From a virus, in the IMG/VR virus record IMGVR_UViG_3300037484_000374, positions 32,001-96,000 of that record: 64,000 bases of DNA. The stretch is one strand, 5' to 3'. Below the pieces are notes generated by a model that saw only the letters and a program-made list of their open reading frames with translations, searched no databases and had not been told where the DNA came from. Below are positions 1 to 64,000 of this stretch, one piece after another. Both the position numbers and the translations under genes were made by a program. Numbering within the stretch: the stretch's first letter is position 1; each line of letters opens with the position of its first letter.

Positions 1-64
1 TGTCTATGTGTAGGTTATATACTTTTTTTGGTTTTTTTATTATTTTTCTTTTTATAAGTTTCAT
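1..64 (-). CDS. uvsW: Split intein C-half (IntC) start, presumably fused to the UvsW C-extein; runs off the window edge
   Basis: Hand-translated from ATG at 64: MKLIKRKIIKKPKKVYNLHID; basic N-terminus plus block F-like VYNLHI; lies 60 nt downstream of the IntN stop. Confidence 0.8.
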   Translation of the reverse strand, partial: MKLIKRKIIKKPKKVYNLHID

Positions 65-99
65 ATGTCTTCTTTAGGTTATTAAATATATGATCGCTA

Positions 100-128
100 A
101 ATATATCATTATTTTTGTAAAATGTCAA
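100..128 (-). promoter_or_regulatory. Sigma70-type promoter for the IntC gene
   Basis: TTGACA-N17-TATATT with extended TG; the -35 box contains the TGA stop (125-127) of the upstream half-gene. Confidence 0.65.
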
Positions 129-1099
129 GGGTTATTGCTAATTATATCATCATTTTCATCTAATTCATCTGCCCTTACCCATCCTCTATTTTTTGTAAGT
201 ATCTTGTGGTTACCGGTAACACACAATACAGTACCATCATCAAATATTAACTCATACATTTCTTCTTCTGTTGATATAGTCAGGTTAATATATAAATTTT
301 TAACAATATCATTTTCATATTTTTTATTTTTTTCATTATAGGATATTACAATATCACCGATCATAATATCTTTTATTTTTACTAAACCTTTACTGGTTAA
401 AATCTCTGTATTGCCATCTAAACATTCATCAACAATGACAGATTGAAATCTAAGCATTTCTTTCTTTCTGCGTTGTAGTGATTGCCATGTTGAAATAACA
501 ATTGGTTTATCAAGCTGTTTTGTTTTTGCGTTCAGCTTCCCTATCAACTTTTCATCCATTCCATACTCTATAAGATCAGATTTGAATTGTTCTATAAGGG
601 AAAGATTAGGGACAATAATTATAACATTGTTGGTTATCTTATTCTCAAGAAGGGTTTTGGTAATATATGCAATCATTACCGACTTTCCACTAGCTGTCGC
701 TGATCGAATAATTCCCTTAGAAGTCCTCAGAGCCGTTCTAATGCAATCTTCCTGATAGTTGTAGGGGTAGTATAGTAAGTCCCATTTTGGATCAATGGCG
801 ATACCTGTGAACGTTTTCTTGACATCAACCTCAACCTCGTATATGAGATCGGGCCAATCTTTGATTGTGTATTTGATTACGTCTAATAACAGACCGTAAG
901 GGAATGTTCTCTTAGGTTTGCTGAATTTACTTACTTTCCCATTCCATGCACCATTTTTGAATTTTGGCATGAAATAATAGTTATCCACAAATTCTGAAAG
1001 AAATTCCATCACTCCTTTCAGGTAGTCGTAGTTACCAGTATCAATCCTTATGTTTAATGGGTCATGATATTTGAATATTATTGTTGGGTTAGCCGACAT
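125..1099 (-). CDS. uvsW: UvsW-like SF2 helicase N-terminal half fused to split intein N-half
   Basis: YPYNYQ Q-motif, SATASGKS Walker A, STWQS, VIVDE followed directly by intein block A CLDGNTEILT; next to uvsY. Confidence 0.9.
   Translation of the reverse strand: MSANPTIIFKYHDPLNIRIDTGNYDYLKGVMEFLSEFVDNYYFMPKFKNGAWNGKVSKFSKPKRTFPYGLLLDVIKYTIKDWPDLIYEVEVDVKKTFTGIAIDPKWDLLYYPYNYQEDCIRTALRTSKGIIRSATASGKSVMIAYITKTLLENKITNNVIIIVPNLSLIEQFKSDLIEYGMDEKLIGKLNAKTKQLDKPIVISTWQSLQRRKKEMLRFQSVIVDECLDGNTEILTSKGLVKIKDIMIGDIVISYNEKNKKYENDIVKNLYINLTISTEEEMYELIFDDGTVLCVTGNHKILTKNRGWVRADELDENDDIISNNP
128..424 (-). mobile_element. Split intein N-half (99 aa), inserted in the DExH motif
   Basis: CLDGNTEILT (block A), CVTGNHKILT (block B TxxH), acidic tail RADELDENDD, then stop; no endonuclease domain. 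Confidence 0.88.
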
Positions 1100-1105
1100 T
1101 TAATC

Positions 1106-1555
1106 CTATGTAGCATCCTTATTGTTTACCAGCCATTGCTTCATAAGCCAACCCTGGGTTTTAAAAGCCTCGAACACAGCCTCAAAAAAATCAACCCTTA
1201 TAGATTGTTTAATGAGTAATCTTTTTAACTCGATCACTTTAGGGTCTTTTGGTAAGTAGTATTTTTCAATTTCTACTTTCCCCAGAGAGATGGTATTATG
1301 GTGTTTAAGGTTATCATAAAGTGTTCCGATATATTCATCGGTTATATTTTGTAATCTCATGAGGTTTGATTTCTCTTTGATCAACAATAACCTGAACTGT
1401 TCAGTTAGAAATGGGTTCTTTTCTATCCGTTCCTTGATATTAAATTCATTATAATCCAGTAATCCAAATACATCATACTCTTTTTGTAGAGCGCAGAGAA
1501 TAACATCCTCGTTGATATCGCTGTCTACTTTTTGAAAAAATTTATCATTTTCCAT
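1106..1555 (-). CDS. uvsY: UvsY-like recombination mediator
   Basis: 149 aa helical protein, C-terminal RVDFFEAVFEAFKTQGWLMKQW resembles UvsY; directly upstream of uvsW. Confidence 0.65.
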   Translation of the reverse strand: MENDKFFQKVDSDINEDVILCALQKEYDVFGLLDYNEFNIKERIEKNPFLTEQFRLLLIKEKSNLMRLQNITDEYIGTLYDNLKHHNTISLGKVEIEKYYLPKDPKVIELKRLLIKQSIRVDFFEAVFEAFKTQGWLMKQWLVNNKDAT

Positions 1556-1570
1556 ATTTTGTTTCCGTTG

Positions 1571-1578
1571 TATTTATA
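1571..1578 (-). promoter_or_regulatory. T4-type late promoter upstream of uvsY
   Basis: TATAAATA on the minus strand. Confidence 0.5.
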
Positions 1579-1590
1579 TAATAAAATACA

Positions 1591-2424
1591 TTATATATCT
1601 GTTATCAATAACTCTTTTGATTGGAATCCAGCGGCCTGTATGTGACCACCACCACCAAATTTTTCTGCTATTCTACCAACATCGATACCATCTTTGTCAG
1701 TGAACAAAGAATATTTCCAGAAGCCCGAGTTCATATATGTAAAATAGATTATAAAATCATATTTTTCTTTATCCCATTTACTATCTGCAAATTTTGAGTT
1801 TACAAGACCCCTGTTTACAGCAATACATGGGTGACCGGCAAAGCGTGTGTTAAATGCGTGGAAGTTACAATATTCCTTGGCTTGTATTTTTTCATATGCC
1901 ATAATTTTAAGACCACCATGAACAATAGATGCAACGTGTTCGTGGGTTTCATTGATAAACAATTCAACCCAATTAGGGTCTTCCGGTGGCCACTCACTTA
2001 TCTTCATACCATACTGGAATGGTAGAATATTTGGGTCTTCATGTGCCCACACATCATATCTTCCAAGTAGTTTAACAGCATATGGTATCTTTTCTGTTGA
2101 GCCTGTAATATACTCCCATGTCAACTCACATCCAGCGGTTCCTATTCTTCTCAACCCCTTGATATTATAATCTACCATTCTCTCAACACCAGTACGATGA
2201 TGATCTATCCAGTGAAGATTACACATATCATTGAGTTTTAACATATCATCAAGGGATTCAATGGTAAAATCCACCATATACACAGTTTCCCCTTGTCTGA
2301 TTTTACTAAAATCAAGAGGTATATCGTAATTTATACCGATACATTCACATAGTGGAAAAAAGTATTTTACAATAGCCGCACTACATTTTCCATCGAAATC
2401 CGATGAGTGATAATAAACTTTGAT
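1591..2424 (-). CDS. DHH/DHHA1 family phosphoesterase (reading frame extends 47 codons upstream of the ORF-track start)
   Basis: YYHSSDFDG motif I, MVDF, WIDHH, RYDVW, GGGGHIQAAGF; open frame from ATC at 2424. Confidence 0.88.
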   Translation of the reverse strand: MKVYYHSSDFDGKCSAAIVKYFFPLCECIGINYDIPLDFSKIRQGETVYMVDFTIESLDDMLKLNDMCNLHWIDHHRTGVERMVDYNIKGLRRIGTAGCELTWEYITGSTEKIPYAVKLLGRYDVWAHEDPNILPFQYGMKISEWPPEDPNWVELFINETHEHVASIVHGGLKIMAYEKIQAKEYCNFHAFNTRFAGHPCIAVNRGLVNSKFADSKWDKEKYDFIIYFTYMNSGFWKYSLFTDKDGIDVGRIAEKFGGGGHIQAAGFQSKELLITDI

Positions 2425-2435
2425 AATAACCCCCC

Positions 2436-2669
2436 CTATTCTGTTTTGTCTGATTCTTTCTTCATAAGAAGATATTCAAACTCTGAGAAGCAGAACATAT
2501 TCACAACACCGGCATCAACATTTTTAATAATCTGATACACAACGTATGTTATCTCTTCAATGACAACAATGGTGTTTGGTGGTGACACAAAGGATGCATT
2601 GATTTCTTCATAGAAAATCTGATTTGTTTTGGCATTAATATATCTTATAATTGTCATTTTATTCTCCAA
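2436..2669 (-). CDS. Hypothetical protein
   Basis: 77 aa ORF packed within the operon. Confidence 0.6.
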   Translation of the reverse strand: MENKMTIIRYINAKTNQIFYEEINASFVSPPNTIVVIEEITYVVYQIIKNVDAGVVNMFCFSEFEYLLMKKESDKTE

Positions 2670-3528
2670 AAAATAAACTCATAGTCTCATGAGTGTTGTT
2701 TAGGATATACTCTCTGTTCATCGGCACCAATAATATATTCACTTTACTCAAGAAAAATTTATCATATTGTTTATCAAAATCAACTTCTACCTGAAACTCC
2801 TTTGGCCAATGGTGATAAGATACGGTGTCTATGTCGTATGGATTTTTCTTTATATATACAACCTTTACTTTATCACCCTCGTTAATTACCTCGTATTTAT
2901 TTTCTACTCCATGGTGTTTTAGTAGGAACCTGTAATTCCACACACCCTTTACATGCCAAGGTGTTCTTTTTATTTTCTCACCTGTACCGAGATATTTTTC
3001 AAGGTTCTTGACACCAATATTTGAACTGATATCCTCTATCTTGGCGTTTTTCATTACTCTTTTATATGTTGCTATTATATCCCTTATTTCAGTATCGTTA
3101 GCCCCTCGAAGGATCATTCCCAGAATATTTTTAAGAGCGTTCCTGAACACTGTAGGTGTCTCTGAGCGTATAATTTCGAGGCCGGTGACTTCTATCTTAT
3201 CACAATTAAAACCCTCTTCATTTACAACATTATAACCATACTTCTTTTTCTTGACAAACAGAATAGATTTACATACGATTTCCTGTTTAAATCCGATCTT
3301 GAAATCTTCAACAGCTGAGTTGTATGATATCTTCTGTGTTTCGTTGTACGCTCGATCTTCAACATATGATTCTATGATCTTTGATATTCTCAAAACAAGA
3401 TCACACTTTTCCATATCAGTGTGTTTATTCCACTGTTCGGGGGTGACACCTCTATTATATAGGAAATCCCGAACCCCTATAAAAAGCGAGTCAGTATCGA
3501 TGTAATAGATATAGTCATTCTCTTTCAT
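2659..3528 (-). CDS. gp43: Family B DNA polymerase, C-terminal subunit (gp43B-like: motif C and thumb)
   Basis: YIDTDS motif C, KKKKY, VTGLEIIRSETP, TPWHVKG. Confidence 0.92.
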   Translation of the reverse strand: MKENDYIYYIDTDSLFIGVRDFLYNRGVTPEQWNKHTDMEKCDLVLRISKIIESYVEDRAYNETQKISYNSAVEDFKIGFKQEIVCKSILFVKKKKYGYNVVNEEGFNCDKIEVTGLEIIRSETPTVFRNALKNILGMILRGANDTEIRDIIATYKRVMKNAKIEDISSNIGVKNLEKYLGTGEKIKRTPWHVKGVWNYRFLLKHHGVENKYEVINEGDKVKVVYIKKNPYDIDTVSYHHWPKEFQVEVDFDKQYDKFFLSKVNILLVPMNREYILNNTHETMSLFFGE

Positions 3529-3911
3529 CTTACTGGAACCAACATGTCTATATTTCTATATATTAATTGACAAATATCGCTATGAACCAATGGATTTATC
3601 TCTTCCTCTGTCGTGTAAATGAAATATCTCTTTGATTCGAATTCGTATGAGAATCTTCTGTAATTAAACCCACATTTACCGTTTTTATATGATTTAATAT
3701 ACATTATCGGGGTTGTTTTGTATGGGGCATCATCCCATATACGACCGCTCATAGGGCCATCAATGAACAACCCAGTAGGTTGTTTTTTTTGTCTATTACT
3801 TGCGAAACCCATAATAATCCGAATAACAATGTAACCCATACAAATATACCATACTGGGTCGGTAACCATAATTTTTAGAAATTCAATCATGTTCTGTAAA
3901 AAATCTATCAT
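3525..3911 (-). CDS. Hypothetical membrane-anchored protein
   Basis: N-terminal hydrophobic helix; stop overlaps the gp43B start. Confidence 0.6.
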   Translation of the reverse strand: MIDFLQNMIEFLKIMVTDPVWYICMGYIVIRIIMGFASNRQKKQPTGLFIDGPMSGRIWDDAPYKTTPIMYIKSYKNGKCGFNYRRFSYEFESKRYFIYTTEEEINPLVHSDICQLIYRNIDMLVPVR

Positions 3912-4098
3912 AATATAACCCCCATATTAAACCCTTTATTTTCTTAGATATATAATTAAATAACGTTATCATTCCTGTCCATAATAATCCGAATACCAAA
4001 CTGACCACCACAATAAACACCATCTTAATCTAAAATTTAGGATCGGTTATCATCCACACAAATGTACCACATAATTCTTTTAATGTTTCCAGTATCAT
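3883..4098 (-). pseudogene. Small membrane protein gene with an internal TAG
   Basis: MILETLKELCGTFVWMITDPKF*IKMVFIVVVSLVFGLLW; TAG at 4030-4032; N-terminus resembles neighbour 3525..3911 (MVTDPVW). Confidence 0.45.
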
Positions 4099-4109
4099 AA
4101 CACTAACCT

Positions 4110-4496
4110 CTATTTAATTTTTTCATCAACTTCTTTAATTTCCTGTTCGATTCCTTCAAGACTTTTTGTATACCGATCAACACGTTGCTTGTATTTTTGC
4201 TTACCGGTATCGTCAAATTTGTCTTCGTTGTCTTCTAGTTGACGAGTTATCGCCTCTTTACGTAATTCTAATACCTGCCTTTGCTGTATCATGTCTCCAC
4301 GTTCACTATCCTTCTGAACAACAGTTATCTCAGAAGCAAGAGCGACATAGGTGACAACGTTCTCGGTGAACCACCATGTCCCAGCACCACCTATTACTAT
4401 TAATAATACCACAAAAACTGTCTTTTGTCCTAAATTATCTAACATAAATTTTAAAATTACTTTAACCATACTAATCTCCCTTTTTTTATAATTCAC
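4110..4496 (-). CDS. Membrane-anchored coiled-coil protein
   Basis: TM segment VFVVLLIVIGGAGTWW followed by a charged coiled coil; likely start at 4469. Confidence 0.65.
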   Translation of the reverse strand: MNYKKREISMVKVILKFMLDNLGQKTVFVVLLIVIGGAGTWWFTENVVTYVALASEITVVQKDSERGDMIQQRQVLELRKEAITRQLEDNEDKFDDTGKQKYKQRVDRYTKSLEGIEQEIKEVDEKIK

Positions 4497-4659
4497 AAAA
4501 CGGGCTGTGCTTACATGTCAACCGAGCGGGGCATTTTGTGCATCGATGAATTTTTATTCTCTTCGGTTTATTACGATCTTTAATCTTTTTTATTATAGCT
4601 ATAACTACTAAAACAACAAATGAAACATATTTTATAGCTATTTTAGATATACTTTTCAT
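4486..4659 (-). CDS. Small membrane protein with Cys-rich tail (57 aa, below ORF-track cutoff)
   Basis: MKSISKIAIKYVSFVVLVVIAII...CTKCPARLTCKHSPFCEL; start overlaps the endonuclease stop. Confidence 0.55.
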   Translation of the reverse strand: MKSISKIAIKYVSFVVLVVIAIIKKIKDRNKPKRIKIHRCTKCPARLTCKHSPFCEL

Positions 4660-5888
4660 AGTATAAATTCCTTAATTTTTTCAAGACATTTTTCTTTGTT
4701 AAAATTCCACAAATTTTCATCTATTATTAAGAGATTAATATTATTTTCTTTACACTGTTGTTTTTTTATCTTGTCTCTTATTTTTCTTTTTGGTAATGAG
4801 TGCCAATAAACACCGTTGAATTCTATTGCTTTATTTAATTCTGGAAGCCATATATCCAGTTCAAGATTGAACCCTGTTTCTGGATTGACAATCTGAGTCC
4901 TATCATTGGATATAATTATATCATCATAAATGTTTTTGATAAATTCAAAAATTTCAATTTCAGCTTTTGATGATGTTGATTCATCATAGCATTTTGGACA
5001 TCGAATACCCTGTTTAAAACTATCCCACACCACTTTATACACATGACCTTTTGGGCATTTTACTTTTAATTTTGTATTTGAGTTTTTGTATTCTTTACTC
5101 AGTAATTTATATCCATCTTTCTCTATCTGTTCTTTGACAAATTCATGTGTAAGTTTCTTGTTTCCAGAACATTCCGAGCATCTTTGTCCATGATTAAAAC
5201 AATCATATACTACTTCATATTCATGATCCTTTGGACATTTTACTTTTAATTTATTTTTATTATTTTTATATGTCTTACTTAAAAGTTTATACCCTTCTTT
5301 TTCAATTTGTTCTTTGACAAATTCATGTGTAAGTTTCTTGTTTCCAGAACATTCCGAGCATCTATAACCTTGTTGGAAATCATTCCATTTTACCTTATAT
5401 TTATGTCCATTTGGACATATGGTTTTCAATTTAGTAAATGCGTTTTTATATTCTTTACTTAATAATTTATACCCTTCTTTTTCAATATATTCTTTTACAT
5501 ATTCATGTGTGAGTTTCTTCTTACCGGAACATTCAGGACATCTATTTCCCTGTTGAAAATGACCCCAGTTAACTTTATATTTATGTCCTTTAGAACACTT
5601 TACTTTCAATTTTGTTTGGGCATTAAAATATTCCTTACTTAATAATTTATACCCTTCTTTCTCGATCTGTTCCTTTACATACTCATATGTGAGTTTCTTC
5701 TTACCAGAACATTCAAGACATCTATTTCCCTGTTGAAAATTATTCCATGTTACACTCCATTCATGTCCATTTGAGCACCGAATTTTTAGTTTTGTATTAT
5801 TATTTTTATATTCCTTACTTAATAATTTATACCCTTCTTTTTCAATTTGATCTTTCACAGCCTTATATGTTAATTTTTTCAATCCCAT
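4656..5888 (-). CDS. Free-standing homing-type endonuclease: 5 zinc-ribbon repeats plus Vsr-like PD-(D/E)XK domain
   Basis: Five ~60-aa repeats (KKLT..VKEQIEKEGYKLLS..C..GH..RCxxC); LELDIWLPELNKAIEFNGVYWH nuclease core. Confidence 0.85.
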   Translation of the reverse strand: MGLKKLTYKAVKDQIEKEGYKLLSKEYKNNNTKLKIRCSNGHEWSVTWNNFQQGNRCLECSGKKKLTYEYVKEQIEKEGYKLLSKEYFNAQTKLKVKCSKGHKYKVNWGHFQQGNRCPECSGKKKLTHEYVKEYIEKEGYKLLSKEYKNAFTKLKTICPNGHKYKVKWNDFQQGYRCSECSGNKKLTHEFVKEQIEKEGYKLLSKTYKNNKNKLKVKCPKDHEYEVVYDCFNHGQRCSECSGNKKLTHEFVKEQIEKDGYKLLSKEYKNSNTKLKVKCPKGHVYKVVWDSFKQGIRCPKCYDESTSSKAEIEIFEFIKNIYDDIIISNDRTQIVNPETGFNLELDIWLPELNKAIEFNGVYWHSLPKRKIRDKIKKQQCKENNINLLIIDENLWNFNKEKCLEKIKEFIL

Positions 5889-7747
5889 TACTTTTCTTTT
5901 ATCTCTTCTATAATACCAACCAATTCTGGTCTTATGTTAGGGTTATTTAATAGTCTGTTCACAAACATCTCACCTTCGAGAATGGTATTCCTTCCACATG
6001 AAGTGATGGCCTCTGAAATATTCACATTGAAATAACGAGAATATGGTACGGCTGTCACACCGAAACTCGCGTTTATTATCAATTTCAATGAATACTGTAA
6101 AGCATGTTTTTGAATTGACAACAACACAAGATTTGCTTTTTTTTCGGGGTCTTTTTCTTGTTTTGCTTCTTCTTTATATGTGAACTTATTACCCTTTTCA
6201 ACCTTTCTCTTCAAAAATATATTCTTAACAACAGCGGCATAAACACCTGTTGGTTTATTCATGAAAATAGAACCACATGGTGCTATGGCTAGAAGACCAT
6301 GCTCTAATGCCTTGTTGAATTTACTAAGTTTATCACCTTCATAATATTCAAATCCAGTATTTTTAAGAATATGAAATGGGGGAAATTGTTTTTTACGTAC
6401 ATATTGTATAACTATATTGTAGAATGGCCGACCATCCTCGCCTGTTGTATGAACACCTGTCTCTCTTTTAAATTCCTGTAGGTGCTCCTTTGTAAACCCA
6501 ACAACCCTTCCAAAGTATGTCTCAATGCTCATATTCAGAGTTATTATTGCAGTGGGGTAACTAGAGGTAATATCCAAATCAATAACCCATTCATGGAGTC
6601 CCTTGTTAGGTTCCTTTACAAATGCCGCCGGGAAGTATTCTTGAGACCCCCCATTAAATTCAGGGGCACATAGGTTATTTCTCCTGTAGTAGGTTATCAA
6701 CAAACCCTCAACAAGTTGTGTCTGACTACAATAGTTTTTCATTGGGTTTTTACATAAAAGACAAAGTGTTTCTATGAGAAAAATATAAGCCAGCTTCTTT
6801 TCAAGTTCTTGTACAATTCTACTATCGTTTATATTATACTCAACGTATAAGTCATGATTTTCATTATATAAATTACGCAATGTGTCGTAATCACTATAGT
6901 CAAGTTTCGCACCAACCTTCTCAAGCCTTGCAACATAATCGAGTTTGTGATTTTCAAGGTTGTGCTGTGTAAACCATTTATATATACTCATAAAATCAAG
7001 AATGGTAACACCTGCAATATCTATATTCCAATTATCGATATTATCCATTTTCCACATTTTAACCAGACCGATAGGTGATAATTTCTTATATAGTTTGGTA
7101 TTTGTTCCGAACAATTTCTGTGTTCTTCTGATAATATATGGAAGATCAAAGCCCCCCATGGGATTGTTTTTAATATCAGCGCAATAATTCCAGCCTGTCA
7201 TAACGTCACATGGATTTTCTCTCTTCCAAGTAAAATACCTTTCGAGTAAGTCCTTTTCGTCATTACATTTTACATATGTAACATCATCAACGTTTATCGC
7301 TCCACATGGTGTATATTTTTTGCATCCAAATACCTGCACACCTTTTGAATGTGCTATTGATATTAATGTGATTGGCCAAGCTGTTTCGTTGGTATTTGGG
7401 AATTCACCTGTAGAAAAAACTTCAATATCTTCATAGTGAATTTCAAGTTTCGGTGGTTGAATATCTGAATCTTCTATTTCGTAATATCTCTCGGCAAAGA
7501 ATTGAATTACAGGGAGAACCTTGTTTTCGTAACAAGAATTGGTATTCTGAAAATCATTATATGATCTATAAGAATCAAATTCCTTTCTTACAACAGGAGC
7601 ACCATCAATTGTTTTGATAACACTCTTATTGGTTTTCAAATAAACAAAGGGAGCCCACACTACATTGTCATAGAAATTCTCCCCGTTTATCTGTTCCCAG
7701 ACATGAACAATTGAATTTTGGTTGTCATAATATATATTTTTAATCAT
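5888..7747 (-). CDS. gp43: Family B DNA polymerase, N-terminal subunit (gp43A-like: exonuclease, motifs A and B)
   Basis: DIE ExoI, TGWN..FDLPY ExoII, YNIND ExoIII, DLDITSSYP motif A, KLIINASFG motif B; lacks motif C. Confidence 0.93.
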   Translation of the reverse strand: MIKNIYYDNQNSIVHVWEQINGENFYDNVVWAPFVYLKTNKSVIKTIDGAPVVRKEFDSYRSYNDFQNTNSCYENKVLPVIQFFAERYYEIEDSDIQPPKLEIHYEDIEVFSTGEFPNTNETAWPITLISIAHSKGVQVFGCKKYTPCGAINVDDVTYVKCNDEKDLLERYFTWKRENPCDVMTGWNYCADIKNNPMGGFDLPYIIRRTQKLFGTNTKLYKKLSPIGLVKMWKMDNIDNWNIDIAGVTILDFMSIYKWFTQHNLENHKLDYVARLEKVGAKLDYSDYDTLRNLYNENHDLYVEYNINDSRIVQELEKKLAYIFLIETLCLLCKNPMKNYCSQTQLVEGLLITYYRRNNLCAPEFNGGSQEYFPAAFVKEPNKGLHEWVIDLDITSSYPTAIITLNMSIETYFGRVVGFTKEHLQEFKRETGVHTTGEDGRPFYNIVIQYVRKKQFPPFHILKNTGFEYYEGDKLSKFNKALEHGLLAIAPCGSIFMNKPTGVYAAVVKNIFLKRKVEKGNKFTYKEEAKQEKDPEKKANLVLLSIQKHALQYSLKLIINASFGVTAVPYSRYFNVNISEAITSCGRNTILEGEMFVNRLLNNPNIRPELVGIIEEIKEK

Positions 7748-7759
7748 AAAATGTTCTCT

Positions 7760-8059
7760 TTATGAGACAGGCCCATCACCACAATCGAATTCATAATCCT
7801 TACTGACTGTAAACTCACCAAGTATATAATGGGCATCTGTCTCTTTTATATCATACTTCTCATGGATTTGTTTGATTTCATGAGTTCTACCACCAATCTC
7901 ATCACAAACGTTATGGGATAGCTCTCTGTCTCTCTCATAAGCACATACAAGGGCTTGTATCGGGTGCATCCAGCCACTATATGTTAAAAACTCACCGGAC
8001 TCATGATGGACATATATTCTACTTGATGGCATCGGTACAAACTTTCTTGAATTTCTCAT
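7760..8059 (-). CDS. Hypothetical protein
   Basis: 99 aa, overlapping operon packing. Confidence 0.6.
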   Translation of the reverse strand: MRNSRKFVPMPSSRIYVHHESGEFLTYSGWMHPIQALVCAYERDRELSHNVCDEIGGRTHEIKQIHEKYDIKETDAHYILGEFTVSKDYEFDCGDGPVS

Positions 8060-8382
8060 CTGAATTTACCTCTTAGATACATTTTTGTGTAAATCTTTTC
8101 AATCTCACGGCGCAGTTTATATTCTTCATAAGATTCATCAGCAAGTCTTACTGGTCCTTTAAGGGTTGTAATTGTCATATTCTTGAACCTTTTAAGGAGT
8201 TCCTGTCTATATTCAAGGGCTATATCTTCTGGTGTTTGTATGATGGGGGCCTCGTCTTCCCAAACCATATAACCGTTGGCAATTTCACCATCTACAAGTG
8301 TTTCTATTACTTCATCTTTCAACTCTTCATCCATGCTCGTTATCTCCTGTTTTTTAAATTTCTTCTGGTTGGTATAGATCAC
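8056..8382 (-). CDS. Hypothetical protein
   Basis: 108 aa, overlapping operon packing. Confidence 0.6.
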   Translation of the reverse strand: MIYTNQKKFKKQEITSMDEELKDEVIETLVDGEIANGYMVWEDEAPIIQTPEDIALEYRQELLKRFKNMTITTLKGPVRLADESYEEYKLRREIEKIYTKMYLRGKFR

Positions 8383-8542
8383 AAGGACAATTTTTGCCAG
8401 TACACCAAATACCCCTATCTATATTTTGGAAATGAACACAAATATCCATATCCTCGTGTAATGCTATCCAATCTAACCACCTGACCCCATCATAAAAAAC
8501 TTTATCATATCTTGGTGGGGTTGGTTTTATAAGTTTTATCAT
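8354..8542 (-). CDS. Small Cys-rich hypothetical protein
   Basis: C..F..CTGKNCPC. Confidence 0.5.
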   Translation of the reverse strand: MIKLIKPTPPRYDKVFYDGVRWLDWIALHEDMDICVHFQNIDRGIWCTGKNCPCDLYQPEEI

Positions 8543-8779
8543 AATTTCTCAATTTGTTATATATATGTATCTAAGTGCCGACCCTTTCCGTATGATATAC
8601 TCTTATTACTTTCAGTGACAGGTACAACTTTAATTCTCTTCTCATAAACAGGAATATCTTTTCGAGGTGTAAACTGTGGGTATGGTGTTATCATTTTTCC
8701 CAACCAACATCTTTCTTGCATTTATCACATTTCATAATGAACCCCCTTTTCACCTATAAAATTGTTTATCTTATGGTGT

Positions 8780-8807
8780 ATTATAACATATACAAATAAG
8801 ATGTCAA
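8780..8807 (-). promoter_or_regulatory. Sigma70-type promoter
   Basis: TTGACA-N16-TATAAT. Confidence 0.65.
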
Positions 8808-8812
8808 CATTT

Positions 8813-9550
8813 TTATTCTTCTTTATGGGTGACTATGTAATATTTTTCTGAACCGTCATCCTTTTCGAGAGATAACATACCACCCTTCTGTGCTTCAACC
8901 CACCTGAAAGATACTGTGAATTTATCGGCTTCCTCGGCAACAATTGTCATGAGGGCGTTTATATTCTTGAAATCAAAACACAAACTAACATCCTTATATA
9001 CCACACCAGATAGAGCAAACTTTATACCGTTGGAAAACTTATTGGTTTTATCAGTAGTTTCCATGTGGAACTCGTTATTCTCAACTGAAAAATATACCTT
9101 GTTGAACTTACCCGCGATCTTTCTGATCTTATCATATACTTCGAGGAAAGAATTATCTAGCTTGAATGTATGGAATGTTTCCCCAATACTTTTTGGTTCA
9201 GTGCCATTATAATAAGTTGTGATATGCTGAGAGCAATAGAATATATTTGATTTTTGTCGGCCAGATTTCAAGATTATCTTCTGATCCTTGATATCTATCT
9301 CGGCCATTTCATCATCAATCAGGTCGAGGTATGTTTCAAGATGTTGTTTCGGTTCATTGAAATTCATCTCTACTTCATATGGGATACCACCAATAATATC
9401 ATTCTTGAGATCAACAATGGTGATACAGCCCTGTCCTATCATGGAAGATTTAATGGAATCACCATCTACCATAATCCTTACGTTGGTGATACTGTTGTTT
9501 AGTGTTGCCTTTTGAATAAAGGTCTTGAATTTTTTCACATTTATTTTCAT
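8813..9550 (-). CDS. gp45: Sliding clamp (gp45-like)
   Basis: 245 aa beta-rich protein with clamp-like size and pattern, next to clamp loader and polymerase genes. Confidence 0.75.
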   Translation of the reverse strand: MKINVKKFKTFIQKATLNNSITNVRIMVDGDSIKSSMIGQGCITIVDLKNDIIGGIPYEVEMNFNEPKQHLETYLDLIDDEMAEIDIKDQKIILKSGRQKSNIFYCSQHITTYYNGTEPKSIGETFHTFKLDNSFLEVYDKIRKIAGKFNKVYFSVENNEFHMETTDKTNKFSNGIKFALSGVVYKDVSLCFDFKNINALMTIVAEEADKFTVSFRWVEAQKGGMLSLEKDDGSEKYYIVTHKEE

Positions 9551-9584
9551 ACAAATTATCTCCTGTTTTTAATTTTATATAATT

Positions 9585-9613
9585 ATTATACCATTTTATA
9601 ACTGGTTTGTAAA
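9585..9613 (-). promoter_or_regulatory. Sigma70-type promoter for gp45
   Basis: TTTACA-N17-TATAAT. Confidence 0.65.
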
Positions 9614-9628
9614 CTAATTATACATCTA

Positions 9629-9803
9629 TTAATTCTGATACTTTTTTTCAATATCGGTTCTTAACACATATGTATCTATCTTGTACTCATCGGCTAACTG
9701 TATCACGTGTTTTGAACCACGGCTTAACCCGCTGTATAGTACAGCATAATGAACAATGGGGGTAATATATTACATCTCTGGAACCCGCAATTATTACTCT
9801 CAT
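9629..9803 (-). pseudogene. Internally deleted, frameshifted SLOG/DUF2493-family gene
   Basis: MRVIIAGSRD N-terminus and SRGSKHVIQLA C-terminal motif in different frames; core missing. Confidence 0.6.
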
Positions 9804-9827
9804 CCCATAGACCAGAAAACTAGGTGG

Positions 9828-10016
9828 TTATATATTGCTGGTCTTGTACCAATACTGAATATATCCTTTCAATGGTGGTGTAAGACCACACCCTATTCTC
9901 TCTATAACAGCATAATCATAACTTTCTTCATGCATGTCATCTGCATTGTTTAAAAAAGGTGTGCTGACACTGAGCGAATGATGGATACCAACCAATACAA
10001 TGTTTATCCATAACAT
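9828..10016 (-). CDS. Hypothetical protein or remnant
   Basis: DMHEESYDYAVIE segment looks protein-like; start uncertain. Confidence 0.35.
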   Translation of the reverse strand: MLWINIVLVGIHHSLSVSTPFLNNADDMHEESYDYAVIERIGCGLTPPLKGYIQYWYKTSNI

Positions 10017-10029
10017 CGTTGAGTATAGT

Positions 10030-10374
10030 TCATATTCTCATCAACCTCAAGGCTTCTAGTTTACTTACTTCATGATCTTCCATGAATTGTGCAATGACCT
10101 TTTCCTCTTTTGCACTGTGTTTACCTACTTTTTTAACCCATTTTATATATCTATTACCTCTTGGGACTCGATGAAAGAAATATTTAAAAATCATCTCATC
10201 TGGTAGTGTAAAGACATATGGTGTTATATCCATGACAATATCAATAAGTGAAGAGTCATGGGCAAGCCACATACAAATCATATAGGCGTTACAATCCTTT
10301 TTTGAGTATTTGTAAAACCTTGATTTCATATAGATTGCATTTAGGCAATCGAACATTGGGTTTGATTTGATCAT
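10030..10374 (-). CDS. gp62: Clamp loader small subunit (gp62-like)
   Basis: FDCLNAI..., YMICMWLAH, VPRGNRYIKWVKK pattern; near gp44 and gp45. Confidence 0.75.
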   Translation of the reverse strand: MIKSNPMFDCLNAIYMKSRFYKYSKKDCNAYMICMWLAHDSSLIDIVMDITPYVFTLPDEMIFKYFFHRVPRGNRYIKWVKKVGKHSAKEEKVIAQFMEDHEVSKLEALRLMRI

Positions 10375-11154
10375 TTATTCCTTTTTATCCCCATCATCGT
10401 CATTTAGTGTTTCTGAATCTTGATATCCCTCAATACTTCTACCGTGATACATGGCCTCTATTTCTTTACAGAGAACATTCTTGACAATGCGAATAATACC
10501 TATTTTCATCTCATCAAGCTGTTCATCTTCTGACAGTCTTTCGATTGTGTTGTTAACAACATTTGATATTTTTTTAAGTTTACCCGCAATAAAAAGTGAT
10601 CTTGCTGATGCATCCACACAATCTGCTATCATTAAAATTGCCGCTTCTGTTGTTTGTGGTTTTACCGACTTGTACCGGTAATGATCCTCAATAGCTGAAC
10701 CTTTACTGATCTCGTTTGCCTTATTATAGAATGGTAAAAGAACAGTATCACCATGATGTTGAGATATAATTTCAATAACCTTTATCGGTACATCTTTTAA
10801 TTGTATCAATTTCATCACAGATTGAGCTACATGCCCTGTGATTATATGGTATGAAAAAAATGGGTCTTTTATCCCATCATGTGGGTTTTTACCTGTTTGG
10901 TTTTCCATATAATAAGATGGGTGGTTCATTTTACCGATATCATGTAGCATGGCCGCTGTTTTTAAAACCATAACATCAAGTTTTAAATCTATTGCAATAG
11001 ACTCGCAAATAGTGGCCACATTCTGACAGTGCTTAAAAGTTCCAGGAGCTATCTCACGGAACCTCTGCATCAGAGTTGATTGTGGGTCTATAAGTTCTAA
11101 CCCAAACGAAGGGTTTACCTTATCTTCTTGTTTTATACCTTTATCTTCACTCAT
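10375..11154 (-). CDS. Stand-alone HD (HDIG) domain of the PgpH/7TM-HD cyclic-dinucleotide phosphodiesterase family
   Basis: APGTFKH, HDIGK, YMENQ..NPHD, QHHG, HYRY..KPQTTEAAILMIAD..ARSL. Confidence 0.85.
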   Translation of the reverse strand: MSEDKGIKQEDKVNPSFGLELIDPQSTLMQRFREIAPGTFKHCQNVATICESIAIDLKLDVMVLKTAAMLHDIGKMNHPSYYMENQTGKNPHDGIKDPFFSYHIITGHVAQSVMKLIQLKDVPIKVIEIISQHHGDTVLLPFYNKANEISKGSAIEDHYRYKSVKPQTTEAAILMIADCVDASARSLFIAGKLKKISNVVNNTIERLSEDEQLDEMKIGIIRIVKNVLCKEIEAMYHGRSIEGYQDSETLNDDDGDKKE

Positions 11155-11381
11155 AATGATGTCACCTGCAATTCCTTTTCTCTGATTGTTAGGCGACAGT
11201 GTAAATAATTTATATAATAGGTAACATCTTCTCTACTTCTCTTTCCCCAATCATAGATATAGACATATCGCTCAACATATTGTTTGGCCAACTTTAACTG
11301 ATCAATGTTGGTACAAGAATTTATAACCTTATCACATCTGTCAACCATATCCATTGTTCTTCTCTGTGTTATCCCGCACAT
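11151..11381 (-). CDS. Hypothetical protein X (copy 1)
   Basis: 76 aa; duplicated at 12304..12567. Confidence 0.6.
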   Translation of the reverse strand: MCGITQRRTMDMVDRCDKVINSCTNIDQLKLAKQYVERYVYIYDWGKRSREDVTYYINYLHCRLTIREKELQVTSL

Positions 11382-11390
11382 ATCAGTTTT
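11158..11390. repeat. 233-bp exact direct repeat, copy 1
   Basis: Identical to 12344..12576. Confidence 0.95.
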
Positions 11391-12303
11391 ATATTGCCTT
11401 TTTGGACTTTAATTTAAACACAAAATTCATGAAGTTAATTTCTCTAATAACTCCCCTGCTATCGTTTATGTTCGCTTCCCCTAATTCAAGGATAGCAACC
11501 CAATCATTTTTAAAAACAGTCCCATCATTATTATCAGTGATTAGTTTATATATGTAAGTATATAATCCTGTGTAATTTATAACATTACTTCTAAGAATTC
11601 TCAGGACATTATCTGGATCACCCGACTTTATGGCCTTGACCACATCACCGAATACATCATTTGATGTTGTCCTAATCAATTTTTCTGACAGTTCACCGTT
11701 GATCACATTCTCTTTTAAAGTACCTACTGTGTCACGGATATCTGGATAGCATGTCTTTACGATTTGGGCAATTGATTTTGGGTTGAATTTTATACCCTCG
11801 CTTGTTAAAATCTTTACACAGTGCTTGTAGATTACATCCCCTGGTGGGTTATTGATTTCGATTACTCGGCATCTTGATTTCAACTCAGGCATTATTTTAT
11901 CACTGTAGTTACATGCAAAGATAAAACGAGTTGTTTCGATTACCTTTTCCATGAGGTCACGTAACATGGCCTGTGCCGACTGTGATAAATAATCAGCCTC
12001 GTTGATATACATAACTTTGAGTTCACTATCAAAACCCATCGCTTCTGCAAATGGTTTGATTTTGGAACGAACAATATCTATACCAGTTTCATCTGATCCA
12101 TTTATTCGGCAAAAGGTATTCTGCGAGGAATTTTTGTAGATATCAACAAATGTTCCTTTACCAACCCCAGGAGGCCCAACGAGTATGGTATTTGGTTGTT
12201 CTGCCAAAACCTTCTCTAACTGTGTCCTGACATCATCATTAAGAACCATATCATCTAAGCTGGTCGGATTATGTTTAACTTCCCATACATCTTTGTTTAT
12301 CAT
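11389..12303 (-). CDS. gp44: Clamp loader large subunit (gp44/RFC-like AAA+)
   Basis: WEVKHNP, GPPGVGKG, INGSDETGID, NEAD, KSRC. Confidence 0.93.
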   Translation of the reverse strand: MINKDVWEVKHNPTSLDDMVLNDDVRTQLEKVLAEQPNTILVGPPGVGKGTFVDIYKNSSQNTFCRINGSDETGIDIVRSKIKPFAEAMGFDSELKVMYINEADYLSQSAQAMLRDLMEKVIETTRFIFACNYSDKIMPELKSRCRVIEINNPPGDVIYKHCVKILTSEGIKFNPKSIAQIVKTCYPDIRDTVGTLKENVINGELSEKLIRTTSNDVFGDVVKAIKSGDPDNVLRILRSNVINYTGLYTYIYKLITDNNDGTVFKNDWVAILELGEANINDSRGVIREINFMNFVFKLKSKKAI

Positions 12304-12567
12304 TTATTCCCCTCTCTTGTTTTTGTTTATTTTTTTCTTTAGGGATGTCACCTGCAATTCCTTTTCTCTGATTGTTAGGCGACAGTGTAAATAATTTATA
12401 TAATAGGTAACATCTTCTCTACTTCTCTTTCCCCAATCATAGATATAGACATATCGCTCAACATATTGTTTGGCCAACTTTAACTGATCAATGTTGGTAC
12501 AAGAATTTATAACCTTATCACATCTGTCAACCATATCCATTGTTCTTCTCTGTGTTATCCCGCACAT
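12304..12567 (-). CDS. Hypothetical protein X (copy 2), carrying the HU C-terminal tail
   Basis: Identical to copy 1, then SLKKKINKNKRGE. Confidence 0.55.
   Translation of the reverse strand: MCGITQRRTMDMVDRCDKVINSCTNIDQLKLAKQYVERYVYIYDWGKRSREDVTYYINYLHCRLTIREKELQVTSLKKKINKNKRGE
12307..12348. repeat. 42-bp direct repeat (partner 12576..12617)
   Basis: TTCCCCTCTCTTGTTTTTGTTTATTTTTTTCTTTAGGGATGT flanks the second 233-bp copy. Confidence 0.9.
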
Positions 12568-12576
12568 ATCAGTTTT
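12344..12576. repeat. 233-bp exact direct repeat, copy 2
   Basis: Identical to 11158..11390. Confidence 0.95.
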
Positions 12577-12860
12577 TCCCCTCTCTTGTTTTTGTTTATT
12601 TTTTTCTTTAGGGATGTTGCCGTTTTGAATATAATGGTATCACGATCAGGAACAGAAAACGTTTCACCAGTTTGTGGATTACGTGCCATTTTTCCTTTTC
12701 GTGTCTTGACCTCAAATCTCCCAAAGTCGATAATAGTTACATTTTCTTTTTGAACATTATCAATTATACATTCAAAGATTATATCAAAACACTCACGGGC
12801 AGACTTTACAGACATACCCACACTTTTTGATAGATGATTAATAATATCTGATTTCTTCAT
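12555..12860 (-). CDS. HU/IHF family DNA-binding protein
   Basis: MKKSDII, FGRFEV, ARNPQTGE. Confidence 0.92.
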   Translation of the reverse strand: MKKSDIINHLSKSVGMSVKSARECFDIIFECIIDNVQKENVTIIDFGRFEVKTRKGKMARNPQTGETFSVPDRDTIIFKTATSLKKKINKNKRGEKLICAG

Positions 12861-12869
12861 ACTAGTATA

Positions 12870-13016
12870 TTATTTCCCTTGCCCTCTGTACTTCTTTGCA
12901 TGTCTGGTATGTGGTGCATTTTTGCTTGTTGGTCTACGGGAAAGTCTGCCACAACCAATTGTTGTTTTTTTCATACTGTGTTTTATGACATCAGAATATA
13001 CTTTTGCTCTTGACAT
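12870..13016 (-). CDS. Small highly basic protein ending KKYRGQGK (48 aa, below ORF-track cutoff)
   Basis: MSRAKVYSDVIKHSMKKTTIGCGRLSRRPTSKNAPHTRHAKKYRGQGK; AGGAG RBS upstream. Confidence 0.75.
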   Translation of the reverse strand: MSRAKVYSDVIKHSMKKTTIGCGRLSRRPTSKNAPHTRHAKKYRGQGK

Positions 13017-13261
13017 TTTACTATCTCCTTGTTTTTTATTTTAACAATTCTCTCACACCACATTTTGTGCAAATATAATAATATTTATGGAAACCATACC
13101 GTTTATATCACTAAGTTCAGAAAGAGTATCGTTTGCTTTCTGTAGCTTTTTTTCAAGACACCAAAATACTTTTTATTTTTTCCAATAAACCCACAATTGT
13201 TGGGTCTGTTAATTCCATAATTTTCCTCTATGTAATATAGTTAAACTTAAAATATCATAAT

Positions 13262-13456
13262 TTAATCGGTTTGTAAACCTTGATACTTTTTAATCATAGA
13301 AACAACACAATCATCTTTGTGCTTGAAATCCTCATAAATCCACGTATAACTGCCATTACAAAACCTACAAGTATAGGCAACAACCCCAGATGGACACTTG
13401 GTTTTAATACACCAAATATCTAATATTTTCTCAAATATTTTTTTACAAATTAACAC
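13262..13456 (-). CDS. Small putative Zn-binding protein
   Basis: CRFC and HKDDC; sigma70 promoter TTTACT-N17-TATAAT at 13488..13516. Confidence 0.5.
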   Translation of the reverse strand: MLICKKIFEKILDIWCIKTKCPSGVVAYTCRFCNGSYTWIYEDFKHKDDCVVSMIKKYQGLQTD

Positions 13457-13523
13457 ATTTCTCCTATATAATAGATATTTTATAATTATTATACCACATT
13501 CTTCGTATAAAGTAAATTAATAA

Positions 13524-13531
13524 TATAAATA
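13524..13531 (+). promoter_or_regulatory. T4-type late promoter
   Basis: TATAAATA upstream of the small terminase gene. Confidence 0.7.
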
Positions 13532-13586
13532 ATAGTGTAAGACAAATATTAGATATACTGTTATTATAAGATGTTCAAGGAGAATT

Positions 13587-14159
13587 ATGACTGAAAATGA
13601 TAATAAATACGCAGAAGACAAGACCGATCCAGAACTTAATCTATCAGCTTTAGATGAGCTATTTGATACCCTACCAAAAGAAGCACTCACAGAAGAAGAA
13701 TTCCAAAAAAGAGAAATCGAATCCATGAGAAAGGAATTAGATATTCTCCTTAAAGATAATTCAGACCCCGATGATATAATCCACCAAAATATAGAAAGAG
13801 CAAATAGATTACTTGATATTATAGAAACAAATGTGACAAAAGGAAAATCTTCTAACAGAACTTTTGAGGTTGCAGGTCAATTAATCACAGCTGTAACAGC
13901 GGCGGCGGCTTCCATTTCGGGTATGGGATATAATCAACAAGTATTAGACCAGAAATCAAGGGATTTGGAAAGAAAAGAAAAGGAACTTGATTTAAAGAGA
14001 ACAATCAAAACAGCTACAGGTAATCCTGATGAAACCGGTGATGTAAAAAATTTAACACAGAACAATTTAATATTTACTGATAGAGAGAGTTTATTAAGTT
14101 TTATTAATACTTCTAAGGATGAAGAAGCTGAACTTTTTCCTGTAAAGAAATTAACTTAA
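13587..14159 (+). CDS. gp16: Terminase small subunit (gp16-like)
   Basis: RTFEVAGQLI and TQNNLIFTDRESLL motifs; upstream of terL. Confidence 0.75.
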   Translation: MTENDNKYAEDKTDPELNLSALDELFDTLPKEALTEEEFQKREIESMRKELDILLKDNSDPDDIIHQNIERANRLLDIIETNVTKGKSSNRTFEVAGQLITAVTAAAASISGMGYNQQVLDQKSRDLERKEKELDLKRTIKTATGNPDETGDVKNLTQNNLIFTDRESLLSFINTSKDEEAELFPVKKLT

Positions 14160-14235
14160 TTAGTATAATGTTTATTTAATAGGAGGTGATTGGATTAATA
14201 ATAGAATTGTTTATAATAGATTTTCTGTCTTATAC

Positions 14236-14327
14236 TTAGTTATTATAAATTTAGTATTTAAGAATTCTATTAAGTAGTTTATTAGTTATTATAAATTTAG
14301 TATTTAAGAATTCTATTAAGTAGTTTA
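14236..14327. repeat. Tandem repeat, 2 x 46 bp, in an AT-rich intergenic region
   Basis: TTAGTTATTATAAATTTAGTATTTAAGAATTCTATTAAGTAGTTTA twice. Confidence 0.9.
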
Positions 14328-14436
14328 TTATTAACTTTTTCTAGTAGGAATTATTATATGATTTTTTTCACTGATAACATGTATTCTATTTAATCATTTA
14401 CTTAATTATAATATAGTTCCGTTTTCCAATGTTTAC

Positions 14437-14465
14437 ATTATAACATATAAAATACAGTTTGTAAA
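14437..14465 (-). promoter_or_regulatory. Sigma70-type promoter firing into non-coding DNA
   Basis: TTTACA-N17-TATAAT; no sizeable ORF downstream. Confidence 0.55.
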
Positions 14466-14535
14466 CCAGAAAAAAGAATTATTTTTAATTATAGAGAATT
14501 ATTTTTGTTTTACTAATCATAACAAGGAGATATAA

Positions 14536-16776
14536 GTGGCTATCAAAAACTTCGTATTAGACACCAACGTAATAATTTCAAGTAAGGACGCTATAAAGAC
14601 AATTATGAACGGAAACGATGGCGGTGAAGCAAATAATATATTCATACCATATACGGTTTTGGAGGAATTAGACTGTCTTAAAATGAATACAAAACTCAGA
14701 CCAATGGTGTATGAGGCATTTGAACAATTAAAAGAGTATAAAGATCATATCAAATTTATAGGTAATAGAGAAAAGAAAACACCGGATAATAAAATACTGG
14801 ATGAAATTCGTGATGCCGAACTTGAACTTAATTTAGGCGATGAGAATACAATATTCTTAACAAATGATATCATGCTACAGATAAAAGCAGAGGCCGAGGG
14901 TATCAATCCACAGGAATTCAAAGATTCAAAACCATATGAATCCGAGAGTCAACAATGTGATGGCTTTGTAAACGTTGATGAGGGTGAAAAGTTTTTTCCG
15001 AACTGTTTCTACTGGCAAGATGGAAGGTTGATGTTTAATGGAGTAAAAGAAGTACACACTGTACCTGATCATGCACCATGGAAGATAACACCTAAAAGTT
15101 ATTACCAAAATGCCGCTATTGATCTGATGAAAAATGATGAAATTAACCTCGTTACGATTCAGTCAAGGGCCGGTCTTGGTAAAGCACAACCATTAGATGC
15201 CAAAATATTAACACCTAATGGATGGAAAAAAATGGGTGATTTACAAGTTGGTGATATGGTTATAAATTCACAAGGAGAACCGACAAAGGTTTTAACAATA
15301 CACCCACAAGGAGAAAAGGAAATATATAGAGTATTATTTAATGATAATAGTAGTACAGAATGTTGTGATGATCATTTATGGTTTGTTAGAAAAGAATATC
15401 ATAAATACCAAGTAAAAAAATTAAGAGATATAAAAGATAATCTATATAATGAAAAACGAAAAAGATTGAATTGGTTTATACCGACAGTATCACCAATAAA
15501 ATTCCAAAAAAAACCATTACCAATAAAACCATACTTGATGGGGGTTTTATTGGGTGATGGTGGAATGACAACAAGTAATGTAAGTATAACAACAGTAGAT
15601 AAAGAAATAATAGATCATTGTAGTGATATATTACCAGATGGGTTATATATCAAACATATATGTGAACACCAATATCATATTAACATGCTTGATAGAAAAA
15701 TTGGCGGTAAAAAAGATATTTTTACAAATATTATTAACAAAATACTATATGAATTAAAATTATTTAAACTGAAATCACATGAAAAATTTATACCAGTTGA
15801 TTATTTATATTCATCTATAGATGATAGGGTACAAATACTCAGAGGATTGATGGATACAGATAGTGGTATTCTTAAAGATAACAGAGTTGAATATCATACT
15901 TCTTCATCAAAATTAAGAGATGGTGTTATTTTTTTGGTGAGATCACTTGGAGGTAGGGCATATTTTAATAAAAAAACACCATATTATATCTATAATGGGA
16001 TGAAAAAACAAGGTAAGGAAAGCTATACTGTTAGAATAACATTACCATCTGATATTAACCCATTTTTCTTAAAAAGAAAGGTTAATATATATAATGGTTA
16101 TAAGAAATATCCACCATCAAGAGGAATAAAAGAAATAAAATATATTGGTAATAAAGAAGCACAATGTATCACGGTTGATTCAGATGACCATATGTATATC
16201 ACAGATGATTTTATCGTCACCCATAATTCATATATATCACTGGCCACGGCATTGGAACAGACATTCGAGAAAAAGAAATATGAGAAGATATACATCTTTA
16301 AAAATATAGTAAATATTGGACAGGGGTTGGGTTTCCTTCCAGGAAGTCTTGAGGATAAGATAGAACCATACACCAGATATATGGTATCATTAATTCAAAA
16401 ACTCAGTGGTGTCAGAAAATTGAGCGAGAGAATTATGGATGCTAATGGGGTTATTAATCCACATTACATCGAGATTCTTCCTCTGACATTTATCAGGGGT
16501 ATGAACATTGAAGATGCATTTGTAATCATCGATGAGACACAGAACATTTCTCGACAAGAAATGAGAGCACTTCTGACAAGAATGTGCGGTAATGTTAAGG
16601 TTTGTTGCATCGGGGATACGTCACAGGTCGATGCTATGTTTCTCAATGAAATGAATAACGCTCTTAACTGGACTGTTAAATTATGTAAAGGCCAAGAACA
16701 CTATGGTCATATAACCTTGAAAGGTAATAAATCAAGAGGCCCGATCACAGACATGGTTCTTAAAGTAGGATTATAA
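14536..16776 (+). CDS. phoH: PIN-PhoH (PhoH2/YlaK-like) ATPase with intein
   Basis: FVLDTNV..EELD PIN domain, AGLGK|S Walker A, LGFLPG, FIRG, IIDETQN, GDTSQVD. Confidence 0.92.
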   Translation: MAIKNFVLDTNVIISSKDAIKTIMNGNDGGEANNIFIPYTVLEELDCLKMNTKLRPMVYEAFEQLKEYKDHIKFIGNREKKTPDNKILDEIRDAELELNLGDENTIFLTNDIMLQIKAEAEGINPQEFKDSKPYESESQQCDGFVNVDEGEKFFPNCFYWQDGRLMFNGVKEVHTVPDHAPWKITPKSYYQNAAIDLMKNDEINLVTIQSRAGLGKAQPLDAKILTPNGWKKMGDLQVGDMVINSQGEPTKVLTIHPQGEKEIYRVLFNDNSSTECCDDHLWFVRKEYHKYQVKKLRDIKDNLYNEKRKRLNWFIPTVSPIKFQKKPLPIKPYLMGVLLGDGGMTTSNVSITTVDKEIIDHCSDILPDGLYIKHICEHQYHINMLDRKIGGKKDIFTNIINKILYELKLFKLKSHEKFIPVDYLYSSIDDRVQILRGLMDTDSGILKDNRVEYHTSSSKLRDGVIFLVRSLGGRAYFNKKTPYYIYNGMKKQGKESYTVRITLPSDINPFFLKRKVNIYNGYKKYPPSRGIKEIKYIGNKEAQCITVDSDDHMYITDDFIVTHNSYISLATALEQTFEKKKYEKIYIFKNIVNIGQGLGFLPGSLEDKIEPYTRYMVSLIQKLSGVRKLSERIMDANGVINPHYIEILPLTFIRGMNIEDAFVIIDETQNISRQEMRALLTRMCGNVKVCCIGDTSQVDAMFLNEMNNALNWTVKLCKGQEHYGHITLKGNKSRGPITDMVLKVGL
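15184..16227 (+). mobile_element. Class 3 intein with LAGLIDADG endonuclease (348 aa)
   Basis: Starts AQPLDAKILTP, ends VTHN|S; HLW, AQC and THN signature; MGVLLGDG and LRGLMDTDS motifs. Confidence 0.9.
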
Positions 16777-16782
16777 ATGCCA
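16765..16782. repeat. 18-bp direct repeat flanking the endonuclease gene (partner 17824..17841)
   Basis: GTAGGATTATAAATGCCA at both junctions. Confidence 0.9.
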
Positions 16783-17835
16783 AAAAAACTAACATGTAAT
16801 CATGTGAAAAGAATGATCGAAAATTGTGATGGTTATATACTATTATCATCGGAATATATTAATAATCATTCAAAATTAAAAATTAGATGTCCTGATGGTC
16901 ATGAATATAAGGCAACTTATAATGATTTTCAAGCCGGTAATAGATGTCCTTTATGTGCTAAAAATAGAAAATTTACATATAATTTTATAAAGAAACATAT
17001 AACAAAAGAAGGATATATACTTTTAAGCGAAGATTATAAAGATACACATTCAAAATTAAAAATTAAATGCCCAAAACAACATATTTTTGAAATGGGTTTT
17101 AATTCATTTAAACATGGACAAAGATGTTCTGTTTGTTATGGAACACCAAAACATACATATGAATTTATCAAAGAGCATATAGAATATTCTGGATGTAAAC
17201 TTTTAAGTAAAGAATATAAAGGCAATAAAAAACATTTAAGAATTCAATGTAAGAATAATCACATATTTAAAATGAGATGGGACTGTTTTCAAAGAGGTCA
17301 GAGATGTAAAGAATGTAGTATTGATAATACAAGAATGAAACATGAGTATATAAAGGAACAATTTGAAAAGGAAGGTTATTATTTACTTAGCTGTAAGTAT
17401 AAGAATAATCATTCAAAATTAAAAGTTCAATGTCCTATTGGACATAAGTATATGACAGCATATCAAAGATGGTATAACGGTAATAGATGCCCTATTTGTT
17501 ATGCAGAAACAACATCATCAATACCAGAAAAAGAAGTATTTGAAATAGTTAAACAAATATATGATGGGGGTTTGATTGCTAACGATAGAACACAAATAAT
17601 TAATCCAAGTACAGGATGTGGTCTTGAGTTGGATGTATGGCTTCCAGAGTTAAGAAAAGCAATTGAGTTTAATGGTGTTTATTGGCACTCATCATACTAT
17701 ACTAAAAGAAAAGACAAAATAAAGAAACAACAATGTGAAGAAAAAGGTATTGATTTAATGATAATATACGATTGTGAATGGTTATATGGCAAAGAAAAAT
17801 GTCTAAATAAAATAAATAAATTCGTAGGATTATAA
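16777..17835 (+). CDS. Zinc-ribbon-repeat (4x) PD-(D/E)XK homing-type endonuclease
   Basis: Paralog of 4656..5888; LELDVWLPELRKAIEFNGVYWH. Confidence 0.85.
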   Translation: MPKKLTCNHVKRMIENCDGYILLSSEYINNHSKLKIRCPDGHEYKATYNDFQAGNRCPLCAKNRKFTYNFIKKHITKEGYILLSEDYKDTHSKLKIKCPKQHIFEMGFNSFKHGQRCSVCYGTPKHTYEFIKEHIEYSGCKLLSKEYKGNKKHLRIQCKNNHIFKMRWDCFQRGQRCKECSIDNTRMKHEYIKEQFEKEGYYLLSCKYKNNHSKLKVQCPIGHKYMTAYQRWYNGNRCPICYAETTSSIPEKEVFEIVKQIYDGGLIANDRTQIINPSTGCGLELDVWLPELRKAIEFNGVYWHSSYYTKRKDKIKKQQCEEKGIDLMIIYDCEWLYGKEKCLNKINKFVGL

Positions 17836-19392
17836 ATGCCAGAACTTGAATTTGAAAATGAAAGGAGAGTAAAAAAACTTGGTGTTCAGTATGAATATAC
17901 ACCTGATCAGATAAAAGAATTGATCAGGTGTAAGAAGTCTTGTTTGTATTTTGTGAGTAATTACGTCAAAATATATAATGAAGATCAAGGCATTATTTTA
18001 TTTAACCCCTATGACTATCAAAAGGAGTTACTTGAGAATTATGAAAAGTACCGTTTTAACATCGGACTACTCTGTAGACAGTCAGGTAAGACCACTGTAG
18101 TTGCGGCATATGCGTTATGGTTTGCTATTTTTAATGATAACAAAAATATAGGTATCGTTTCAAATAAAGAAGATAGCGCAAAATCATTCTTGGCACGTCT
18201 TAAAGAGATGTATGAATTGTTGCCAGGATGGCTAAAACCTGGGGTTATAGCATGGGCCGAGACATCTGTAAAATTTGAAAATAAAACAAAAATAAGAATC
18301 AGCGCCACAAGTAAAGATTCTTTCCGTGGCGAGCCAATGTCACTCGTTATATGTGATGAGTTAGCTTTCGTTGACCCGCAATGGAAAGCGGATGAATTCT
18401 GGGCGAGTAACTATCCTACCATTTCAGCTTCAAAAACTGCGAAGATTATTATCATTAGTACACCAAATGGTATGTATAATAAATTCCATGAACTATACTC
18501 AAAAGCCGAGAAAAAACAAAATACATTTGTTCCTTACTTCGCTGATTGGACAAGGGTTCCTGGAAGAGATGAAAAATGGGCCGCTGAGCAGCTTGCCAAT
18601 CTTGGAGAGATCAAATTTGCACAAGAATTCTCCTGTAAGTTCGTTGGTAGTAGTTCCACAGTTCTTGACCCAGCCACAATTGAGCGCATTTTAAATCAAA
18701 GAATATATGATCCAAAATTATTAGACCTTAATAATAAATTCAGAGTATACGAAAAACCAAAAGATGGTTCCATATATGTCATTGGGGTGGACGTTGCAAA
18801 GGGTACTGGTGAGCATTACAGTACGATGCAAGTATTGAAGATAGTGAGTATCGACCCTCTTAAAGTTCAACAGGTTGCTGTATATGAGGACAACATGACA
18901 GACGTGTACCGTTTCTCTGAGATAGTAAATAGGACATGTTATTACTATAATAAAGCCTATTTAATGATTGAGAATAATGGTGAGGGTGCTCCGGTTGTAA
19001 ATCGAATATGGTGGGAGTATGAAAATGAATATCTGGTTTGTACTGGTACAAAAGCAAAAGACCTCGGTATAAGAGCAACAAAAGCAACAAAACCAATTGC
19101 TGTTCTATTCATGAAAAAAGTAATCGAGGGGAAATCCCTTAAAGTTATAGATTACAAAACGATCAAACAGTTATCATCATTTATTGACAAAGGGAATAAT
19201 AAATTCACAGGTGGTGGACAGGATGATGATTTAGTATCTGCGTTGTATTGGGCACTATATATTTTCTGTATGGATGTCCTCGATGAGAAGTTTGAATTTA
19301 GAAGAGAGGAAGCAGAGGATGAGGGATGGGGGATTCTAAGTGATGTGGATACGGAAGAAGAAGAAGTTGATTGGTCTTGGATGAGAGAATAA
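17836..19392 (+). CDS. gp17: Terminase large subunit (gp17-like)
   Basis: PYDYQ, RQSGKTT, ICDELAF, ISTPNG, FAQEF, GVDVA, DDLV. Confidence 0.95.
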   Translation: MPELEFENERRVKKLGVQYEYTPDQIKELIRCKKSCLYFVSNYVKIYNEDQGIILFNPYDYQKELLENYEKYRFNIGLLCRQSGKTTVVAAYALWFAIFNDNKNIGIVSNKEDSAKSFLARLKEMYELLPGWLKPGVIAWAETSVKFENKTKIRISATSKDSFRGEPMSLVICDELAFVDPQWKADEFWASNYPTISASKTAKIIIISTPNGMYNKFHELYSKAEKKQNTFVPYFADWTRVPGRDEKWAAEQLANLGEIKFAQEFSCKFVGSSSTVLDPATIERILNQRIYDPKLLDLNNKFRVYEKPKDGSIYVIGVDVAKGTGEHYSTMQVLKIVSIDPLKVQQVAVYEDNMTDVYRFSEIVNRTCYYYNKAYLMIENNGEGAPVVNRIWWEYENEYLVCTGTKAKDLGIRATKATKPIAVLFMKKVIEGKSLKVIDYKTIKQLSSFIDKGNNKFTGGGQDDDLVSALYWALYIFCMDVLDEKFEFRREEAEDEGWGILSDVDTEEEEVDWSWMRE

Positions 19393-19402
19393 TAATATTT
19401 TA

Positions 19403-19410
19403 TATAAATA
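19403..19410 (+). promoter_or_regulatory. T4-type late promoter
   Basis: TATAAATA. Confidence 0.7.
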
Positions 19411-19442
19411 CTATTGAATAATTTTATTTAAAAGGATAATAG

Positions 19443-19731
19443 ATGAGGTTTCATAAATTCATAACAGAGATGGTCGCACCTAGACAACGGGATATTGCTA
19501 AGGTCTATTAACCCAGAAACAGGTCGAAACCTCGAACTGGATGTATGGCTTCCAGAGTTAAGAAAAGCAATTGAGTTTAACGAAAGATATTGACACTCAT
19601 CTATATATGCCAAACAACATGATAAAATTAAAAACAACAATGTAAGGAAACAGGTAATATTATTAGTGGTTAAGGGTAATTATGTCAAAGAAAAATGTCT
19701 AAATAAAATAAAAGAATTTATAAAGGGATAA
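19443..19731 (+). pseudogene. Chimeric remnant: MRFHKFITE leader joined to a decayed endonuclease C-terminus
   Basis: INPETGRNLELDVWLPELRKAIEFN followed by stop and frameshifts; DNA blocks identical to the 3' end of 16777..17835. Confidence 0.75.
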
Positions 19732-19737
19732 TAAACT

Positions 19738-20577
19738 ATGGCTATAACAAGACAAGAACTCAGAGAGCGGGTTAAACACAGACTTGGATACCCGATGGTT
19801 AAGGTAGAAATTTGTGACACACAGATAGATGATCATATAATATATGCAAGGGATAAATTTATAAAATGGGCTGTGGGTAATGCACGACAGGAACATTTCC
19901 TAACAGTAATGTTAAGAGGTGGTCAGAGTATATATGATATGCCACCTGGGGTTACTGATATTATCAGCTACGATGATAAGGGGGTTGGTAACAGTGGTGG
20001 TATAAATACACTTTTCTCAATCGAGAATTACATGTACAAGAGCGGTATGCTTGACAGTTTTTTTCATAGCGGATTTTCATTGGTTGAGTATCATATCGCC
20101 CTTGACTTTCTTGAAACCTTAGACAGATACATTACGACAGATTATAACTGGAAATATCATAGACACACAAACCAGTTAGAGATATACCCAGCACCACCTG
20201 TAAGTGGTGGTTGTTTATATGATACTAACGGTTTATTGGTTGATTCCCCAGGATTTGTACTGGTAAAGACTATGATGATAGAGGGTGCAACCTTACCAAC
20301 ATATACTCCAAGTACATCAGGAGCCTATAGAGTTGATGAACAATTTGAAGACGCTCTTTGGGACAAAGATTGGATCATTGATTATGTTACGGCAATGTCA
20401 AAAATAACATTGGGTATGATCAGAAGAAAATTCGCCAGTTTTTCAGGATTAGGTGGCCAAGGTATAGCTTTGGATGGTTCAGAATTGATAGGTGAAGGTA
20501 AAGAGGAAAAAGCAGACCTCGAATTAACACTTAGAGATGAGGAATGTTATGATGGATACGGAATAACTTTTGGGTGA
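19738..20577 (+). CDS. gp13: Neck protein (gp13-like)
   Basis: RLGYPMVKVEI..QIDD; WIIDYVTA..KF..GIALDG. Confidence 0.85.
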   Translation: MAITRQELRERVKHRLGYPMVKVEICDTQIDDHIIYARDKFIKWAVGNARQEHFLTVMLRGGQSIYDMPPGVTDIISYDDKGVGNSGGINTLFSIENYMYKSGMLDSFFHSGFSLVEYHIALDFLETLDRYITTDYNWKYHRHTNQLEIYPAPPVSGGCLYDTNGLLVDSPGFVLVKTMMIEGATLPTYTPSTSGAYRVDEQFEDALWDKDWIIDYVTAMSKITLGMIRRKFASFSGLGGQGIALDGSELIGEGKEEKADLELTLRDEECYDGYGITFG

Positions 20578-20585
20578 GGAATTAT

Positions 20586-21548
20586 ATGAGCAGATTACAT
20601 AATTATATGACAGAGGGAAATGGTAAGGTTGTTAAGGTTGTAATATTAACATCCCGTAGTGGTGACAATACCATAAAAACATCAGCTGAGAAGTTTGAAG
20701 AATCTGCTAAAAAGCATGATATGACCCCATATCTGGTATATTCTGAGGATGGGTATATATCAGATGATAAAGTAACTACCATCCACAATATTGATGATAA
20801 GAAAGGGTTTAAAATTGACCCAGATAATACAGTTGTCATCGCCCGTGGTGGTGTTCTTTACACAAAGACAGGTATTAATCTATTACATCAGCTTGAAACC
20901 CTTGGATTTTTCTGTGTGAATACAAGAAAATCTATGGAATTATGTAGCGATAAATATAAATCAATGTTGATGTTCAGAAAACTTGGAATAGACACACCCA
21001 TTACTCGCATAGTGAGTTCTCAGGAAAAACTTGAGGTTGTTATAGATAGAATCACCACATTTCCAGTTGTTATTAAGACAATATCTGGATATGGGGGTGC
21101 TGGGGTGTTCAAAATCGACTCAGTGGAGAATTTAAGACCGACACTACAGGCAATATGGAATATCAGTGAAGACGAGGAGATGCTAATTCAGGACTTCATA
21201 GAGAGTGATGGTGACATAAGAATTCATGTTCTTGGTGGTGAGATCATAGCCGCAATGAAACGAGTAAAACCGGATGATGATTTCAGATCAAATTATTCTC
21301 TCGGTGGAGATATAGAATCAGTAGAAATAACAGACAAAATGAAAAACATGGCAATATTGGCAACGAAGGAATCTGGACTTTCATGGTCTGGTGTTGATAT
21401 TATAATAGATAAGAAAAATAATAAACCGTATATGGTTGAAATCAATGGTTCCCCAGGAACAGAGGGGATTGACAAAGTATTAAAAACTAAATCAACAATC
21501 GATATTGTTCTTGAATTTATTAAAGATAAAAATAACTGGGATAATTAA
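20586..21548 (+). CDS. rimK: RimK-like ATP-grasp alpha-L-glutamate ligase
   Basis: CSDK, FPVVIKTISGYGGAGV, IQDFI, DIRIHV, DFRSNYSLGG, GVDI, EINGSPG. Confidence 0.88.
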   Translation: MSRLHNYMTEGNGKVVKVVILTSRSGDNTIKTSAEKFEESAKKHDMTPYLVYSEDGYISDDKVTTIHNIDDKKGFKIDPDNTVVIARGGVLYTKTGINLLHQLETLGFFCVNTRKSMELCSDKYKSMLMFRKLGIDTPITRIVSSQEKLEVVIDRITTFPVVIKTISGYGGAGVFKIDSVENLRPTLQAIWNISEDEEMLIQDFIESDGDIRIHVLGGEIIAAMKRVKPDDDFRSNYSLGGDIESVEITDKMKNMAILATKESGLSWSGVDIIIDKKNNKPYMVEINGSPGTEGIDKVLKTKSTIDIVLEFIKDKNNWDN

Positions 21549-21550
21549 TA

Positions 21551-22258
21551 ATGGCTTGTAACTGCAAAGACGTATTAAAGGGGACACCGCTATGGAGCAT
21601 GTACGATGTCACAGAAGATAACTGTGAACATGCACTGTATGACTCTATAATAACAGAGATGACAGACATTTCTGGGTTTCCGGTTGAAATTTATATACCA
21701 ATCAGAACATTTGACCCATTATATGGTGAGGATGCATCAGAGAATTTATCTGATCCTGTAATGACAAAACTGATATATGAACCATTAGAGGGTTTATCGA
21801 TCACAGAGGCATTTGGTATTACCAGTGATGAGACATTACAATATGCTTTTATTCCAAAATCTACATTCACCAGAGACTTGAGTGCGGCCTATTATGCGTT
21901 GGCCCCATCTGGAACTGATGTATTGGTTGTTCCAAGGCCAGGACTTGTTATTAAGACCCTATGGGATAATAGAAATTATGAAGTAGTTGATGTTGGTAAA
22001 GAACAGAACATCTTCCTAGCCAAGAAACTTATCTATGAATTCATCTTGAGACCATTCAGATTTAGTGAACAATCAGACACACACAGAGAGATACACACCG
22101 GTATGGATGCAAGCACATTTGAAACACATGTTACAAGTGGTGGCGATGCTCTATCCGATTTTATAGAGAATGAATATGGGGATAATGATTTTATTGAAAC
22201 AGAGTCAAATAAGATTGATAAATATCAGGACATTGACGAAAAAATGTTCGGAAGGTAA
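21551..22258 (+). CDS. gp14: Neck protein (gp14-like)
   Basis: YIPIRTFDPLYGED, FGI..DE, PRPG..IK, YGDNDFIE; located between gp13 and gp15. Confidence 0.75.
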   Translation: MACNCKDVLKGTPLWSMYDVTEDNCEHALYDSIITEMTDISGFPVEIYIPIRTFDPLYGEDASENLSDPVMTKLIYEPLEGLSITEAFGITSDETLQYAFIPKSTFTRDLSAAYYALAPSGTDVLVVPRPGLVIKTLWDNRNYEVVDVGKEQNIFLAKKLIYEFILRPFRFSEQSDTHREIHTGMDASTFETHVTSGGDALSDFIENEYGDNDFIETESNKIDKYQDIDEKMFGR

Positions 22259-22262
22259 TTAA

Positions 22263-22502
22263 ATGAGACTATTAAACTTTTTATCAGAGGAAGAATCATT
22301 CAGTCAAAAGTTGGCTGGTATGAAGGATTCAATTCAAGCACTGAGAGATAAACTTATAGAACTTGAAAATAGTCTCGGTGATGCCGCTGATAATGATGAA
22401 ACTAAGAAAATACGATCTGAGATGGATACTGTAAAGGGTAATATAAAGATCGCAAAGCTAAAACTTGAAATGACCAAGGACAATGGAAGACTTAGCAAAT
22501 GA
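22263..22502 (+). CDS. Small coiled-coil protein with capsid-targeting-like N-terminus
   Basis: MRLLNFLSEE. Confidence 0.6.
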   Translation: MRLLNFLSEEESFSQKLAGMKDSIQALRDKLIELENSLGDAADNDETKKIRSEMDTVKGNIKIAKLKLEMTKDNGRLSK

Positions 22503-22684
22503 AATTCAAGCAATACCTAAATGATATTAATGAACCATCACCCATGGATTTATCAAATATATCACCAAAAGATATTTCTGGCCTAATAAAGAAGGATTGT
22601 AAACCATTCCTGAACAAGACAACGTTATATATGTTCAGAGGTATAAAAAATTCAAACGGTACAGATATTTTTAAAAAGTTATAA
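22499..22684 (+). CDS. Small protein with capsid-targeting-like N-terminus, possibly truncated
   Basis: MKFKQYLND...IKKDCKPFL..MFRG. Confidence 0.5.
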   Translation: MKFKQYLNDINEPSPMDLSNISPKDISGLIKKDCKPFLNKTTLYMFRGIKNSNGTDIFKKL

Positions 22685-22719
22685 TGATCAATAAGTTCTA
22701 AAACTATAAAAGGTAGATA

Positions 22720-23544
22720 ATGAAAGACCACTATTTTTATAATGCACTAAGAAAAACTATTATACAATTTCTTGATCTCTTCAATGATATAACCATTGCC
22801 AGATATGCAACAGATGGTGAAATACTGAAATACGTTTCTGTTCCTGTTAAATTTGCGCCAAAAACCCGTGGTTATTATTTTCAAGAAAAAGAAACAGCAA
22901 CAGGAGAAATTATCCGTGATAAGGTTCTCCCTATCATTGGAATAAATATGACAGGCTTGGAGTATGCATCTGACAGAGCCGTTAACAAAAACTCGAATAT
23001 AACTTCAAGAAGAACTCAGAATGATATTTCAAGATTTTTAAATCCGGTTCCTTATGATATAAGTTTTGAAGTAAAGATAGCAGCTCAATATGTTATTGAC
23101 ATAACACAAATCATCGAAAATATTTTACCATTCTTTGACCCGACAGCATTTATAAGAATAACAATTCCAGAGTTGGATATCATTGATAGTTCAGAAGAGG
23201 GAGCGGCAAATCTCGATCTGAAAGTTATATATGAAGGATCATCACCTGAGATGCAAGTAGAAATTGACGAGGCCAATTTTAGGGTACTAGAATGGACACT
23301 GACATTTAAAGTTGAAGGGTTTATGTTCAAACCTCTCAAAACAGAAGGTGTTGTCAAGAAGGTTGTCAATAAGATTTACACCAATGAGACATCATGGGTA
23401 TTACGTAACAGCACAACACAGGGAGCAAGCGGTATAGGAAATGATGCCGTTGAGATATTAACCTTACCGACCAGCGGTGTTAAATATGATGAGGAAGCAA
23501 GAATACTTTACAAATACGAACTCTATGAGAAGTTCGAGGAATAA
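22720..23544 (+). CDS. gp15: Tail terminator/sheath stabilizer (gp15-like)
   Basis: YFYNALRKTIIQFLDLFNDI, PVPYDISF, QIIENILPFFDP. Confidence 0.9.
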   Translation: MKDHYFYNALRKTIIQFLDLFNDITIARYATDGEILKYVSVPVKFAPKTRGYYFQEKETATGEIIRDKVLPIIGINMTGLEYASDRAVNKNSNITSRRTQNDISRFLNPVPYDISFEVKIAAQYVIDITQIIENILPFFDPTAFIRITIPELDIIDSSEEGAANLDLKVIYEGSSPEMQVEIDEANFRVLEWTLTFKVEGFMFKPLKTEGVVKKVVNKIYTNETSWVLRNSTTQGASGIGNDAVEILTLPTSGVKYDEEARILYKYELYEKFEE

Positions 23545-23547
23545 TAA

Positions 23548-24048
23548 ATGAAAGTTAATTTAAATAAAGCAAACCCACAGAATTATGAGATCATATTTCC
23601 AAAGATACCAACAGAGGAAACAATGGAGGGTTCTACAGAATTAACCATCAATATCTATGAGTCTGTTATACCTTCCCTCACCATGGAAGCAACCCCTCGA
23701 TATTGGCAGGGTGGTGTTGCTCAGTATGAGGCCGGTTCATTGACATACGAGCCATGGTTTGTAAGGTTCACAGTTGATAGTGAGTTTAAAAACTGGCTTA
23801 CACTATATAAATGGATGCTGAATATAAATAACAATAAGAATAAATTTTCTGCATCGAGAGAAGAATACGTTGTGGATGCTACACTGAAAATTACAGATAA
23901 CAACGGCTTGGTGGTTTTAAAAGTGGATTTTATAAACGCATGGGTCAATATGCTGGGTGAGATCACGCTGTCTCAGAGAGAGGGTTCAAGAGATTTGATT
24001 GCTTCATGTAACTTAATGTATGATAGGTATCAGATTTCTGGGGTTTAG
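23548..24048 (+). CDS. gp3: Tail completion protein (gp3-like, tube fold)
   Basis: FTVDSEFKNWLTLYKWM, DATLKI. Confidence 0.7.
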   Translation: MKVNLNKANPQNYEIIFPKIPTEETMEGSTELTINIYESVIPSLTMEATPRYWQGGVAQYEAGSLTYEPWFVRFTVDSEFKNWLTLYKWMLNINNNKNKFSASREEYVVDATLKITDNNGLVVLKVDFINAWVNMLGEITLSQREGSRDLIASCNLMYDRYQISGV

Positions 24049-24063
24049 TCCTTAACTTTTTTA

Positions 24064-24071
24064 TATAAATA
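24064..24071 (+). promoter_or_regulatory. T4-type late promoter
   Basis: TATAAATA. Confidence 0.7.
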
Positions 24072-24086
24072 TGGTATAGTATTATT

Positions 24087-24965
24087 ATGAAACTTATATG
24101 GAATAATATAGATAACATATATTTAACAAGAAATAACACCTTTGCGATAAATAAGAAAACAGCATACATATATACATGTGAAGAGTGTGGTGATATATTT
24201 ACAGGAAGAAAAAACACTGTTATATGTAGTAAATGCTCTGTTATAGGTGCTAAAAACCCGTTTTTCGGTAAAAAACACAGTGAAAAAACAAGAAATATAA
24301 TATCAAAAAATAGAAAAGGTAAATGTGTTGGATTAGAACACAAATTTTATGGAAAACATCACTCAAAAAAAACCATAGAAAAAATGAGTGGAAAAAACCA
24401 TAAATTAAGATACGAAAAGGGCGGTTATCCAAATTTTCAGGGTGGTTATTGCACTGATAATATTCCAACATATTTAACATATGCTCATCAATTAAACCCA
24501 TATGGTGTTGATTGTAGACGATCACCCAAAGACAATAACATTCTTGAAGTAAAATGTGATTATTGTGAGGGGTGGTTTATACCTAAGAAAACAGATGTTA
24601 GTAACAGAATACAATCAATTAAAGGTAATTATATCGGTGAGAATAGATTATACTGTTCTGATGATTGTAAACAAAATTGTCCTGTGTTTGGTCAACAAAA
24701 ATCCCGAAAAGGAGAAAAAACATACATATCAAGAAACGATCAAGCGGCACTAAAGGAGTTGGTTTTAGAGAAATATGGTCATGTATGTGAGAAGTGTGGT
24801 GAAGAAGCAAACCTTATCTGTCACCACATAACAGGTGTGGAAATAAACCCAGTTGAAAGTGCAGATATTGATAACTGTGCTGTGTTTTGTGAAAACTGTC
24901 ATAACGGTATACATAAACAGAACGGTTGTGGGTATCATGAAATGATAAAAAAAGAATGTAAGTGA
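24087..24965 (+). CDS. HNH homing endonuclease with NUMOD3 repeats
   Basis: NPFFGKKHSEKTR, FYGKHHSKKT; CEKC..CHH..NC..CENCH. Confidence 0.85.
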   Translation: MKLIWNNIDNIYLTRNNTFAINKKTAYIYTCEECGDIFTGRKNTVICSKCSVIGAKNPFFGKKHSEKTRNIISKNRKGKCVGLEHKFYGKHHSKKTIEKMSGKNHKLRYEKGGYPNFQGGYCTDNIPTYLTYAHQLNPYGVDCRRSPKDNNILEVKCDYCEGWFIPKKTDVSNRIQSIKGNYIGENRLYCSDDCKQNCPVFGQQKSRKGEKTYISRNDQAALKELVLEKYGHVCEKCGEEANLICHHITGVEINPVESADIDNCAVFCENCHNGIHKQNGCGYHEMIKKECK

Positions 24966-24984
24966 AAATTTTTTATATTTTTTA

Positions 24985-24992
24985 TATAAATA
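24985..24992 (+). promoter_or_regulatory. T4-type late promoter for sheath/tube
   Basis: TATAAATA. Confidence 0.75.
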
Positions 24993-25092
24993 ATATAGAG
25001 AACAAGTATACATAGATAATAAAGTTTGAACAAAAAATAAAATTCAAGTCCTGTATAATGAATCTTATATGGGCACAAAAAGGAGAAACATT

Positions 25093-26811
25093 ATGCCATT
25101 TTATTTAAGCCCATTAGTTGATGTCAATGAGATATCATTGGACACAACAATTCAAGGAGTCGCTACATCAATAGGTGTTATAGTTTTAAGAGACACTTAC
25201 AAAGGCCCAGAATTAAAGAAACAGTTGCTAACAAGAGAACTGGAATTAGAAGAAGTTTTTGGTAAAATAACCACCGATAGAGATTGCTATCGTGATATGC
25301 TGAACGCTAAAGGATTCCTGAAATATGGATCATCACTTTATGCTACAAGAGTTTTACCTGTAGCGGCAACGTTTGCTGGAACAAAAGTAACCAGCACAGG
25401 TACAGCATGGGAAGCATTTTCAACACCTCTCACATTGGCTGATCTTGATAGTGCCGATCCAGACAACCTCGGTGACGATGTTACAGCAGATACAGCACTT
25501 TGGGTTATCGCTTCATCAAGAGGAGCATGGGGTAACAATGTAAGAATTGCTACTCTTACAAAAACCTCACAGAATGAAATGGTTTCCGGTGGTAATTCAC
25601 TTTGGGCAACTTATCCAGTATTCGCTGATATCGACTCACCATTAGTAGAAGACACCGATTTCTTGGTAGTTGTTCAAGAGATGCCACAGGGTGGAGCATC
25701 ATGGATAACAAAAGAAGTTCATAATGTATCTACAAAAGAGTTGGCCATCGATGACCAAGGCAATTCCAAATTCGTAGAAAACGTAATCAATCAACAATCT
25801 GCTTACATCAGAGTTGCTATGTCAGCGGCACAGACAGAACAAAACTGGACACTTGATTCAGAATCATGGGTAGCCTTGACAGATGGTGCTTTCACAGCAT
25901 CTACTGTTACAGAAGGAACAATAATGGAAGCTCTTGACCTCTATGCAAATCCAGAAGAAATAGATGTTAATATCCTTATCGATAGTGATAAACCAGTTGC
26001 GGTAAAACAATATATGATTCAGATCGCAGAAAGCAGAAAGGACTGTATGGCAATTCTCGATCCACCAATGGAACTCTGTGTTAATAACAGAGGAAATGAG
26101 GCAACGGACTTGAGAGATTGGCGGCGGGGTCTTGGAGCATTTACATCTGATAACTTGAATGAGAACACTTCATATGCATCTTTATACGGTAACTGGGCTG
26201 AGATATATGAGAAAGACACCAAAAAGTATCGCTGGATTCCATTGTCAGGTAATGTAGCCGGTATGTATGCAAATACCGATGATGTTGCCGAGCCATGGTT
26301 CGCACCTGCCGGTCTTAACAGAGGTGTGCTTACAGGTATCAGAAAACTTGCTTGGAACCCAACACAGGGTCATAGAGATATTCTTTACAAGAATGGTATC
26401 AACCCAATTGTTCCTTTTGCCGGTCAGGGAAAGGTTATTTGGGGTCAGAAAACATTACTCGATAAACCAAGTGGGTTTAATCGAGTTAACGTTAGACGAC
26501 TTTTCATGATTCTTGAGAAAGCGATTGCCACATCTAGTAAATACTTCCTATTTGAGCCTAATGATCCGGTAACCCGTACTCAGCTTGTAAATATGATTGA
26601 GCCTTTCCTTAGAGATGTTCAGTCAAGAAGAGGTATTCGTGCATTTAAGGTTGTCTGTGATGAAAGCAATAATACTTCCGAACGTGAGGCCAGAAATGAG
26701 TTGTGGTGTTCGATCATCATCCAACCAACCCGATCAGCGGAGTTTATTGTACTTAATTTTGTATCAGTAAAAGATGCATCACAGTTTGAGGAAGCATCAC
26801 AGGTAGCATAA
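25093..26811 (+). CDS. gp18: Tail sheath protein (gp18-like)
   Basis: LSPLVDVNE, PWFAPAGLNRG, WGQKTL, RVNVRRLF, FEPND. Confidence 0.96.
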   Translation: MPFYLSPLVDVNEISLDTTIQGVATSIGVIVLRDTYKGPELKKQLLTRELELEEVFGKITTDRDCYRDMLNAKGFLKYGSSLYATRVLPVAATFAGTKVTSTGTAWEAFSTPLTLADLDSADPDNLGDDVTADTALWVIASSRGAWGNNVRIATLTKTSQNEMVSGGNSLWATYPVFADIDSPLVEDTDFLVVVQEMPQGGASWITKEVHNVSTKELAIDDQGNSKFVENVINQQSAYIRVAMSAAQTEQNWTLDSESWVALTDGAFTASTVTEGTIMEALDLYANPEEIDVNILIDSDKPVAVKQYMIQIAESRKDCMAILDPPMELCVNNRGNEATDLRDWRRGLGAFTSDNLNENTSYASLYGNWAEIYEKDTKKYRWIPLSGNVAGMYANTDDVAEPWFAPAGLNRGVLTGIRKLAWNPTQGHRDILYKNGINPIVPFAGQGKVIWGQKTLLDKPSGFNRVNVRRLFMILEKAIATSSKYFLFEPNDPVTRTQLVNMIEPFLRDVQSRRGIRAFKVVCDESNNTSEREARNELWCSIIIQPTRSAEFIVLNFVSVKDASQFEEASQVA

Positions 26812-26842
26812 ATAAGATTTAAAGTAAAAAGGAGAAATAAAA

Positions 26843-27364
26843 ATGCCAGGAAAAGACAGTTTCAATATCGACAATATGACAAGTAAATATCGTGATTTCG
26901 CACGTTCATACCTGTATTATCTAACAATAGACAATGCACCGGCAGGTTTATGGGATACAAAGAATTATCCTTTTCTTGTAAACTCAACAACCGCACCACA
27001 ATCATCAGTTGGTGAAATAGAAACCAATTGGCAGGGTAACGTCTATAAATTAGGTTCAACTCGTACATTTGAGGATTTCACCGTTACGTTCAAAGTTGAC
27101 ACCAAATCTGATGTTTATAGAAATCTGAGAAAATGGGTTAATTTAGTACATGATCCAGAAACGAATGTTCATGGAAACCCTGCTACATATGCAAATGCTA
27201 TTATATCATTGGAACATCTTGATGGTAATGGTGATCCAATTGCTGTTTATAAATTGCATAAAGCATGGTGTAAAACATGTTCGGGTATCACATTTGATTA
27301 TGGTACAAAAGAAGTTGCCACTTTCGAGGCTACATTTGCATATCAGTATTCAACAGAAGTTTAA
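26843..27364 (+). CDS. gp19: Tail tube protein (gp19-like)
   Basis: RTFEDFTVTF, FEATFAYQY; follows the sheath gene. Confidence 0.88.
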   Translation: MPGKDSFNIDNMTSKYRDFARSYLYYLTIDNAPAGLWDTKNYPFLVNSTTAPQSSVGEIETNWQGNVYKLGSTRTFEDFTVTFKVDTKSDVYRNLRKWVNLVHDPETNVHGNPATYANAIISLEHLDGNGDPIAVYKLHKAWCKTCSGITFDYGTKEVATFEATFAYQYSTEV

Positions 27365-27400
27365 GTTTAAGATCAAAACATTAAAATGTAAGGAGGAAAA

Positions 27401-28144
27401 ATGTCGATAGATATTAAAAGTCTTATTAATCAATATGATTTTACTTGTGTTCTTCCGAGTACACAAGAAGAGATACGTTTCAGACCGTTAAATACCGGTC
27501 AAATGAAAAAGTTATTAGTTTATGAAAACAATGAAGACCCTTTTGTTATTGAGGATATCATTGATGATATTATCAAAGGGTGTGTTATAACAGAGGGGTT
27601 TGACATTAATAAATTAAAACTTCAAGATCGGTTCAAATTATTACTGGATATTAGGATAAAATCAAAGGGGGTCAGTTACTCGTTTACTTTAAAATGCCCT
27701 GCTTGTAAAGCAAATACCCCACAAACTGTTAAACTTGATAAATTAAAAGAGAAAAAATTTGATAAGGATAACAGTGGATTGGTAATGTTAAATGACAGTA
27801 TATCAATAACACTTTCCCATATAACAAGGGGTATGCAGAAAGAAGCACAGGAACTTGTTAGGAAAATTCCAGAACTAACATATACGCAACAGTTAATGGA
27901 AACAGTTACATATTCTATGGCTTTATCCGTAAAGTCTGTTCTTGCCAATGGCGAAGAAATCAAGGACTCTCCTCTTGATGATATTGTATTTGTTTTGGAT
28001 AATGTACCAGATGAAGAATTTGCAAAGTTGAAAAACTGGTATATAGATAATGATTTTGGAGTGGTGTTCAAGTATAAGCAAGCATGTAGACACTGTGATT
28101 ATGTAAAAGAAATTGATATACCAATATCAAATTTTTTTACATAA
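27401..28144 (+). CDS. gp26: Baseplate hub assembly/tail chaperone (gp26-like)
   Basis: LPST..IRFRP, IRIKSKG, two CxxC, ends SNFF. Confidence 0.85.
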   Translation: MSIDIKSLINQYDFTCVLPSTQEEIRFRPLNTGQMKKLLVYENNEDPFVIEDIIDDIIKGCVITEGFDINKLKLQDRFKLLLDIRIKSKGVSYSFTLKCPACKANTPQTVKLDKLKEKKFDKDNSGLVMLNDSISITLSHITRGMQKEAQELVRKIPELTYTQQLMETVTYSMALSVKSVLANGEEIKDSPLDDIVFVLDNVPDEEFAKLKNWYIDNDFGVVFKYKQACRHCDYVKEIDIPISNFFT

Positions 28145-28323
28145 TTCACATACTGTGTTCGGACGCATCTCTGGATAGTATTATTCAGGAACAGTATCAA
28201 TTGGCGAGGGGTTCCAACATATCTATCTTAGATAGTAATAATATGCCAGATTTTGAACGGAAGATGTTACTCGGTATGTTGCTCAGAGATTTGAAAGCTG
28301 AGAAAGAACAATTCGAAAATTAA
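28138..28323 (+). CDS. gp51: gp51-like segment in the -1 frame, probably read by ribosomal frameshift
   Basis: YIIHILCSDASLDSIIQEQYQLARGSNISILDSNNMPDFERKMLLGMLLRDLKAEKE; T TTT TTT at 28132-28138. Confidence 0.75.
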   Translation, partial: YIIHILCSDASLDSIIQEQYQLARGSNISILDSNNMPDFERKMLLGMLLRDLKAEKEQFEN

Positions 28324-28364
28324 TTTAATAATAACCCACTTAGTTTACACTAACGGATCATTAG

Positions 28365-28409
28365 GGGTCTAAAGGGCATAAATACTTATGAACCTTTAGA
28401 CCCTTTTTT
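28365..28409 (+). terminator. Hairpin with U-tract; CATAAATA in the loop
   Basis: GGGTCTAAAGG...CCTTTAGACCC-TTTTTT. Confidence 0.6.
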
Positions 28410-28410
28410 A

Positions 28411-30348
28411 TTGGTGGAGAGAATGGATAAACAACTATTAAAAGAGATGTTGAAAACAAAAGAAGCTGAATTAGCATCTATTAAAGAGCAAATGGTAGAT
28501 GTTAAAACCCAGCTTGGGTTGCTTCATGGAAAACCAAGTTTTAGACTTGGTGACGATGCTGAACTTATATCTAAAAACAAGGCACTGTTGGTTGGTAGAG
28601 ATGAGAAAAAACTTGAAATAGAGGCATTAAAAGAGCAAATAAAAGGTATTAAATCAAGTAGATCAACTCCAACAAAAAGAACACAAGAAATGACATCACC
28701 GGAAACCCCTGTGGTTAATATGGTACAGGATAATGTTGTAAAAGATGCTATGAGTTTTTTCCATCCACCACCGGAAGCCCCTGTAAATGCAAAAGAATTT
28801 CTTGGAGTACAACCAATTATAATAACCCCAAGATCAGACCTAACACCAACAGGTGACCCAACTAAAACAGTCCTTGGGGATTTTATTGGTTTTATGAAAG
28901 GGTGGTTCAGTGGTGATTTCCTTAGATATTTCGGAGAAGCGATTCAGAAAGGTTTCGACACCGTAAAATCTCATTTTAATGAAGTTCTCGGTGAGTTAAA
29001 TAGTGATATCATAGACCCAATAGTGGATATAACAAGAAGCACATTCACGGGTTTCATGAAAATGTTTGGTATGGATGCAGAAAGACGCAAAGCCATGTGG
29101 GGAAAGATGTTTGAAATGATAACAACCCAAAAGATTCGTGATAAACTTAATGATATGAAAGAAAAGAACCAGATAAGTGGTTTTGGTATACTACTGTTTG
29201 CTGTAGGGGCCATAATAGGTGCTGTTATTGGTCAATTAACCGCTCCATTTAGATTCCTTGGATGGTTAGCCACTAGAGTCCCTATTATTCAAAAGGGTGT
29301 TGATATGTTTGTTAAGGCATTTAAGGGCTCTGGATTCATTGGTAAGATGTTCAAACCTCTTAAAATGTTTATAAACTTCTTTAAAAAATTTGGTGGTATA
29401 CTTGCAAAAGTTCCAGCGTTAAAGATATTTGGGTTAGGTTTTATATCAGGATTCAAGAAAATATTCTGGCCATTACAAGTAATCATGAGTGTTATTGATT
29501 TTGTTAAAGCATATCAATCAACAGAGGGTGACGTAGGAACAAAAGTAATTGCCGGTATAAAAAACGTTGTTATGAAATTCCTTGAAATGCCAGTAAGATT
29601 GCTTGGATGGTTGTTTGAAAAATTCCTTGGATTATTTGGTGTTGAAGTTACCGGTACGGGTGATAAATTAATGGGGTGGTTAGGACAAGCATTTGATATG
29701 TGGATCGGATATATTAAATTCATGTGGAAATGGGTTGTTGAAAAACCAATAGAACTTTTAAAATTTATATTTGAAGGGTTGAAAAGTTTTCTTGATGATT
29801 TTGGTGTTACGGAATGGGTATCCGGTGTCACAAATACAGTAGTTGATTTTTTCACAAACATCATCAACACCATAGGTGATGCATTTAAAGAGTTATGGGG
29901 TGCTATTAAAGATAAAGGTATCCTTGGTTCTATAATGGGTATTTTTTCAAGTAACAAGAAAGAAGAGGCTCATGGGGCCGCTCTTGGTGGATTTGTTAAA
30001 ACTACAGGTCTTGTAAATGTTCATGCCGGTGAAGTGATTGGACCTATTGAAAAAATAATTGACTCACCTTCAAAAATCATAACAAGAACAAAAAATGAGA
30101 TCAACGAGAAGAAAAATGAAATAGAAAAACAAAAAATAATAACCTCTAAAAATTTAGAAAATATAATTAAAGAGTCAAACATAAGAGTTGCTGATGCCAT
30201 AGGACAACAAACAGGTGAACTCGGTAACACAATAAATGCAAATGTAGTTCAACAGAGTCAATCAGGTGGTAGTTCAAAAGAATCAATACCAGATGAAATA
30301 GAGAACTTTGGTATCTTACTTATGAATAAATCATGGGGAATGGGTTAA
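28411..30348 (+). CDS. Tape measure/baseplate hub protein (gp29-like)
   Basis: Long helical protein with G/F/W amphipathic repeats; ALGGFV..VHAGEVI; follows the chaperone genes. Confidence 0.75.
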   Translation: MVERMDKQLLKEMLKTKEAELASIKEQMVDVKTQLGLLHGKPSFRLGDDAELISKNKALLVGRDEKKLEIEALKEQIKGIKSSRSTPTKRTQEMTSPETPVVNMVQDNVVKDAMSFFHPPPEAPVNAKEFLGVQPIIITPRSDLTPTGDPTKTVLGDFIGFMKGWFSGDFLRYFGEAIQKGFDTVKSHFNEVLGELNSDIIDPIVDITRSTFTGFMKMFGMDAERRKAMWGKMFEMITTQKIRDKLNDMKEKNQISGFGILLFAVGAIIGAVIGQLTAPFRFLGWLATRVPIIQKGVDMFVKAFKGSGFIGKMFKPLKMFINFFKKFGGILAKVPALKIFGLGFISGFKKIFWPLQVIMSVIDFVKAYQSTEGDVGTKVIAGIKNVVMKFLEMPVRLLGWLFEKFLGLFGVEVTGTGDKLMGWLGQAFDMWIGYIKFMWKWVVEKPIELLKFIFEGLKSFLDDFGVTEWVSGVTNTVVDFFTNIINTIGDAFKELWGAIKDKGILGSIMGIFSSNKKEEAHGAALGGFVKTTGLVNVHAGEVIGPIEKIIDSPSKIITRTKNEINEKKNEIEKQKIITSKNLENIIKESNIRVADAIGQQTGELGNTINANVVQQSQSGGSSKESIPDEIENFGILLMNKSWGMG

Positions 30349-31193
30349 TGAATAATAGATGGCCGAGAATATATCCAGTTGGTGGTGGAGAATCAACATA
30401 TGGTGGCAAAGACACTTTATGGATTGAGTTTGAAATTCTTAGAATTGAACACCAGAATTTTGATGTTCGTGAGAAGGGTGGTATATCTGTTTTTGAAACA
30501 GGTGAGAAGTTTTATTTATTAGCACCAAACGAGTTTGGCTTAAATGTATCACATAGATGGGGTGATGATAAGAATATAGGGGCGAGGCTCTTAGAGAAGG
30601 TTGTTCATTTAAAACATGAAACAAAGGAAATAAAGGCAGTTTATAAATCAATAGATAATTTATTATCAAATTCCGGTGCGACATCCTTAAAAGCTGGGCT
30701 TGCAGGTGCAAAAATACATGATTTTCAGAGAGTAGATGCACCGATGATGTATACTGATTCAGAACACAGAACATATATATTTGATTTTATTTTTGCTGAT
30801 CAGGGAAAAATATATGAGGATGTTTATCAACCTATTGATATGTTACAAAGATATTCCAGTGCTGTTGATATAGACCAGACAATTAAAATAGAACTCCCAC
30901 ATATTTTTAAGATAAGAACAGTTGACGGTAATAATCAAACCAAAAATATTATAAATGTTGATAGAGCCGCTGTAACAAGTATGCAACCGGTGTTTAAGGG
31001 GCCATATAGAGATGGATACCCAACACAGGCAACTCTTTCCATAACCTTTGTTGACTTATCGCCATTGTTTGCGAGTCAGTGGGGGCCAGGAAGGAACAGA
31101 GTAAATGTTACTGAAACAAGTAAAAGGGATTCAAGTAATGCACATGAAACCTTGCCTGTAAGAACAAACGGAGAATATGGGGTTAAGAAATAA
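30333..31193 (+). CDS. Baseplate tail-tube cap (gp48-like)
   Basis: RTYIFDFIF, DGYPTQATLSITF. Confidence 0.6.
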   Translation: MGNGLMNNRWPRIYPVGGGESTYGGKDTLWIEFEILRIEHQNFDVREKGGISVFETGEKFYLLAPNEFGLNVSHRWGDDKNIGARLLEKVVHLKHETKEIKAVYKSIDNLLSNSGATSLKAGLAGAKIHDFQRVDAPMMYTDSEHRTYIFDFIFADQGKIYEDVYQPIDMLQRYSSAVDIDQTIKIELPHIFKIRTVDGNNQTKNIINVDRAAVTSMQPVFKGPYRDGYPTQATLSITFVDLSPLFASQWGPGRNRVNVTETSKRDSSNAHETLPVRTNGEYGVKK

Positions 31194-31573
31194 TGGCGGT
31201 TATAAAAGAAGATAAAACATTTATAGAGCTAACTGGTAGTAGTTTACCTATAACATCAAGACTAAGAATGTTCAACATTCTGAAAGATACCGACGGTACG
31301 AGATTTACCAATATATTCAGGTCTTTCATTGTTGATAATGATATAAAAGATAATGATGATTATTACACCCTACACCTTGCAATCGTTGATGAGTGGTGGG
31401 ATAATGTATCGTTTCGTTATTATGGTGCGCCAGATTTGTGGTGGGTTTTATGTTTGATGAATAATGTTATAAACCCATTTGAAGATATTGAAGAGGGTCA
31501 ACAAATAAAAGTATTAAAAGAACAATATTTGTATATATTATTCAACGACATAGGAAATCTATCTGAATTATAA
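31193..31573 (+). CDS. gp53: Baseplate wedge (gp53-like, LysM-type)
   Basis: WDNVSFRYYGAPDLWWVLCLMNNVINPF. Confidence 0.85.
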   Translation: MAVIKEDKTFIELTGSSLPITSRLRMFNILKDTDGTRFTNIFRSFIVDNDIKDNDDYYTLHLAIVDEWWDNVSFRYYGAPDLWWVLCLMNNVINPFEDIEEGQQIKVLKEQYLYILFNDIGNLSEL

Positions 31574-32817
31574 TGACTGATTTTAAAACAGAAAACTCAA
31601 GACTATTTTCCATATCAATAACAACATCTGTTGACACATACCTTATTGACTTGGCTGAATTAAAACAACTCTATTTTATAGAAGACATATATTCTTTTTG
31701 TATGACAGGAAAACTGATATTCAAAGATACTCATGGTATATTCGAATTTGGTCTAATGAACGGTACAGAACAAATCAAAGTATATTATGGAGAAGAATCA
31801 GATAAGGTTCTTGATTTTTACGTATATAAAATAAATGAAATTAGCGGATCATCCAGCAGTAATATGTTTGAAAGAAATATGATAGAGGTTGTATTTGTTG
31901 ATAGATATTTTCATCTACTTCATTCAAAACATCATAGCCTTTCATTTAAGGATGAAAAATATACAGATATAGTTAAACAAATAATGAAAGAGCATTGTGG
32001 TGTTAGTACATACGATGTTGTTAATGATTGTAAAGAGAAAATACCATATTACAGTACATCATATAACACACCGGCAACAAATATAAAATGGTTGATGAAT
32101 AGATGTTCTGAACTAAAAACAAAACAGCCAGGATATCTTTTATATAATTCAACAAAAGATAAGTCATGGAATCTTACAACCCTCGAAAAATTGTTACAGC
32201 AAAAAACATTAACAAAACCAGAGGGGTTTAAGGGGATATATACTTTCACCACAGAGAACATTTATTACATAAATAAAATACTCTCATATAAAATAAACCA
32301 TTTAGATCATAACTCAATAAAGTCACTGGTCAGTGGTAATTTACTGGGCTTCGATCCAAGTAGAAAAAAATTCTTAAAAAGAGAGTACACATATAAGGAT
32401 GGGATTAACAGGTTTACCATACTTGGAAAGCAATCACTATTTCCAAGTGACGTGGAGTATATAGAAACAAAACAACAGCTTACAGGTGAGGTAGATGAGA
32501 AAATAATGGATAATATCTATTTCAGTAATTGGATTAAAGAGTATTGTATGCAACAGTTGGTGGTTATGACTGTGAGAGGTCATGAAGACAGACATGCAGG
32601 TGGTATGATAGAAGTGGAATGGCCATCCATAAATGCAGACCACAAGATGAATAAAAATATGATAGGAAAATATCTTATAAAATCTGTTATTCATAGTTTC
32701 GATAACTCAGGCGATTTTAAATATAAACAAAAACTTATATGTATTAAAAATGGTTATTATGAGTCAGATGATACGAGATTGGTTCCAGCTGTGAATAAAA
32801 ATATAGGAAAACAATAA
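31573..32817 (+). CDS. Baseplate hub (gp27/gpD-like)
   Basis: IEDIYS..GKLIFKD; GKYLIKSVIHSF. Confidence 0.75.
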   Translation: MTDFKTENSRLFSISITTSVDTYLIDLAELKQLYFIEDIYSFCMTGKLIFKDTHGIFEFGLMNGTEQIKVYYGEESDKVLDFYVYKINEISGSSSSNMFERNMIEVVFVDRYFHLLHSKHHSLSFKDEKYTDIVKQIMKEHCGVSTYDVVNDCKEKIPYYSTSYNTPATNIKWLMNRCSELKTKQPGYLLYNSTKDKSWNLTTLEKLLQQKTLTKPEGFKGIYTFTTENIYYINKILSYKINHLDHNSIKSLVSGNLLGFDPSRKKFLKREYTYKDGINRFTILGKQSLFPSDVEYIETKQQLTGEVDEKIMDNIYFSNWIKEYCMQQLVVMTVRGHEDRHAGGMIEVEWPSINADHKMNKNMIGKYLIKSVIHSFDNSGDFKYKQKLICIKNGYYESDDTRLVPAVNKNIGKQ

Positions 32818-34106
32818 TGTTAAAAGGAAAACTCGAAACATATCAACAGCAATCAGATAATAAATTCTATGGTATATACCGTGGAGTTATTGAAGATAGA
32901 GATGATCCAGAAAAAAGATGTCGTGTAAAGGTTCGCGTATTTGGAATACACACCGATGATATAAATAAAAACCAAACAAAAGGTGTCCCAACAGATGATC
33001 TACCATGGGCAGAGCCGTGTCATGGTCTATTTGAGGGTTCTATAAGTGGTTTTGGTTCGTGGGCTGTTCCTCTACATGGTAGTCATGTATTCTTATTTTT
33101 TGAGAACGGTAACCCTACACAACCAAGATATTTCGCCACATCATCAGGAGTACCAGAGGAAGTACCGGATAAAACAAAAGGATTTAACGATCCAGATGGT
33201 GTTTATCCAAGACCCGATAGAATTGGTGAATCAGATGTTCACAGGTTAATGAGAAGTGAAAATATAACCGAGACACTTGTTCAAACAAAAAACGATAATC
33301 TTGACGGTAAAGATACCCCAATAGAGACAGCTGACAATTTAGCTGATTGGAGTGAGCCAGAGAGCGCATACGAGGCCGAATATCCAGATAACATAGTCAT
33401 GGTCACCCATGCTGGGATCACCGTAGAATTCGATAATACACCCAATAAACGCCGTGTCCATATTTATCATCCATCCAATAGTTATATTGAGATAAATGAA
33501 GAGGGTAGAATGGTTATCAGGAACAATGATGATAAATATGAAATAGTCCTTGGAGATCACAATATTCATATCGCGCAGGATGAGAATACAACTATTGATG
33601 GTGACAGAACCCGTAAAGTTGTTGGTGATGAATCAATAGATATCGATGGTAACCAAAAAAGGGATATCATCTATGATCAAGACCTCACAGTAGGCGGAAA
33701 CCAAACAGAAACTATTGATCTGAATAGGACAACATTGGTAAAGCAGAATGTTGATATTACAATCGGTGAGGATGAAACAAGAATCATCGAGGGTAGTAGA
33801 GCAGAATCAACAGTGGGGAATGAAGTAAATTATATTGAGGGTAATAAAACAGAGAATATAGTTGGCAACAGGACGAATACTATTGATGGTAATCAAGACG
33901 AAACAATTCAGGGTCACTTGAATATAACGATAACAGGTCAGTGTACTATAGATTGTAAAGACAAAGTAACAATAAATGCAGATGCCACTGTCGAAATTGA
34001 CGGTGGTAGTGGTGCGCCTATAGGTGTTGTACAGGGAAATTGTATCTGTGCTCTCACCGGTCAACCACATATGAATGTGTCAGCAACAGTAAAAAGTTCA
34101 TACTAA
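32817..34106 (+). CDS. gp5: Central spike (gp5/VgrG-like) without lysozyme domain
   Basis: YRGVIEDRDDP..RVKVRVFGIH, LPWA, ~8-residue beta-helix repeats, C-terminal CICALTGQPH. Confidence 0.9.
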   Translation: MLKGKLETYQQQSDNKFYGIYRGVIEDRDDPEKRCRVKVRVFGIHTDDINKNQTKGVPTDDLPWAEPCHGLFEGSISGFGSWAVPLHGSHVFLFFENGNPTQPRYFATSSGVPEEVPDKTKGFNDPDGVYPRPDRIGESDVHRLMRSENITETLVQTKNDNLDGKDTPIETADNLADWSEPESAYEAEYPDNIVMVTHAGITVEFDNTPNKRRVHIYHPSNSYIEINEEGRMVIRNNDDKYEIVLGDHNIHIAQDENTTIDGDRTRKVVGDESIDIDGNQKRDIIYDQDLTVGGNQTETIDLNRTTLVKQNVDITIGEDETRIIEGSRAESTVGNEVNYIEGNKTENIVGNRTNTIDGNQDETIQGHLNITITGQCTIDCKDKVTINADATVEIDGGSGAPIGVVQGNCICALTGQPHMNVSATVKSSY

Positions 34107-34118
34107 AGGAGATAGAAT

Positions 34119-34340
34119 ATGGCAGGGATAGACCAATCAGGATACGCAATGGCCGATTTAATTATAGCACAAACAACCGCTGTTACAGCTGGGCAGTTTG
34201 AGGGTGGAGATGATGGATCGGCTTATAGAAGAGAACAATTAGCCGCAATGTGTAGAGGAATAATTGCAAACATTGTCGCAGATTTAAAAGCCGTTGGAAC
34301 TGATACCCATGGTGATGGCCACAATTTAGATTTGGTGTAA
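34119..34340 (+). CDS. Small hypothetical protein after the spike gene
   Basis: 73 aa, strong RBS. Confidence 0.6.
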   Translation: MAGIDQSGYAMADLIIAQTTAVTAGQFEGGDDGSAYRREQLAAMCRGIIANIVADLKAVGTDTHGDGHNLDLV

Positions 34341-34341
34341 T

Positions 34342-35052
34342 ATGAGTATTAATCCTTGCGATAGCTTACAATCGAGTTTGGATACAAGTTTGAGACAGAT
34401 GAACCTTTCACGCTCACAAATGACATCCACATTAAACCTCACAAAAAGTTCTTTGTCTGGTGTCACATCCCCAGCCGGTGATACATTGACGGAGTTGAAC
34501 AATGCAGAAACTACAGCACTATTAGAGATTAATGAAACTGGAAGTGTAGTATCAAACTACACGGGAAGTTGTCTTAGTAGTGTTTCAAAGGCTCTTGGAA
34601 GTGTTACGAGAGATTCAGGTGGTACAGTTGGTAATATACTTGGTAGTATTTCAAGTGCTGATCCAGATGTAACAGCAATGCTTGGAGCTTTATCAAAAGT
34701 TTCTGGGCTACAGGGATTAGTTACAACATTAAAAATACCACCCCTCATCACAAAGTTAGATGAGTTAATGACATGTGTTGAGAGTGCCGGTTGTGTTGAT
34801 GTTGGTACAATGCAAAATTATTTAGATCAAGTTGATAGCTTCCTATCAGATATGTCATTGAGTGATGCTGGGGAACTAGACACAACATCAATGATGACAA
34901 CGGTCGGGCTTGATACAGAGATACAGGATAGTGTAGCAAGTGGTATTGAAAAGGTTACCAGTATGAAAGAAACCATTGGATCGGCGGCAAGCGGATTATC
35001 TGGTGGGTCGAGCATATGGAATAAAGTAAAAAACCTATCAGCAAGATTTTAA
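34342..35052 (+). CDS. Hypothetical Ser-rich virion-region protein
   Basis: 236 aa within the baseplate operon. Confidence 0.6.
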   Translation: MSINPCDSLQSSLDTSLRQMNLSRSQMTSTLNLTKSSLSGVTSPAGDTLTELNNAETTALLEINETGSVVSNYTGSCLSSVSKALGSVTRDSGGTVGNILGSISSADPDVTAMLGALSKVSGLQGLVTTLKIPPLITKLDELMTCVESAGCVDVGTMQNYLDQVDSFLSDMSLSDAGELDTTSMMTTVGLDTEIQDSVASGIEKVTSMKETIGSAASGLSGGSSIWNKVKNLSARF

Positions 35053-35063
35053 TGAATTTTTTA

Positions 35064-35071
35064 TATAAATA
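35064..35071 (+). promoter_or_regulatory. T4-type late promoter
   Basis: TATAAATA. Confidence 0.7.
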
Positions 35072-35090
35072 TTAGAGAGGGTAATAATAA

Positions 35091-35462
35091 ATGGGCTGGA
35101 AAGATTTTGACATTGAACTTAATAAACAACAGGGTGGTGATGTAAAAGCCATGACTGATGTTGATGCTATAAAAAATTCCCTTACTAATATTGTACAAAC
35201 ATTCCAAGGTTCTCGGAGAATGATACCAAATGCGTTTGTTGATATATATAGAACATTGTTCGAGCCGATGGATAGATATACGGCTGAACGGCTTGGTAAT
35301 AACATATTAACAGCCATTGAGAAATGGGATGATAGAATCGTAATCGATGCCATTAACGTGGATGCTGATTATGATAATAATTTATATAAAATAATTATCG
35401 AATTTAGAATAACCACATCGGATGAAATTGAAACAATGGAAGTTATTCTGAGAGCTATATGA
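35091..35462 (+). CDS. gp25: Baseplate wedge (gp25-like)
   Basis: DVDAIKNSLTNI, LFEP, IEKWDDRI. Confidence 0.9.
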   Translation: MGWKDFDIELNKQQGGDVKAMTDVDAIKNSLTNIVQTFQGSRRMIPNAFVDIYRTLFEPMDRYTAERLGNNILTAIEKWDDRIVIDAINVDADYDNNLYKIIIEFRITTSDEIETMEVILRAI

Positions 35463-36199
35463 TGAAATTTGGGAAATACTTATTAGAAGAAAATATATTC
35501 TTAACAATGAAACCGGATGATTTTGTTACCAAAACAAATATCAATCTTCAAAGAGAATATGATAACCTCAATAAGAGTTTGTTTAATAATGAATTAGAAA
35601 AATACCCGTTAAAATGGTCTAATAGAAAGGGTGTTGGTGGTACAACAGTTTCAACAGGTGTTAAAAATAAACCTTCAACATGGGTTTTGAAACACATAGA
35701 AATATCATTGTATTATGAAACCACATACGGGGATTTTCTAAATGTTCTTGCTCATGAAATGATACATGTAAAACTTACTCAGGAAAAAACATCAGACCCT
35801 AGTGGTGGCCACGGAATATTTTTCAAAAGTGAGATGAACAGAATAAACCAGATGAATAAAGGAATTAAGATCACCAACAAGATGGATTTAACCAATAAAG
35901 CCCCTGTAAAAACCGGTGGGAAAATTAAACATGTTGCTGTTGCTATGATAAAATTTAGTAATGAGAAAGGTATTGTGGTTTATAACTTTAAAAATATTAG
36001 TAGAATACTTGAGACATTCAGAGCGTACCCAGCGGCATGGTATATTGATAAAACAATTTACTTTGTCAAGTCAGATGATATACGATTATCAAAATACCCA
36101 GTTAAGAGATCACAATCTGGGAATTTTGGATATTACACCATAGATGATGCTACTTGGAATGAGATAAAATCACAAGGTAGATCAATAGAAACACTATAA
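35459..36199 (+). CDS. SprT-like Zn metalloprotease with capsid-targeting-like N-terminus
   Basis: LNKSLFNNEL, VLAHEMIH, GHGIFF; N-terminus MKFGKYLLEE. Confidence 0.85.
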   Translation: MMKFGKYLLEENIFLTMKPDDFVTKTNINLQREYDNLNKSLFNNELEKYPLKWSNRKGVGGTTVSTGVKNKPSTWVLKHIEISLYYETTYGDFLNVLAHEMIHVKLTQEKTSDPSGGHGIFFKSEMNRINQMNKGIKITNKMDLTNKAPVKTGGKIKHVAVAMIKFSNEKGIVVYNFKNISRILETFRAYPAAWYIDKTIYFVKSDDIRLSKYPVKRSQSGNFGYYTIDDATWNEIKSQGRSIETL

Positions 36200-36205
36200 T
36201 GATAC

Positions 36206-36835
36206 TTGAGAATTATGAAAAAATGTAATAAATGCAAAGAAGAAAAACCGATATCATATTTTAATAAAAGAAAAAGAAATAAGGATGGGTTGGAACACTA
36301 TTGTAGATCGTGTATGGTAATATTAAGAAAAAAATGGGATCATAAGTATTCAAAAACTGACAAATTTAAAAAGTGTCAACATAAATATAATACATCTGAA
36401 AAGGGAAAGGAAAAATATAAAAGACATTTCAAGACAGATAAAGGAAAGGAAACACTTAGAAAATATCGATCATCTGAAAAGGGTAAATTAATACAAAAAA
36501 GATATAATAGAAAAAACTATAACAGCATATCGGGATCAATGAGAGCAAGGATAAACCAATCACTGAAGGGTGGAAAATTAGGGAAGCATTGGGAAGAATT
36601 GATAGGTTATTCTCTGGAAGACTTAAAAGAACATCTTGAGAAATTGTTTAGAAAAGGTATGAATTGGGATAACCACTCTTTAGGTGGGTGGCACATTGAT
36701 CATATAAAACCGATATCATATTTTAATATAGAATCATATGATGATAAGGACTTTAAAAAATGCTGGGTGTTGGAAAATTTACAACCCCTATGGGCAGAGG
36801 ACAATATGATAAAAGGAGCAAAGATAAATGAGTAA
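36206..36835 (+). CDS. HNH endonuclease
   Basis: N-terminal CNKC..CRSC; WHIDHIKP..NLQPLWAEDNMIKG. Confidence 0.85.
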   Translation: MRIMKKCNKCKEEKPISYFNKRKRNKDGLEHYCRSCMVILRKKWDHKYSKTDKFKKCQHKYNTSEKGKEKYKRHFKTDKGKETLRKYRSSEKGKLIQKRYNRKNYNSISGSMRARINQSLKGGKLGKHWEELIGYSLEDLKEHLEKLFRKGMNWDNHSLGGWHIDHIKPISYFNIESYDDKDFKKCWVLENLQPLWAEDNMIKGAKINE

Positions 36836-38579
36836 TAACCTAACACCCACATTCTTAGAAACAGATTACAACACTTTAAAAGCAAAACTGACCCAGTTGA
36901 TGAAGAAATCTGATACTTTTAAAGATTATAATTACGAAGGAAGTAATATTTCAATGTTGATCGAATTGGTTTCGTATCTCGGTGATCTCAACACATTTTT
37001 CACAAATCTTCTTGCCAAGAATATGTATGAAGATACAGCGGATGTTTATGAAACAGTCCACAGACTCGTAAGACAAAAGGGCTATAACCCACTTGGATAT
37101 AAGTCATCACAGGTAACTATCACGGCGGCACTTTCAGGTGTTCAGGTTGGTGATGTTTTACAAGTACCGGCATGGACATCCATAGATACCGGACTAACCA
37201 CAGATAATGGGGATTCAATATATTACACCATCACACAAGATCATGATTTTACAGCTGACACTGCCCCGCTATATGAGTTTGATTTAATAGCAAGAGAGGG
37301 TGAGGTTAGTGAACTTGAGTATAAAGGAAGTGATCTGGTTGATAATATAATAATTCTACCATTTTCTACTTTTGACCATGGCTCATATCCTTTTGATATA
37401 CGAGCAATTCAATTAACCGTTAACGGTACAGCATGGACAAGAATATCTGATTTTTATGAAGACGTTACTGGTCTTATTGATCAAGATAATGTATTCATTT
37501 TTAACTATGATAAATATGAGAGATATGTTATTGAGTTCTCATCCTCAAGAAATGTTCCAGAAACCACAGATGATATCAACATTACAATGCTCAAATCAAA
37601 TGGTGTTGATGGTTCTATAGGTGCTGGAACAATCACAGAAGCAGATGATAACTTTGTTGTGAATGTTACAAGAGGGGTGATTTTATCTACAATGGGTAAG
37701 GATGATCTTGATTCATTCACAAATACAGAGGCATCTTTCGGGGCTGCAAATCCTGAAACAGTCGAGCAAATGAAAAGTAACTCAAAGGCGGTTGTTCATT
37801 CACAGCTGAGAAATGTTACTACTAAGGATTATATAAGTCATTTAAACGGTAGAGGTGATGTTGTTGCGAGTAACGCATGGGGAGAACAGGAAGAGAACGC
37901 TGGAAATACCCTAGAATATAATAAAGTATATATTAGCCTTATACCACCTCGTAGCGATGCAACATATTTCATTAACGGAACATTAGATATGGTTGCTACA
38001 ACGTGGGAGTATTCTCAAGACCATACGATAACAGGAACGATATACCTTCCATCACCATCTGGATATAATACAGATTTTAAAGAAGATGTTTTACAGTATC
38101 TTGAACCACGTAAGCACATAAACGTTTATGAAACCTTTGTAATTCCAAATCTTGTGTATTTTAGATTTGAAATAGGTTTAAGAATAAAACGTATCTACAA
38201 TTTCAATGATGTGAGACAGGCAGTTCTCGACAAATTAACATATTATTTTGATCCAATGTTCAGATCATTTGGTGAAAAAGTAAATTTCCTTGACATACAT
38301 GACTTCATTCTTAATGAGGATATCACATCGGACGATTATGACTTCGCAAATATTAGGGGTATTCAGAACTTGGTATTCAGGGATGTTGTTACATACACAG
38401 ACAGTTTATCCGGGGCCGACAAAGAAGAAATTTTTGAACCTTCAAGTTCTCAGTATCCACAGTTTGTAAATTCAGCGTATTCTGGATATGTTGATAACGT
38501 TATGCGACCAGTAAAACTTGATAGAAAACAATTTCCGGTTATAGCCGATAATCATTGTACCTTTATAAGCGAAGGATAA
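36828..38579 (+). CDS. gp6: Baseplate wedge (gp6-like)
   Basis: FKDYNYEGSNISMLIEL, RNVTTKDY, AWGE. Confidence 0.9.
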   Translation: MSNNLTPTFLETDYNTLKAKLTQLMKKSDTFKDYNYEGSNISMLIELVSYLGDLNTFFTNLLAKNMYEDTADVYETVHRLVRQKGYNPLGYKSSQVTITAALSGVQVGDVLQVPAWTSIDTGLTTDNGDSIYYTITQDHDFTADTAPLYEFDLIAREGEVSELEYKGSDLVDNIIILPFSTFDHGSYPFDIRAIQLTVNGTAWTRISDFYEDVTGLIDQDNVFIFNYDKYERYVIEFSSSRNVPETTDDINITMLKSNGVDGSIGAGTITEADDNFVVNVTRGVILSTMGKDDLDSFTNTEASFGAANPETVEQMKSNSKAVVHSQLRNVTTKDYISHLNGRGDVVASNAWGEQEENAGNTLEYNKVYISLIPPRSDATYFINGTLDMVATTWEYSQDHTITGTIYLPSPSGYNTDFKEDVLQYLEPRKHINVYETFVIPNLVYFRFEIGLRIKRIYNFNDVRQAVLDKLTYYFDPMFRSFGEKVNFLDIHDFILNEDITSDDYDFANIRGIQNLVFRDVVTYTDSLSGADKEEIFEPSSSQYPQFVNSAYSGYVDNVMRPVKLDRKQFPVIADNHCTFISEG

Positions 38580-38583
38580 TTAA

Positions 38584-39273
38584 ATGCCAAAACTATCAGA
38601 TAGTCCATATTTTTTACTGAAAGAATATTTTGAGCAAACAGTTATTGCCCCATCTGAAATTGAAGAGGGCGAGGCTCAATTAATATGGATTAATTTCACA
38701 AGCAGATTAGCCGATGGTTCATTTTTTCAGGTTCCGATCACACTAACGGATTCTGAAACGATCAGCGGCGGTGTGCAGTTTATAAATGATAATAATATAA
38801 CTTGGAATATCAGATACTTCGATGAAGAAGCAGAGATGGTCAACTCATACCTCATAGGGTCACAGACATCAATGGTTACAGAGGGTGCTGGTACAATAAC
38901 ATTATATATTGAGGATCATGATAAAGGTTTCAGGCCGGTGCTATTATCATTCAAATCACTTGCAGAGAATATGTTTTCTTTTGAACTTTCCCCTGAGTTA
39001 ATATACACGGAAGGAACAACCATAGTAGAATCGATTTCTGGAATAGCATATGAATATAATGAGTATGATTATACAACCACAGAGATAAACCCAATTGATA
39101 ATGCAATGAAAGTTTATTTTAGAAAAGATTCATTCTTCCACAATTGGCTTCTGACATATGCAGAAGATTTATTTTTAAGTAAATGGGATATAAAACTTAA
39201 CATCAAAAAATACATAAATACCGATAAGACATTCATATATTTCGGTAAAATATTCAAAACCTCTGGGGTTTAA
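38584..39273 (+). CDS. Hypothetical baseplate-region protein
   Basis: Packed between the gp6 and gp7-like genes. Confidence 0.6.
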   Translation: MPKLSDSPYFLLKEYFEQTVIAPSEIEEGEAQLIWINFTSRLADGSFFQVPITLTDSETISGGVQFINDNNITWNIRYFDEEAEMVNSYLIGSQTSMVTEGAGTITLYIEDHDKGFRPVLLSFKSLAENMFSFELSPELIYTEGTTIVESISGIAYEYNEYDYTTTEINPIDNAMKVYFRKDSFFHNWLLTYAEDLFLSKWDIKLNIKKYINTDKTFIYFGKIFKTSGV

Positions 39274-39277
39274 TTAA

Positions 39278-41053
39278 ATGGGAAACACATATCATATAAT
39301 ATATGATGGTCTAAAAGATTATGTTAAAAAGACTGTCCCAGTTCATCAACAAACTGGAAAGTTCAGCGAGTTTCTGGAAATATATTTTGACAGGGTACAG
39401 TCAGAAATTTATAACCTTCAAAAAAATATATGGACTTTATTAGACCCGATGGAGATTGACCCTGAGTATCTTGGTTACCTCTCAAAATTCTATGATATGG
39501 GTGATATCACTGATATTAGCACAGAGACATTAAGAAACAGAGAGTTCGTAAGAGATTTACCATATCTTCTAAAAAGAAAAGGAACAAACAGTTCCATATA
39601 CGATATATGGAAAGTAATAACACAAACAAATAACTATATAAACATATATGAAAAATGGCATAGTTCATCAATTACCGGAACGGTTCCAACAAGTGCGGTG
39701 ACAGAATACAATTATGTTAACCGACCAGAATATGACTACGATGTGACCCTCAGAACGGACGGTGCTGGTGAAGATTGGTATAAGGATGGATCATACCCAT
39801 CTTCTTTTGAAAGCACAACAGATGTCCAATCAACGGGTTACAGGATAGAACTTGATATGTGTAAAGAACCCATAACAAACACAGCAATTCTACCAAAAGA
39901 TATATGGGACAGACTTTATGAGTATTGGGAATTTATAAAACCAATAAACAGAGTTTCAGAGTATAGTATTGTTTTGGCCCCTATATGTGACTTCACCGGT
40001 GGTGATGTAAGTTTATACGATGTACCAAGCAAAACAGCATACTGTATATCAAGACAGAACATATATAATCTATGGGAAAATGGTGCTCATATAGAGATCG
40101 TTAATATACCATCAACAGAATGGACAATAACCCACGATCTAAGTAGAGCGAATGTTGTAACAGCGGCATATAACTTTGATTTTGAATTAATATTCCCAGA
40201 TAAGATTGAATACATCGATAGCGATACAGTTATTGCAATATGGCCAGAACCGACAACAGGATATTTCTTCACAAGGATAGTTGATTATTATCAGGAAAGA
40301 AGAACACCGACCACGGATATCTGGAAATTCAAACATTTACAGGCTCACAATGCTGGTGGGGAGTTGATCATACAGTTTAGATTACCTAACGAGATTCCAG
40401 AAGAAAAGGTAATGATAAACGATCTACAGCTTATAGATATTACACCGGACGATGAAACAGCGTTGGTTGATACAAACTATTATGTTGATACACCGATACC
40501 AGTTGAGACTGATGCACTTATAAAAGCATCGGACGCTATTGTGTTCCAAACAACACCATCAGATACATGGGAAGTCCTTCATAACCTACACTACAAGGGT
40601 GTTATAGCCAGTTGTTATGATAATGATGGAAGACAAATGGTTCCAGATAAGATAGAATTGATATCTGAGGTTGTTATGAGAATCCATTGGCCTGAACCAG
40701 TAACAGGTTATACAAGCGTTGTAGCGATAGGTAACATTGACTTCTATGACGTACTACTTGAAATACTCGAAGATGAGCAGTTATCCCCTATATGGCGCAT
40801 CAATAGTGTTGAAAACGGACTGATTGCACAGCTTTCGGAGTATGACGATGAGGGTGTAATTCCAAGAGATACTATTTATGAAGATGATAATTACTATTAT
40901 CTGTCATTTCCGCTACCAAAAGAAAACGAATATACCATCAGAGAACTTGGTATTCTTAATCAGAACCAAGAGTTATTGTTCTACACAAAATGCAGTGAAT
41001 TATATAAACCAGAAAATATTGACATGACTATTCATTATCGTATAAAAAAATAA
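39278..41053 (+). CDS. Baseplate wedge (gp7/gpI-like) with repeated WxxxHxL domains
   Basis: LKRKGT, IKP, WTITHDL/WEVLHNL repeats, IRELGILN. Confidence 0.65.
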   Translation: MGNTYHIIYDGLKDYVKKTVPVHQQTGKFSEFLEIYFDRVQSEIYNLQKNIWTLLDPMEIDPEYLGYLSKFYDMGDITDISTETLRNREFVRDLPYLLKRKGTNSSIYDIWKVITQTNNYINIYEKWHSSSITGTVPTSAVTEYNYVNRPEYDYDVTLRTDGAGEDWYKDGSYPSSFESTTDVQSTGYRIELDMCKEPITNTAILPKDIWDRLYEYWEFIKPINRVSEYSIVLAPICDFTGGDVSLYDVPSKTAYCISRQNIYNLWENGAHIEIVNIPSTEWTITHDLSRANVVTAAYNFDFELIFPDKIEYIDSDTVIAIWPEPTTGYFFTRIVDYYQERRTPTTDIWKFKHLQAHNAGGELIIQFRLPNEIPEEKVMINDLQLIDITPDDETALVDTNYYVDTPIPVETDALIKASDAIVFQTTPSDTWEVLHNLHYKGVIASCYDNDGRQMVPDKIELISEVVMRIHWPEPVTGYTSVVAIGNIDFYDVLLEILEDEQLSPIWRINSVENGLIAQLSEYDDEGVIPRDTIYEDDNYYYLSFPLPKENEYTIRELGILNQNQELLFYTKCSELYKPENIDMTIHYRIKK

Positions 41054-41066
41054 TATTATTTTTTTA

Positions 41067-41074
41067 TATAAATA
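41067..41074 (+). promoter_or_regulatory. T4-type late promoter
   Basis: TATAAATA. Confidence 0.7.
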
Positions 41075-41082
41075 CTATTGAT

Positions 41083-41471
41083 ATGCCCAAGAAACTATCA
41101 TATGATTATGTAAAGGAGCAGATTGAAAAAGAAGGATTTGAATTAGTAAGTAAAGAATATATTAATTCCAAGATTAAACTAAAAGTTGTGTGTCCAGAGA
41201 GGTATGAATATAAAGTAACATGGAATAGTTTCAATAGTGGTAGTAGATGTCCTGAATGTGATTATAATAAAAAGACTTCCAAAGTAGAAATTGAAATTTT
41301 TGAATATATTAAAACATTATATATTGGCACTCATTTAGTAGTGCTAAAAGAAGAGACACTATCAAAAACAACAATGTAAAGAAAAGGGTATTGGTTTAAT
41401 GGTAATTGATGAAGAAATTTATAATTTTAACAAAGAAAATGTTTAAATAAAATAGTGGAGTTTATAGAATA
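41083..41471 (+). pseudogene. Decayed zinc-ribbon endonuclease (one repeat, catalytic core deleted)
   Basis: One repeat plus SKVEIEIFEYIK; YWHS resumes in another frame; LELD..IEFNG segment absent. Confidence 0.8.
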
Positions 41472-41502
41472 ATGAAAAAATACAATAAAAAGGAATTTTA
41501 TC

Positions 41503-42477
41503 ATGTCGAGAGTCCATGAATGGCAGTTTTTACTTAACCGAGAAGGTCAACCAATAGCAGATACCAGCGTCTATATATACCTCGCTGGTACGGAAATTCC
41601 AGCACGAATATTCACTGATGAAGTTGGTGGCACAATGATCGATACAGAGCCACAGGTTACCACAAACGCTAACGGTTTTTTCCAGTTCTGGATCGCAGAT
41701 AACACAGAACAAAATGGATATGATATCAGCCAGAAATTTAAAATAAAATGGGCAAAAGCGGGTGTTGCATCAGGATATATTGATTGGGTCGATGTCTTCC
41801 CAAAAATTCAACAGGCCGTTGCTGTGGATGAGACAGACCAAACTTCTGTTTTTAAAGATAAATTGGTCAACAACAGACTTGCTTATCAATGGGAGGAACA
41901 TAGAGGCTGGACATATGCGGATGGATGGTCTAATCTACATGGTTTAGCCCCCGTAAATCTAACAGAACAAGACACAACAGACAAAAATAAATTAATATCA
42001 AATGGTAATGGCTATAAATGGGAAACCCATGTTAATAAAACAGACCCAACAGATGCACATGGTATGGGGGCCGCTGATCTAACCAGTACCAATACCGCCA
42101 AAACTAAACTGATCGACAACAACACTTTAAAAACTTTTAATGATGATCGTTTGGTTCAGTATTCCTACACATTGATTGGTGGTGACCCAGGAGTTGTTCC
42201 GTCATCAAATTGGGTTAAACCAAATGTTGGTGTCGAATTCTATTATACAGAGATAAATATAGCTAATGGTTACGAAGAGACATCATTTCCGGTTGTTCAG
42301 CTATGGGATACAGATACAAGAAAAGACATTAAAAATATAGACGTTTATCTTGGTGATGAGACACATGTTTATGATGCGGGGCAGACAATAACACTTGAGA
42401 TAAGTGGAGCGATTCCACCTTCATTAAATGCTAAAATATTATTTAGAAACGGGGATATAGGTTCTGGTACTCCATAA
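41503..42477 (+). CDS. Virion structural protein (fiber/head-binding-like N-terminus)
   Basis: VYIYLAGT..TNANGFFQFW; internal KxKLIxN repeats. Confidence 0.6.
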   Translation: MSRVHEWQFLLNREGQPIADTSVYIYLAGTEIPARIFTDEVGGTMIDTEPQVTTNANGFFQFWIADNTEQNGYDISQKFKIKWAKAGVASGYIDWVDVFPKIQQAVAVDETDQTSVFKDKLVNNRLAYQWEEHRGWTYADGWSNLHGLAPVNLTEQDTTDKNKLISNGNGYKWETHVNKTDPTDAHGMGAADLTSTNTAKTKLIDNNTLKTFNDDRLVQYSYTLIGGDPGVVPSSNWVKPNVGVEFYYTEINIANGYEETSFPVVQLWDTDTRKDIKNIDVYLGDETHVYDAGQTITLEISGAIPPSLNAKILFRNGDIGSGTP

Positions 42478-42833
42478 TGAGACTCTACAAATACATACAG
42501 TTATCATCTAAAGATCGGGACATCCTGAAATTTAGAGCAATCAACATTGGCCTAACAAATGAGAAGACCAATTATGATGATGTAGTGTTGCGTATTCAGA
42601 AGCAATTTGTATTAAAGGCAGACGCAACAGCGTTACTTAATAAGATAAACGAAGAGTTGGTAAGATTTTACAGTGGGAAATATCGATTTGACTTCATTAT
42701 TGATGAAGGGGTTGATGTTGATAGCATAAAAATAAGAGATAAAAAGCGTATTGATCTACTAAAACAGAAAGTTTTTGAGTTCAATGAGGAACTTAACTCC
42801 ATAAAGGAAGAATTTGAATCAAAAATACAATAA
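42477..42833 (+). CDS. Hypothetical protein
   Basis: 118 aa, translationally coupled; N-terminus MRLYKYI. Confidence 0.55.
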   Translation: MRLYKYIQLSSKDRDILKFRAINIGLTNEKTNYDDVVLRIQKQFVLKADATALLNKINEELVRFYSGKYRFDFIIDEGVDVDSIKIRDKKRIDLLKQKVFEFNEELNSIKEEFESKIQ

Positions 42834-42847
42834 ATTCCGAAGTTTAG

Positions 42848-42876
42848 TTTACATTTTAACAAAAATGTGTTATTAT
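42848..42876 (+). promoter_or_regulatory. Sigma70-type promoter for gp55
   Basis: TTTACA-N17-TATTAT. Confidence 0.55.
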
Positions 42877-42906
42877 TATAGTAATAAAAAAGAGGGAAAA
42901 AGATAA

Positions 42907-43353
42907 ATGACAAATAATTACTATATTAACAATTCAGAATTAGCCACAGAATTAGAATTTTTTAAAAAAACCTGTCAGTATAATAAGAAAGGTAAGTACG
43001 TAAAAGGAAAGATAAGTGAGGTTCTTGGTGAGATGATTTTAAGGATCGCCACCAACCTTGGGAATGATCGCTGTTTCGTAAACTATACATGGAAAAGTGA
43101 TATGGTTGCCGAGGCTGTTTTTACCTGCGTTAAATACCTACACAATTATGACAAAGAAAAAAGTGGGAACCCGTTTGGTTATATCACCATGATATGCAGA
43201 CATGCTTTCCTTAACTTTATCGCAAAACAGAAGAAACACGCAAAGATTAAAGATGTTTGTTTTAATTCTGTTGATGAGCTAATCGAGGAAGAAAATGAAT
43301 CCTATGCTCAGAGGTCAATAAATTATTCGATTTTGAAGATATCGAAAAAATAG
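42907..43353 (+). CDS. gp55: Late transcription sigma factor (gp55-like)
   Basis: YINN.EL, LGEMILRIA, FVNYTWKSDMV, KSGNPFGYIT. Confidence 0.92.
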   Translation: MTNNYYINNSELATELEFFKKTCQYNKKGKYVKGKISEVLGEMILRIATNLGNDRCFVNYTWKSDMVAEAVFTCVKYLHNYDKEKSGNPFGYITMICRHAFLNFIAKQKKHAKIKDVCFNSVDELIEEENESYAQRSINYSILKISKK

Positions 43354-43365
43354 GAGATATGTAAC

Positions 43366-44241
43366 ATGCCAATGAAAATACTTGGTGCAAACGGTCTTAT
43401 CGGTGGAACACCAGAATCATTAGATAACATTCCAAGCAATGCTGTAAACGATGGTGACTTGGCATTAGTATTGAATGGTGAAGAATGGAGTTTTTATATT
43501 TTAGATGGTGATAACGGCGGTGCCGAAACATTACCAAATATAATTGTACCAGATGATATTATTCCAATTGGATCATCACCAAAGCGTTGGAAATTGATTG
43601 GTGGTGGCGAGAACACCGCAAATGTAATTATTCAATCCGGTTCAGGTCTTTTCACAAATATTATCACTGCCCCAGGAGATGATCTTCATATTACCTCATA
43701 TGAAAATGGTGGTATTACCATCAACAACGCAGGTGATTTAATTGTTGAGAATGATGCATATTTTGAAGAGGATATTTATGTTGACGGTCAAATAATATCA
43801 ACGAACACTACTCAAGCACCGATGATTGTTTCATCGAGCATTATGGTTGTTGGATTGAACACAGAGTTTGTCGGTGGGGTTGGTGGTGATGATCTAATGA
43901 CCAGAGATGGTTCAAGGACTTTTTCAGCACCAATCGTTGGAGTTACCCCAACAGCACCGACTCATTTAGTAACAAAAGCGTATTCGGATGCTCATGGTAC
44001 TGCTTTAAGGGGCACTGAAAGTATACCAAGTGGGGTATCAAGTTTGAGTGTTACATTCTCATCGGTGTTGGCATCTGCAAACTATATAGTAATTACAGAA
44101 GTCACAAACGTTGTTGATGCAATACCATCTGTTTATGCCAAGGTGGTTACAGATAAACAGACCACTGGTTTTACCATCGATTTCAGTGATACTATTGACA
44201 GTTCAAACTATAAACTACAGTATTTGGTTGCCCTGTTGTAA
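43366..44241 (+). CDS. Structural/fiber-like protein
   Basis: PTAPTHLVTKAY and TDKQTTGFTI fiber-type motifs. Confidence 0.6.
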   Translation: MPMKILGANGLIGGTPESLDNIPSNAVNDGDLALVLNGEEWSFYILDGDNGGAETLPNIIVPDDIIPIGSSPKRWKLIGGGENTANVIIQSGSGLFTNIITAPGDDLHITSYENGGITINNAGDLIVENDAYFEEDIYVDGQIISTNTTQAPMIVSSSIMVVGLNTEFVGGVGGDDLMTRDGSRTFSAPIVGVTPTAPTHLVTKAYSDAHGTALRGTESIPSGVSSLSVTFSSVLASANYIVITEVTNVVDAIPSVYAKVVTDKQTTGFTIDFSDTIDSSNYKLQYLVALL

Positions 44242-44318
44242 TATTTATTATAGAACAAAACCTCTGACGCTTCTCATAAGAACAGCTGTAACAGCGGCGG
44301 TTATTTTTAGGGTGGTGG

Positions 44319-44347
44319 TTTACACTTCACCTTATTTTTAGTATAAT
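44319..44347 (+). promoter_or_regulatory. Sigma70-type promoter
   Basis: TTTACA-N17-TATAAT. Confidence 0.7.
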
Positions 44348-44373
44348 GTGTGTATATAATTTGGAGAATGTGA

Positions 44374-45384
44374 ATGAAATTTATCTTGTTAGCAGACCCA
44401 CATAGTGGGGTCAAAAAAGCAAACGATCATTGGCTTGATTTGTTTTTAGTTTTATACTCACAGATATGTGAAGAGGCCAAGAAAAGAAGCATCAAGCATT
44501 TCATATGCGTTGGTGATCAATTCCATAACCGCAGTTCTATCTCTGTAAAAACCCTATCAAAGAATGTTAAAGTTAGAAGATTACTACAGGATACATTTGA
44601 TGAGTCTTATTTTATTGTGGGAAACCATGATATGTTCTATAAGGATCAACACATGCCATCGGCACTGGAAATATTCTCTGATCACAAAGGCATTACTATA
44701 GTTGATAAACCAACAACCCTCGACAAAAATATCGTTCTTGTCCCTTACTTATTTGAGAATTCTATTTTCAAAACCCCCAATATTGATTTTATGATCGGCC
44801 ATTTTGATATTAATGGTATCAGATTGAATAAATCAGGGGTAGAGTCAAAGGGCTTCACATTAAACCAATCAGACTTCAAAAAATATAAAAGAGTTTTCTC
44901 AGGCCACTTCCATACAAAAGGTGATTATGGGAACATACACTATCTTGGTTCACCATACCATATGGAATTCGGTGACGATGGGGCACGGGGGTATTATATA
45001 TTTGATACCGAAACAAACGAGTTAGAGTTTATAGAGTTTTCCGATGCACCTAAATTTGTTACTGTTACCCATGATCAATTGACCGGACGTGAAGATGTCA
45101 ATGGTAACATAGTAAAACTTGTATTCACTGAGGACATAGGGACCAACGAGTCACAAAAGATTATCAACCAGATGAATGAATGGGAGCCACTACAGCTAAT
45201 CCCAAAATTCGACTTCGATAAAAAATTCACCAATACCAAACAAATAGAGGGAGAAGAGGTAGTCATAAAAGATAACAAGGAACTATTAAAGGGGTATATA
45301 GAAGAATCAGGTATACCAGAAAATTTAAATAAAACAGTTCTCTTAGATATAATTGATACTTTTTATAAAGAGTTGGTGCAATAA
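44374..45384 (+). CDS. gp47: Recombination nuclease (gp47/Mre11/SbcD)
   Basis: DPH, GDQFH, GNHD, GHFD, SGHFH. Confidence 0.92.
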   Translation: MKFILLADPHSGVKKANDHWLDLFLVLYSQICEEAKKRSIKHFICVGDQFHNRSSISVKTLSKNVKVRRLLQDTFDESYFIVGNHDMFYKDQHMPSALEIFSDHKGITIVDKPTTLDKNIVLVPYLFENSIFKTPNIDFMIGHFDINGIRLNKSGVESKGFTLNQSDFKKYKRVFSGHFHTKGDYGNIHYLGSPYHMEFGDDGARGYYIFDTETNELEFIEFSDAPKFVTVTHDQLTGREDVNGNIVKLVFTEDIGTNESQKIINQMNEWEPLQLIPKFDFDKKFTNTKQIEGEEVVIKDNKELLKGYIEESGIPENLNKTVLLDIIDTFYKELVQ

Positions 45385-45387
45385 CTT

Positions 45388-45732
45388 ATGACACCAGAAT
45401 TATATCTTTTTATATGTGAAAAAGAATGTATATGTTGGATGTGTAATCTATCATATGTAAATATTAATTTCGAAAGAGTGGTTGTTAAAGTTCATATGAC
45501 AAACGACAATCACGATATTGAAGAAATAGAGAGGAGAAAAGACTTCCTGACATGGATAAGACCATCAGAATTAAATACGTGGTTGATAGATGAAATGCCT
45601 TTATATGAGTATGAACAATTACTCGATGCTTTATGGGATACTGAAAAAATCATACCATATATTGTTATAAAACGAATAACAGAAGGTAAGACAGATTACA
45701 AACACTTAGAGGAAATATATGGAACGAATTGA
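45388..45732 (+). CDS. Hypothetical protein
   Basis: 114 aa between gp47 and gp46. Confidence 0.55.
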   Translation: MTPELYLFICEKECICWMCNLSYVNINFERVVVKVHMTNDNHDIEEIERRKDFLTWIRPSELNTWLIDEMPLYEYEQLLDALWDTEKIIPYIVIKRITEGKTDYKHLEEIYGTN

Positions 45733-47914
45733 AATAGTAAAAATTGAATGGAGGAATTTTCTCTCGTATGGTAACCAGTGGTCATCGTATGAGTTTAAAA
45801 TCGGTGTTACTCTGATCAAGGGACATGATAACGACAAGAACAGATCAAACGGTTCCGGTAAATCATCGTTCCTAGAATCACTTGTTTTTGGTTTATTCGG
45901 TACAACCATAAAGCCCATTAAAAAATCTGGTATCGTTAACTGGACTAATAAGAAGGGTTGTGAGGTAATGGTCTATTTCAAAAGAGGTGTGAACGAATAC
46001 AAGATTCACAGGGGCTTAAAGCCAAATGTATTTGATTTCTATATCAATGGGGTAGTTCAACCAAAATTAGCAAAAGTAATCGACTATCAAATAATGATCG
46101 AAGAAGACTATCTTGGTATGGACTTCAAGACATTTAAAAATCTTGTTCATTCAAATCCCAATAACTCAATATCATTGTTCGACACACCGAAAGGTGAGAA
46201 GAGAGAATTTCTTGAAAAACTGTTTGACTTGGGAATGTTTTCTGAAATGAACAAACTCATAAATGATAAATTGCAAAAGATACAATCTGGAATTATTGAA
46301 GATACCAATAATATTGAGAGCAATAAAAGAGTTATCAATGTTTTAAACTCTGATATAGATGGGGTTGATAGACAGCTTGCTGATATTTTGATACGTGATG
46401 ACAGCGAACTTGATAAATTGGAAGAGGTTGCCAAGGAGATAATTACCCGTGGCGTGTATGATAAAGATGTAGATACAGAAAGGAAACAGCTTTTAGAGGA
46501 TAGTGCAGAATTAGGAAAAGCAAGAGCATTGTTTACTGAGGTTGACAACTACATCACAACACAGGAAAACGATTTAAAAGTAGCTAATCGTGATATTGAA
46601 AAAATAAACATTACCGACACCAAAACTTCCTTGGAAGTAAAGGAAACAAAATATAATACTTTAATCGCCGCCGATCTCCCAACAAGAAAGAAAAAGAACT
46701 TAGAGGAAGAGATTACCCTAAAGGGTGAGATAAAAAAAATAACAAATTATATTGTTGAAATTAAAGAAGTCATCGCTGGTAGCAGGGGTGAATTAAAAGC
46801 GTTCCCTGATCCTGAGAATATTAAAGGGAAACATAAATGCCCAACATGCTACAGTGACGTTGATTATGATCATATCAAGGTCGAAATTGAAAAACTTAAA
46901 AAACCTATTGAAGAGAATATCAACACCAATACCTTAAAAGAAAAAGAGTTAACAACTTTAAAAGCTGGTTTCGAAACACAGATCACAGATATTGAAAGTA
47001 AGATCAAAACAATAGATGGATATATCAGAGAATCTGAACAGTTAGCGATTGATATTGAGAGGATAAAGAATGAACTTTCTACAAAAGAAGCAGAACTTGA
47101 AGCCCTTGAAAAACAAAAAGTGATATACACCCAATCACTTGCAGAGAAATATTTAACACGAACACCATTGACAGATGAGTTAGCAAAAGCTAATGTCAAG
47201 TATGATGAACAACAACAATATATAAGGGATATAGAAAAAGATAAAACATTATATGAGTTTAATCGTGATCAATTGGCTTCTATAAAAGAGTCAAATGAAA
47301 AGGCTATAAAGCAAAAGGAACAAATTCAGGCAAACTACACAAAGAAGGTTACCGAGAGAGATGATCTTCAAGCAAATAACAATAAACTCATAGGTGGATT
47401 GAATAAAAATAATACCGCTAAAGATTATCTCTCTTATCTAAAAAATAGCTTGAAGGATGAGAATGTTAAGCAATATGCTATCAGTTCGATGATACCATTT
47501 ATCAACAGACAGACAAATCATTACTTGTCAGAGACAGGTCACTCGTTCTATGTGAATATCGATGGATGGCTTGATGCCCAGATAATGGGGCCAGGAGTTC
47601 ATGACTGTGAATATGGGAATCTATCTGGCGGTGAGTCAAAATCAATCGATCTGGCGATGAAATTCGCATGTAATGACGTTGCAAACCTACAATCTGTTGC
47701 GGCCTGTGATATCTTAATACTTGATGAGATACTTGATAGTAGTATTGACACACAGGGACTTGAACAACTTATTGATATAGTCCAAGTAAAACAGAAAGAT
47801 AATAATTTAAAAGTGTTTATAATATCACATAGAGATGAAGTTAATGATATCGTTTTCGACAACGAGATTTTGATCGAAAAAAAGAATGGTTTCAGCAATA
47901 TAAAGGAGTTATAA
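45719..47914 (+). CDS. gp46: Recombination ATPase (gp46/Rad50/SbcC)
   Basis: NFLSYG, NGSGKS, zinc-hook CPTC, LSGGE, LILDE, IISH. Confidence 0.94.
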   Translation: MERIEIVKIEWRNFLSYGNQWSSYEFKIGVTLIKGHDNDKNRSNGSGKSSFLESLVFGLFGTTIKPIKKSGIVNWTNKKGCEVMVYFKRGVNEYKIHRGLKPNVFDFYINGVVQPKLAKVIDYQIMIEEDYLGMDFKTFKNLVHSNPNNSISLFDTPKGEKREFLEKLFDLGMFSEMNKLINDKLQKIQSGIIEDTNNIESNKRVINVLNSDIDGVDRQLADILIRDDSELDKLEEVAKEIITRGVYDKDVDTERKQLLEDSAELGKARALFTEVDNYITTQENDLKVANRDIEKINITDTKTSLEVKETKYNTLIAADLPTRKKKNLEEEITLKGEIKKITNYIVEIKEVIAGSRGELKAFPDPENIKGKHKCPTCYSDVDYDHIKVEIEKLKKPIEENINTNTLKEKELTTLKAGFETQITDIESKIKTIDGYIRESEQLAIDIERIKNELSTKEAELEALEKQKVIYTQSLAEKYLTRTPLTDELAKANVKYDEQQQYIRDIEKDKTLYEFNRDQLASIKESNEKAIKQKEQIQANYTKKVTERDDLQANNNKLIGGLNKNNTAKDYLSYLKNSLKDENVKQYAISSMIPFINRQTNHYLSETGHSFYVNIDGWLDAQIMGPGVHDCEYGNLSGGESKSIDLAMKFACNDVANLQSVAACDILILDEILDSSIDTQGLEQLIDIVQVKQKDNNLKVFIISHRDEVNDIVFDNEILIEKKNGFSNIKEL

Positions 47915-48129
47915 TGAGAGTATTTGGAAACTACGATAAAGCAAAGGAAAGTTTAGATGCAAAGAAAAAATATTGGATAAATTCACGATGTCCTTTTAAT
48001 GGTAATTTATGTGGATCAAGTTGTGCATTGTTCCATTTGAGTAAAGATGAAAACGGTGAACCTCATTTTGTAATATTGGGATGCAAGGGAAAAGAGTTAC
48101 GAATTTATATTGACGAAACAATAGAATAA
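47914..48129 (+). CDS. Small Cys-containing protein
   Basis: CPF..CGSSCALF. Confidence 0.55.
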   Translation: MRVFGNYDKAKESLDAKKKYWINSRCPFNGNLCGSSCALFHLSKDENGEPHFVILGCKGKELRIYIDETIE

Positions 48130-48161
48130 AAGTAACAACAGTGAGGACATCATCTTTTCAC

Positions 48162-48190
48162 TTGACAAAATATTGATTTTGTGTTATAAT
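48162..48190 (+). promoter_or_regulatory. Consensus sigma70 promoter for the endonuclease, short leader
   Basis: TTGACA-N17-TATAAT, 8 nt before ATG. Confidence 0.75.
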
Positions 48191-48198
48191 TAAGTATT

Positions 48199-49260
48199 AT
48201 GAGTAAGAAACTAACATATGAATTTGTAAAGGAGAAAATTGAAAAGGAAGGGTATAAACTTTTAAGTAAGACATATAAAAATAATAAAAATAAATTAAAA
48301 GTAAAATGTCCAAAGGATCATGAGTCCAAAATAAGATTGAGTAATTTCCATTATGGTCAAAGGTGTCAAGAATGTCCTTCTTGTGCGATAGACAAAAGAA
48401 GACATTCATATGAGCATGTAAAGGAATTAATTGAAAAAGAAGGGTATACTCTTTTAAGTGAAACATATAAAAATAACAGAAAAAAATTAAAAGTAAGGTG
48501 TCCAGAAAACCATGTATATGAAACAACATATTATAGTTTTAAAAGCGGAAGGAGATGCCCAGAATGTGCTGGTAATAAAAAACTAACATATGAACATATC
48601 AAAGAACAGATAGAAAATGAGGGTTATGCCCTTTTAAGTAAAGAATATAAAAACGCCAATAATAAATTGAAAGTAAAGTGTTCTAAAGGACATAAATATA
48701 AAGTTAACTGGGGTCATTTTCAACAAGGTGTTAGATGTCTTGAATGTTCAGGTAGTAAGAAACTAACATATGAATTTGTAAAGGAGAAAATTGAAAAAGA
48801 AGGGTATAAACTTTTAAGTGATAGTTATAAAGATTCCAGAACTAAACTAAAAGTAAAATGCCCAGAAGGACACGAATACTCGGTTAAATGGAATAATTTT
48901 CAAATTGGTCAAAGGTGTCCAGAATGTTATGCTGAATCATCAATATCAAAACCTGAAAAGGAAGTTTTGGAATATGTTAAAACTCTTTACGGTGAAGTAA
49001 TTTCAAATGATAGGACTCAGATTGTCAATCCAGAAACAGGTTGTAATCTTGAACTGGATTTATGGATTCCAGAGTTGAATAAGGCAATTGAGTTTAATGG
49101 TGTTTATTGGCACTCATCATACTATACTAAAAGAAAAGACAAAATAAAGAAACAACAATGTGAAGAAAAAGGTATTGATTTAATGATAATTGATGAAGAA
49201 ATTTGGAACCTTAACAAAGAAAAATGTTTAGACAAAATTAGAGATTTTATATTAGTTTAA
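48199..49260 (+). CDS. Zinc-ribbon-repeat (4x) PD-(D/E)XK homing-type endonuclease
   Basis: Paralog of 4656 and 16777; LELDLWIPELNKAIEFNGVYWH. Confidence 0.85.
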   Translation: MSKKLTYEFVKEKIEKEGYKLLSKTYKNNKNKLKVKCPKDHESKIRLSNFHYGQRCQECPSCAIDKRRHSYEHVKELIEKEGYTLLSETYKNNRKKLKVRCPENHVYETTYYSFKSGRRCPECAGNKKLTYEHIKEQIENEGYALLSKEYKNANNKLKVKCSKGHKYKVNWGHFQQGVRCLECSGSKKLTYEFVKEKIEKEGYKLLSDSYKDSRTKLKVKCPEGHEYSVKWNNFQIGQRCPECYAESSISKPEKEVLEYVKTLYGEVISNDRTQIVNPETGCNLELDLWIPELNKAIEFNGVYWHSSYYTKRKDKIKKQQCEEKGIDLMIIDEEIWNLNKEKCLDKIRDFILV

Positions 49261-49265
49261 AATAA

Positions 49266-49345
49266 GCGGGTATGATAAGCCAAGGGCATTGGTAAACTGG
49301 ACACCAGCCAGTAAATAAGGGGTTCGACTCCCCCTTCCCGCTCCA
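49266..49345 (+). tRNA. Atypical tRNA-Gly-like gene (loop ACACCAG, nominal anticodon ACC) or pseudo-tRNA
   Basis: GCGGG/CCCGC acceptor, U73, encoded CCA, GGTTCGACTCC T-arm, ACTGG/CCAGT anticodon stem; abnormal D region. Confidence 0.7.
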
Positions 49346-49371
49346 AAAATAAAATAAAGGAGAAATATAAA

Positions 49372-49863
49372 ATGACAATGAGCAGATTTGAACCAGCCGA
49401 GCAACAAGTGTATGATATGGTGTTTTCAGTAATGAAGAGTGGTTTTCCACATTTGGATCAATCCGTTTTTCATATTGTATGGGACACTAAGAAAAGAGCA
49501 TCAGGGGGTAAACTTGTAGTTGCCCGTATTCAGAAAACAAACGACCTGTTGCGCCATTTAACACTTACAAATGACATGGTAGAGGCAGATTATATACTTT
49601 ATCTTGACAAACTCGTATTCGAGCATATAAGTGAGTTGGACAAGGTTCGTGTTATCCGACATGAGCTACAGCATTGTGACGTTGATTTCGAGAAGAAAGC
49701 ACCATATGGAATAAGGGATCACGAAATAACTGATTTCTTCGAGGAAATCCAGAAAAATGCTGACGATCCTCGATGGTGTGAGAGAGTTGATACCATTGCA
49801 GAATCACTATATGACAAAGAGGAAAGTGGTGAGCCGGTAGAGGAAGAAAAAGAGGAAAATTAA
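49372..49863 (+). CDS. Putative phage metallopeptidase
   Basis: IRHELQH..DHEI.DF.E. Confidence 0.7.
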   Translation: MTMSRFEPAEQQVYDMVFSVMKSGFPHLDQSVFHIVWDTKKRASGGKLVVARIQKTNDLLRHLTLTNDMVEADYILYLDKLVFEHISELDKVRVIRHELQHCDVDFEKKAPYGIRDHEITDFFEEIQKNADDPRWCERVDTIAESLYDKEESGEPVEEEKEEN

Positions 49864-50367
49864 TTGAAAAAGATATTCATAATAAATGGTGCGGCCAGAA
49901 GCGGTAAGGATACTTTTGTTGAGACTGTAAGAGAAGTGTCTGGTGTTATACTCCACAACATATCAAGTGTTGGGAATGTGAAGGAAGCGGCCACAATACT
50001 TGGATGGGATGGAAAGAAAGATGAAAGAGGTAGACAATTCCTTTCCGATCTAAAAGATATATCCTCTAAGGTTTATAATGGCCCGTTAAGTTTCATGTTA
50101 GCCAATGCGCTTTGTATAACCCAGGGTTTGATTTTTTTCCACATAAGAGAACCGGATGAAATAACAGAACTCAAGAAGAAATGTGAAGAACATTCTCTTG
50201 ATGTAAGCACAATACTGTTGAAAAGACCTGATATCACACAGTTCACTAATCACGCAGATCAGAATGTAGAGAATTTTGAGTATGATTATATAATCAATAA
50301 TGATGGTAGTATAAAAAAGTTAAAAAAACAAGTAATAACATGGTTCAAAGGTTTACAATTGCAGTAA
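49864..50367 (+). CDS. P-loop nucleotide (dNMP-type) kinase
   Basis: IINGAARSGKDT, YDYIINNDGS. Confidence 0.7.
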   Translation: MKKIFIINGAARSGKDTFVETVREVSGVILHNISSVGNVKEAATILGWDGKKDERGRQFLSDLKDISSKVYNGPLSFMLANALCITQGLIFFHIREPDEITELKKKCEEHSLDVSTILLKRPDITQFTNHADQNVENFEYDYIINNDGSIKKLKKQVITWFKGLQLQ

Positions 50368-50380
50368 AAAGTGTTATAAT
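50352..50380 (+). promoter_or_regulatory. Sigma70-type promoter
   Basis: TTTACA-N17-TATAAT. Confidence 0.7.
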
Positions 50381-50405
50381 ATAGTAAAGTAAATAGGAGA
50401 AAGGA

Positions 50406-51461
50406 ATGAGTATAGGTGAATTAAGGGATAGACTTCAAAAAGCATCTAAAGGAACACATGTAAGCATTCTCTCGGAGAGTACAATTGCAACAGAAAGAAA
50501 TTGGTTCCCAACCCCATCATATGATCTAAACAGGATATTATCAGGCTCTCTTTATAGAGGGATTCCGAGTAAATGTCTTGCGTTGCTTGTGGGGCCAGAA
50601 GCGTCTTTTAAATCATCCATGATGTGTTTATGTGCAGTAGAAGCTCAGAAACAGGGATACACTGTTGTTGTGATTGACACAGAAGGTGCGTGGACAGGGG
50701 ACTTCGTTTCAAGATGGGGTTTAGACGCTGAGAAAATGATATATATTTATACTCCTTGGATTGATGAGATTTTTGTCTTACTCGGTGATATAATCACAGC
50801 AAAGGATAAAAAACTTTGCTTGGTTCTTGATTCTCTCGGTGGTCTTGAGAAATTAAAATTAGTCAAAGACAGTAATGATGGAAAAGCAAAAGCAGATCAA
50901 GGGATGCTTCAAAAAGAAATGAAACGTATGCTAAAAATGATCCTTAACATTTGCAAGGGTCAGGATAGTTCAGCATTAATGTCAGGGCATTATTACGGTA
51001 ACCCTACTGGTTATGGTGATGCAGAACAGATTGGTGGTGGTAAGTTTGCAAAATTAGCCCCCGATATGATTGTATCGTTAAAGAAAACACAGCTTTATGA
51101 GAACCCCGCCGCTGCCGCAAAGGATAGGATAGTAATAGGTAATCAGATCAGAGCAATAACAATGAAGAATCGGTTCGCCCCCCCTTTCCAAGAGGCTACA
51201 GTACAAATAAACTACCATGATGGTATTAATAAATACGCTGGATTGGTTGATATGGCTTTAACATGTGATATTATCGTAAAGGGTGGTGCATGGTTTACAT
51301 TACCTGGTGGTAAAAAAGTTCAGGGTGAAAAGGCGGTTTTAGAGGCATTTGCCGAAAACCCAGATGAAATTCTTAGACAGTTAGAGGAGATTATAAGTAA
51401 AACAGGTTATTCAACCACCAATGAAGAGTTGAAACTTGCACAGGAGATTGTCAGTGAATAA
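50406..51461 (+). CDS. uvsX: UvsX/RecA recombinase
   Basis: LNRILSG, GPEASFKS, IDTE, LDS, GGG, KNRFAPPF, GAWF. Confidence 0.93.
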   Translation: MSIGELRDRLQKASKGTHVSILSESTIATERNWFPTPSYDLNRILSGSLYRGIPSKCLALLVGPEASFKSSMMCLCAVEAQKQGYTVVVIDTEGAWTGDFVSRWGLDAEKMIYIYTPWIDEIFVLLGDIITAKDKKLCLVLDSLGGLEKLKLVKDSNDGKAKADQGMLQKEMKRMLKMILNICKGQDSSALMSGHYYGNPTGYGDAEQIGGGKFAKLAPDMIVSLKKTQLYENPAAAAKDRIVIGNQIRAITMKNRFAPPFQEATVQINYHDGINKYAGLVDMALTCDIIVKGGAWFTLPGGKKVQGEKAVLEAFAENPDEILRQLEEIISKTGYSTTNEELKLAQEIVSE

Positions 51462-51744
51462 AGTAATGAAAGTTCTGAACAGTGAACCTCTTGAATGTGT
51501 AAAAGACTGTGAGTTTCTTTGTCAATTAGATCACGGCGACCATTGTGATTATCATAAAACAATGTTGGTAACTGTTGATGATAAGGTTATCCGATGCAGA
51601 CAATGTGAGCGTCATGAACATTATAAGATTCTCACCGACCATGTAAATAAAGTAATTGATAAATATAATTTCTTTGTAAAAGATATGGATGAAAAGATAG
51701 ATAGACTTTGCTACCTTGTAGACAGGGTTAACGAAAAAATATAA
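51436..51744 (+). CDS. Hypothetical Cys-rich protein
   Basis: Several Cys/His pairs; true start likely near 51454-51466. Confidence 0.55.
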   Translation: MHRRLSVNKVMKVLNSEPLECVKDCEFLCQLDHGDHCDYHKTMLVTVDDKVIRCRQCERHEHYKILTDHVNKVIDKYNFFVKDMDEKIDRLCYLVDRVNEKI

Positions 51745-51759
51745 AAAAGGAGAGGTGAA

Positions 51760-52098
51760 ATGGCATTAGAAATGGGATTATATGTAATTGAGTATGACAC
51801 AAAACAAACGAGTTGGAAGGTAAACATCGCCGCTCATAGTTCAGAAGAGGCTGTAAAGTACCTAAAATCAAGGGTATCGAAAATTCTCAGAATAAAATCA
51901 ATGTCTATGAATAATAGGATTGATGCTATTACCAGTGAGATATTAAACAAACTTGCAAAAGTACAAACTCTCGAAGTGGAAAAAATAGTAAAGGTTGAAA
52001 ACACAGTCGAGGTTGTTAAAATGTTGTGCCCGTATTGTGATAGTGAATTTGCTTCCAAAAAGGCTGTGAAAGGTCATATTACAAAAATGCACAAATAA
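51760..52098 (+). CDS. Protein with C-terminal C2H2 zinc finger
   Basis: CPYC..F..K.V.GHITKMH. Confidence 0.7.
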   Translation: MALEMGLYVIEYDTKQTSWKVNIAAHSSEEAVKYLKSRVSKILRIKSMSMNNRIDAITSEILNKLAKVQTLEVEKIVKVENTVEVVKMLCPYCDSEFASKKAVKGHITKMHK

Positions 52099-52112
52099 GT
52101 CAGAGAGATATA

Positions 52113-52985
52113 ATGTCTAAAAAGATAATACTGTATAATGTTAATGCAACATTAGCATTAGAGTTAAGCAAAGTAAACACAATAGTTCCTTTACAGAATA
52201 TTAACAAATCTGTTAATGTTGTTTTTATTGATTGGATACCTACGAGAAAAAAACCTAACAAGGAAATGATCGAACAGATTCAACTCACTGAATTTTGCGT
52301 CAAGAACAATATCAAACTTGTTATCTTCGACAGACATAGAGGTATAACAAACCAAGAGTTCTCGTATTTAAAGAAACACAGAACAGTATTCTTGGAACCA
52401 ACTATAATTAACAGGGAAGGTTTTTTATCCCACCCTCTTTGGTTAAGAGTTCCAAAAAGTTCAAAAGATATGAGCATCAAACCATTTCTTAATTCGAGGG
52501 AGTTTGATCTTGGTTTTGTTGGTGACTCCACTGGTAGGATCAGCGGGATAGATACATTTTTCTCAAAGATTAATGGATATGGTGATTATAATGTTACCAT
52601 AACATCGAAACAATTAAGTGATCTCAAGAAACTAGAATATGAAGAGTTTGGGATAGATACCGAAAAGGGTAGATACACACCACCAAACATGAGATTCACT
52701 GTTATCGTTGATACACCAGCTGCCTATACATCTGGGTTTATGAATTCCACTCTTATTACGGCATTGGAAAATAATGTTATTCCCCTGTTACCGGACGCTC
52801 ACAGGTTCTATCACTCCATGTTTCGTGGGTTTGTTGTTGAGAACGAAATGGATGTTGCTCGATGGCTTAATGTACCGGTTGAATCTGGGTTCGGATGCAC
52901 GGTGATGATGGCCGAAAATATATTGAAATACTTTCCAGAAATGGAAGTTAAAAACAATGCTAAAATACTGACAAAACACTTCTAA
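52113..52985 (+). CDS. Putative GT-B glycosyltransferase
   Basis: FDLGFVG...R, FTVIV...SGFM..LITALENNVIPL pattern typical of GT-B C-terminal domains. Confidence 0.55.
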   Translation: MSKKIILYNVNATLALELSKVNTIVPLQNINKSVNVVFIDWIPTRKKPNKEMIEQIQLTEFCVKNNIKLVIFDRHRGITNQEFSYLKKHRTVFLEPTIINREGFLSHPLWLRVPKSSKDMSIKPFLNSREFDLGFVGDSTGRISGIDTFFSKINGYGDYNVTITSKQLSDLKKLEYEEFGIDTEKGRYTPPNMRFTVIVDTPAAYTSGFMNSTLITALENNVIPLLPDAHRFYHSMFRGFVVENEMDVARWLNVPVESGFGCTVMMAENILKYFPEMEVKNNAKILTKHF

Positions 52986-52994
52986 GAGGTATTA

Positions 52995-53123
52995 ATGACA
53001 CGGGAAAAATTGTTGATCATACAACCAAATAAAGCTTGTATGTTTAAGGGTGTCTGTATATATTCAGAATCTAAATGTGGACCATGTAAAGGAATCGACC
53101 CAACAAGAAAAAACAATTTTTAA
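52995..53123 (+). CDS. Small Cys-rich peptide (42 aa)
   Basis: MTREKLLIIQPNKACMFKGVCIYSESKCGPCKG; GAGG RBS. Confidence 0.4.
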   Translation: MTREKLLIIQPNKACMFKGVCIYSESKCGPCKGIDPTRKNNF

Positions 53124-53155
53124 GTGTGAAATGTTTGAGATGATGTCAAGAGGAA

Positions 53156-53866
53156 TTGATTAACAAAGTGTTAACAGTAAAATTAAAAACAAATAATCCT
53201 AAAATATTATGTGTGACCCCTCTCAAAAACGGGGATACTGTTTCTAAACAGACAAAGGTGACGATAAAAAGAAATAAAATACCTTTTAATTGGATCACGT
53301 TTGAGGGGCCACACAATCCAGCAAAAAATATGGAACTTGGTTTACAGAAGTATAAAGAAACCTATGACTCCATCCCACCATATATAATCAAAATCGATAA
53401 CGATATAACCATGTCCAGAGGTATGTTGGACAAAATGTATAACACCATTGAAAACTGTAAATCAAAATTCGTTGCATATTGTTATTGTGGGTTTGAGTTC
53501 ACAGGTGCATTAACAAACAAGTTTCCGGTTGCTAATTTTGATGCCAGAAGATTACTGCAAGGGAATTATATATCTTTCATGTCCCTTATCAATTCAAATA
53601 TTCTCGAAAAGATTGGTGGGTTAGAAACAGATGATAGCATGTTCAGGCTCCTAGATTGGGCACTGTGGCTTAAATTTTTATACTATGGTCACATAGGCAT
53701 CCCATGTATAAACGCTGGATTTACGGCTTATGCAAGCCCTGATAGCGTGTCTGCCCGTGGACAAGAGGATTATACAGAGAAATATGTAGTTGTTAAAACC
53801 AAATGGATTGACCCTATCATAGAGAAATATTCAAAAAAAGAACCTACAAATAAAAAAACACCTTGA
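53156..53866 (+). CDS. GT2 (GT-A) glycosyltransferase
   Basis: IKIDND DxD motif, NYISFMSLI, GGLETD..LLDWALWL. Confidence 0.8.
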   Translation: MINKVLTVKLKTNNPKILCVTPLKNGDTVSKQTKVTIKRNKIPFNWITFEGPHNPAKNMELGLQKYKETYDSIPPYIIKIDNDITMSRGMLDKMYNTIENCKSKFVAYCYCGFEFTGALTNKFPVANFDARRLLQGNYISFMSLINSNILEKIGGLETDDSMFRLLDWALWLKFLYYGHIGIPCINAGFTAYASPDSVSARGQEDYTEKYVVVKTKWIDPIIEKYSKKEPTNKKTP

Positions 53867-53890
53867 CACAATCATTATATATGGTATAAT
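53863..53890 (+). promoter_or_regulatory. Sigma70-type promoter
   Basis: TTGACA-N16-TATAAT. Confidence 0.65.
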
Positions 53891-53915
53891 AAGCTATATA
53901 ATTATTAATCTATTT

Positions 53916-54278
53916 TTGGAGACTGACATGGAGCATAATGACGAACTTAGTGCCTGGGAATATTTAGAAGATCAAATGCCGCTGGATATGGCGTACTTTC
54001 TTTTAGAGTGGTTTAACACTGTATTTACATATCCTTTGGATGAGTCAGAGTATGATGACCTTGACGCTTTAATTGAAATGGTACAAAATGGACAAGTAGT
54101 TTATAAAAGATGTCCACTGTGCTATAATGATGGCTATGAGATTGATGTTCATGATTGGTCGAGATTTCAAGGTGTTATGGATAATAATGATGTCTGGCAC
54201 GGTATGTTCGTAAATATTGACGGACTCGAGCACGAAATTTGTGAAGAGTGTTATGATAATAATGTTTATTTAAAATGA
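53916..54278 (+). CDS. Acidic Zn-finger hypothetical protein
   Basis: CPLC and CEEC. Confidence 0.55.
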   Translation: METDMEHNDELSAWEYLEDQMPLDMAYFLLEWFNTVFTYPLDESEYDDLDALIEMVQNGQVVYKRCPLCYNDGYEIDVHDWSRFQGVMDNNDVWHGMFVNIDGLEHEICEECYDNNVYLK

Positions 54279-54288
54279 GGGTGTAACA

Positions 54289-54483
54289 ATGGAAATTTTT
54301 AAGTTTTTAGCAATACCGATAGCGTTGTTTTCTTTTGCGTTTATGGATGGGTTTATAAGAAACGGTCTTGGAATAGAAGGGAAGATGCCGTTATCTATAA
54401 GATTTTATCATGTTATATTTTCTATAGCACTGGTATCGGTTGTTTTGTTTGTCATTAATGAAACAGGGAGAATATTTATATGA
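54289..54483 (+). CDS. Small two-TM membrane protein
   Basis: Two hydrophobic segments. Confidence 0.55.
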   Translation: MEIFKFLAIPIALFSFAFMDGFIRNGLGIEGKMPLSIRFYHVIFSIALVSVVLFVINETGRIFI

Positions 54484-54845
54484 GTTGCCCGAATCCATGT
54501 GACGGTTTTAAAAATCATAACCTTGTTGTTATTCATTTCAGTGATCCTGGCGGTGGATTTACAGGAATCTCAACAGTTGTCAGGTGGTGTAGTGATTGCG
54601 GTGCTGTTGTTGCAGATACTGATGTGGATGGTCGTACAAATGCTGGTGCTGAGATGATCATGGGTTTTCTAAAAATAGCATTGAACAATGTTGAATTTGT
54701 TAATGCTGAACTTTATAAGCCACAAGCACCAAATGAGCCTGATTTGGTCATCGAAGCTCCAGAACTACAATATGCCACCGAAGGTTTAAAGATAACCAAC
54801 GATACGATAAAGGGGAAATGTTTGGATAGCATCACCAAGAGATGA
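54480..54845 (+). CDS. Hypothetical protein
   Basis: VVRWCSDCGAVV. Confidence 0.55.
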   Translation: MSCPNPCDGFKNHNLVVIHFSDPGGGFTGISTVVRWCSDCGAVVADTDVDGRTNAGAEMIMGFLKIALNNVEFVNAELYKPQAPNEPDLVIEAPELQYATEGLKITNDTIKGKCLDSITKR

Positions 54846-54941
54846 TGGTGAGTATGGTAAATCATATTATTTTGAAACCCACAACAAAGAAATTTACAAA
54901 CATCTTAATTGGGTATATGAATCAAGACTGAGGGTGATATA

Positions 54942-55142
54942 ATGGCAGATATGAACGATAAACACATTGCAAAGATGATTTCAGAAGAGTTCTCAGAAGG
55001 TCTTGAACGTGCAGCCATGAATTTGTCTGGAAGATGGATTGAACTGTATGGGGAAAGAATGGATGAGGAGTCCCGTAGGAATTGGGCTACATTTCTGTTA
55101 GATGAACTCGATAAATTAAATGATACTATGGGGGTAATATGA
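54942..55142 (+). CDS. Hypothetical protein
   Basis: 66 aa, coupled to the RNA ligase gene. Confidence 0.55.
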   Translation: MADMNDKHIAKMISEEFSEGLERAAMNLSGRWIELYGERMDEESRRNWATFLLDELDKLNDTMGVI

Positions 55143-56164
55143 AACATATAAAATTCCCAGAAATTGGACAATACAGAAATATGATAACCAGTATAAAACA
55201 GAGATGTCGATATGCTGGAAAAGATGAAAACGGTGATCCAATTTACGATCCTAAAGTAATACTACCAACAGTTAAATTCTATGGAACCGTGAAACTTCAT
55301 GGAAGTTGTGGTGGTGTATCATTTGATTGGGACACTGGCGAACTTTGGGCCAACTCACGTAAAAGAGTTGTAACTATCGGTAATGATAATCATGGGTTTG
55401 CCGGTTTTGTTCATAAAAACAGCGAATCATTTATTACCATAATCAAAAAGGTAAGAGCACAAGATAGAAGCGATGGTTCTATTGTTACTTTATTCGGTGA
55501 ATGGTGCGGTAAAGGTATACAGAAAGGTGTTGCTATAAACCAACTCGAAAAAATGTTTGTTATATTTGGAGTAAAGTACACCAAGACCGTTTCAGAAAAC
55601 GAGGACATTAGTTGGTGGTCTACACAATGGGGAAATACACGGGATACTGATAATAGAATTTTCAATATCACTGATTTCCAAACATGGGAGATAGATATTG
55701 ATATTAATAACCCTGAGCAATCACAAAACAGACTTGCAGATATAACCCTCGGAGTAGAGAAAGAATGTCCTGTAGGTAGATCATTTGGTGTTAAGGGCAT
55801 AGGTGAAGGTGTCGTATGGTCAACATATGATGGAGTCAATGTTGAACGTTTCAAAGTAAAGGGAGAGAAACATAGCGGGTCAAAGATTAAAAAACTCGCA
55901 AAGGTTGATCCAGAAAAGGTAGCATCTGTTCAAGAATATGTTGACTATGCTTGTACAGAAAATCGTATGCTACAGGGTCTTGGAGAAGTATTTGGAGAAG
56001 ACGAACCAGATATTAAGAAAATGGGTGAATTCATTGGATGGGTTGCCAGTGATATTATTAAAGAAGAAAGCGATACACTGGTTATCAATAATCTTATTTG
56101 GAAAGATGTGGCCAGTAAGGTTGCTACAAAAGCTAGGATATGGTTGATCAAAAACTACATGTAA
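55139..56164 (+). CDS. RNA ligase (Rnl2 family)
   Basis: TVKLHG motif I, FGEWCG, GEGVVW, FKVKGEKH. Confidence 0.85.
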   Translation: MKHIKFPEIGQYRNMITSIKQRCRYAGKDENGDPIYDPKVILPTVKFYGTVKLHGSCGGVSFDWDTGELWANSRKRVVTIGNDNHGFAGFVHKNSESFITIIKKVRAQDRSDGSIVTLFGEWCGKGIQKGVAINQLEKMFVIFGVKYTKTVSENEDISWWSTQWGNTRDTDNRIFNITDFQTWEIDIDINNPEQSQNRLADITLGVEKECPVGRSFGVKGIGEGVVWSTYDGVNVERFKVKGEKHSGSKIKKLAKVDPEKVASVQEYVDYACTENRMLQGLGEVFGEDEPDIKKMGEFIGWVASDIIKEESDTLVINNLIWKDVASKVATKARIWLIKNYM

Positions 56165-56282
56165 AAAATGACTGTTCAGAAAACACAAATAAGAATCCCT
56201 ATATCTAAGATTGGTGTTATTAAACACAAACCAAAAAGGGTAGGGTGTTATGATAGAAAATTAAAACATAAAGGAGAAAAGG

Positions 56283-57197
56283 ATGAAAGTTAAAGTATTA
56301 GGACACACCCCTCACCCATTAAAAGTAATTTATGCCGGTGCAAGGCAATGTTATAAAGAGGGGTTCATTGGTGATAGTTGTGAAATTGATAGAGCGATGG
56401 CTGTCTTTAATGTAAAGAACGAACATGATGGTAATATATCAAAAAGTGAAATGACCAAACTATTAAATAGTTTACTTAAATCAGGGCATCAATCCGTATT
56501 TGAACATGTGAATATTACATTTGCCATTGATGGTGTATCCCGTGCTCTGACTCATCAACTTGTGCGTCATCGTATCGCAAGCTATTCCCAGCAAAGTCAA
56601 CGTTATGTTGACTTGAGAAAAGATCACAGTGGTGATGGTGTTCTTGATGCCCTGTTATCATTTGTTCTTCCACCTTCAATTAAAAACCATAAAAGAGCAT
56701 TGGAGATTTATAACAAAACCTTACGAGAAATTGTCAGTTCATATAACAAACTGAGACATCTTGGTATCAGTGGTGAGGATGCACGTTATTTGGCTCCAAA
56801 TGCCTCTAAGTCAAGAATTGTAATGACAATCAACCTGAGATCACTAATGAATTTCTTTTCCCTTAGACTCTGTAATAGAGCACAGTGGGAGATAAGAAAT
56901 CTTGCTAAGAAAATGCTAACCGAGTGTATAGAAATAATCCCTGAATTATTTGAAAATTTCGGGGCCAAATGTGAACAACTTGGTTTCTGCCCAGAAGATA
57001 AGGGTTGTGGTAAATTACTATCACTAAAGGCATTACTTTCAAAGGTAGATGAGGATGGTTGTAAACGAGGAAGACGATTCCTTAAATCATGGAATATAGA
57101 AGTTAAAAGCCCCGAAAATGATATAATTATATCCAATGATCAAGAAGAAACAAGGGAGGATGTTTGGCAACCACAAGATTATAGTAGATTTGAATAA
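56283..57197 (+). CDS. thyX: FAD-dependent thymidylate synthase
   Basis: GHQSVFEH, SRALTHQLVRHRIASYSQQSQRYV, EDARY, AQWEIR. Confidence 0.96.
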   Translation: MKVKVLGHTPHPLKVIYAGARQCYKEGFIGDSCEIDRAMAVFNVKNEHDGNISKSEMTKLLNSLLKSGHQSVFEHVNITFAIDGVSRALTHQLVRHRIASYSQQSQRYVDLRKDHSGDGVLDALLSFVLPPSIKNHKRALEIYNKTLREIVSSYNKLRHLGISGEDARYLAPNASKSRIVMTINLRSLMNFFSLRLCNRAQWEIRNLAKKMLTECIEIIPELFENFGAKCEQLGFCPEDKGCGKLLSLKALLSKVDEDGCKRGRRFLKSWNIEVKSPENDIIISNDQEETREDVWQPQDYSRFE

Positions 57198-57201
57198 TTT
57201 A

Positions 57202-57209
57202 TATAAATA
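57202..57209 (+). promoter_or_regulatory. T4-type late promoter
   Basis: TATAAATA. Confidence 0.65.
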
Positions 57210-57236
57210 CTCTATAAGAACTTATGGGGGGTTTAT

Positions 57237-57722
57237 ATGAAAAAAATTAAATTTATAGCATTTAAAGGTATCTCCACCATATCAAAGATCATAAGATGGT
57301 GGACAGGTGGTGATTATAGCCATATTGCAATCGGTCTTGATGACGATAATACAATAGAAGCATGGAAGCATGAAAATAGAAACCTAAAGTGGGGGTATTT
57401 CACGGTAAGTGAGAACCATACTCATGGGACTCAATATGAAATCTGGGAAGTAGAACTTCCAAGTGCTGAGTATCAGGTTTGTATGGACTTTTATAAATGG
57501 CTTGCCGATAATAAAATCAGGTATGATTTTATCTCTATATTTTGTTTTGTATTCAGGTTCTTAAAAAATGATAACAATACAAGGTTTTGCAGTGAGGGTG
57601 CAGTAGAGCCTTTGATTAACAGTTGTGGGTGGGTTGGGGAACCTTCAAAAACACACCCATCTATGTTTGTAGATATGATAAAAGAATTTGGGGCGGTGAA
57701 AGTAAAAGAATCAATAACTTAA
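57237..57722 (+). CDS. Permuted papain-like (NlpC/P60, YaeF/YiiX-type) enzyme
   Basis: IIRWWT..YSHIAI, YDF, FCSE. Confidence 0.75.
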   Translation: MKKIKFIAFKGISTISKIIRWWTGGDYSHIAIGLDDDNTIEAWKHENRNLKWGYFTVSENHTHGTQYEIWEVELPSAEYQVCMDFYKWLADNKIRYDFISIFCFVFRFLKNDNNTRFCSEGAVEPLINSCGWVGEPSKTHPSMFVDMIKEFGAVKVKESIT

Positions 57723-57738
57723 ATTTGTAAGGGTTAAA

Positions 57739-58773
57739 ATGTATACAAAAATAACAAATAAAAGACATTTAGACAATTTAAAAGAGATAGAAACCTTCCT
57801 AAAAGATAGTAACATTCCCTTTGAAGTTGATATTAATGATGAACGCATCTTTTATTTGAATGATGGTATTTTACAATTAAGGTATGTCGATACCGAAAAC
57901 TTCAAGATGGATTATACTAAAAGATTTGGTATTAAAGGTATTCCACATAATTATTTTATTGATATTACCAAGGAAAATAGAGAAAATGATATCAGAACTA
58001 TATGGATAAAGGATTGGGAAGTAGAAGAGTCAAAAACAATTGTGGATATCAACGGTGGAGAAATAAAAAATTATAGACGTAAATGGAATGTACTGCAATC
58101 ATATATAAAAACTGCCACTGGTAATATAGAAACAAGAATATATGCTAGGGATTGTGAAACAAGGGAGGTCACCAGTAAAGAATTACGGGCATTTTTAGAA
58201 ACAAATTGTTTTTATGGTTATCGTAGTGCAAATAAAAATTTGGGTTTATATTTAAAAAAAGATAAGAATGGTATTAAAAAAGGAACTCTACTGATGGTTT
58301 ATACATTCGGCTATCCTTTTTTTGGTAAAGGATTGTACGATGTCGAGGTAATTCGAGTTGGTACTAAACTCTTCTGTCAAGTTATCGGCGGCGCAAGTAA
58401 ACTATTAAAATGTTTCTTATTTCACTTTCCAGTATTGACATTTAGCAAAAGGGATGTTGATGTGAATAAGATTGTTTTTATCGTGGACGCTGACCATAAC
58501 GATGGAGGATCATTAAAAACTTTAGGGTTTAAATTTGTAAGTCATCAGGGTGCGGGATTCATGAATGTAGAGGCCGCTACAGGTAGGGTATCACAAAGAA
58601 AACCAATGCAACACAAGCTAATTATGGAAAGAATGGCAAAAGGTGAGATTTATAGTGTTGGAAATGCTGGTTCTATTATCTACACGATAGACCGTGACGA
58701 GTATATGAAAAATGTAAATCTTAAACATATACCCAAATTAACAACATGGGAAGATGATTGGTTTGATAAATGA
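57739..58773 (+). CDS. Hef-like protein: degenerate Vsr-type N-domain plus GNAT-like C-domain
   Basis: RIYARDC.REV..FLETN..G, VIGGASKLL, D.DHNDG..L..LGF. Confidence 0.65.
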   Translation: MYTKITNKRHLDNLKEIETFLKDSNIPFEVDINDERIFYLNDGILQLRYVDTENFKMDYTKRFGIKGIPHNYFIDITKENRENDIRTIWIKDWEVEESKTIVDINGGEIKNYRRKWNVLQSYIKTATGNIETRIYARDCETREVTSKELRAFLETNCFYGYRSANKNLGLYLKKDKNGIKKGTLLMVYTFGYPFFGKGLYDVEVIRVGTKLFCQVIGGASKLLKCFLFHFPVLTFSKRDVDVNKIVFIVDADHNDGGSLKTLGFKFVSHQGAGFMNVEAATGRVSQRKPMQHKLIMERMAKGEIYSVGNAGSIIYTIDRDEYMKNVNLKHIPKLTTWEDDWFDK

Positions 58774-59525
58774 ACGATGAAAACAATCATATAACAACTA
58801 AAGTATGTCGTACATGCAAAGAAGAAAAGGATATCAGTAAATTTACTAAACATAAAATTACAAGAGATGGATATAGTACACTCTGTAAAGGGTGTCAAAA
58901 ACAATACAGAATTAATAATAAAGAAAAGATTATGGAGTATGATAAACAGTATAAAATTAAAAACAAAAAAAATCTTAGTAAGAAAAAACAAAAACACTAT
59001 AATTCTTTGGCATTATACTTAACATATAAACACCAATTAACAATAGATGAAGAACCAAGATTGTCTATTGATGGAATATTTCTTGAGGTTAGGTGTAAAT
59101 ATTGTGGTTTTTATTTTAAACCAACAAACCAAGATATTTGGAATAGAGTAAAATGTATCAAAGGAACATGTACAGGTGAAAAGAATTTATATTGTTCTGA
59201 TAATTGTAAAAAATCATGTGGAACATATAGGAGACAACAATACCCAAAGGGTCACAAACAAGCAACGTCCCGTGAGGTTCAACCCCAATTAAGAAAACGA
59301 GTATTTAAAAATGACGATTGGACATGTCAAATATGTTGGTCTAAAGAAAATCTTCATTGCCACCATCTCACTGGTGTTGAGTTAGACCCTGTTGAATCAG
59401 CCGATGTTGATAATTGTATTACACTCTGTAAGGGTTGTCATAAGAAAACACATAAACTACCAGATTGTGCTTATCATGACCTCAGAAGAAAGAAATGTGA
59501 CCAGAATCAAGAAAAAGCAACATAA
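58770..59525 (+). CDS. HNH endonuclease
   Basis: CRTC..CKGC; CQIC..LHCHH..NCITLCKGCH; paralog of 24087. Confidence 0.85.
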   Translation: MNDENNHITTKVCRTCKEEKDISKFTKHKITRDGYSTLCKGCQKQYRINNKEKIMEYDKQYKIKNKKNLSKKKQKHYNSLALYLTYKHQLTIDEEPRLSIDGIFLEVRCKYCGFYFKPTNQDIWNRVKCIKGTCTGEKNLYCSDNCKKSCGTYRRQQYPKGHKQATSREVQPQLRKRVFKNDDWTCQICWSKENLHCHHLTGVELDPVESADVDNCITLCKGCHKKTHKLPDCAYHDLRRKKCDQNQEKAT

Positions 59526-59543
59526 AACATTAAGAGGTGAAAT

Positions 59544-60485
59544 ATGAAAGATGTGGATTTTAAAACACTGTGGTATGAAGATGAAGATGGTAATATATTT
59601 GTCCCTGATTTAACTGGTAATATGCCACCAGAAATACCAAAAGGGTTTATATACCAACATTCAAGGTTTATTAACAACATTAATGAAACTATATATGAGG
59701 ATATTCTACAGAGCACAGTTGATGAATGTACACATCCCGTTGCTAATGTAGTATCAACATATGGGCGGATCGATGGTATTGTTGGTCATAAATGTAATAG
59801 ATGTGGTGGTGAACAAACACCCTGTGGCACCTTTGTACCAAGCCCAAAGAAATGGGATGCTTGTGGTTCAAGACAAATTTTCTCGAGTAATAGTAGTTGG
59901 AGTATTGATCTTGTAACAGCGATGGTAAGGAACCATGGGATTAATCTCGAAAAGGCCATACAACTTGCATCTTTGTCATGTGGGCGGTGTCTTAACGTAC
60001 TCTATAGCAGATATGCACCGGAACTCGACACTGGCTATTATGAATTCAGTAATCAATGGCAAAATACAAATACTTATTGTGATATGTGTGAGGAGTATGG
60101 AACTTATAATGACCATAAGGGAAATATTTTTCTTCCAATATATCAAGATTTTTGTGTGAGAATTTCAAATGTAAATATGAGTGAAGAAACATTTGAAAAT
60201 GGTGATGGGTTGATAACATTTGATTTAGATTTTGATGATCGATACTTAACAAAACATAGGATGGCAAGAGAACAGGTAGAAATCCTTGTAGGAGAAAAGA
60301 TCATCAAAGCCCTTGAGGAATTTATTGAAAATTCTGAGGAGCCATATGATTATGATTTAGTAGCGGTAGAAGATTCTGAGTGGGACAAACTTATACCCCA
60401 TAAAAATAACAACCAAGAGGTTGACCTATCAGAAGTAGTCGAAATTTATGGTGGTATTGATGAAATACCAGATTTACCAAATTAA
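59544..60485 (+). CDS. Hypothetical Cys-rich protein with acidic tail
   Basis: 313 aa, several CxxC. Confidence 0.6.
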   Translation: MKDVDFKTLWYEDEDGNIFVPDLTGNMPPEIPKGFIYQHSRFINNINETIYEDILQSTVDECTHPVANVVSTYGRIDGIVGHKCNRCGGEQTPCGTFVPSPKKWDACGSRQIFSSNSSWSIDLVTAMVRNHGINLEKAIQLASLSCGRCLNVLYSRYAPELDTGYYEFSNQWQNTNTYCDMCEEYGTYNDHKGNIFLPIYQDFCVRISNVNMSEETFENGDGLITFDLDFDDRYLTKHRMAREQVEILVGEKIIKALEEFIENSEEPYDYDLVAVEDSEWDKLIPHKNNNQEVDLSEVVEIYGGIDEIPDLPN

Positions 60486-60486
60486 T

Positions 60487-60522
60487 AAAAACCTCTCATA
60501 TTACAAATATGGGGGGTTTTTT
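60487..60522 (+). terminator. Rho-independent terminator
   Basis: AAAAACCTCTCATAT-TACAA-ATATGGGGGGTTTTT. Confidence 0.65.
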
Positions 60523-60593
60523 GTGGTGTTTGGTTTACAAACACCACAATATGTAGTATGATTATATAATAACAACATATAAAGGAGGTTTTT

Positions 60594-60758
60594 ATGTTTA
60601 TAATTGTTCATGAGGATAATGACATAACCATGATCGAGAATATTACAGATGAACTAAAAGAATCATTTAAAATGGGGATAATCGATATTATAAACAACGA
60701 AACCCTTCAAATATTAACCGAGAATTTTGAATGGATTAATATTGAAAAAGAAGATTAG
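60594..60758 (+). CDS. Small acidic protein (54 aa)
   Basis: AGGAGG RBS; promoter TTTACA-N17-TATGAT at 60534..60562. Confidence 0.6.
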   Translation: MFIIVHEDNDITMIENITDELKESFKMGIIDIINNETLQILTENFEWINIEKED

Positions 60759-60819
60759 ATTCAAACATAAAATTTGAAAAGTGCAGGTAGCCCAAAGGGG
60801 CTTATACTAAGGAGCATAA

Positions 60820-61593
60820 ATGACACAGATACTCGTAATTCCAGACCCACATGATGATCCAGAAGAGAATAAAGATAGGTTTGAATGGGCCGGTAGATTG
60901 GTGGTTGAAAGGCAACCAGATTATATTGTATGTTTGGGCGATTGGGCCGAGATGGGATCACTATGTAGATATGACATCGGAATGGTTACCGCCGAGGGTA
61001 GACGTTACTGTGATGATATTGCATCAACACATAAATCATTGGCGTTATTCAACAAACCTATTGTGGATTACAACAATAAACTCACCCACTGGAAGAAGAA
61101 AAAATACACACCAAAAATGGTAATGTGTATTGGTAATCATGAGAACCGTATCAACACAGCGGCGGCGCAGACACCATCCCTGTATGGTACAATTACGATG
61201 GATGATCTCAAGTTTGAAGAACACGGTTGGGATGTTTATCCTATAACAAAACCAGCGATCATAGAGAATATGGCGTTTGCCCATTATTTCACATCGGGTG
61301 TTATGGGAAGACCAATATCAGGTGTTAATCATTCTCGATCATTGCTTATTAAAAACTTTCGATCTTCTGTAGTTGGACATTCTCACATGAGAGGAATGAG
61401 TGAAGAGAGAACAATAAACGGTGATAGAATACTTGGACTTGTTTGTGGTTGTTATTTCGATTACCAAATGGATTGGACAACAGAGAACGATAGGTATTGG
61501 CGAGGAATGGTTTATCTTAACGATGTTGTTGATGGAAACTGTGAACCGGAATTCCTTAGTCTGGAACATCACATAAAATTAAAATACTCATAG
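60820..61593 (+). CDS. Calcineurin-like metallophosphoesterase
   Basis: IPDPH, LGD, GNHE, AHY, GHSH. Confidence 0.88.
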   Translation: MTQILVIPDPHDDPEENKDRFEWAGRLVVERQPDYIVCLGDWAEMGSLCRYDIGMVTAEGRRYCDDIASTHKSLALFNKPIVDYNNKLTHWKKKKYTPKMVMCIGNHENRINTAAAQTPSLYGTITMDDLKFEEHGWDVYPITKPAIIENMAFAHYFTSGVMGRPISGVNHSRSLLIKNFRSSVVGHSHMRGMSEERTINGDRILGLVCGCYFDYQMDWTTENDRYWRGMVYLNDVVDGNCEPEFLSLEHHIKLKYS

Positions 61594-61620
61594 AGATTAT
61601 CCACGGAACGACAAGAAATT

Positions 61621-61875
61621 ATGTGGGCTGAATTACAAGTAGATGTTTATGATGGCCCAAATTGTGACCAGCATCGTAAATATTGGAACGCATATACCGA
61701 TGGTGATATGCAGGATGATAATTTTGAAGGTGATTTGGTATTATCACTTAAAAATTATCCACATGGGACAAAGGTAACTATATCAATCCCTGAGTGTCCA
61801 AAGTGTTATGAAACTACCGATACATGTAATTGTGGTTTTGATTGGAAAAATTGGGTAGAAGAGCAGTATAGTTAA
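61621..61875 (+). CDS. Hypothetical protein
   Basis: CPKC..CNC. Confidence 0.55.
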   Translation: MWAELQVDVYDGPNCDQHRKYWNAYTDGDMQDDNFEGDLVLSLKNYPHGTKVTISIPECPKCYETTDTCNCGFDWKNWVEEQYS

Positions 61876-62099
61876 TGAAAGAACTAATAATCACAACCCT
61901 TCCATGGTTGATATCAGTTATCACAATCTATATGATGATCGCTGTTGGTAATAAAAATCGTACTGGTTGGGTTATCGGGATGATATGCCAGGTTTTGTGG
62001 GGGGTATGGTCTGTTACGACAGAGAGTTGGGGTTTCGTACCATTAAATATTTTCATGTGGGTTATTTGCATCAGGAATTTTTATAAGTGGAAAAAATAG
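61875..62099 (+). CDS. Small three-TM membrane protein (PnuC-like half)
   Basis: GNK..GWVIG..Q.LW..WGF..N. Confidence 0.55.
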   Translation: MKELIITTLPWLISVITIYMMIAVGNKNRTGWVIGMICQVLWGVWSVTTESWGFVPLNIFMWVICIRNFYKWKK

Positions 62100-62149
62100 G
62101 AGAAGGTGGAAAGAGGGGAAACTTTTGTTACCCCCCCCCCTTTTTTTGT

Positions 62150-62356
62150 TTATACACCAGTTACCGCTGACAACCAACCTTTGGCCAAGCCTATAATCCC
62201 ACCGGCCTGGACGATACCACCAATAAAACAGACAAGACCCCATGCTCCAATACACAAAGCCCCAAATAATCCAATACCCACTGCCATACCGGAAACCACA
62301 TCAGTTCCAACACCATCCATTACCAATAAACTCGTTCTTACTTTTGCTTTTTCCAT
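62150..62356 (-). CDS. Small Gly-rich membrane protein
   Basis: IGAWGLVCFIGG..GLAKGWLSAVTG; AGGAG RBS; minus-strand TATAAATA at 62401..62408. Confidence 0.65.
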   Translation of the reverse strand: MEKAKVRTSLLVMDGVGTDVVSGMAVGIGLFGALCIGAWGLVCFIGGIVQAGGIIGLAKGWLSAVTGV

Positions 62357-62529
62357 AATAATCTCCTTGTTAAAATTAATCTTAATACCATTATACTATA
62401 TATTTATATAAATGTAAATAATTTATTGTAACATTTTCAGATACTTATATGTAAATTTAAGCTGTGATGATTACCACAATATAGCACTGTTAGAATTATA
62501 AGAAACTATAATTGTAAAGACTATCATAG

Positions 62530-62558
62530 TTGACACACAATATAAAATAGTGTATACT
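62530..62558 (+). promoter_or_regulatory. Sigma70-type promoter for the ligase
   Basis: TTGACA-N17-TATACT. Confidence 0.65.
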
Positions 62559-62635
62559 TGGTTTATAAACAATTATAATAAGAGGTATCAAACAGCATTT
62601 GGCCCTGATTGGAAAATTGGGTGGGAGGAAACATA

Positions 62636-63691
62636 ATGGAAAAAGATTATTCAATAAAATACCTTAAATATTGTGATGACCTTTATTATAATACTGGTAC
62701 ATCACCTATTTCTGACACGGAATATGATGAAATAAAAACATATCTGAGGATGCAGAATCCTTCTGATGTATATTTCCAGACAGTCGGTGCGCCGGTGAAG
62801 AGTGGGAAGATTAAACTTCCATACATCCTTGGTTCGCTGAACAAGGTAAAATATGATGGCTCCACTGAGAAGTGGATGAAAGAAAAACTGAAAACCAATG
62901 ACACCCTCTTAGCGTCATCAAAGCTGGACGGTGTTTCTATTTATGTAACCTATGATAAGGGTGAGGTTGTTGCGGCATCCACAAGGGGTGATGGTTACGA
63001 GGGAAAAGATATTACCGATAAAGCAAAAGTGTTTTGTGGGCGATCTACTTATAGTGGTCGTTTTGAGGTAAGGGGGGAAGCCCTTCTTACTGGTGATACT
63101 CATGAATCCCTTGGATTTAAAACACGAAGGAACGGTGTGGCTGGTATTCTAAACACAGATGAGGATATTGATAACAGGGTTCAATTTATAGATGCTATAT
63201 ATTATGAACTCTTATCATCTGATCAGGGTTTACCAACCACAGAACTTGGTAGGTTTTTGCGTATTTCAGAATATGGTCTTGGTCTTCCAGAACATACATT
63301 GATTGAAAAAGAAGATGCCACTGAGGAGTATCTTGCAGAAATACTTGGAGAATATAAGAATCATGCTATCTATGATATTGATGGTATTGTCCTTGCAGTT
63401 AATAATAGTGAGAGAGAAGATGTTTATTATCCAGAGGACAAGGTGGCTTTTAAGAATTCAGATGGCGCGGTAAAAACAACAGTTATCAGTGTTGAATGGA
63501 GTGTTGGTAGAACTGGTAGGGTAATACCTACGGTATTAGTTAAACCAATAGAGATACAAGGTGTTACTATATCAAGAGCCACGGGTTTTAATGCCAAATA
63601 TATACAAGATCATAGAATTCAAAAAGGTACAGAACTGTACATTCAAAGAGCAGGGGATGTTATACCCCACATTACAGAGGTTATTTCTTAA
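62636..63691 (+). CDS. ligA: NAD+-dependent DNA ligase, short form (domain Ia, adenylation and OB only)
   Basis: YY..PISDTEYD, KLDG, TRGDG, EVRGE, IDGIV, GRTG, RAGDVIP. Confidence 0.9.
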   Translation: MEKDYSIKYLKYCDDLYYNTGTSPISDTEYDEIKTYLRMQNPSDVYFQTVGAPVKSGKIKLPYILGSLNKVKYDGSTEKWMKEKLKTNDTLLASSKLDGVSIYVTYDKGEVVAASTRGDGYEGKDITDKAKVFCGRSTYSGRFEVRGEALLTGDTHESLGFKTRRNGVAGILNTDEDIDNRVQFIDAIYYELLSSDQGLPTTELGRFLRISEYGLGLPEHTLIEKEDATEEYLAEILGEYKNHAIYDIDGIVLAVNNSEREDVYYPEDKVAFKNSDGAVKTTVISVEWSVGRTGRVIPTVLVKPIEIQGVTISRATGFNAKYIQDHRIQKGTELYIQRAGDVIPHITEVIS

Positions 63692-63988
63692 TACAAGACC
63701 ACCCCCCCCATGTCATATTATACCCATTATTTTTGGAAAGAGAATTATATTGTCTTATATAATGAATCTCCATCTCATCGAGTTCTTCTTTTGTCTCACA
63801 TTCACATAACATTTCCCATGAAAAAACTTTCCCAACCATATTTGCGAATTGCGCTATATAGATACCTGTACATGGCTCTTTTTCTTTCTGATTCATATAA
63901 ATGTTGTGATTGTCTCACAGATAAATCATATTTTGTTTGGCCAATATAATTTTTGGTTTACATTGTTAGTTATTTTGTATATAATCAT
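63681..63988 (-). pseudogene. GIY-YIG endonuclease remnant with two frameshifts
   Basis: MIIYKITN / YIGQT..R..H..AIRKYG / E..E..YI..GYNMT in three successive frames. Confidence 0.8.
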
Positions 63989-64000
63989 AATATAGACTCG

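Follow-up and report, generated by a model that had tools for sequence, protein, structure and literature searches.

A candidate naturally split intein in the UvsW helicase of an uncultured T4-like phage

Results

A helicase gene in two pieces

At one edge of the 64,000-nt window analysed here (G000:C1:32001-96000 of a 170,951-bp IMG/VR record), a gene for a UvsW-type helicase lies on the minus strand as two separate ORFs. The first of these (125-1099, -) encodes 324 aa and reads ...QSVIVDE, then CLDGNTEILT...TGNH...DDIISNNP, followed by a TGA stop. Its residues 1-225 (425-1099, -) are the N-half of the helicase (the N-extein), which carries the UvsW_N domain and the Walker A motif (GKS) and runs up to motif II (...VIVDE). 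Pfam recognised UvsW_N (PF21241; 32.7 bits against a cut-off of 25.3), ResIII (1.5e-15) and DEAD (3e-9) in this half, and phrog_16259, a 'DNA helicase' family, matched it end to end (2.1e-60). The N-extein is about 50% identical to unsplit relatives of 476-500 aa.

The second ORF opens at an ATG (64-62, -), and the first 21 of the 35 residues of its intein C-half, IntC (MKLIKRKIIKKPKKVYNLHID), lie inside the window (1-64, -), with the rest beyond the window edge. Followed into the adjoining DNA, which we read as locus L001, this ORF grows to 297 aa, with IntC ending at G000:C1:31960 and the C-extein and its stop extending to C1:31171 (L001 5171-6064, -). After the 35-aa IntC the protein continues as CHGCKAAILE... 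and then as a helicase C-domain (Pfam Helicase_C, 1.2e-9). Its best PDB match was T4 UvsW (2oca_A, E = 1.2e-19), aligned from query residue 34 on, and a second PHROGs family, phrog_9690, matched the C-half end to end. An earlier note on this DNA, made from its letters, had described a helicase ORF that breaks after VIVDE into a 99-aa intein N-half and a stop (TGA, 127-125), and a separate ORF that starts at ATG 64, exactly 60 nt (124-65) past that stop; both are found as it described them, and the helicase sequence that it sought in the second ORF is there.

The two pieces together have the make-up of a UvsW-type SF2 helicase: the UvsW N-domain and the SF2 core are both present, T4 UvsW is the nearest solved structure, and tblastn matched genes annotated as uvsW. 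At motif II, unsplit relatives read VIVDEVHGAKA, and after splicing the protein of this phage would read VIVDE-CHGCKA, with no residue gained or lost. The predicted spliced helicase would have 225 + 262 = 487 aa, as compared to 476-500 aa in the relatives. We found no second copy of UvsW in the 171-kb record; since the completeness of this record is estimated by CheckV at 71%, a second UvsW may be present elsewhere in the genome.

The source phage is an uncultured, T4-like phage known from a metagenomic contig. When its major capsid protein is compared with those of pelagiphage HTVC008M, cyanophages and Sinorhizobium phages, identity does not exceed 39%, indicating that the phage is far from all cultured ones, and a megablast search of the UvsW locus against the phage collection gave no match. 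Across the genome, TGA ends 15 and TAA ends 73 of 95 long frames, so that the standard genetic code applies.

Intein motifs in the two halves

The remaining 99 residues of the first ORF (residues 226-324; 128-424, -) form the N-terminal intein half, IntN, in which CLDGNTEILT is followed by VTGNHKILT and finally by ADELDENDDIISNNP and the TGA stop. IntN scored 28.9 bits (32.4 in a second search) against the NCBIfam model intein_Nterm (TIGR01445, cut-off 24.5), and IntC scored 27.2 bits against intein_Cterm (TIGR01443, cut-off 15.6). Taken singly, the halves score 31.5 and 16.9 against Pfam Intein_splicing and so fall short of its gathering threshold (35.8), as is expected for half domains.

The residues that define a class-1 intein are in place. 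Block A begins with a Cys directly after VIVDE (C1, invariant in 35 relatives), and the TxxH of block B is TGNH at IntN residues 70-73, with T70, N72 and H73 invariant in the same number of relatives. IntC ends in ...NNNYTANGVVVSN (VVVSN/CH, the slash marking the junction), and in block G the terminal Asn (N35), the +1 Cys (C36) and the +2 His are invariant in 35 diverse relatives. The penultimate residue is Ser34 and not His, a substitution found throughout the family. The earlier note had looked for HN followed by Cys, Ser or Thr at this point; the terminal Asn and the Cys are as it anticipated, and the His is replaced by Ser. Position 4 of block F is Asn17, compared to Asp in Spl DnaX, the solved intein with a printed alignment on which this comparison rests; the Asn, too, is family-wide, occurring also in contiguous members. 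Contiguous versions of the same allele must splice, because helicase function needs it. Because the whole family has both substitutions, and such members have the Asn as well, we do not read Ser34 and Asn17 as signs of inactivity.

A profile of the IntN family matched solved inteins, including Npu DnaB (4o1r, 8.9e-10), Spl DnaX (7cfv, 1.5e-8), gp41-1 (6qaz, 5e-6), Ssp DnaB (1mi8) and NrdJ-1, with 8ubs also among the matches, the solved DnaB, DnaX, gp41-1 and NrdJ-1 inteins spanning E values from 9e-10 to 6e-5. The IntC profile aligned with the C-terminus of Spl DnaX, and lies in register with the isolated 36-37-aa IntC chains of Npu DnaE (4lx3_B and 4qfq_B), which indicates that the split is at the canonical site.

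We also modelled IntN and IntC as a complex, with 10 extein residues added to IntC and a 35-row alignment for each. The score was 0.63 as compared to 0.00 for the best control; of 80 solved complexes, 58 score this high, and of 110 mismatched pairs, 2 do. The runs shared at least 91% of their contacts, and the partner pLDDT was at least 68. The model favours an association of the two halves, although its score may stem from likeness to split-intein complexes that have been solved.

The spacer between the halves

The halves are separated by a spacer of 60 nt (65-124, -), which is in frame with both. It follows the TGA stop of the N-half (125-127, -) and contains a second in-frame stop, TAA (76-74), as well as a purine-rich, RBS-like AAAGAAG (75-69), a weak RBS for the IntC ORF. 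The two intein halves therefore stand on separate ORFs, bounded by the TGA at 127-125, the TAA at 76-74 and the ATG at 64, as is required of a split intein.

A sigma-70-type promoter-like site (100-128, -) lies in the spacer and the stop before it. It consists of TTGACA (128-123), a 17-nt spacing, an extended -10 TG (108-107) and TATATT (105-100), and with 11 of 12 consensus matches plus the extended -10 it is the top site in the 2.8 kb that we scanned. Its -35 box overlaps the TGA, so that the stop of the N-half lies inside the -35-like hexamer. The genome contains a class of TTGACA-N14/15-TGnTATAAT sites, which makes sigma-70-type early promoters plausible for this phage, and we infer that the spacer site may serve as a promoter for the C-half. 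Fractured relatives carry TATAAATA right after the IntN stop instead of a sigma-70-like site. The same element, which is the T4 late-promoter consensus, also occurs in the window at 1571-1578 (-), 16 nt upstream of the ATG of a 149-aa ORF that precedes the UvsW N-half. As a late promoter of the N-half operon this site is no more than a lead, the count of the motif in the window (15 against 12.1) being not above chance. The 149-aa ORF was considered as a possible UvsY but matched no Pfam or PHROG family.

A second contig, L085 (22 kb, IMG/VR sample 3300037692), carries the same arrangement. Over 551 nt covering IntN, the gap and IntC it is identical except for one SNP, a non-synonymous change in the IntN tail, and both stops, including the TGA inside the -35-like hexamer, and the spacer are the same. 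Because this independent contig shows the same gap, the split is not an assembly or sequencing error. Compared to this near-identical contig, the helicase halves show few substitutions and no frameshift. The point at which IntN ends is also conserved, to within a few residues, in more than 50 distinct relatives. The earlier note had named a sequencing error at the 125-127 stop as one way in which its reading could fail; the second stop, the identical gap in the independent contig and the conserved split site together show that stop to be genuine.

The gap holds no ORF for an endonuclease, and tblastn with the endonucleases of two relatives found nothing in the 171-kb record, bearing out the earlier statement that no endonuclease lies between the halves. 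A free-standing endonuclease between the halves, which characterises the fractured genes of Dassa et al. (2009), is accordingly absent at this locus and present in 41 distinct relatives. We searched the 60-nt spacer for a remnant of the 3' end of an endonuclease gene, and obtained only a weak match (5.6 bits; E = 0.016 in a very small search space of 18 short targets) that was partly forced by the overlap with IntC codons. It is likely that the endonuclease has been lost at the UvsW locus of this phage.

A family of UvsW inteins with and without an endonuclease

The same intein occurs at the same site (DE/C) in the Salmonella phages S16, STP4-a and SEA1, in Proteus phage PM2 and in about 150 IMG/VR contigs. 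Scanning IMG/VR with a profile of IntN only retrieved 148 relatives, from which 80 loci were kept, and an HMM-based classification placed IntN after the ...DE of a UvsW-like helicase in every one of these. Most are split, with a gap of 830-980 nt that holds an endonuclease gene (41 distinct sequence pairs); nine pairs, representing eight lineages besides this phage, are split by a short gap without an endonuclease. The intein is contiguous in two loci and in the proteins P0127 (609 aa), P0130 (683 aa, 152 members) and P0125, and IntN is fused in frame to an endonuclease in L106 and P0129. The middle ORF of the fractured relatives gave weak NUMOD3 and TnsA-like endonuclease matches and also matched an 'endonuclease' PHROG.

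Four of the endonuclease-free loci (L154, L123, L119 and L162) retain a clear trace, 17-36 residues, of the endonuclease 3' end before IntC (E = 4.5e-17 to 1.5e-6); these four are products of deletion. The loci without an endonuclease do not cluster together in a maximum-likelihood tree of the intein, and at least 5 changes are needed to account for the branches with good support. In this tree L105, a contiguous form, falls with the fractured L138 and L139 (98/90), and this phage forms a long branch that is sister to a fractured clade (96/75). The remnants, together with a contiguous form nested among fractured ones, indicate that the endonuclease was lost or gained repeatedly, at least five times. 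Some of the contiguous inteins may be split ones that were fused again.

The closest endonuclease-bearing relative, L005 (6519-8755; IMGVR_UViG_3300007987_000018), shows a further break. A second interruption, in its UvsW C-half, measures about 2.2 kb and contains two ORFs (274 and 385 aa), so that the helicase is in at least three pieces.

Charge of the halves and a second split intein in the same genome

IntN has 11 K/R against 19 D/E (net -8), and IntC has a net charge of +8, all of it within the first 15 residues, in agreement with the acidic IntN and basic IntC that the earlier note had reported. Across about 50 distinct relatives, the charge of IntC ranges from -4 to +4 with a mean of about 0; the IntC of this phage is a clear charge outlier among them.

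The genome contains a second split intein, in a gp41-type replicative helicase about 10 kb before the start of the window (G000:C1:20051-21936, -; L166 950-2835). The gp41 N-half (465 aa) ends in a basic IntN of 91 aa (20 K/R against 8 D/E, +12), and the C-half (144 aa) starts with an acidic IntC of 62 aa that ends in TKN/S (4 K/R against 13 D/E, -9); a 53-nt gap without an endonuclease separates them. The polarity of this pair is opposite to that of the UvsW pair in the same genome.

Discussion

A split intein that probably assembles the helicase

Very probably, the UvsW gene of this T4-like phage contains a naturally split class-1 intein at motif II (DE/CH), and protein trans-splicing produces the 487-aa helicase. 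As read from the sequence, two adjacent genes would be translated separately, one giving the N-extein (225 aa) with the acidic IntN (99 aa), the other giving IntC (35 aa) with the C-extein (262 aa). We infer that the halves associate, probably aided by their charges, into a canonical HINT fold, and that they splice in trans. The reaction would use Cys1, the block-B Thr and His, Asn35 and the +1 Cys: Cys1 would undergo an N-S acyl shift, the +1 Cys would carry out the trans-thioesterification, and cyclisation of Asn35 would release the intein, leaving a 487-aa helicase with an intact DECH box. The locus represents an endonuclease-free form of a family that is mostly fractured by a free-standing NUMOD3/TnsA-like endonuclease gene.

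The charge pair that would aid splicing would equally suit tight non-covalent binding, and it is conceivable, though unlikely, that the intein halves are splicing-dead and only hold the two helicase pieces together by dimerising non-covalently, in the manner of phage Aeh1, whose split NrdA has no intein. Endonuclease-split genes can function without splicing (cited in PMC2677866; PMC3045599), and the Asn in block F, in place of the usual Asp, could be taken the same way. However, C1, the TxxH, the terminal Asn and the +1 Cys are all retained, and the block-F Asn is shared by the whole family, including contiguous members, in which splicing is a necessity. If some 134 residues of unspliced intein stayed within motif II (DExH), they would, in addition, probably disturb the ATPase site.

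We regard it as very unlikely that the UvsW gene of this phage is decaying and has lost its function, with the intein halves left as relics. In T4, UvsW is not a strictly essential protein, and the loss of the endonuclease is itself evidence of deletions at the locus; but each half is an open frame of full length in which all helicase and intein motifs are intact, the halves differ from L085 by only a few substitutions without a frameshift, and a promoter-like site and a start codon are placed for the C-half. That the gap is an assembly or sequencing artefact, or that stop codons are recoded within a contiguous mini-intein, is hardly credible even though both ORFs are in one frame, 20 codons apart, and contiguous relatives have, where their linker leads on, an internal MKL[IV]K in the corresponding place, as the gap has two different stops (TGA and TAA) that are ordinary stops in this genome, an independent contig shows an identical gap with one SNP nearby, and over 50 distinct relatives have the end of their IntN within a few residues of this point.

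Relation to known split inteins

The trans-splicing UvsW intein that we propose adds to a known kind, the fractured phage genes with split inteins, which include gp41-1 to -8, NrdJ-1, IMPDH-1 and NrdA-2 (Dassa et al. 2009, PMC2677866). That study lists eight enzyme types, among which UvsW is absent, and gp41-7 is its sole locus without an endonuclease. As in those cases, the split intein interrupts a catalytic motif in a phage gene of DNA metabolism, and the halves lie on adjacent ORFs; like gp41-7, the UvsW locus has no endonuclease gene between the halves, and in its relatives the fractured arrangement is complete, a free-standing endonuclease included. Unlike that set, the host is UvsW, the site is DE/CH, and the endonuclease of the relatives is NUMOD3 plus TnsA-like; the copy described here further differs from the inteins of those fractured genes in its Cys at +1, its SN junction and its 35-aa IntC.

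The inteins of S16, STP4-a, SEA1 and PM2 belong to the same allele (DE/C), with an IntN of 97-98 aa that is 56-61% identical to that of this phage and an IntC of 35 aa. They differ in having a 291-aa endonuclease ORF between the halves, an AHN/C end and an IntC charge of +4, and the helicase exteins are only about 36% identical between this phage and the S16/PM2 group. In the public records of S16 (HQ331142.1, 104626-107352) and PM2 (MF001355.1, 101056-103788) the split intein is unannotated; the pieces are labelled 'ATP-dependent DNA helicase', 'hypothetical protein' and 'helicase', and elsewhere 'DNA helicase', 'uvsW_1' and 'uvsW_2'. A full-text literature search, which left most subscription journals outside its coverage, returned no description of the UvsW intein or of the intein of S16-like phages.

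The division into about 100 + 35 aa at the canonical site, with Cys1 and Cys+1, resembles that of Npu and Ssp DnaE. Npu DnaE also has an acidic IntN and a basic IntC, and a Ser before the terminal Asn, as does the UvsW pair. The two are distant in sequence (7qil, E = 0.006 with the IntN profile), and the UvsW intein has an Asn in block F. The DnaE halves are far apart in a cellular genome, whereas the UvsW halves are 60 nt apart in a phage. Nearest in sequence among solved inteins are the DnaB and DnaX mini-inteins (4o1r, 1mi8 and 7cfv; IntN 8.9e-10 and 1.5e-8, IntC 0.006), which in contrast are contiguous, splice in cis, occupy other hosts, end in HN and have an Asp in block F.

Use as tools, and a possible re-tuning

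Split inteins are in standard use for protein ligation, and every new orthogonal pair is useful. The UvsW family is a source of well over 100 natural variants that have a short IntC of 35 aa and a Cys at +1, and the copy described here combines unusually strong charge complementarity with a second pair of opposite polarity in the same genome. The family also displays all the proposed stages of split-intein origin together: contiguous, fused to the endonuclease, fractured, and endonuclease-free with or without remnants. For annotation, the consequence is that UvsW of S16-like Salmonella phages and of many metagenomic phages is now labelled as two unrelated 'helicase' genes.

A further possibility, which we consider rather doubtful, is that the split intein was re-tuned after the loss of its endonuclease (IntC to +8, IntN to -8), so that the UvsW and gp41 pairs would be naturally orthogonal, fast-associating pairs, and that the C-half has its own promoter, by which assembly of the helicase would be timed by two transcription programmes. 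If true, the phage would carry a natural set of orthogonal split-intein pairs, along with promoter-timed assembly of a helicase.

One more gene that seems to be broken was seen in the window. An ORF of 289 aa (2659-3528, -) has its start shortly ahead of the YIDTDS polymerase motif, and its match to Pfam DNA_pol_B (453 positions) is confined to positions 255-412. It looks like the C-terminal part of a family-B DNA polymerase encoded in pieces, and no intein motif was seen in it.

Follow-up and report, generated by a model that had tools for sequence, protein, structure and literature searches.

[quoted passage not shown] The prototype of the EDxHD family, I-Bth0305I of Bacillus phage 0305phi8-36 (PDB 3R3P), is a proven homing endonuclease, a homodimer with a footprint of approximately 60 bp and a tolerant specificity, and the paper describing it assigns phage Hef enzymes to the same family (PMC3239194). 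Hef (phage U5), as described in secondary sources, and Hef-like genes are free-standing between conserved genes of T4-related phages and present in several to many copies per genome. Examples are hef-1 to hef-9 of Campylobacter phage CP81 and the F-Lim enzymes of Dickeya phage LIMEstone1.

Zinc modules of the CapR type, often repeated, are also found in the T5orf172 (GIY-YIG superfamily) homing endonucleases of Vibrio phage ICP1, which include CapR, DUF723 and DUF4379 domains, and in the PLE repressor CapR. For the ICP1 nucleases, recombination between repeats and the swapping of domains among paralogs have been reported, and modularity was proposed as a route to new specificities (2023, PMC10448857). 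Members of the CapR family bind specific DNA in experiments; one CapR domain suffices to bind a specific site, and CapR needs its four cysteines to bind DNA (PMC8096241).

Here, we analysed a 64 000 nt stretch (the window) of a 170 951 bp (171 kb) T4-like phage genome. In the whole genome, 11 loci of a zinc-array/nuclease family were found, six of them intact genes with 6, 5, 4, 4, 3 and 3 repeats and five of them decayed remnants. Pairwise identities among the paralogs are 60–80%. The first-pass annotation had reported three intact genes in the window, with five, four and four repeats and a Vsr-like nuclease, and two remnants; all five were recovered. The intact genes, here named A (4656..5888, minus strand), B (16777..17835, plus strand) and C (48199..49260, plus strand), are ORFs of 410, 352 and 353 aa that encode five, four and four units of approximately 60 aa and then a nuclease domain of approximately 105 aa. 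In gene A, an intact Hef-like HEG, the five CapR-type zinc modules span aa 4–305 and the EDxHD/Vsr-like domain approximately aa 306–410, and in gene C the nuclease domain is aa 245–353 (48931–49257). The remnant at 19483..19722 (plus strand), just after the terminase gene, is reduced to the C-terminal end portion of the nuclease domain, 52–58% identical to aa 263–350 of gene B (tblastn). It contains no intact ORF and shares a 43 nt exact block with gene B. The remnant at 41083..41466 (plus strand) includes a 98 aa ORF with one module, in which a zinc-ligand His has become Tyr, while other reading frames hold pieces of the nuclease domain. The first 80 nt of this remnant and the start of an intact paralog at genome position 130523, outside the window, are identical.

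The modules are of the CapR/DUF4379 type, approximately 60 aa long, with a helix, a beta-hairpin with a C-x3-H knuckle and then C-x2-C; conserved K/R residues could hold phosphates. Pfam CapR was matched at 46–97 bits (cut-off 24.2) in three to five stretches (96.8 bits in five stretches for gene A), together with DUF4379 and Zn_ribbon_Brz. The family also matches PHROG 559 (E = 3e-103 for gene A), 681 and 3339, which are annotated as endonucleases. Gene A matched PDB entry 3r3p, I-Bth0305I, and a profile of 41 nuclease-domain sequences matched it with E = 8e-7. E285, D287, E298, N300, H305 and D314 are invariant and every catalytic residue is kept: D287, N300, H305 and D314 correspond to the I-Bth0305I active-site residues D196, N208, H213 and D222 (PMC3239194), the last three equated by profile alignment and D287 placed by position. 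An AF2 model of the gene C product (pLDDT 86), compared using Foldseek, gave a TM score of 0.76 (probability 1.0) against 3r3p and 0.53 against Vsr (1vsr). By sequence and predicted fold, the C-terminal domain is an EDxHD/Vsr-like nuclease as in I-Bth0305I and Hef. It was found in 227 phage records, many of them annotated 'Hef-like homing endonuclease'.

Comparison with the described systems revealed both likeness and divergence. The architecture of the phage intron HEGs (PMC12350094) is identical, and the AR9/PBS1 examples are 37% identical to gene A. However, those genes are intron-encoded, whereas here no intron RNA was detected, the copies are free-standing, and 11 paralogs, with three to six repeats in the intact copies, exchange sequence within one genome. 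CP81 hef-9 combines five tandem zinc repeats with the same nuclease core, and its alignment with gene A takes in both parts (33% identity, E = 9e-46), but its repeats are approximately 51 aa long, it has an extra C-terminal domain and the identity is low. I-Bth0305I shares the catalytic fold and active-site residues, but is intron-encoded and carries two NUMOD-type helix-turn-helix motifs in place of zinc modules. The ICP1 nucleases and CapR share the module type, but differ in their nuclease (T5orf172), in their ligands (CxxC…CxC rather than C-x3-H…C-x2-C) and in usually having one or two repeats rather than three to six. As the architecture and the idea of modular recombining arrays have already been published (PMC12350094, PMC10448857), this is a known homing-nuclease family and not a new kind of system.

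The copies are wedged between conserved genes of replication, packaging and recombination, namely those for a split DNA polymerase, PhoH, the large terminase (TerL) and a gp46-like SMC protein, and such sites are typical of homing elements. Gene A comes directly after the part of the split DNA polymerase gene that encodes the N-terminal half, with stop and start overlapping as TAATG, and all intact copies other than gene C directly adjoin or overlap the preceding gene's stop codon. UvsX and gp46/47 homologues are encoded beside gene C. Gene B sits exactly between the PhoH stop and the TerL start (flanks identified by PhoH and Terminase_6N/6C). An 18 nt exact direct repeat, a length reached in none of 300 shuffles, has its left copy at 16765..16782 and its right copy, made up of the last codons of gene B, its stop and the first TerL codons, at 17824..17841 (both plus strand). 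The copies are 1059 nt apart, the length of gene B, and are in the same register to its start codon and its end. Because this repeat brackets gene B in register, we conclude that a precise cassette, gene B, lies between PhoH and TerL. Relatives of TerL at 57% identity have no counterpart of gene B beside TerL, and among the relatives searched none that is close and lacks a copy was found.

Exact blocks of up to 119 nt are shared between paralogs across the genome. The median nucleotide identity between units is 62%. The four blocks listed in the first-pass annotation (77, 62, 35 and 107 nt) were each confirmed with zero mismatches. The 77 nt block at 48247..48323 in unit 1 of gene C is the reverse complement of 5221–5297 in unit 4 of gene A; it covers module aa 15–40, including the first variable patch without the second, and is largely common also to unit 2 of the six-repeat paralog. 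The 62 nt block at 48664..48725 in unit 3 of gene C is the reverse complement of 5551–5612 in unit 2 of gene A and covers module aa 30–50, the second patch without the first. Thus, unit order is permuted between paralogs, as had been claimed. In the nuclease domain, a 35 nt block (49006..49040; reverse complement of 4873–4907 in gene A) falls inside a 119 nt block shared by gene C and the six-repeat paralog (genome positions 16891–17009), and 107 nt at 49084..49190 are identical to 17659–17765 in gene B, a run that is 86 nt long in the sister strain L001. Gene C is the most mosaic copy: blocks of at least 30 nt identical to other paralogs make up 44% of the array and 72% of the nuclease DNA. 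In 10 000 column shuffles, none of the eight longest in-register runs (42–77 nt) was equalled, and over the codons of the 77 nt block, where an average pair of units has approximately 9 synonymous and 17 non-synonymous differences, there are none. DNA blocks have moved between paralogs and the mosaicism is real. It is also seen between strains: a sister contig that is 99.74% identical differs from gene B at seven positions within 39 nt (17599..17637, plus strand), where the sister-strain gene B matches the paralog G9 exactly over 50 nt, while gene B of this genome has no match of at least 25 nt to G9. The sister strain thus has in gene B a conversion tract of 39–50 nt that came from another paralog.

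We conclude that these are most probably free-standing Hef-like (EDxHD/Vsr-fold PD-(D/E)XK) HEGs that have multiplied to 11 loci, and that the shared blocks reflect untargeted ectopic gene conversion. The three to six zinc modules would form a long sequence-reading DNA-binding arm, like beads on a string, and the C-terminal domain of approximately 105 aa would cut nearby. During co-infection, a phage genome without the gene would be cut and then repaired from a genome carrying it, and the repair would copy the gene and its flanks. The identical blocks would be ectopic conversion tracts between the 60–80% identical paralogs, made by the phage's own recombination machinery. Such conversion would homogenize the nuclease domains, with chimeric recognition modules as a by-product.

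Some or all of the intact copies could instead have been co-opted by the phage for excluding or degrading rival phage or satellite DNA, for cutting host DNA or for regulating genes through DNA binding. Six intact paralogs of one family are retained in one genome, two synonymous sites are all that separates gene A from its counterparts in three other assemblies, and gene C has its own predicted early-type promoter, a sigma-70-type consensus (TTGACA, 17 nt, TATAAT; 48162..48190, plus strand) read from the sequence 8 nt upstream of its start. The PLE repressor CapR and Odn, a nuclease of ICP1, are precedents, as domestication of proteins with CapR domains and defence nucleases derived from HEGs have both been described (PMC8096241, PMC10448857). 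However, five copies are visibly decaying, as selfish elements usually do, both the placement between conserved genes and the junction duplication resemble insertions, and no copy shows a link to a target in a host, a satellite or a rival phage. Co-option appears unlikely.

The first-pass annotation had proposed that these may be natural ZFN/TALEN-like nucleases with a base-recognition code in their repeats and a specificity that recombination among the copies reshuffles. On this view, a few code residues in each repeat would read a fixed subsite, and recombination, with the remnants as a cassette store, would serve to retarget the enzymes. The design logic is indeed that of engineered ZFNs and TALENs, tandem DNA-reading modules joined to a low-specificity nuclease that probably needs dimerization, and both the modular zinc array tethered to a Vsr-fold nuclease and the movement of blocks stand. 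The residue strings it quoted for the two variable patches of gene A were also correct. Among 534 natural repeats from 120 homologues, which have three to nine repeats each, scaffold and variable positions are clearly distinct, and the hypervariable positions, at which K, H, N, R, S, Q, T and E are frequent, alternate on both strands of the hairpin (32/34 and 40/42/44). These features speak for such a reading, as do tracts that bring a variable patch into another paralog, the permuted unit order, the blocks that remnants share with intact genes and the site-specific binding of a single CapR domain (PMC8096241). However, the five hypervariable positions form 490 distinct combinations among the 534 repeats, and therefore there is no small RVD-like (TALE-like) vocabulary. 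Tract ends fall anywhere within modules, producing hybrid modules rather than exchanging whole readers, and tracts cover 40% of nuclease-domain DNA versus 18.5% of array DNA. At the patch columns, pN/pS is approximately 1 and synonymous sites approach saturation, so that positive selection is not demonstrated, and no experimental structure of a module with DNA was found. ZFNs and TALENs have unrelated folds and a FokI rather than Vsr-like nuclease, and no per-module subsite or code is known here. Programmable readers are quite improbable. Given the sub-modular breaks, the greater coverage of the nuclease domain and the lack of a small residue vocabulary, the exchange is not aimed at recognition, and neither a base-recognition code nor reshuffling of specificity as its purpose is supported. 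Sub-modular ends, nuclease-rich tracts and the participation of remnants are what a T4-like phage would show if gene conversion simply followed homology and had no target.

Chimeric assembly across paralogs was considered, as the genome is from a metagenome and the exact blocks (35–119 nt) are at least as long as common assembly k-mers, but it is largely refuted and hardly credible: the gene A protein was found on at least six contigs from other samples and gene A with all its blocks on contigs of at least three, the exact gene C protein is on a separate 91 kb ENA contig from another assembly in the same gene context, L001 contains gene B with a different, biologically sensible conversion tract, and every mosaic would take two switches that cancel out, given that each gene is unique and collinear in both its flanks. 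With mosaic genes reproduced in independent metagenome assemblies, this family is a good example from nature of homing-endonuclease paralogs that undergo gene conversion with one another.

The three intact genes reported by the first-pass annotation were found at 4656–5888 on the minus strand (gene A; 410 aa), 16777–17835 on the plus strand (gene B; 352 aa) and 48199–49260 on the plus strand (gene C; 353 aa), and contain five, four and four repeats, respectively. Each open reading frame encodes units of approximately 60 aa followed by a C-terminal part of approximately 105 aa. Two remnants, also reported previously, are present at 19483–19722 and 41083–41466. The window represents bases 32001–96000 of a single 170,951 bp contig with a G+C content of 34%, and when the whole genome was searched using tblastn, 11 Hef-like loci were returned, six intact and five remnants. 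The intact copies have 6, 5, 4, 4, 3 and 3 repeats and encode proteins of 473, 410, 352, 353, approximately 301 and 289 aa, while the remnants retain either one repeat and scraps of the nuclease domain or the C-terminus of the nuclease alone. The copy at genome position 135573 has undergone a recent frameshift, and the last catalytic Asp has been lost.

The repeats of genes A to C matched the Pfam families PF21817 (CapR), with scores of 96.8, 46.3 and 80.7 bits (cut-off 24.2), and PF14311 (DUF4379), with scores of 53.4, 35.0 and 49.0 bits (cut-off 24.5), and Zn_ribbon_Brz was also matched. All 25 units of the six intact copies have the predicted zinc ligands C35, H39, C54 and C57, and these residues are nearly invariant across a set of 534 repeats. 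They form two pairs that flank a beta-hairpin, with C-x3-H as the first pair in place of the CxxC found in CapR. In an AlphaFold2 model of gene C (pLDDT 86), each unit is predicted as a helix followed by a two-stranded hairpin with a C-x3-H knuckle and a short helix, and the linkers between units are flexible. In the Vibrio satellite PLE, CapR represses the capsid operon and binds a specific promoter fragment, for which its four cysteines are required; among CapR/DUF4379-type modules, sequence-specific DNA binding has been demonstrated only for this protein (PMC8096241). When the fold of a single repeat was searched, trypanosome mitoribosomal proteins were the best match (Z 4.5), and every Foldseek match had an E value of 0.7 or above. 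As no clear solved relative was recovered, no DNA-binding mode can be transferred to the module. The repeats are carried by 650 GenBank phage records, and 1325 metagenomic proteins of 225–718 aa were matched, the best 120 of which have 3–9 repeats.

The C-terminal domain matched I-Bth0305I (PDB 3r3p) with an E value of 0.045 when a single sequence was used and 8e-7 with a 41-sequence profile. Residues ~250–353 of the AlphaFold2 model matched the same structure in Foldseek (TM-score for the target 0.76, rmsd 3.2 over 103 columns, probability 1.0), followed by Vsr (1vsr; 0.53), and a Vsr-type PD-(D/E)XK fold is therefore predicted. The residues E285, D287, E298, N300, H305 and D314 (gene C numbering) occur without exception in the 41 homologues, and each of the six intact paralogs has them. 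N300, H305 and D314 align with the active-site residues N208, H213 and D222 of I-Bth0305I, and D287 was matched to active-site residue D196 by position, not by alignment (PMC3239194). The phage 'Hef' endonucleases have been added explicitly to the EDxHD family (PMC3239194), and many of the 227 GenBank phage records that contain the nuclease domain are annotated 'Hef-like homing endonuclease'. The top GenBank match to the nuclease domain was a 465 aa 'Hef-like' protein of Tenacibaculum phage PTm1 (AP019524.1, 221790–223187). Here, a Mom-family domain comes after the Vsr-like core, and there is no zinc array in front of it. This represents another architecture of the same nuclease.

Matches to PHROG 559 span the full length of the protein, and hef-9 of Campylobacter phage CP81 aligns with gene A over five repeats and the nuclease core. 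[quoted passage not shown] Repeated CapR/DUF723/DUF4379 arrays are also found in the T5orf172 endonucleases of ICP1, where inter-repeat recombination and domain swaps between paralogs have been reported and modularity was suggested to speed target diversification (PMC10448857). Judged by sequence and modelled structure, the genes belong to the Hef-like/EDxHD homing-endonuclease family with CapR-type zinc arrays, and are thus of a known kind. As CapR modules are commonly combined with an EDxHD/Vsr nuclease and this design has been described before, no new category is opened.

The window has the gene content of a T4-like phage, and encodes a split family-B DNA polymerase, PhoH, a T4-type large terminase and an SMC protein similar to gp46. 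A gp47-like (Metallophos) gene is located upstream of the SMC gene, and RecA/UvsX is encoded downstream of gene C. When 20 kb was used to query GenBank with megablast, no phage relative was matched. The polymerase (2659–7747) is encoded by two genes separated by 2.4 kb, the break falling between motifs B and C, and neither an intein nor an intron signal is present at the split. The gap holds gene A and two small ORFs, and the arrangement resembles the gp43A/43B of some Aeromonas T4-like phages (PMC2988022). A perfect 233 nt direct repeat (11158–11390 and 12344–12576) lies either side of a clamp-loader-like gene (11389–12303, minus strand), duplicating a 76 aa ORF on both sides of it, and has the appearance of a segmental duplication of recent date or of a cassette junction. 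The PhoH gene (14536–16776) encodes an N-terminal PIN domain and includes an in-frame insert matching LAGLIDADG_3, which is probably an intein. Together, this insert and the 11 Hef-like loci show that the genome bears a heavy load of mobile elements. Upstream of PhoH, at 14236–14327, there are two tandem copies of a 46 nt unit. The sister-strain contig L001 (99.7% identical) apparently has one extra copy, to judge by how far its two alignment blocks are offset from each other, and this would be a copy-number polymorphism between strains.

Gene A follows the N-terminal polymerase half, overlapping it at TAATG, and gene B is located between the stop codon of PhoH and the start codon of TerL, with a remnant directly after TerL. 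Gene C is flanked by the gp46-like gene and a metallopeptidase/UvsX block, and a promoter of the consensus form TTGACA-17-TATAAT is predicted for it. While the previously described endonucleases of the same architecture are intron-borne (PMC12350094), an intron-encoded origin was rejected here as no group I or group II intron RNA was detected in the window using Rfam, and the genes are therefore free-standing. An exact 18 nt direct repeat brackets gene B, with its copies in identical register and 1059 nt apart, the length of the gene, and collapse of this repeat would give back a coupled PhoH-TerL junction. Flanking direct repeats exceeded those in shuffled sequences only at gene B (18 nt) and gene A (13 nt, inside the gene ends). 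In relatives with a 57% identical TerL, there is no Hef-like gene beside TerL. The placement of the genes, the 18 nt repeat and the absence from these relatives fit insertion as selfish cassettes, and the five decayed copies fit the usual cycle of invasion followed by decay. No close relatives lacking the copies were found when viral contigs were scanned with TerL, gp46 and the polymerase half, when the exact pattern of gene C was sought, or in a metagenome scan; all matches were either sister contigs that are nearly identical and have the genes, or relatives with at most 65% protein identity. Upstream of both remnants in the window (19388–19417 and 41052–41081) there is a nearly identical AT-rich sequence that contains TATAAATA followed by CTATTGA. 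The TATAAATA portion is a putative T4 late-promoter-like motif, and was not found within 120 nt upstream of the intact copies.

Four blocks of DNA shared by the paralogs (77, 62, 35 and 107 nt) had been listed in the first-pass annotation, and all four are exact, with zero mismatches. The median nucleotide identity between pairs of units is 62%, and the eight longest in-register runs (42–77 nt) were not reached in any of 10,000 column shuffles. Over the codons of the 77 nt block, an average pair of units would show approximately 9 synonymous and 17 non-synonymous differences. These identities are far beyond chance. Exact blocks of 30–119 nt connect almost every pair of loci, including the remnants, and the units most similar to one another frequently belong to different genes and occupy different places in the arrays. 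One such group comprises unit 4 of gene A, unit 1 of gene C and the second unit of the 6-repeat copy outside the window, and another comprises unit 2 of gene A and unit 3 of gene C. The ends of the shared tracts fall anywhere within the module (aa 15–40, 30–50, 1–21, 53–71 and so on), and are unconnected with the borders of modules or of the two variable residue clusters, patches 1 and 2, in each module. Hence, a tract may bring in one variable patch without the other and generate a hybrid module. Unit 4 of gene A, unit 1 of gene C and the second unit of the 6-repeat copy are natural chimeras of this sort, with patch 1 in common but different versions of patch 2. Tracts of at least 30 nt cover 40% of the nuclease-domain DNA but only 18.5% of the array DNA. 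This pattern is one of untargeted, homology-driven gene conversion, as expected in a phage that replicates by recombination.

The first-pass annotation had suggested that the genes may encode natural modular nucleases with a base-recognition code in the repeats, the specificity being reshuffled by recombination among copies. The modular nuclease and the exchange of blocks are real, but neither a code nor purposeful reshuffling was supported. The residue strings quoted for the variable patches are correct, and the repeats share with the programmable TALE and zinc-finger arrays a constant scaffold with a few hypervariable positions, exposed on the surface, in each repeat. Across the 534 repeats, the conserved scaffold comprises K1, K2, K9, G16, Y17, L19, L20, Y24, K30, L31, C35 and H39 in the first half, then F48, G51, R53, C54, C57 and K62, and in the entropy profile positions 10/11, 28, 32/34, 40/42/44, 46/47, 50/52 and 56/58 are hypervariable. 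The hypervariable positions alternate along the hairpin strands, and side chains capable of hydrogen bonding are abundant. However, the small vocabulary typical of the TALE RVDs is absent: the 534 repeats show 490 different combinations at positions 40/42/44/46/47, and even the most frequent one was seen only four times. Among 25 units, pN/pS is approximately 1 in the patch columns and 0–0.2 in the scaffold, with synonymous sites near saturation (pS 0.61), and the patch value is compatible with relaxed and diversifying selection alike. We regard it as improbable that the modules are separable, roughly additive readers of DNA and that the 11 loci serve as a pool of cassettes yielding nucleases with new targets. 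Under such a scheme, specificity may reside on one face of the hairpin (positions 28, 32/34, 40/42/44, 46/47 and 52), and gene conversion would perhaps be set off by breaks made by the nucleases themselves. If true, it would provide a natural, evolvable counterpart of zinc-finger nucleases made by modular assembly. A recognition-directed device, either a DGR or cassette-based antigenic variation, was rejected because the tracts are denser in the nuclease DNA and their ends are not tied to module or patch borders, and neither a reverse transcriptase nor a template repeat was observed in the vicinity of the genes.

Gene conversion between the paralogs was also detected between strains. L001, from IMG/VR, is 99.74% identical to this genome over 11 kb and has gene B, and 7 of the 29 differences lie within 39 nt of the gene B nuclease domain (17599–17637). 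The L001 version of this tract is identical over 50 nt to another paralog, G9, whereas gene B of the present genome has no match to G9 of at least 25 nt. Thus, the tract at 17599–17637 is a paralog-templated conversion that is segregating between strains. A further difference in gene B of L001, at 16910, is a single non-synonymous change (K45R) in patch 2 of module 1, and represents a single event. Gene A was found with all of its blocks in contigs from JGI 3300037424, 3300037483 and IMG/VR 3300037692, with two synonymous differences, and protein C is encoded exactly, in the same gene context, by a 91 kb contig of ENA assembly ERZ27256875. As the mosaics recur in independent assemblies and the G9-templated tract segregates between strains, a chimeric assembly, for which a check had been proposed, is very unlikely.

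With six intact and five decaying copies and dozens of exact conversion tracts in one phage genome, the family constitutes a clean natural dataset, and the sister strain caught with a fresh paralog-templated tract adds to its value. The multiple copies, the tracts and the sister-strain tract together make this a good system in which to study how homing endonucleases gain new targets and whether DNA is read by this zinc module in modular fashion. Were reading found to be modular, the units would be compact natural modules (~60 aa) from which designer nucleases could be built. The family is of interest as a natural example in which gene conversion among homing-endonuclease paralogs is recorded with unusual clarity.

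Follow-up and report, generated by a model that had tools for sequence, protein, structure and literature searches.

A 64,000-nt stretch of viral DNA (hereafter the window) encodes, at positions 10375..11154 of its minus strand, a 259-amino-acid (aa) protein with an ATG start for which, judging from its sequence, "soluble PgpH catalytic domain" is an accurate description. This protein (hereafter the HD protein) and its closest relatives belong to a phage gene family, which our tree places in a clade separate from 7TM-PgpH. We propose that the HD protein is an early/middle-expressed c-di-AMP phosphodiesterase without sensor domains, a proposal to which we give an even chance of being right.

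The source phage

The window comes from an IMG/VR virus record of 170,951 bp (71% complete by estimate, G+C 35%), of which it covers bases 32001-96000, and the sequence marks the source genome as that of a deep-branching T4-like phage. No cultured phage has a gp44 more than 31% identical to the one encoded here, and a distant DNA search of positions 8000-13000 against deposited phages gave no match. The same stretch turns up in metagenomes from sediment and soil, with nine runs holding at least about a quarter of the sampled words. Regarding the host, Shine-Dalgarno-like motifs precede 64% of the larger ORFs in the record, which only suggests a host using Shine-Dalgarno sites, and psbA was absent from all 45 HD-bearing viral records described below. 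A cluster of 12 tRNA genes, which includes a tRNA-Ile with anticodon TAT, lies outside the window at record positions 107182-114609.

Sequence and fold identity of the HD protein

The HD protein is matched by the Pfam HD profile (PF01966, E=4.6e-17) and by the NCBIfam HDIG profile (TIGR00277, E=8.9e-16), and no family was found for it among the PHROGs. Its sole significant sequence match in the PDB is the HD domain of Listeria Lmo1466/PgpH (4S1B/4S1C, E=3.3e-31), to which residues 23-239 align over chain residues 2-217 of 222 in 4S1B with 34% identity (phmmer); the runner-up in this search is a dGTPase with an E-value of 0.26. An AF2 model based on an 18-sequence family alignment (mean pLDDT 81.8) predicts a folded core at residues ~23-239, with residues 5-11 and an acidic C-terminal tail (239-259) predicted to be disordered. 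When this model is compared with known structures through Foldseek, 4S1C/4S1B again come out on top (TMt 0.86-0.89, rmsd 2.2-2.5 Å, E=2e-11), followed after a wide gap by an HD-GYP protein (E=0.02, TM 0.44), and YqeK, dNTPases and SAMHD1 are far poorer structural matches.

Three other identities within the HD superfamily were considered and rejected. A dGTPase/SAMHD1-type protein is not indicated by the PDB search (E=0.26) or by Foldseek (E at least 0.13, rmsd >11 Å), RNase Y is matched over residues 40-76 only (TIGR03319, 26 bits vs. a cut-off of 454), and the HD-GYP profile PF13487 scores 22 bits, below its cut-off of 27.2, with a TM of just 0.44. The HHE..DG.GYP motif was likewise not seen in the sequence of the HD protein. 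Grouping with dNTPase or RNase Y HD domains, which the initial annotation had named as the outcome contrary to its reading, appeared in none of the sequence, profile, fold and tree comparisons.

The claim of a soluble PgpH-type protein without a transmembrane or sensor region is borne out as well. The maximal Kyte-Doolittle 19-residue mean is 1.56 in the HD protein vs. at least 2.23 in all 120 listed long bacterial homologues, the HD core is preceded by just 22 residues, and neither the 7TM domain PF07698 nor the extracellular 7TMR-HDED domain PF07697 was found in the HD protein by Pfam. Among the listed homologues longer than 455 aa, PF07698 stands ahead of the HD domain in all 120 and PF07697 is present in nearly all, and the listed 7TM-PgpH homologues are 34-44% identical to the phage protein.

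The complete PgpH/7TM-HD motif set that had been reported for this ORF is also there: in the alignment, H42, H71-D72, K75, H108, H133-H134 and D178 of the HD protein correspond to H514, H543-D544, K547, H580, H604-H605 and D648 of PgpH. The spacing of these residues agrees with the PgpH numbering, and all seven metal ligands (H, HD, H, HH, D) and the catalytic Lys of HDIGK are present. According to reviews, from which the roles of the PgpH residues are drawn here, D648 serves to activate the attacking water and K547 to stabilise the leaving group (PMC12072042). The eight catalytic residues are invariant in 119/119 short relatives, in 43/44 IMG/VR copies (the single non-conforming copy is a truncated ORF call) and in 120/120 bacterial PgpH HD domains. 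About 29 more positions are common to the phage and bacterial forms, including E84-N85-Q86..N90.H92 and R160-Y161..P166..E170, i.e., the ENQ..N.H and RY...P...E loops conserved both in the phage family and in bacterial PgpH. Four positions in the C-terminal helices (L207, G219, L228 and E231) differ systematically between phage and bacterial forms, and two of these, 207 and 219, are mostly basic in bacterial PgpH.

A family of short proteins in uncultured phages

At least 507 relatives of the HD protein were recovered in a search limited to proteins of 142-454 aa. The 120 listed short relatives measure 229-264 aa and are 45-56% identical to the HD protein, with several located on contigs of 100-220 kb, and IMG/VR yielded 45 loci of the family on viral contigs of up to 312 kb. 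In an unrooted tree built from 60 of the short proteins and the 60 bacterial HD domains nearest the query, short phage-type proteins and bacterial PgpH HD domains are split by a single branch (SH-like support 100). Searching 1.84 billion cluster representatives with a profile of the phage family placed 24 short clusters on top (217-347 bits), below which the scores pass without a break into those of full-length 7TM PgpH, matched along the entire profile at 190-217 bits, with 4,450 cluster representatives reaching E<=1e-30.

In GTDB, phage-type copies (44-50% identity) were found only on short or phage-like contigs in MAG bins, and true bacterial PgpH are at most 40% identical to the HD protein across the full domain. 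Bins assigned to Thermoplasmata, Saccharibacteria and Desulfobacteraceae were considered as possible hosts, and were judged to hold mis-binned phage contigs (one of these, L050, has a phage-like polymerase). Conversely, the family was absent by tblastn from all 50,697 deposited phage records, which include phages of known c-di-AMP producers. Eight deposited "phage" records that did match the HD protein (tblastn, 32-35% identity) are unannotated Listeria, Enterococcus and faecal contigs, which we read as carrying bacterial pgpH. Because the phage clade sits on its own long branch and has low identity to bacterial PgpH (34-41%), its specificity could have shifted.

The HD gene and the clamp-loader operon

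The initial annotation had located the HD gene between gp44 and gp62; this placement stands, although a 76-aa ORF (11151..11381, minus strand) between gp44 and the HD gene had been missed. The order on the minus strand starts with HU (12555..12860) and continues with a copy of the 76-aa ORF, the gp44-type clamp-loader large (AAA+) subunit (11389..12303; phrog_168 E=5.9e-62; PF00004, PF21328), the 76-aa ORF itself, the HD gene, the gp62-type clamp-loader small subunit (10030..10374; phrog_225 E=8e-15; PF16790 E=1e-10) and a probable gp45-type sliding clamp (8813..9550). In the window, gp44 and gp62 are thus not adjacent, as 1,014 nt holding two extra ORFs lie between them. The 76-aa ORF, to which no function is assigned, gave no Pfam, PHROG or NCBIfam match, and among the related loci only one (L002) has a weak relative of it. 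No family match was found in the same three collections for the gp45 candidate either; it is proposed from its position after gp62, which is shared by L002, L011 and L043, and it has its own strong sigma70-like promoter at 9613-9585 (11/12 matches).

These genes are tightly packed. Only 7 nt separate the gp44 stop from the 76-aa ORF, whose TGA stop overlaps the ATG of the HD gene in a 4-nt ATGA, and the gp62 ATG directly follows the HD stop (TAAATG), with an SD-like AAGGA for gp62 inside the 3' end of the HD gene. Contigs from four other sequencing runs bridge gp62, the HD gene and the 76-aa ORF, and one 8.2-kb contig (run X4) spans gp62 through the HD gene and gp44 into HU, so the arrangement is genuine and not an assembly artefact. 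Sigma70-like sites occur upstream of the clamp-loader operon, and no late TATAAATA was found on the minus strand between 1571 and 15809. This absence of the late TATAAATA, together with the tight packing with replication genes, points to early/middle expression, the HD gene probably being co-expressed with early or middle replication genes.

Several further features of this region were recorded. A 233-nt exact direct repeat (11158-11390 and 12344-12576) flanks gp44 and duplicates the 76-aa ORF, the copy at 11151..11381 being the downstream one. The repeat is variable: the duplication is missing from one contig of run X4, in which 12306 is joined to 12576, and in run X2 the contig holding the 233-nt repeat has ~2x the flanking depth. 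Contigs of runs X2 and X4 also carry a 17-nt insertion (TATAGTTATAGTC[T/C]GGA) at 10023, just 3' of the gp62 stop, which is absent from the window. Further along, the DNA polymerase (4656-7747, minus strand) consists of two ORFs of 619 and 410 aa, whose coordinates abut at 5888.

Position of the HD gene in related phages

The order gp44-x-HD-gp62 is found in just three of the 45 loci, namely L001 (the same phage), L002 and L043. In L011 and L020, which have clamp-loader proteins of 42% identity, gp44 and gp62 are adjacent and the HD gene lies a few kb off. Other lineages have the HD gene next to those for an NAD-dependent ligase and an HNH endonuclease, or between a Rad52-like/ClpB-like block and a Holliday-junction-resolvase-like nuclease, M24 peptidase and PRPP synthetase, or else beside DNA methyltransferases or after the DNA polymerase. 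The common setting of the HD gene is therefore a replication, recombination and nucleotide-metabolism region and not the clamp loader, and the clamp-loader placement, being limited to 3/45 related loci, is lineage-specific and without functional meaning. A search among the related loci for a small ORF that consistently accompanies the HD gene found none.

Two other observations were made in these relatives. In L002, a related phage of 204 kb, the gp44 match (2846-5154) comes in two pieces ~1.4 kb apart, which suggests that an element such as an intron, an intein or a homing endonuclease is inserted in the clamp-loader gene. In L038 (106-2766), as well as in L036, L040 and L041, an 886-aa hybrid histidine kinase with Tll0287-like, PAS, GAF, HisKA, HATPase and receiver domains is encoded a few genes upstream of the HD gene.

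A DHH-DHHA1 protein in the same window

A DHH-DHHA1 ORF had been described at 1591..2424; it lies on the minus strand, encodes a phosphoesterase and is real (PF01368 E=3e-7, PF02272 E=4e-6, phrog_4771 E=3e-32). The two-step pathway in which it was suggested to act together with the HD protein is not supported: the two genes are 8 kb apart, PF01368 occurs in only five of the 44 other HD-bearing viral records (and in one of the six that are at least 85% complete), and the DHH protein has relatives in phages without an HD gene. The phages in question are Pseudomonas EL-like jumbo phages, a Xanthomonas phage and a crAss-like phage, and the DHH relatives adjoin polynucleotide kinase/phosphatase there. 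Host nanoRNases could in any case degrade pApA.

The start of the DHH ORF (1591-2427, minus strand) appears to be non-canonical. ATG, GTG and TTG are all absent ahead of the first catalytic motif, DFDG, and the frame stays open back to an ATT at 2427 or an ATC at 2424, just after a Shine-Dalgarno-like GGGGGG run. Starting at the first canonical codon (GTG 2283) would leave out the DFDG motif, and the sequence suggests that another codon is used.

Proposed function and alternatives

Given the PgpH-type identity of the HD protein, its solubility and its lack of the 7TM and extracellular domains, c-di-AMP hydrolysis is the most economical prediction for it. The HD protein would be a catalytically active HD phosphodiesterase with two metals, corresponding in free-standing form to the cytoplasmic catalytic domain of PgpH, and its gene would be transcribed and translated together with the clamp-loader genes, i.e., with early/middle replication genes. 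The enzyme would then hydrolyse the 3',3'-c-di-AMP of the host to linear 5'-pApA throughout infection. Among the processes that c-di-AMP governs are the uptake of potassium and osmolytes, the homeostasis of the cell wall and DNA-integrity signalling, and the predicted outcome is a collapse of c-di-AMP signalling to the advantage of the phage. What we infer for the enzyme comprises its substrate, its expression timing, its absence of regulation and its benefit to the phage, and the word "unregulated" should be read as a presumption from the missing sensor domains only.

Two further points are relevant to this model. The DAC cyclase domain (PF02457) is absent from all 45 HD-bearing viral records, so the phage side of the pathway would be limited to degradation. 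A phage would also have a reason to lower c-di-AMP, since in Listeria its accumulation is reported in a preprint to inhibit phage production (bioRxiv 10.64898/2026.05.13.725036).

A first alternative keeps the chemistry and changes the selected target to the cyclic di- or oligonucleotides made by CBASS CD-NTases, type III CRISPR Cas10 or minimal Cas10. We consider this counter-defence function, which would make the HD protein analogous to Acb1, Apyc1 and AcrIII-1, unlikely. Phage enzymes destroying immune nucleotides are established in the cases of Acb1 and Apyc1 (PMC9117128), and the same role has been predicted for HD-GYP, HD-alarmone and DHH enzymes of jumbo phages (PMC7824862), but the PgpH HD domain has been described as highly specific for c-di-AMP (PMC5575661), and the loops that surround the active site are among the parts which the phage protein has in common with it. 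The HD-GYP cyclic-dinucleotide phosphodiesterases are the second-best structural neighbours of the HD model, and its gene shifts genome position among related phages as accessory genes do; yet it lies among replication/recombination genes and not beside recognisable anti-defence genes. Moreover, a c-di-AMP-degrading enzyme would trigger decoy-based systems such as Panoptes (PMC12657218). The sequence and neighbourhood of the HD gene offer nothing that specifically favours immune evasion.

A second alternative arises from the bacterial gene neighbourhood, where phoH immediately precedes pgpH in 68 of 75 loci (L051-L125) from many phyla, an adjacency which may hint at a role in RNA or nucleotide turnover beyond the c-di-AMP model. 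The main job of the enzyme in bacteria and phages would then be a PhoH-linked turnover, acting possibly on short oligoribonucleotides, pApA, 2',3'-cyclic ends or (p)ppGpp, with c-di-AMP hydrolysis as a secondary activity, and the chemical versatility of HD domains is in keeping with such a range. The phage does have its own PIN-PhoH (14536-16776, plus strand), and PF02562 is present in 6/6 HD-bearing viral records with a completeness of at least 85%; PhoH is, however, common in large phages generally, and our PhoH counts refer to HD-bearing records only. In the window, PhoH lies 3.4 kb from the HD gene on the opposite strand, and the two genes are never adjacent in phages (tens of kb apart in G001, G013 and G036), nor is YbeY, the third partner, present in any of the 45 viral records. 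Considering also the structural and enzymatic evidence that ties PgpH to c-di-AMP (4S1B with c-di-AMP bound; PMC5575661), we regard this turnover function as distinctly improbable.

Finally, a catalytically dead or purely structural HD protein, e.g., a nucleotide-binding protein or sponge, or a clamp-loader accessory as its embedding between gp44 and gp62 and its acidic disordered C-terminal tail might suggest, is hardly credible when all eight catalytic residues are invariant in >160 phage copies and the clamp-loader position is seen in 3/45 loci only, with L011 and L020 keeping gp44-gp62 adjacent and the HD gene elsewhere.

Novelty and significance

Full-text literature searches turned up no account of a PgpH-type enzyme from a phage or of a phage c-di-AMP-degrading enzyme. 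The HD protein is not a new kind of enzyme, with some of its relatives automatically annotated as "cyclic-di-AMP phosphodiesterase PgpH", and the general idea of phage phosphodiesterases directed against nucleotide signals is already established. What is new here is the architecture, in which a known catalytic domain is borne by viruses without sensor domains, and which makes up a clade of its own.

For many bacteria, c-di-AMP is essential or nearly so. It is tempting to speculate, at somewhat less than an even chance, that this family of several hundred members, so far confined to uncultured large phages, constitutes either the first viral class of enzymes erasing an essential housekeeping messenger (c-di-AMP) or a new HD-fold counter-defence nuclease acting on cyclic oligoadenylates. 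If the former is true, these phages would gain direct control of the potassium/osmotic homeostasis and DNA-integrity signalling of their hosts; if the latter, the HD enzyme would also be a natural trigger for Panoptes-type decoy-guard systems. Provided that it is active, a sensor-less PgpH domain in several hundred environmental phage lineages would open a new way of taking over the host and add a new fold to the viral erasers of nucleotide signals, and would supply a small soluble PgpH catalytic domain handy for biochemistry and for experimental c-di-AMP depletion.

Comparison with known systems

The closest known counterpart is PgpH itself (Listeria monocytogenes Lmo1466, B. subtilis YqfF; 4S1B/4S1C), to which the phage protein is homologous over the whole HD catalytic domain. 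The two have in common the fold (predicted for the phage protein), the metal ligands, the catalytic Lys and Asp, and the ENQ..N.H, QHHG, RY..P..E and D..EA..R loops. They differ in that the phage protein is soluble, 259 aa long and without the 7TMR-HDED and 7TM domains, whereas PgpH measures ~700 aa, and in that the phage gene is not beside phoH, in contrast to bacterial pgpH (68/75 loci). The phage forms also make up a separate clade with systematic substitutions in the C-terminal helices.

The stand-alone DHH-DHHA1 enzymes DhhP, Pde2 and NrnA, as well as GdpP, which are the alternative c-di-AMP/pApA hydrolases of bacteria, belong to a different superfamily from the phage HD protein. The distant DHH-DHHA1 protein of the window (phrog_4771), 8 kb from the HD gene, matches NrnA marginally (E=0.003, 16.5 bits).

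The HD-GYP enzymes (e.g., Bd1817, PmGH, V-cGAPs) are, like the predicted phage enzyme, two-/three-metal phosphodiesterases of the HD superfamily acting on cyclic dinucleotides, and a counter-nucleotide role has been put forward for those predicted in jumbo phages (Iyer et al., 2021, PMC7824862). Unlike them, the phage HD protein falls below the PF13487 cut-off, resembles the HD-GYP fold distantly (TM 0.44, E=0.02), and the HHE..DG.GYP motif is not seen in it.

The likeness to Acb1, Apyc1 and AcrIII-1 lies in the predicted role, that of a small soluble early phage enzyme which would destroy a nucleotide messenger of the host. Their folds are unrelated to that of the phage HD protein (Acb1 is a 2H phosphoesterase, Apyc1 has a metallo-beta-lactamase fold and AcrIII-1 is a ring nuclease), and their targets are immune signals induced by infection, whereas c-di-AMP is a constitutive housekeeping messenger.
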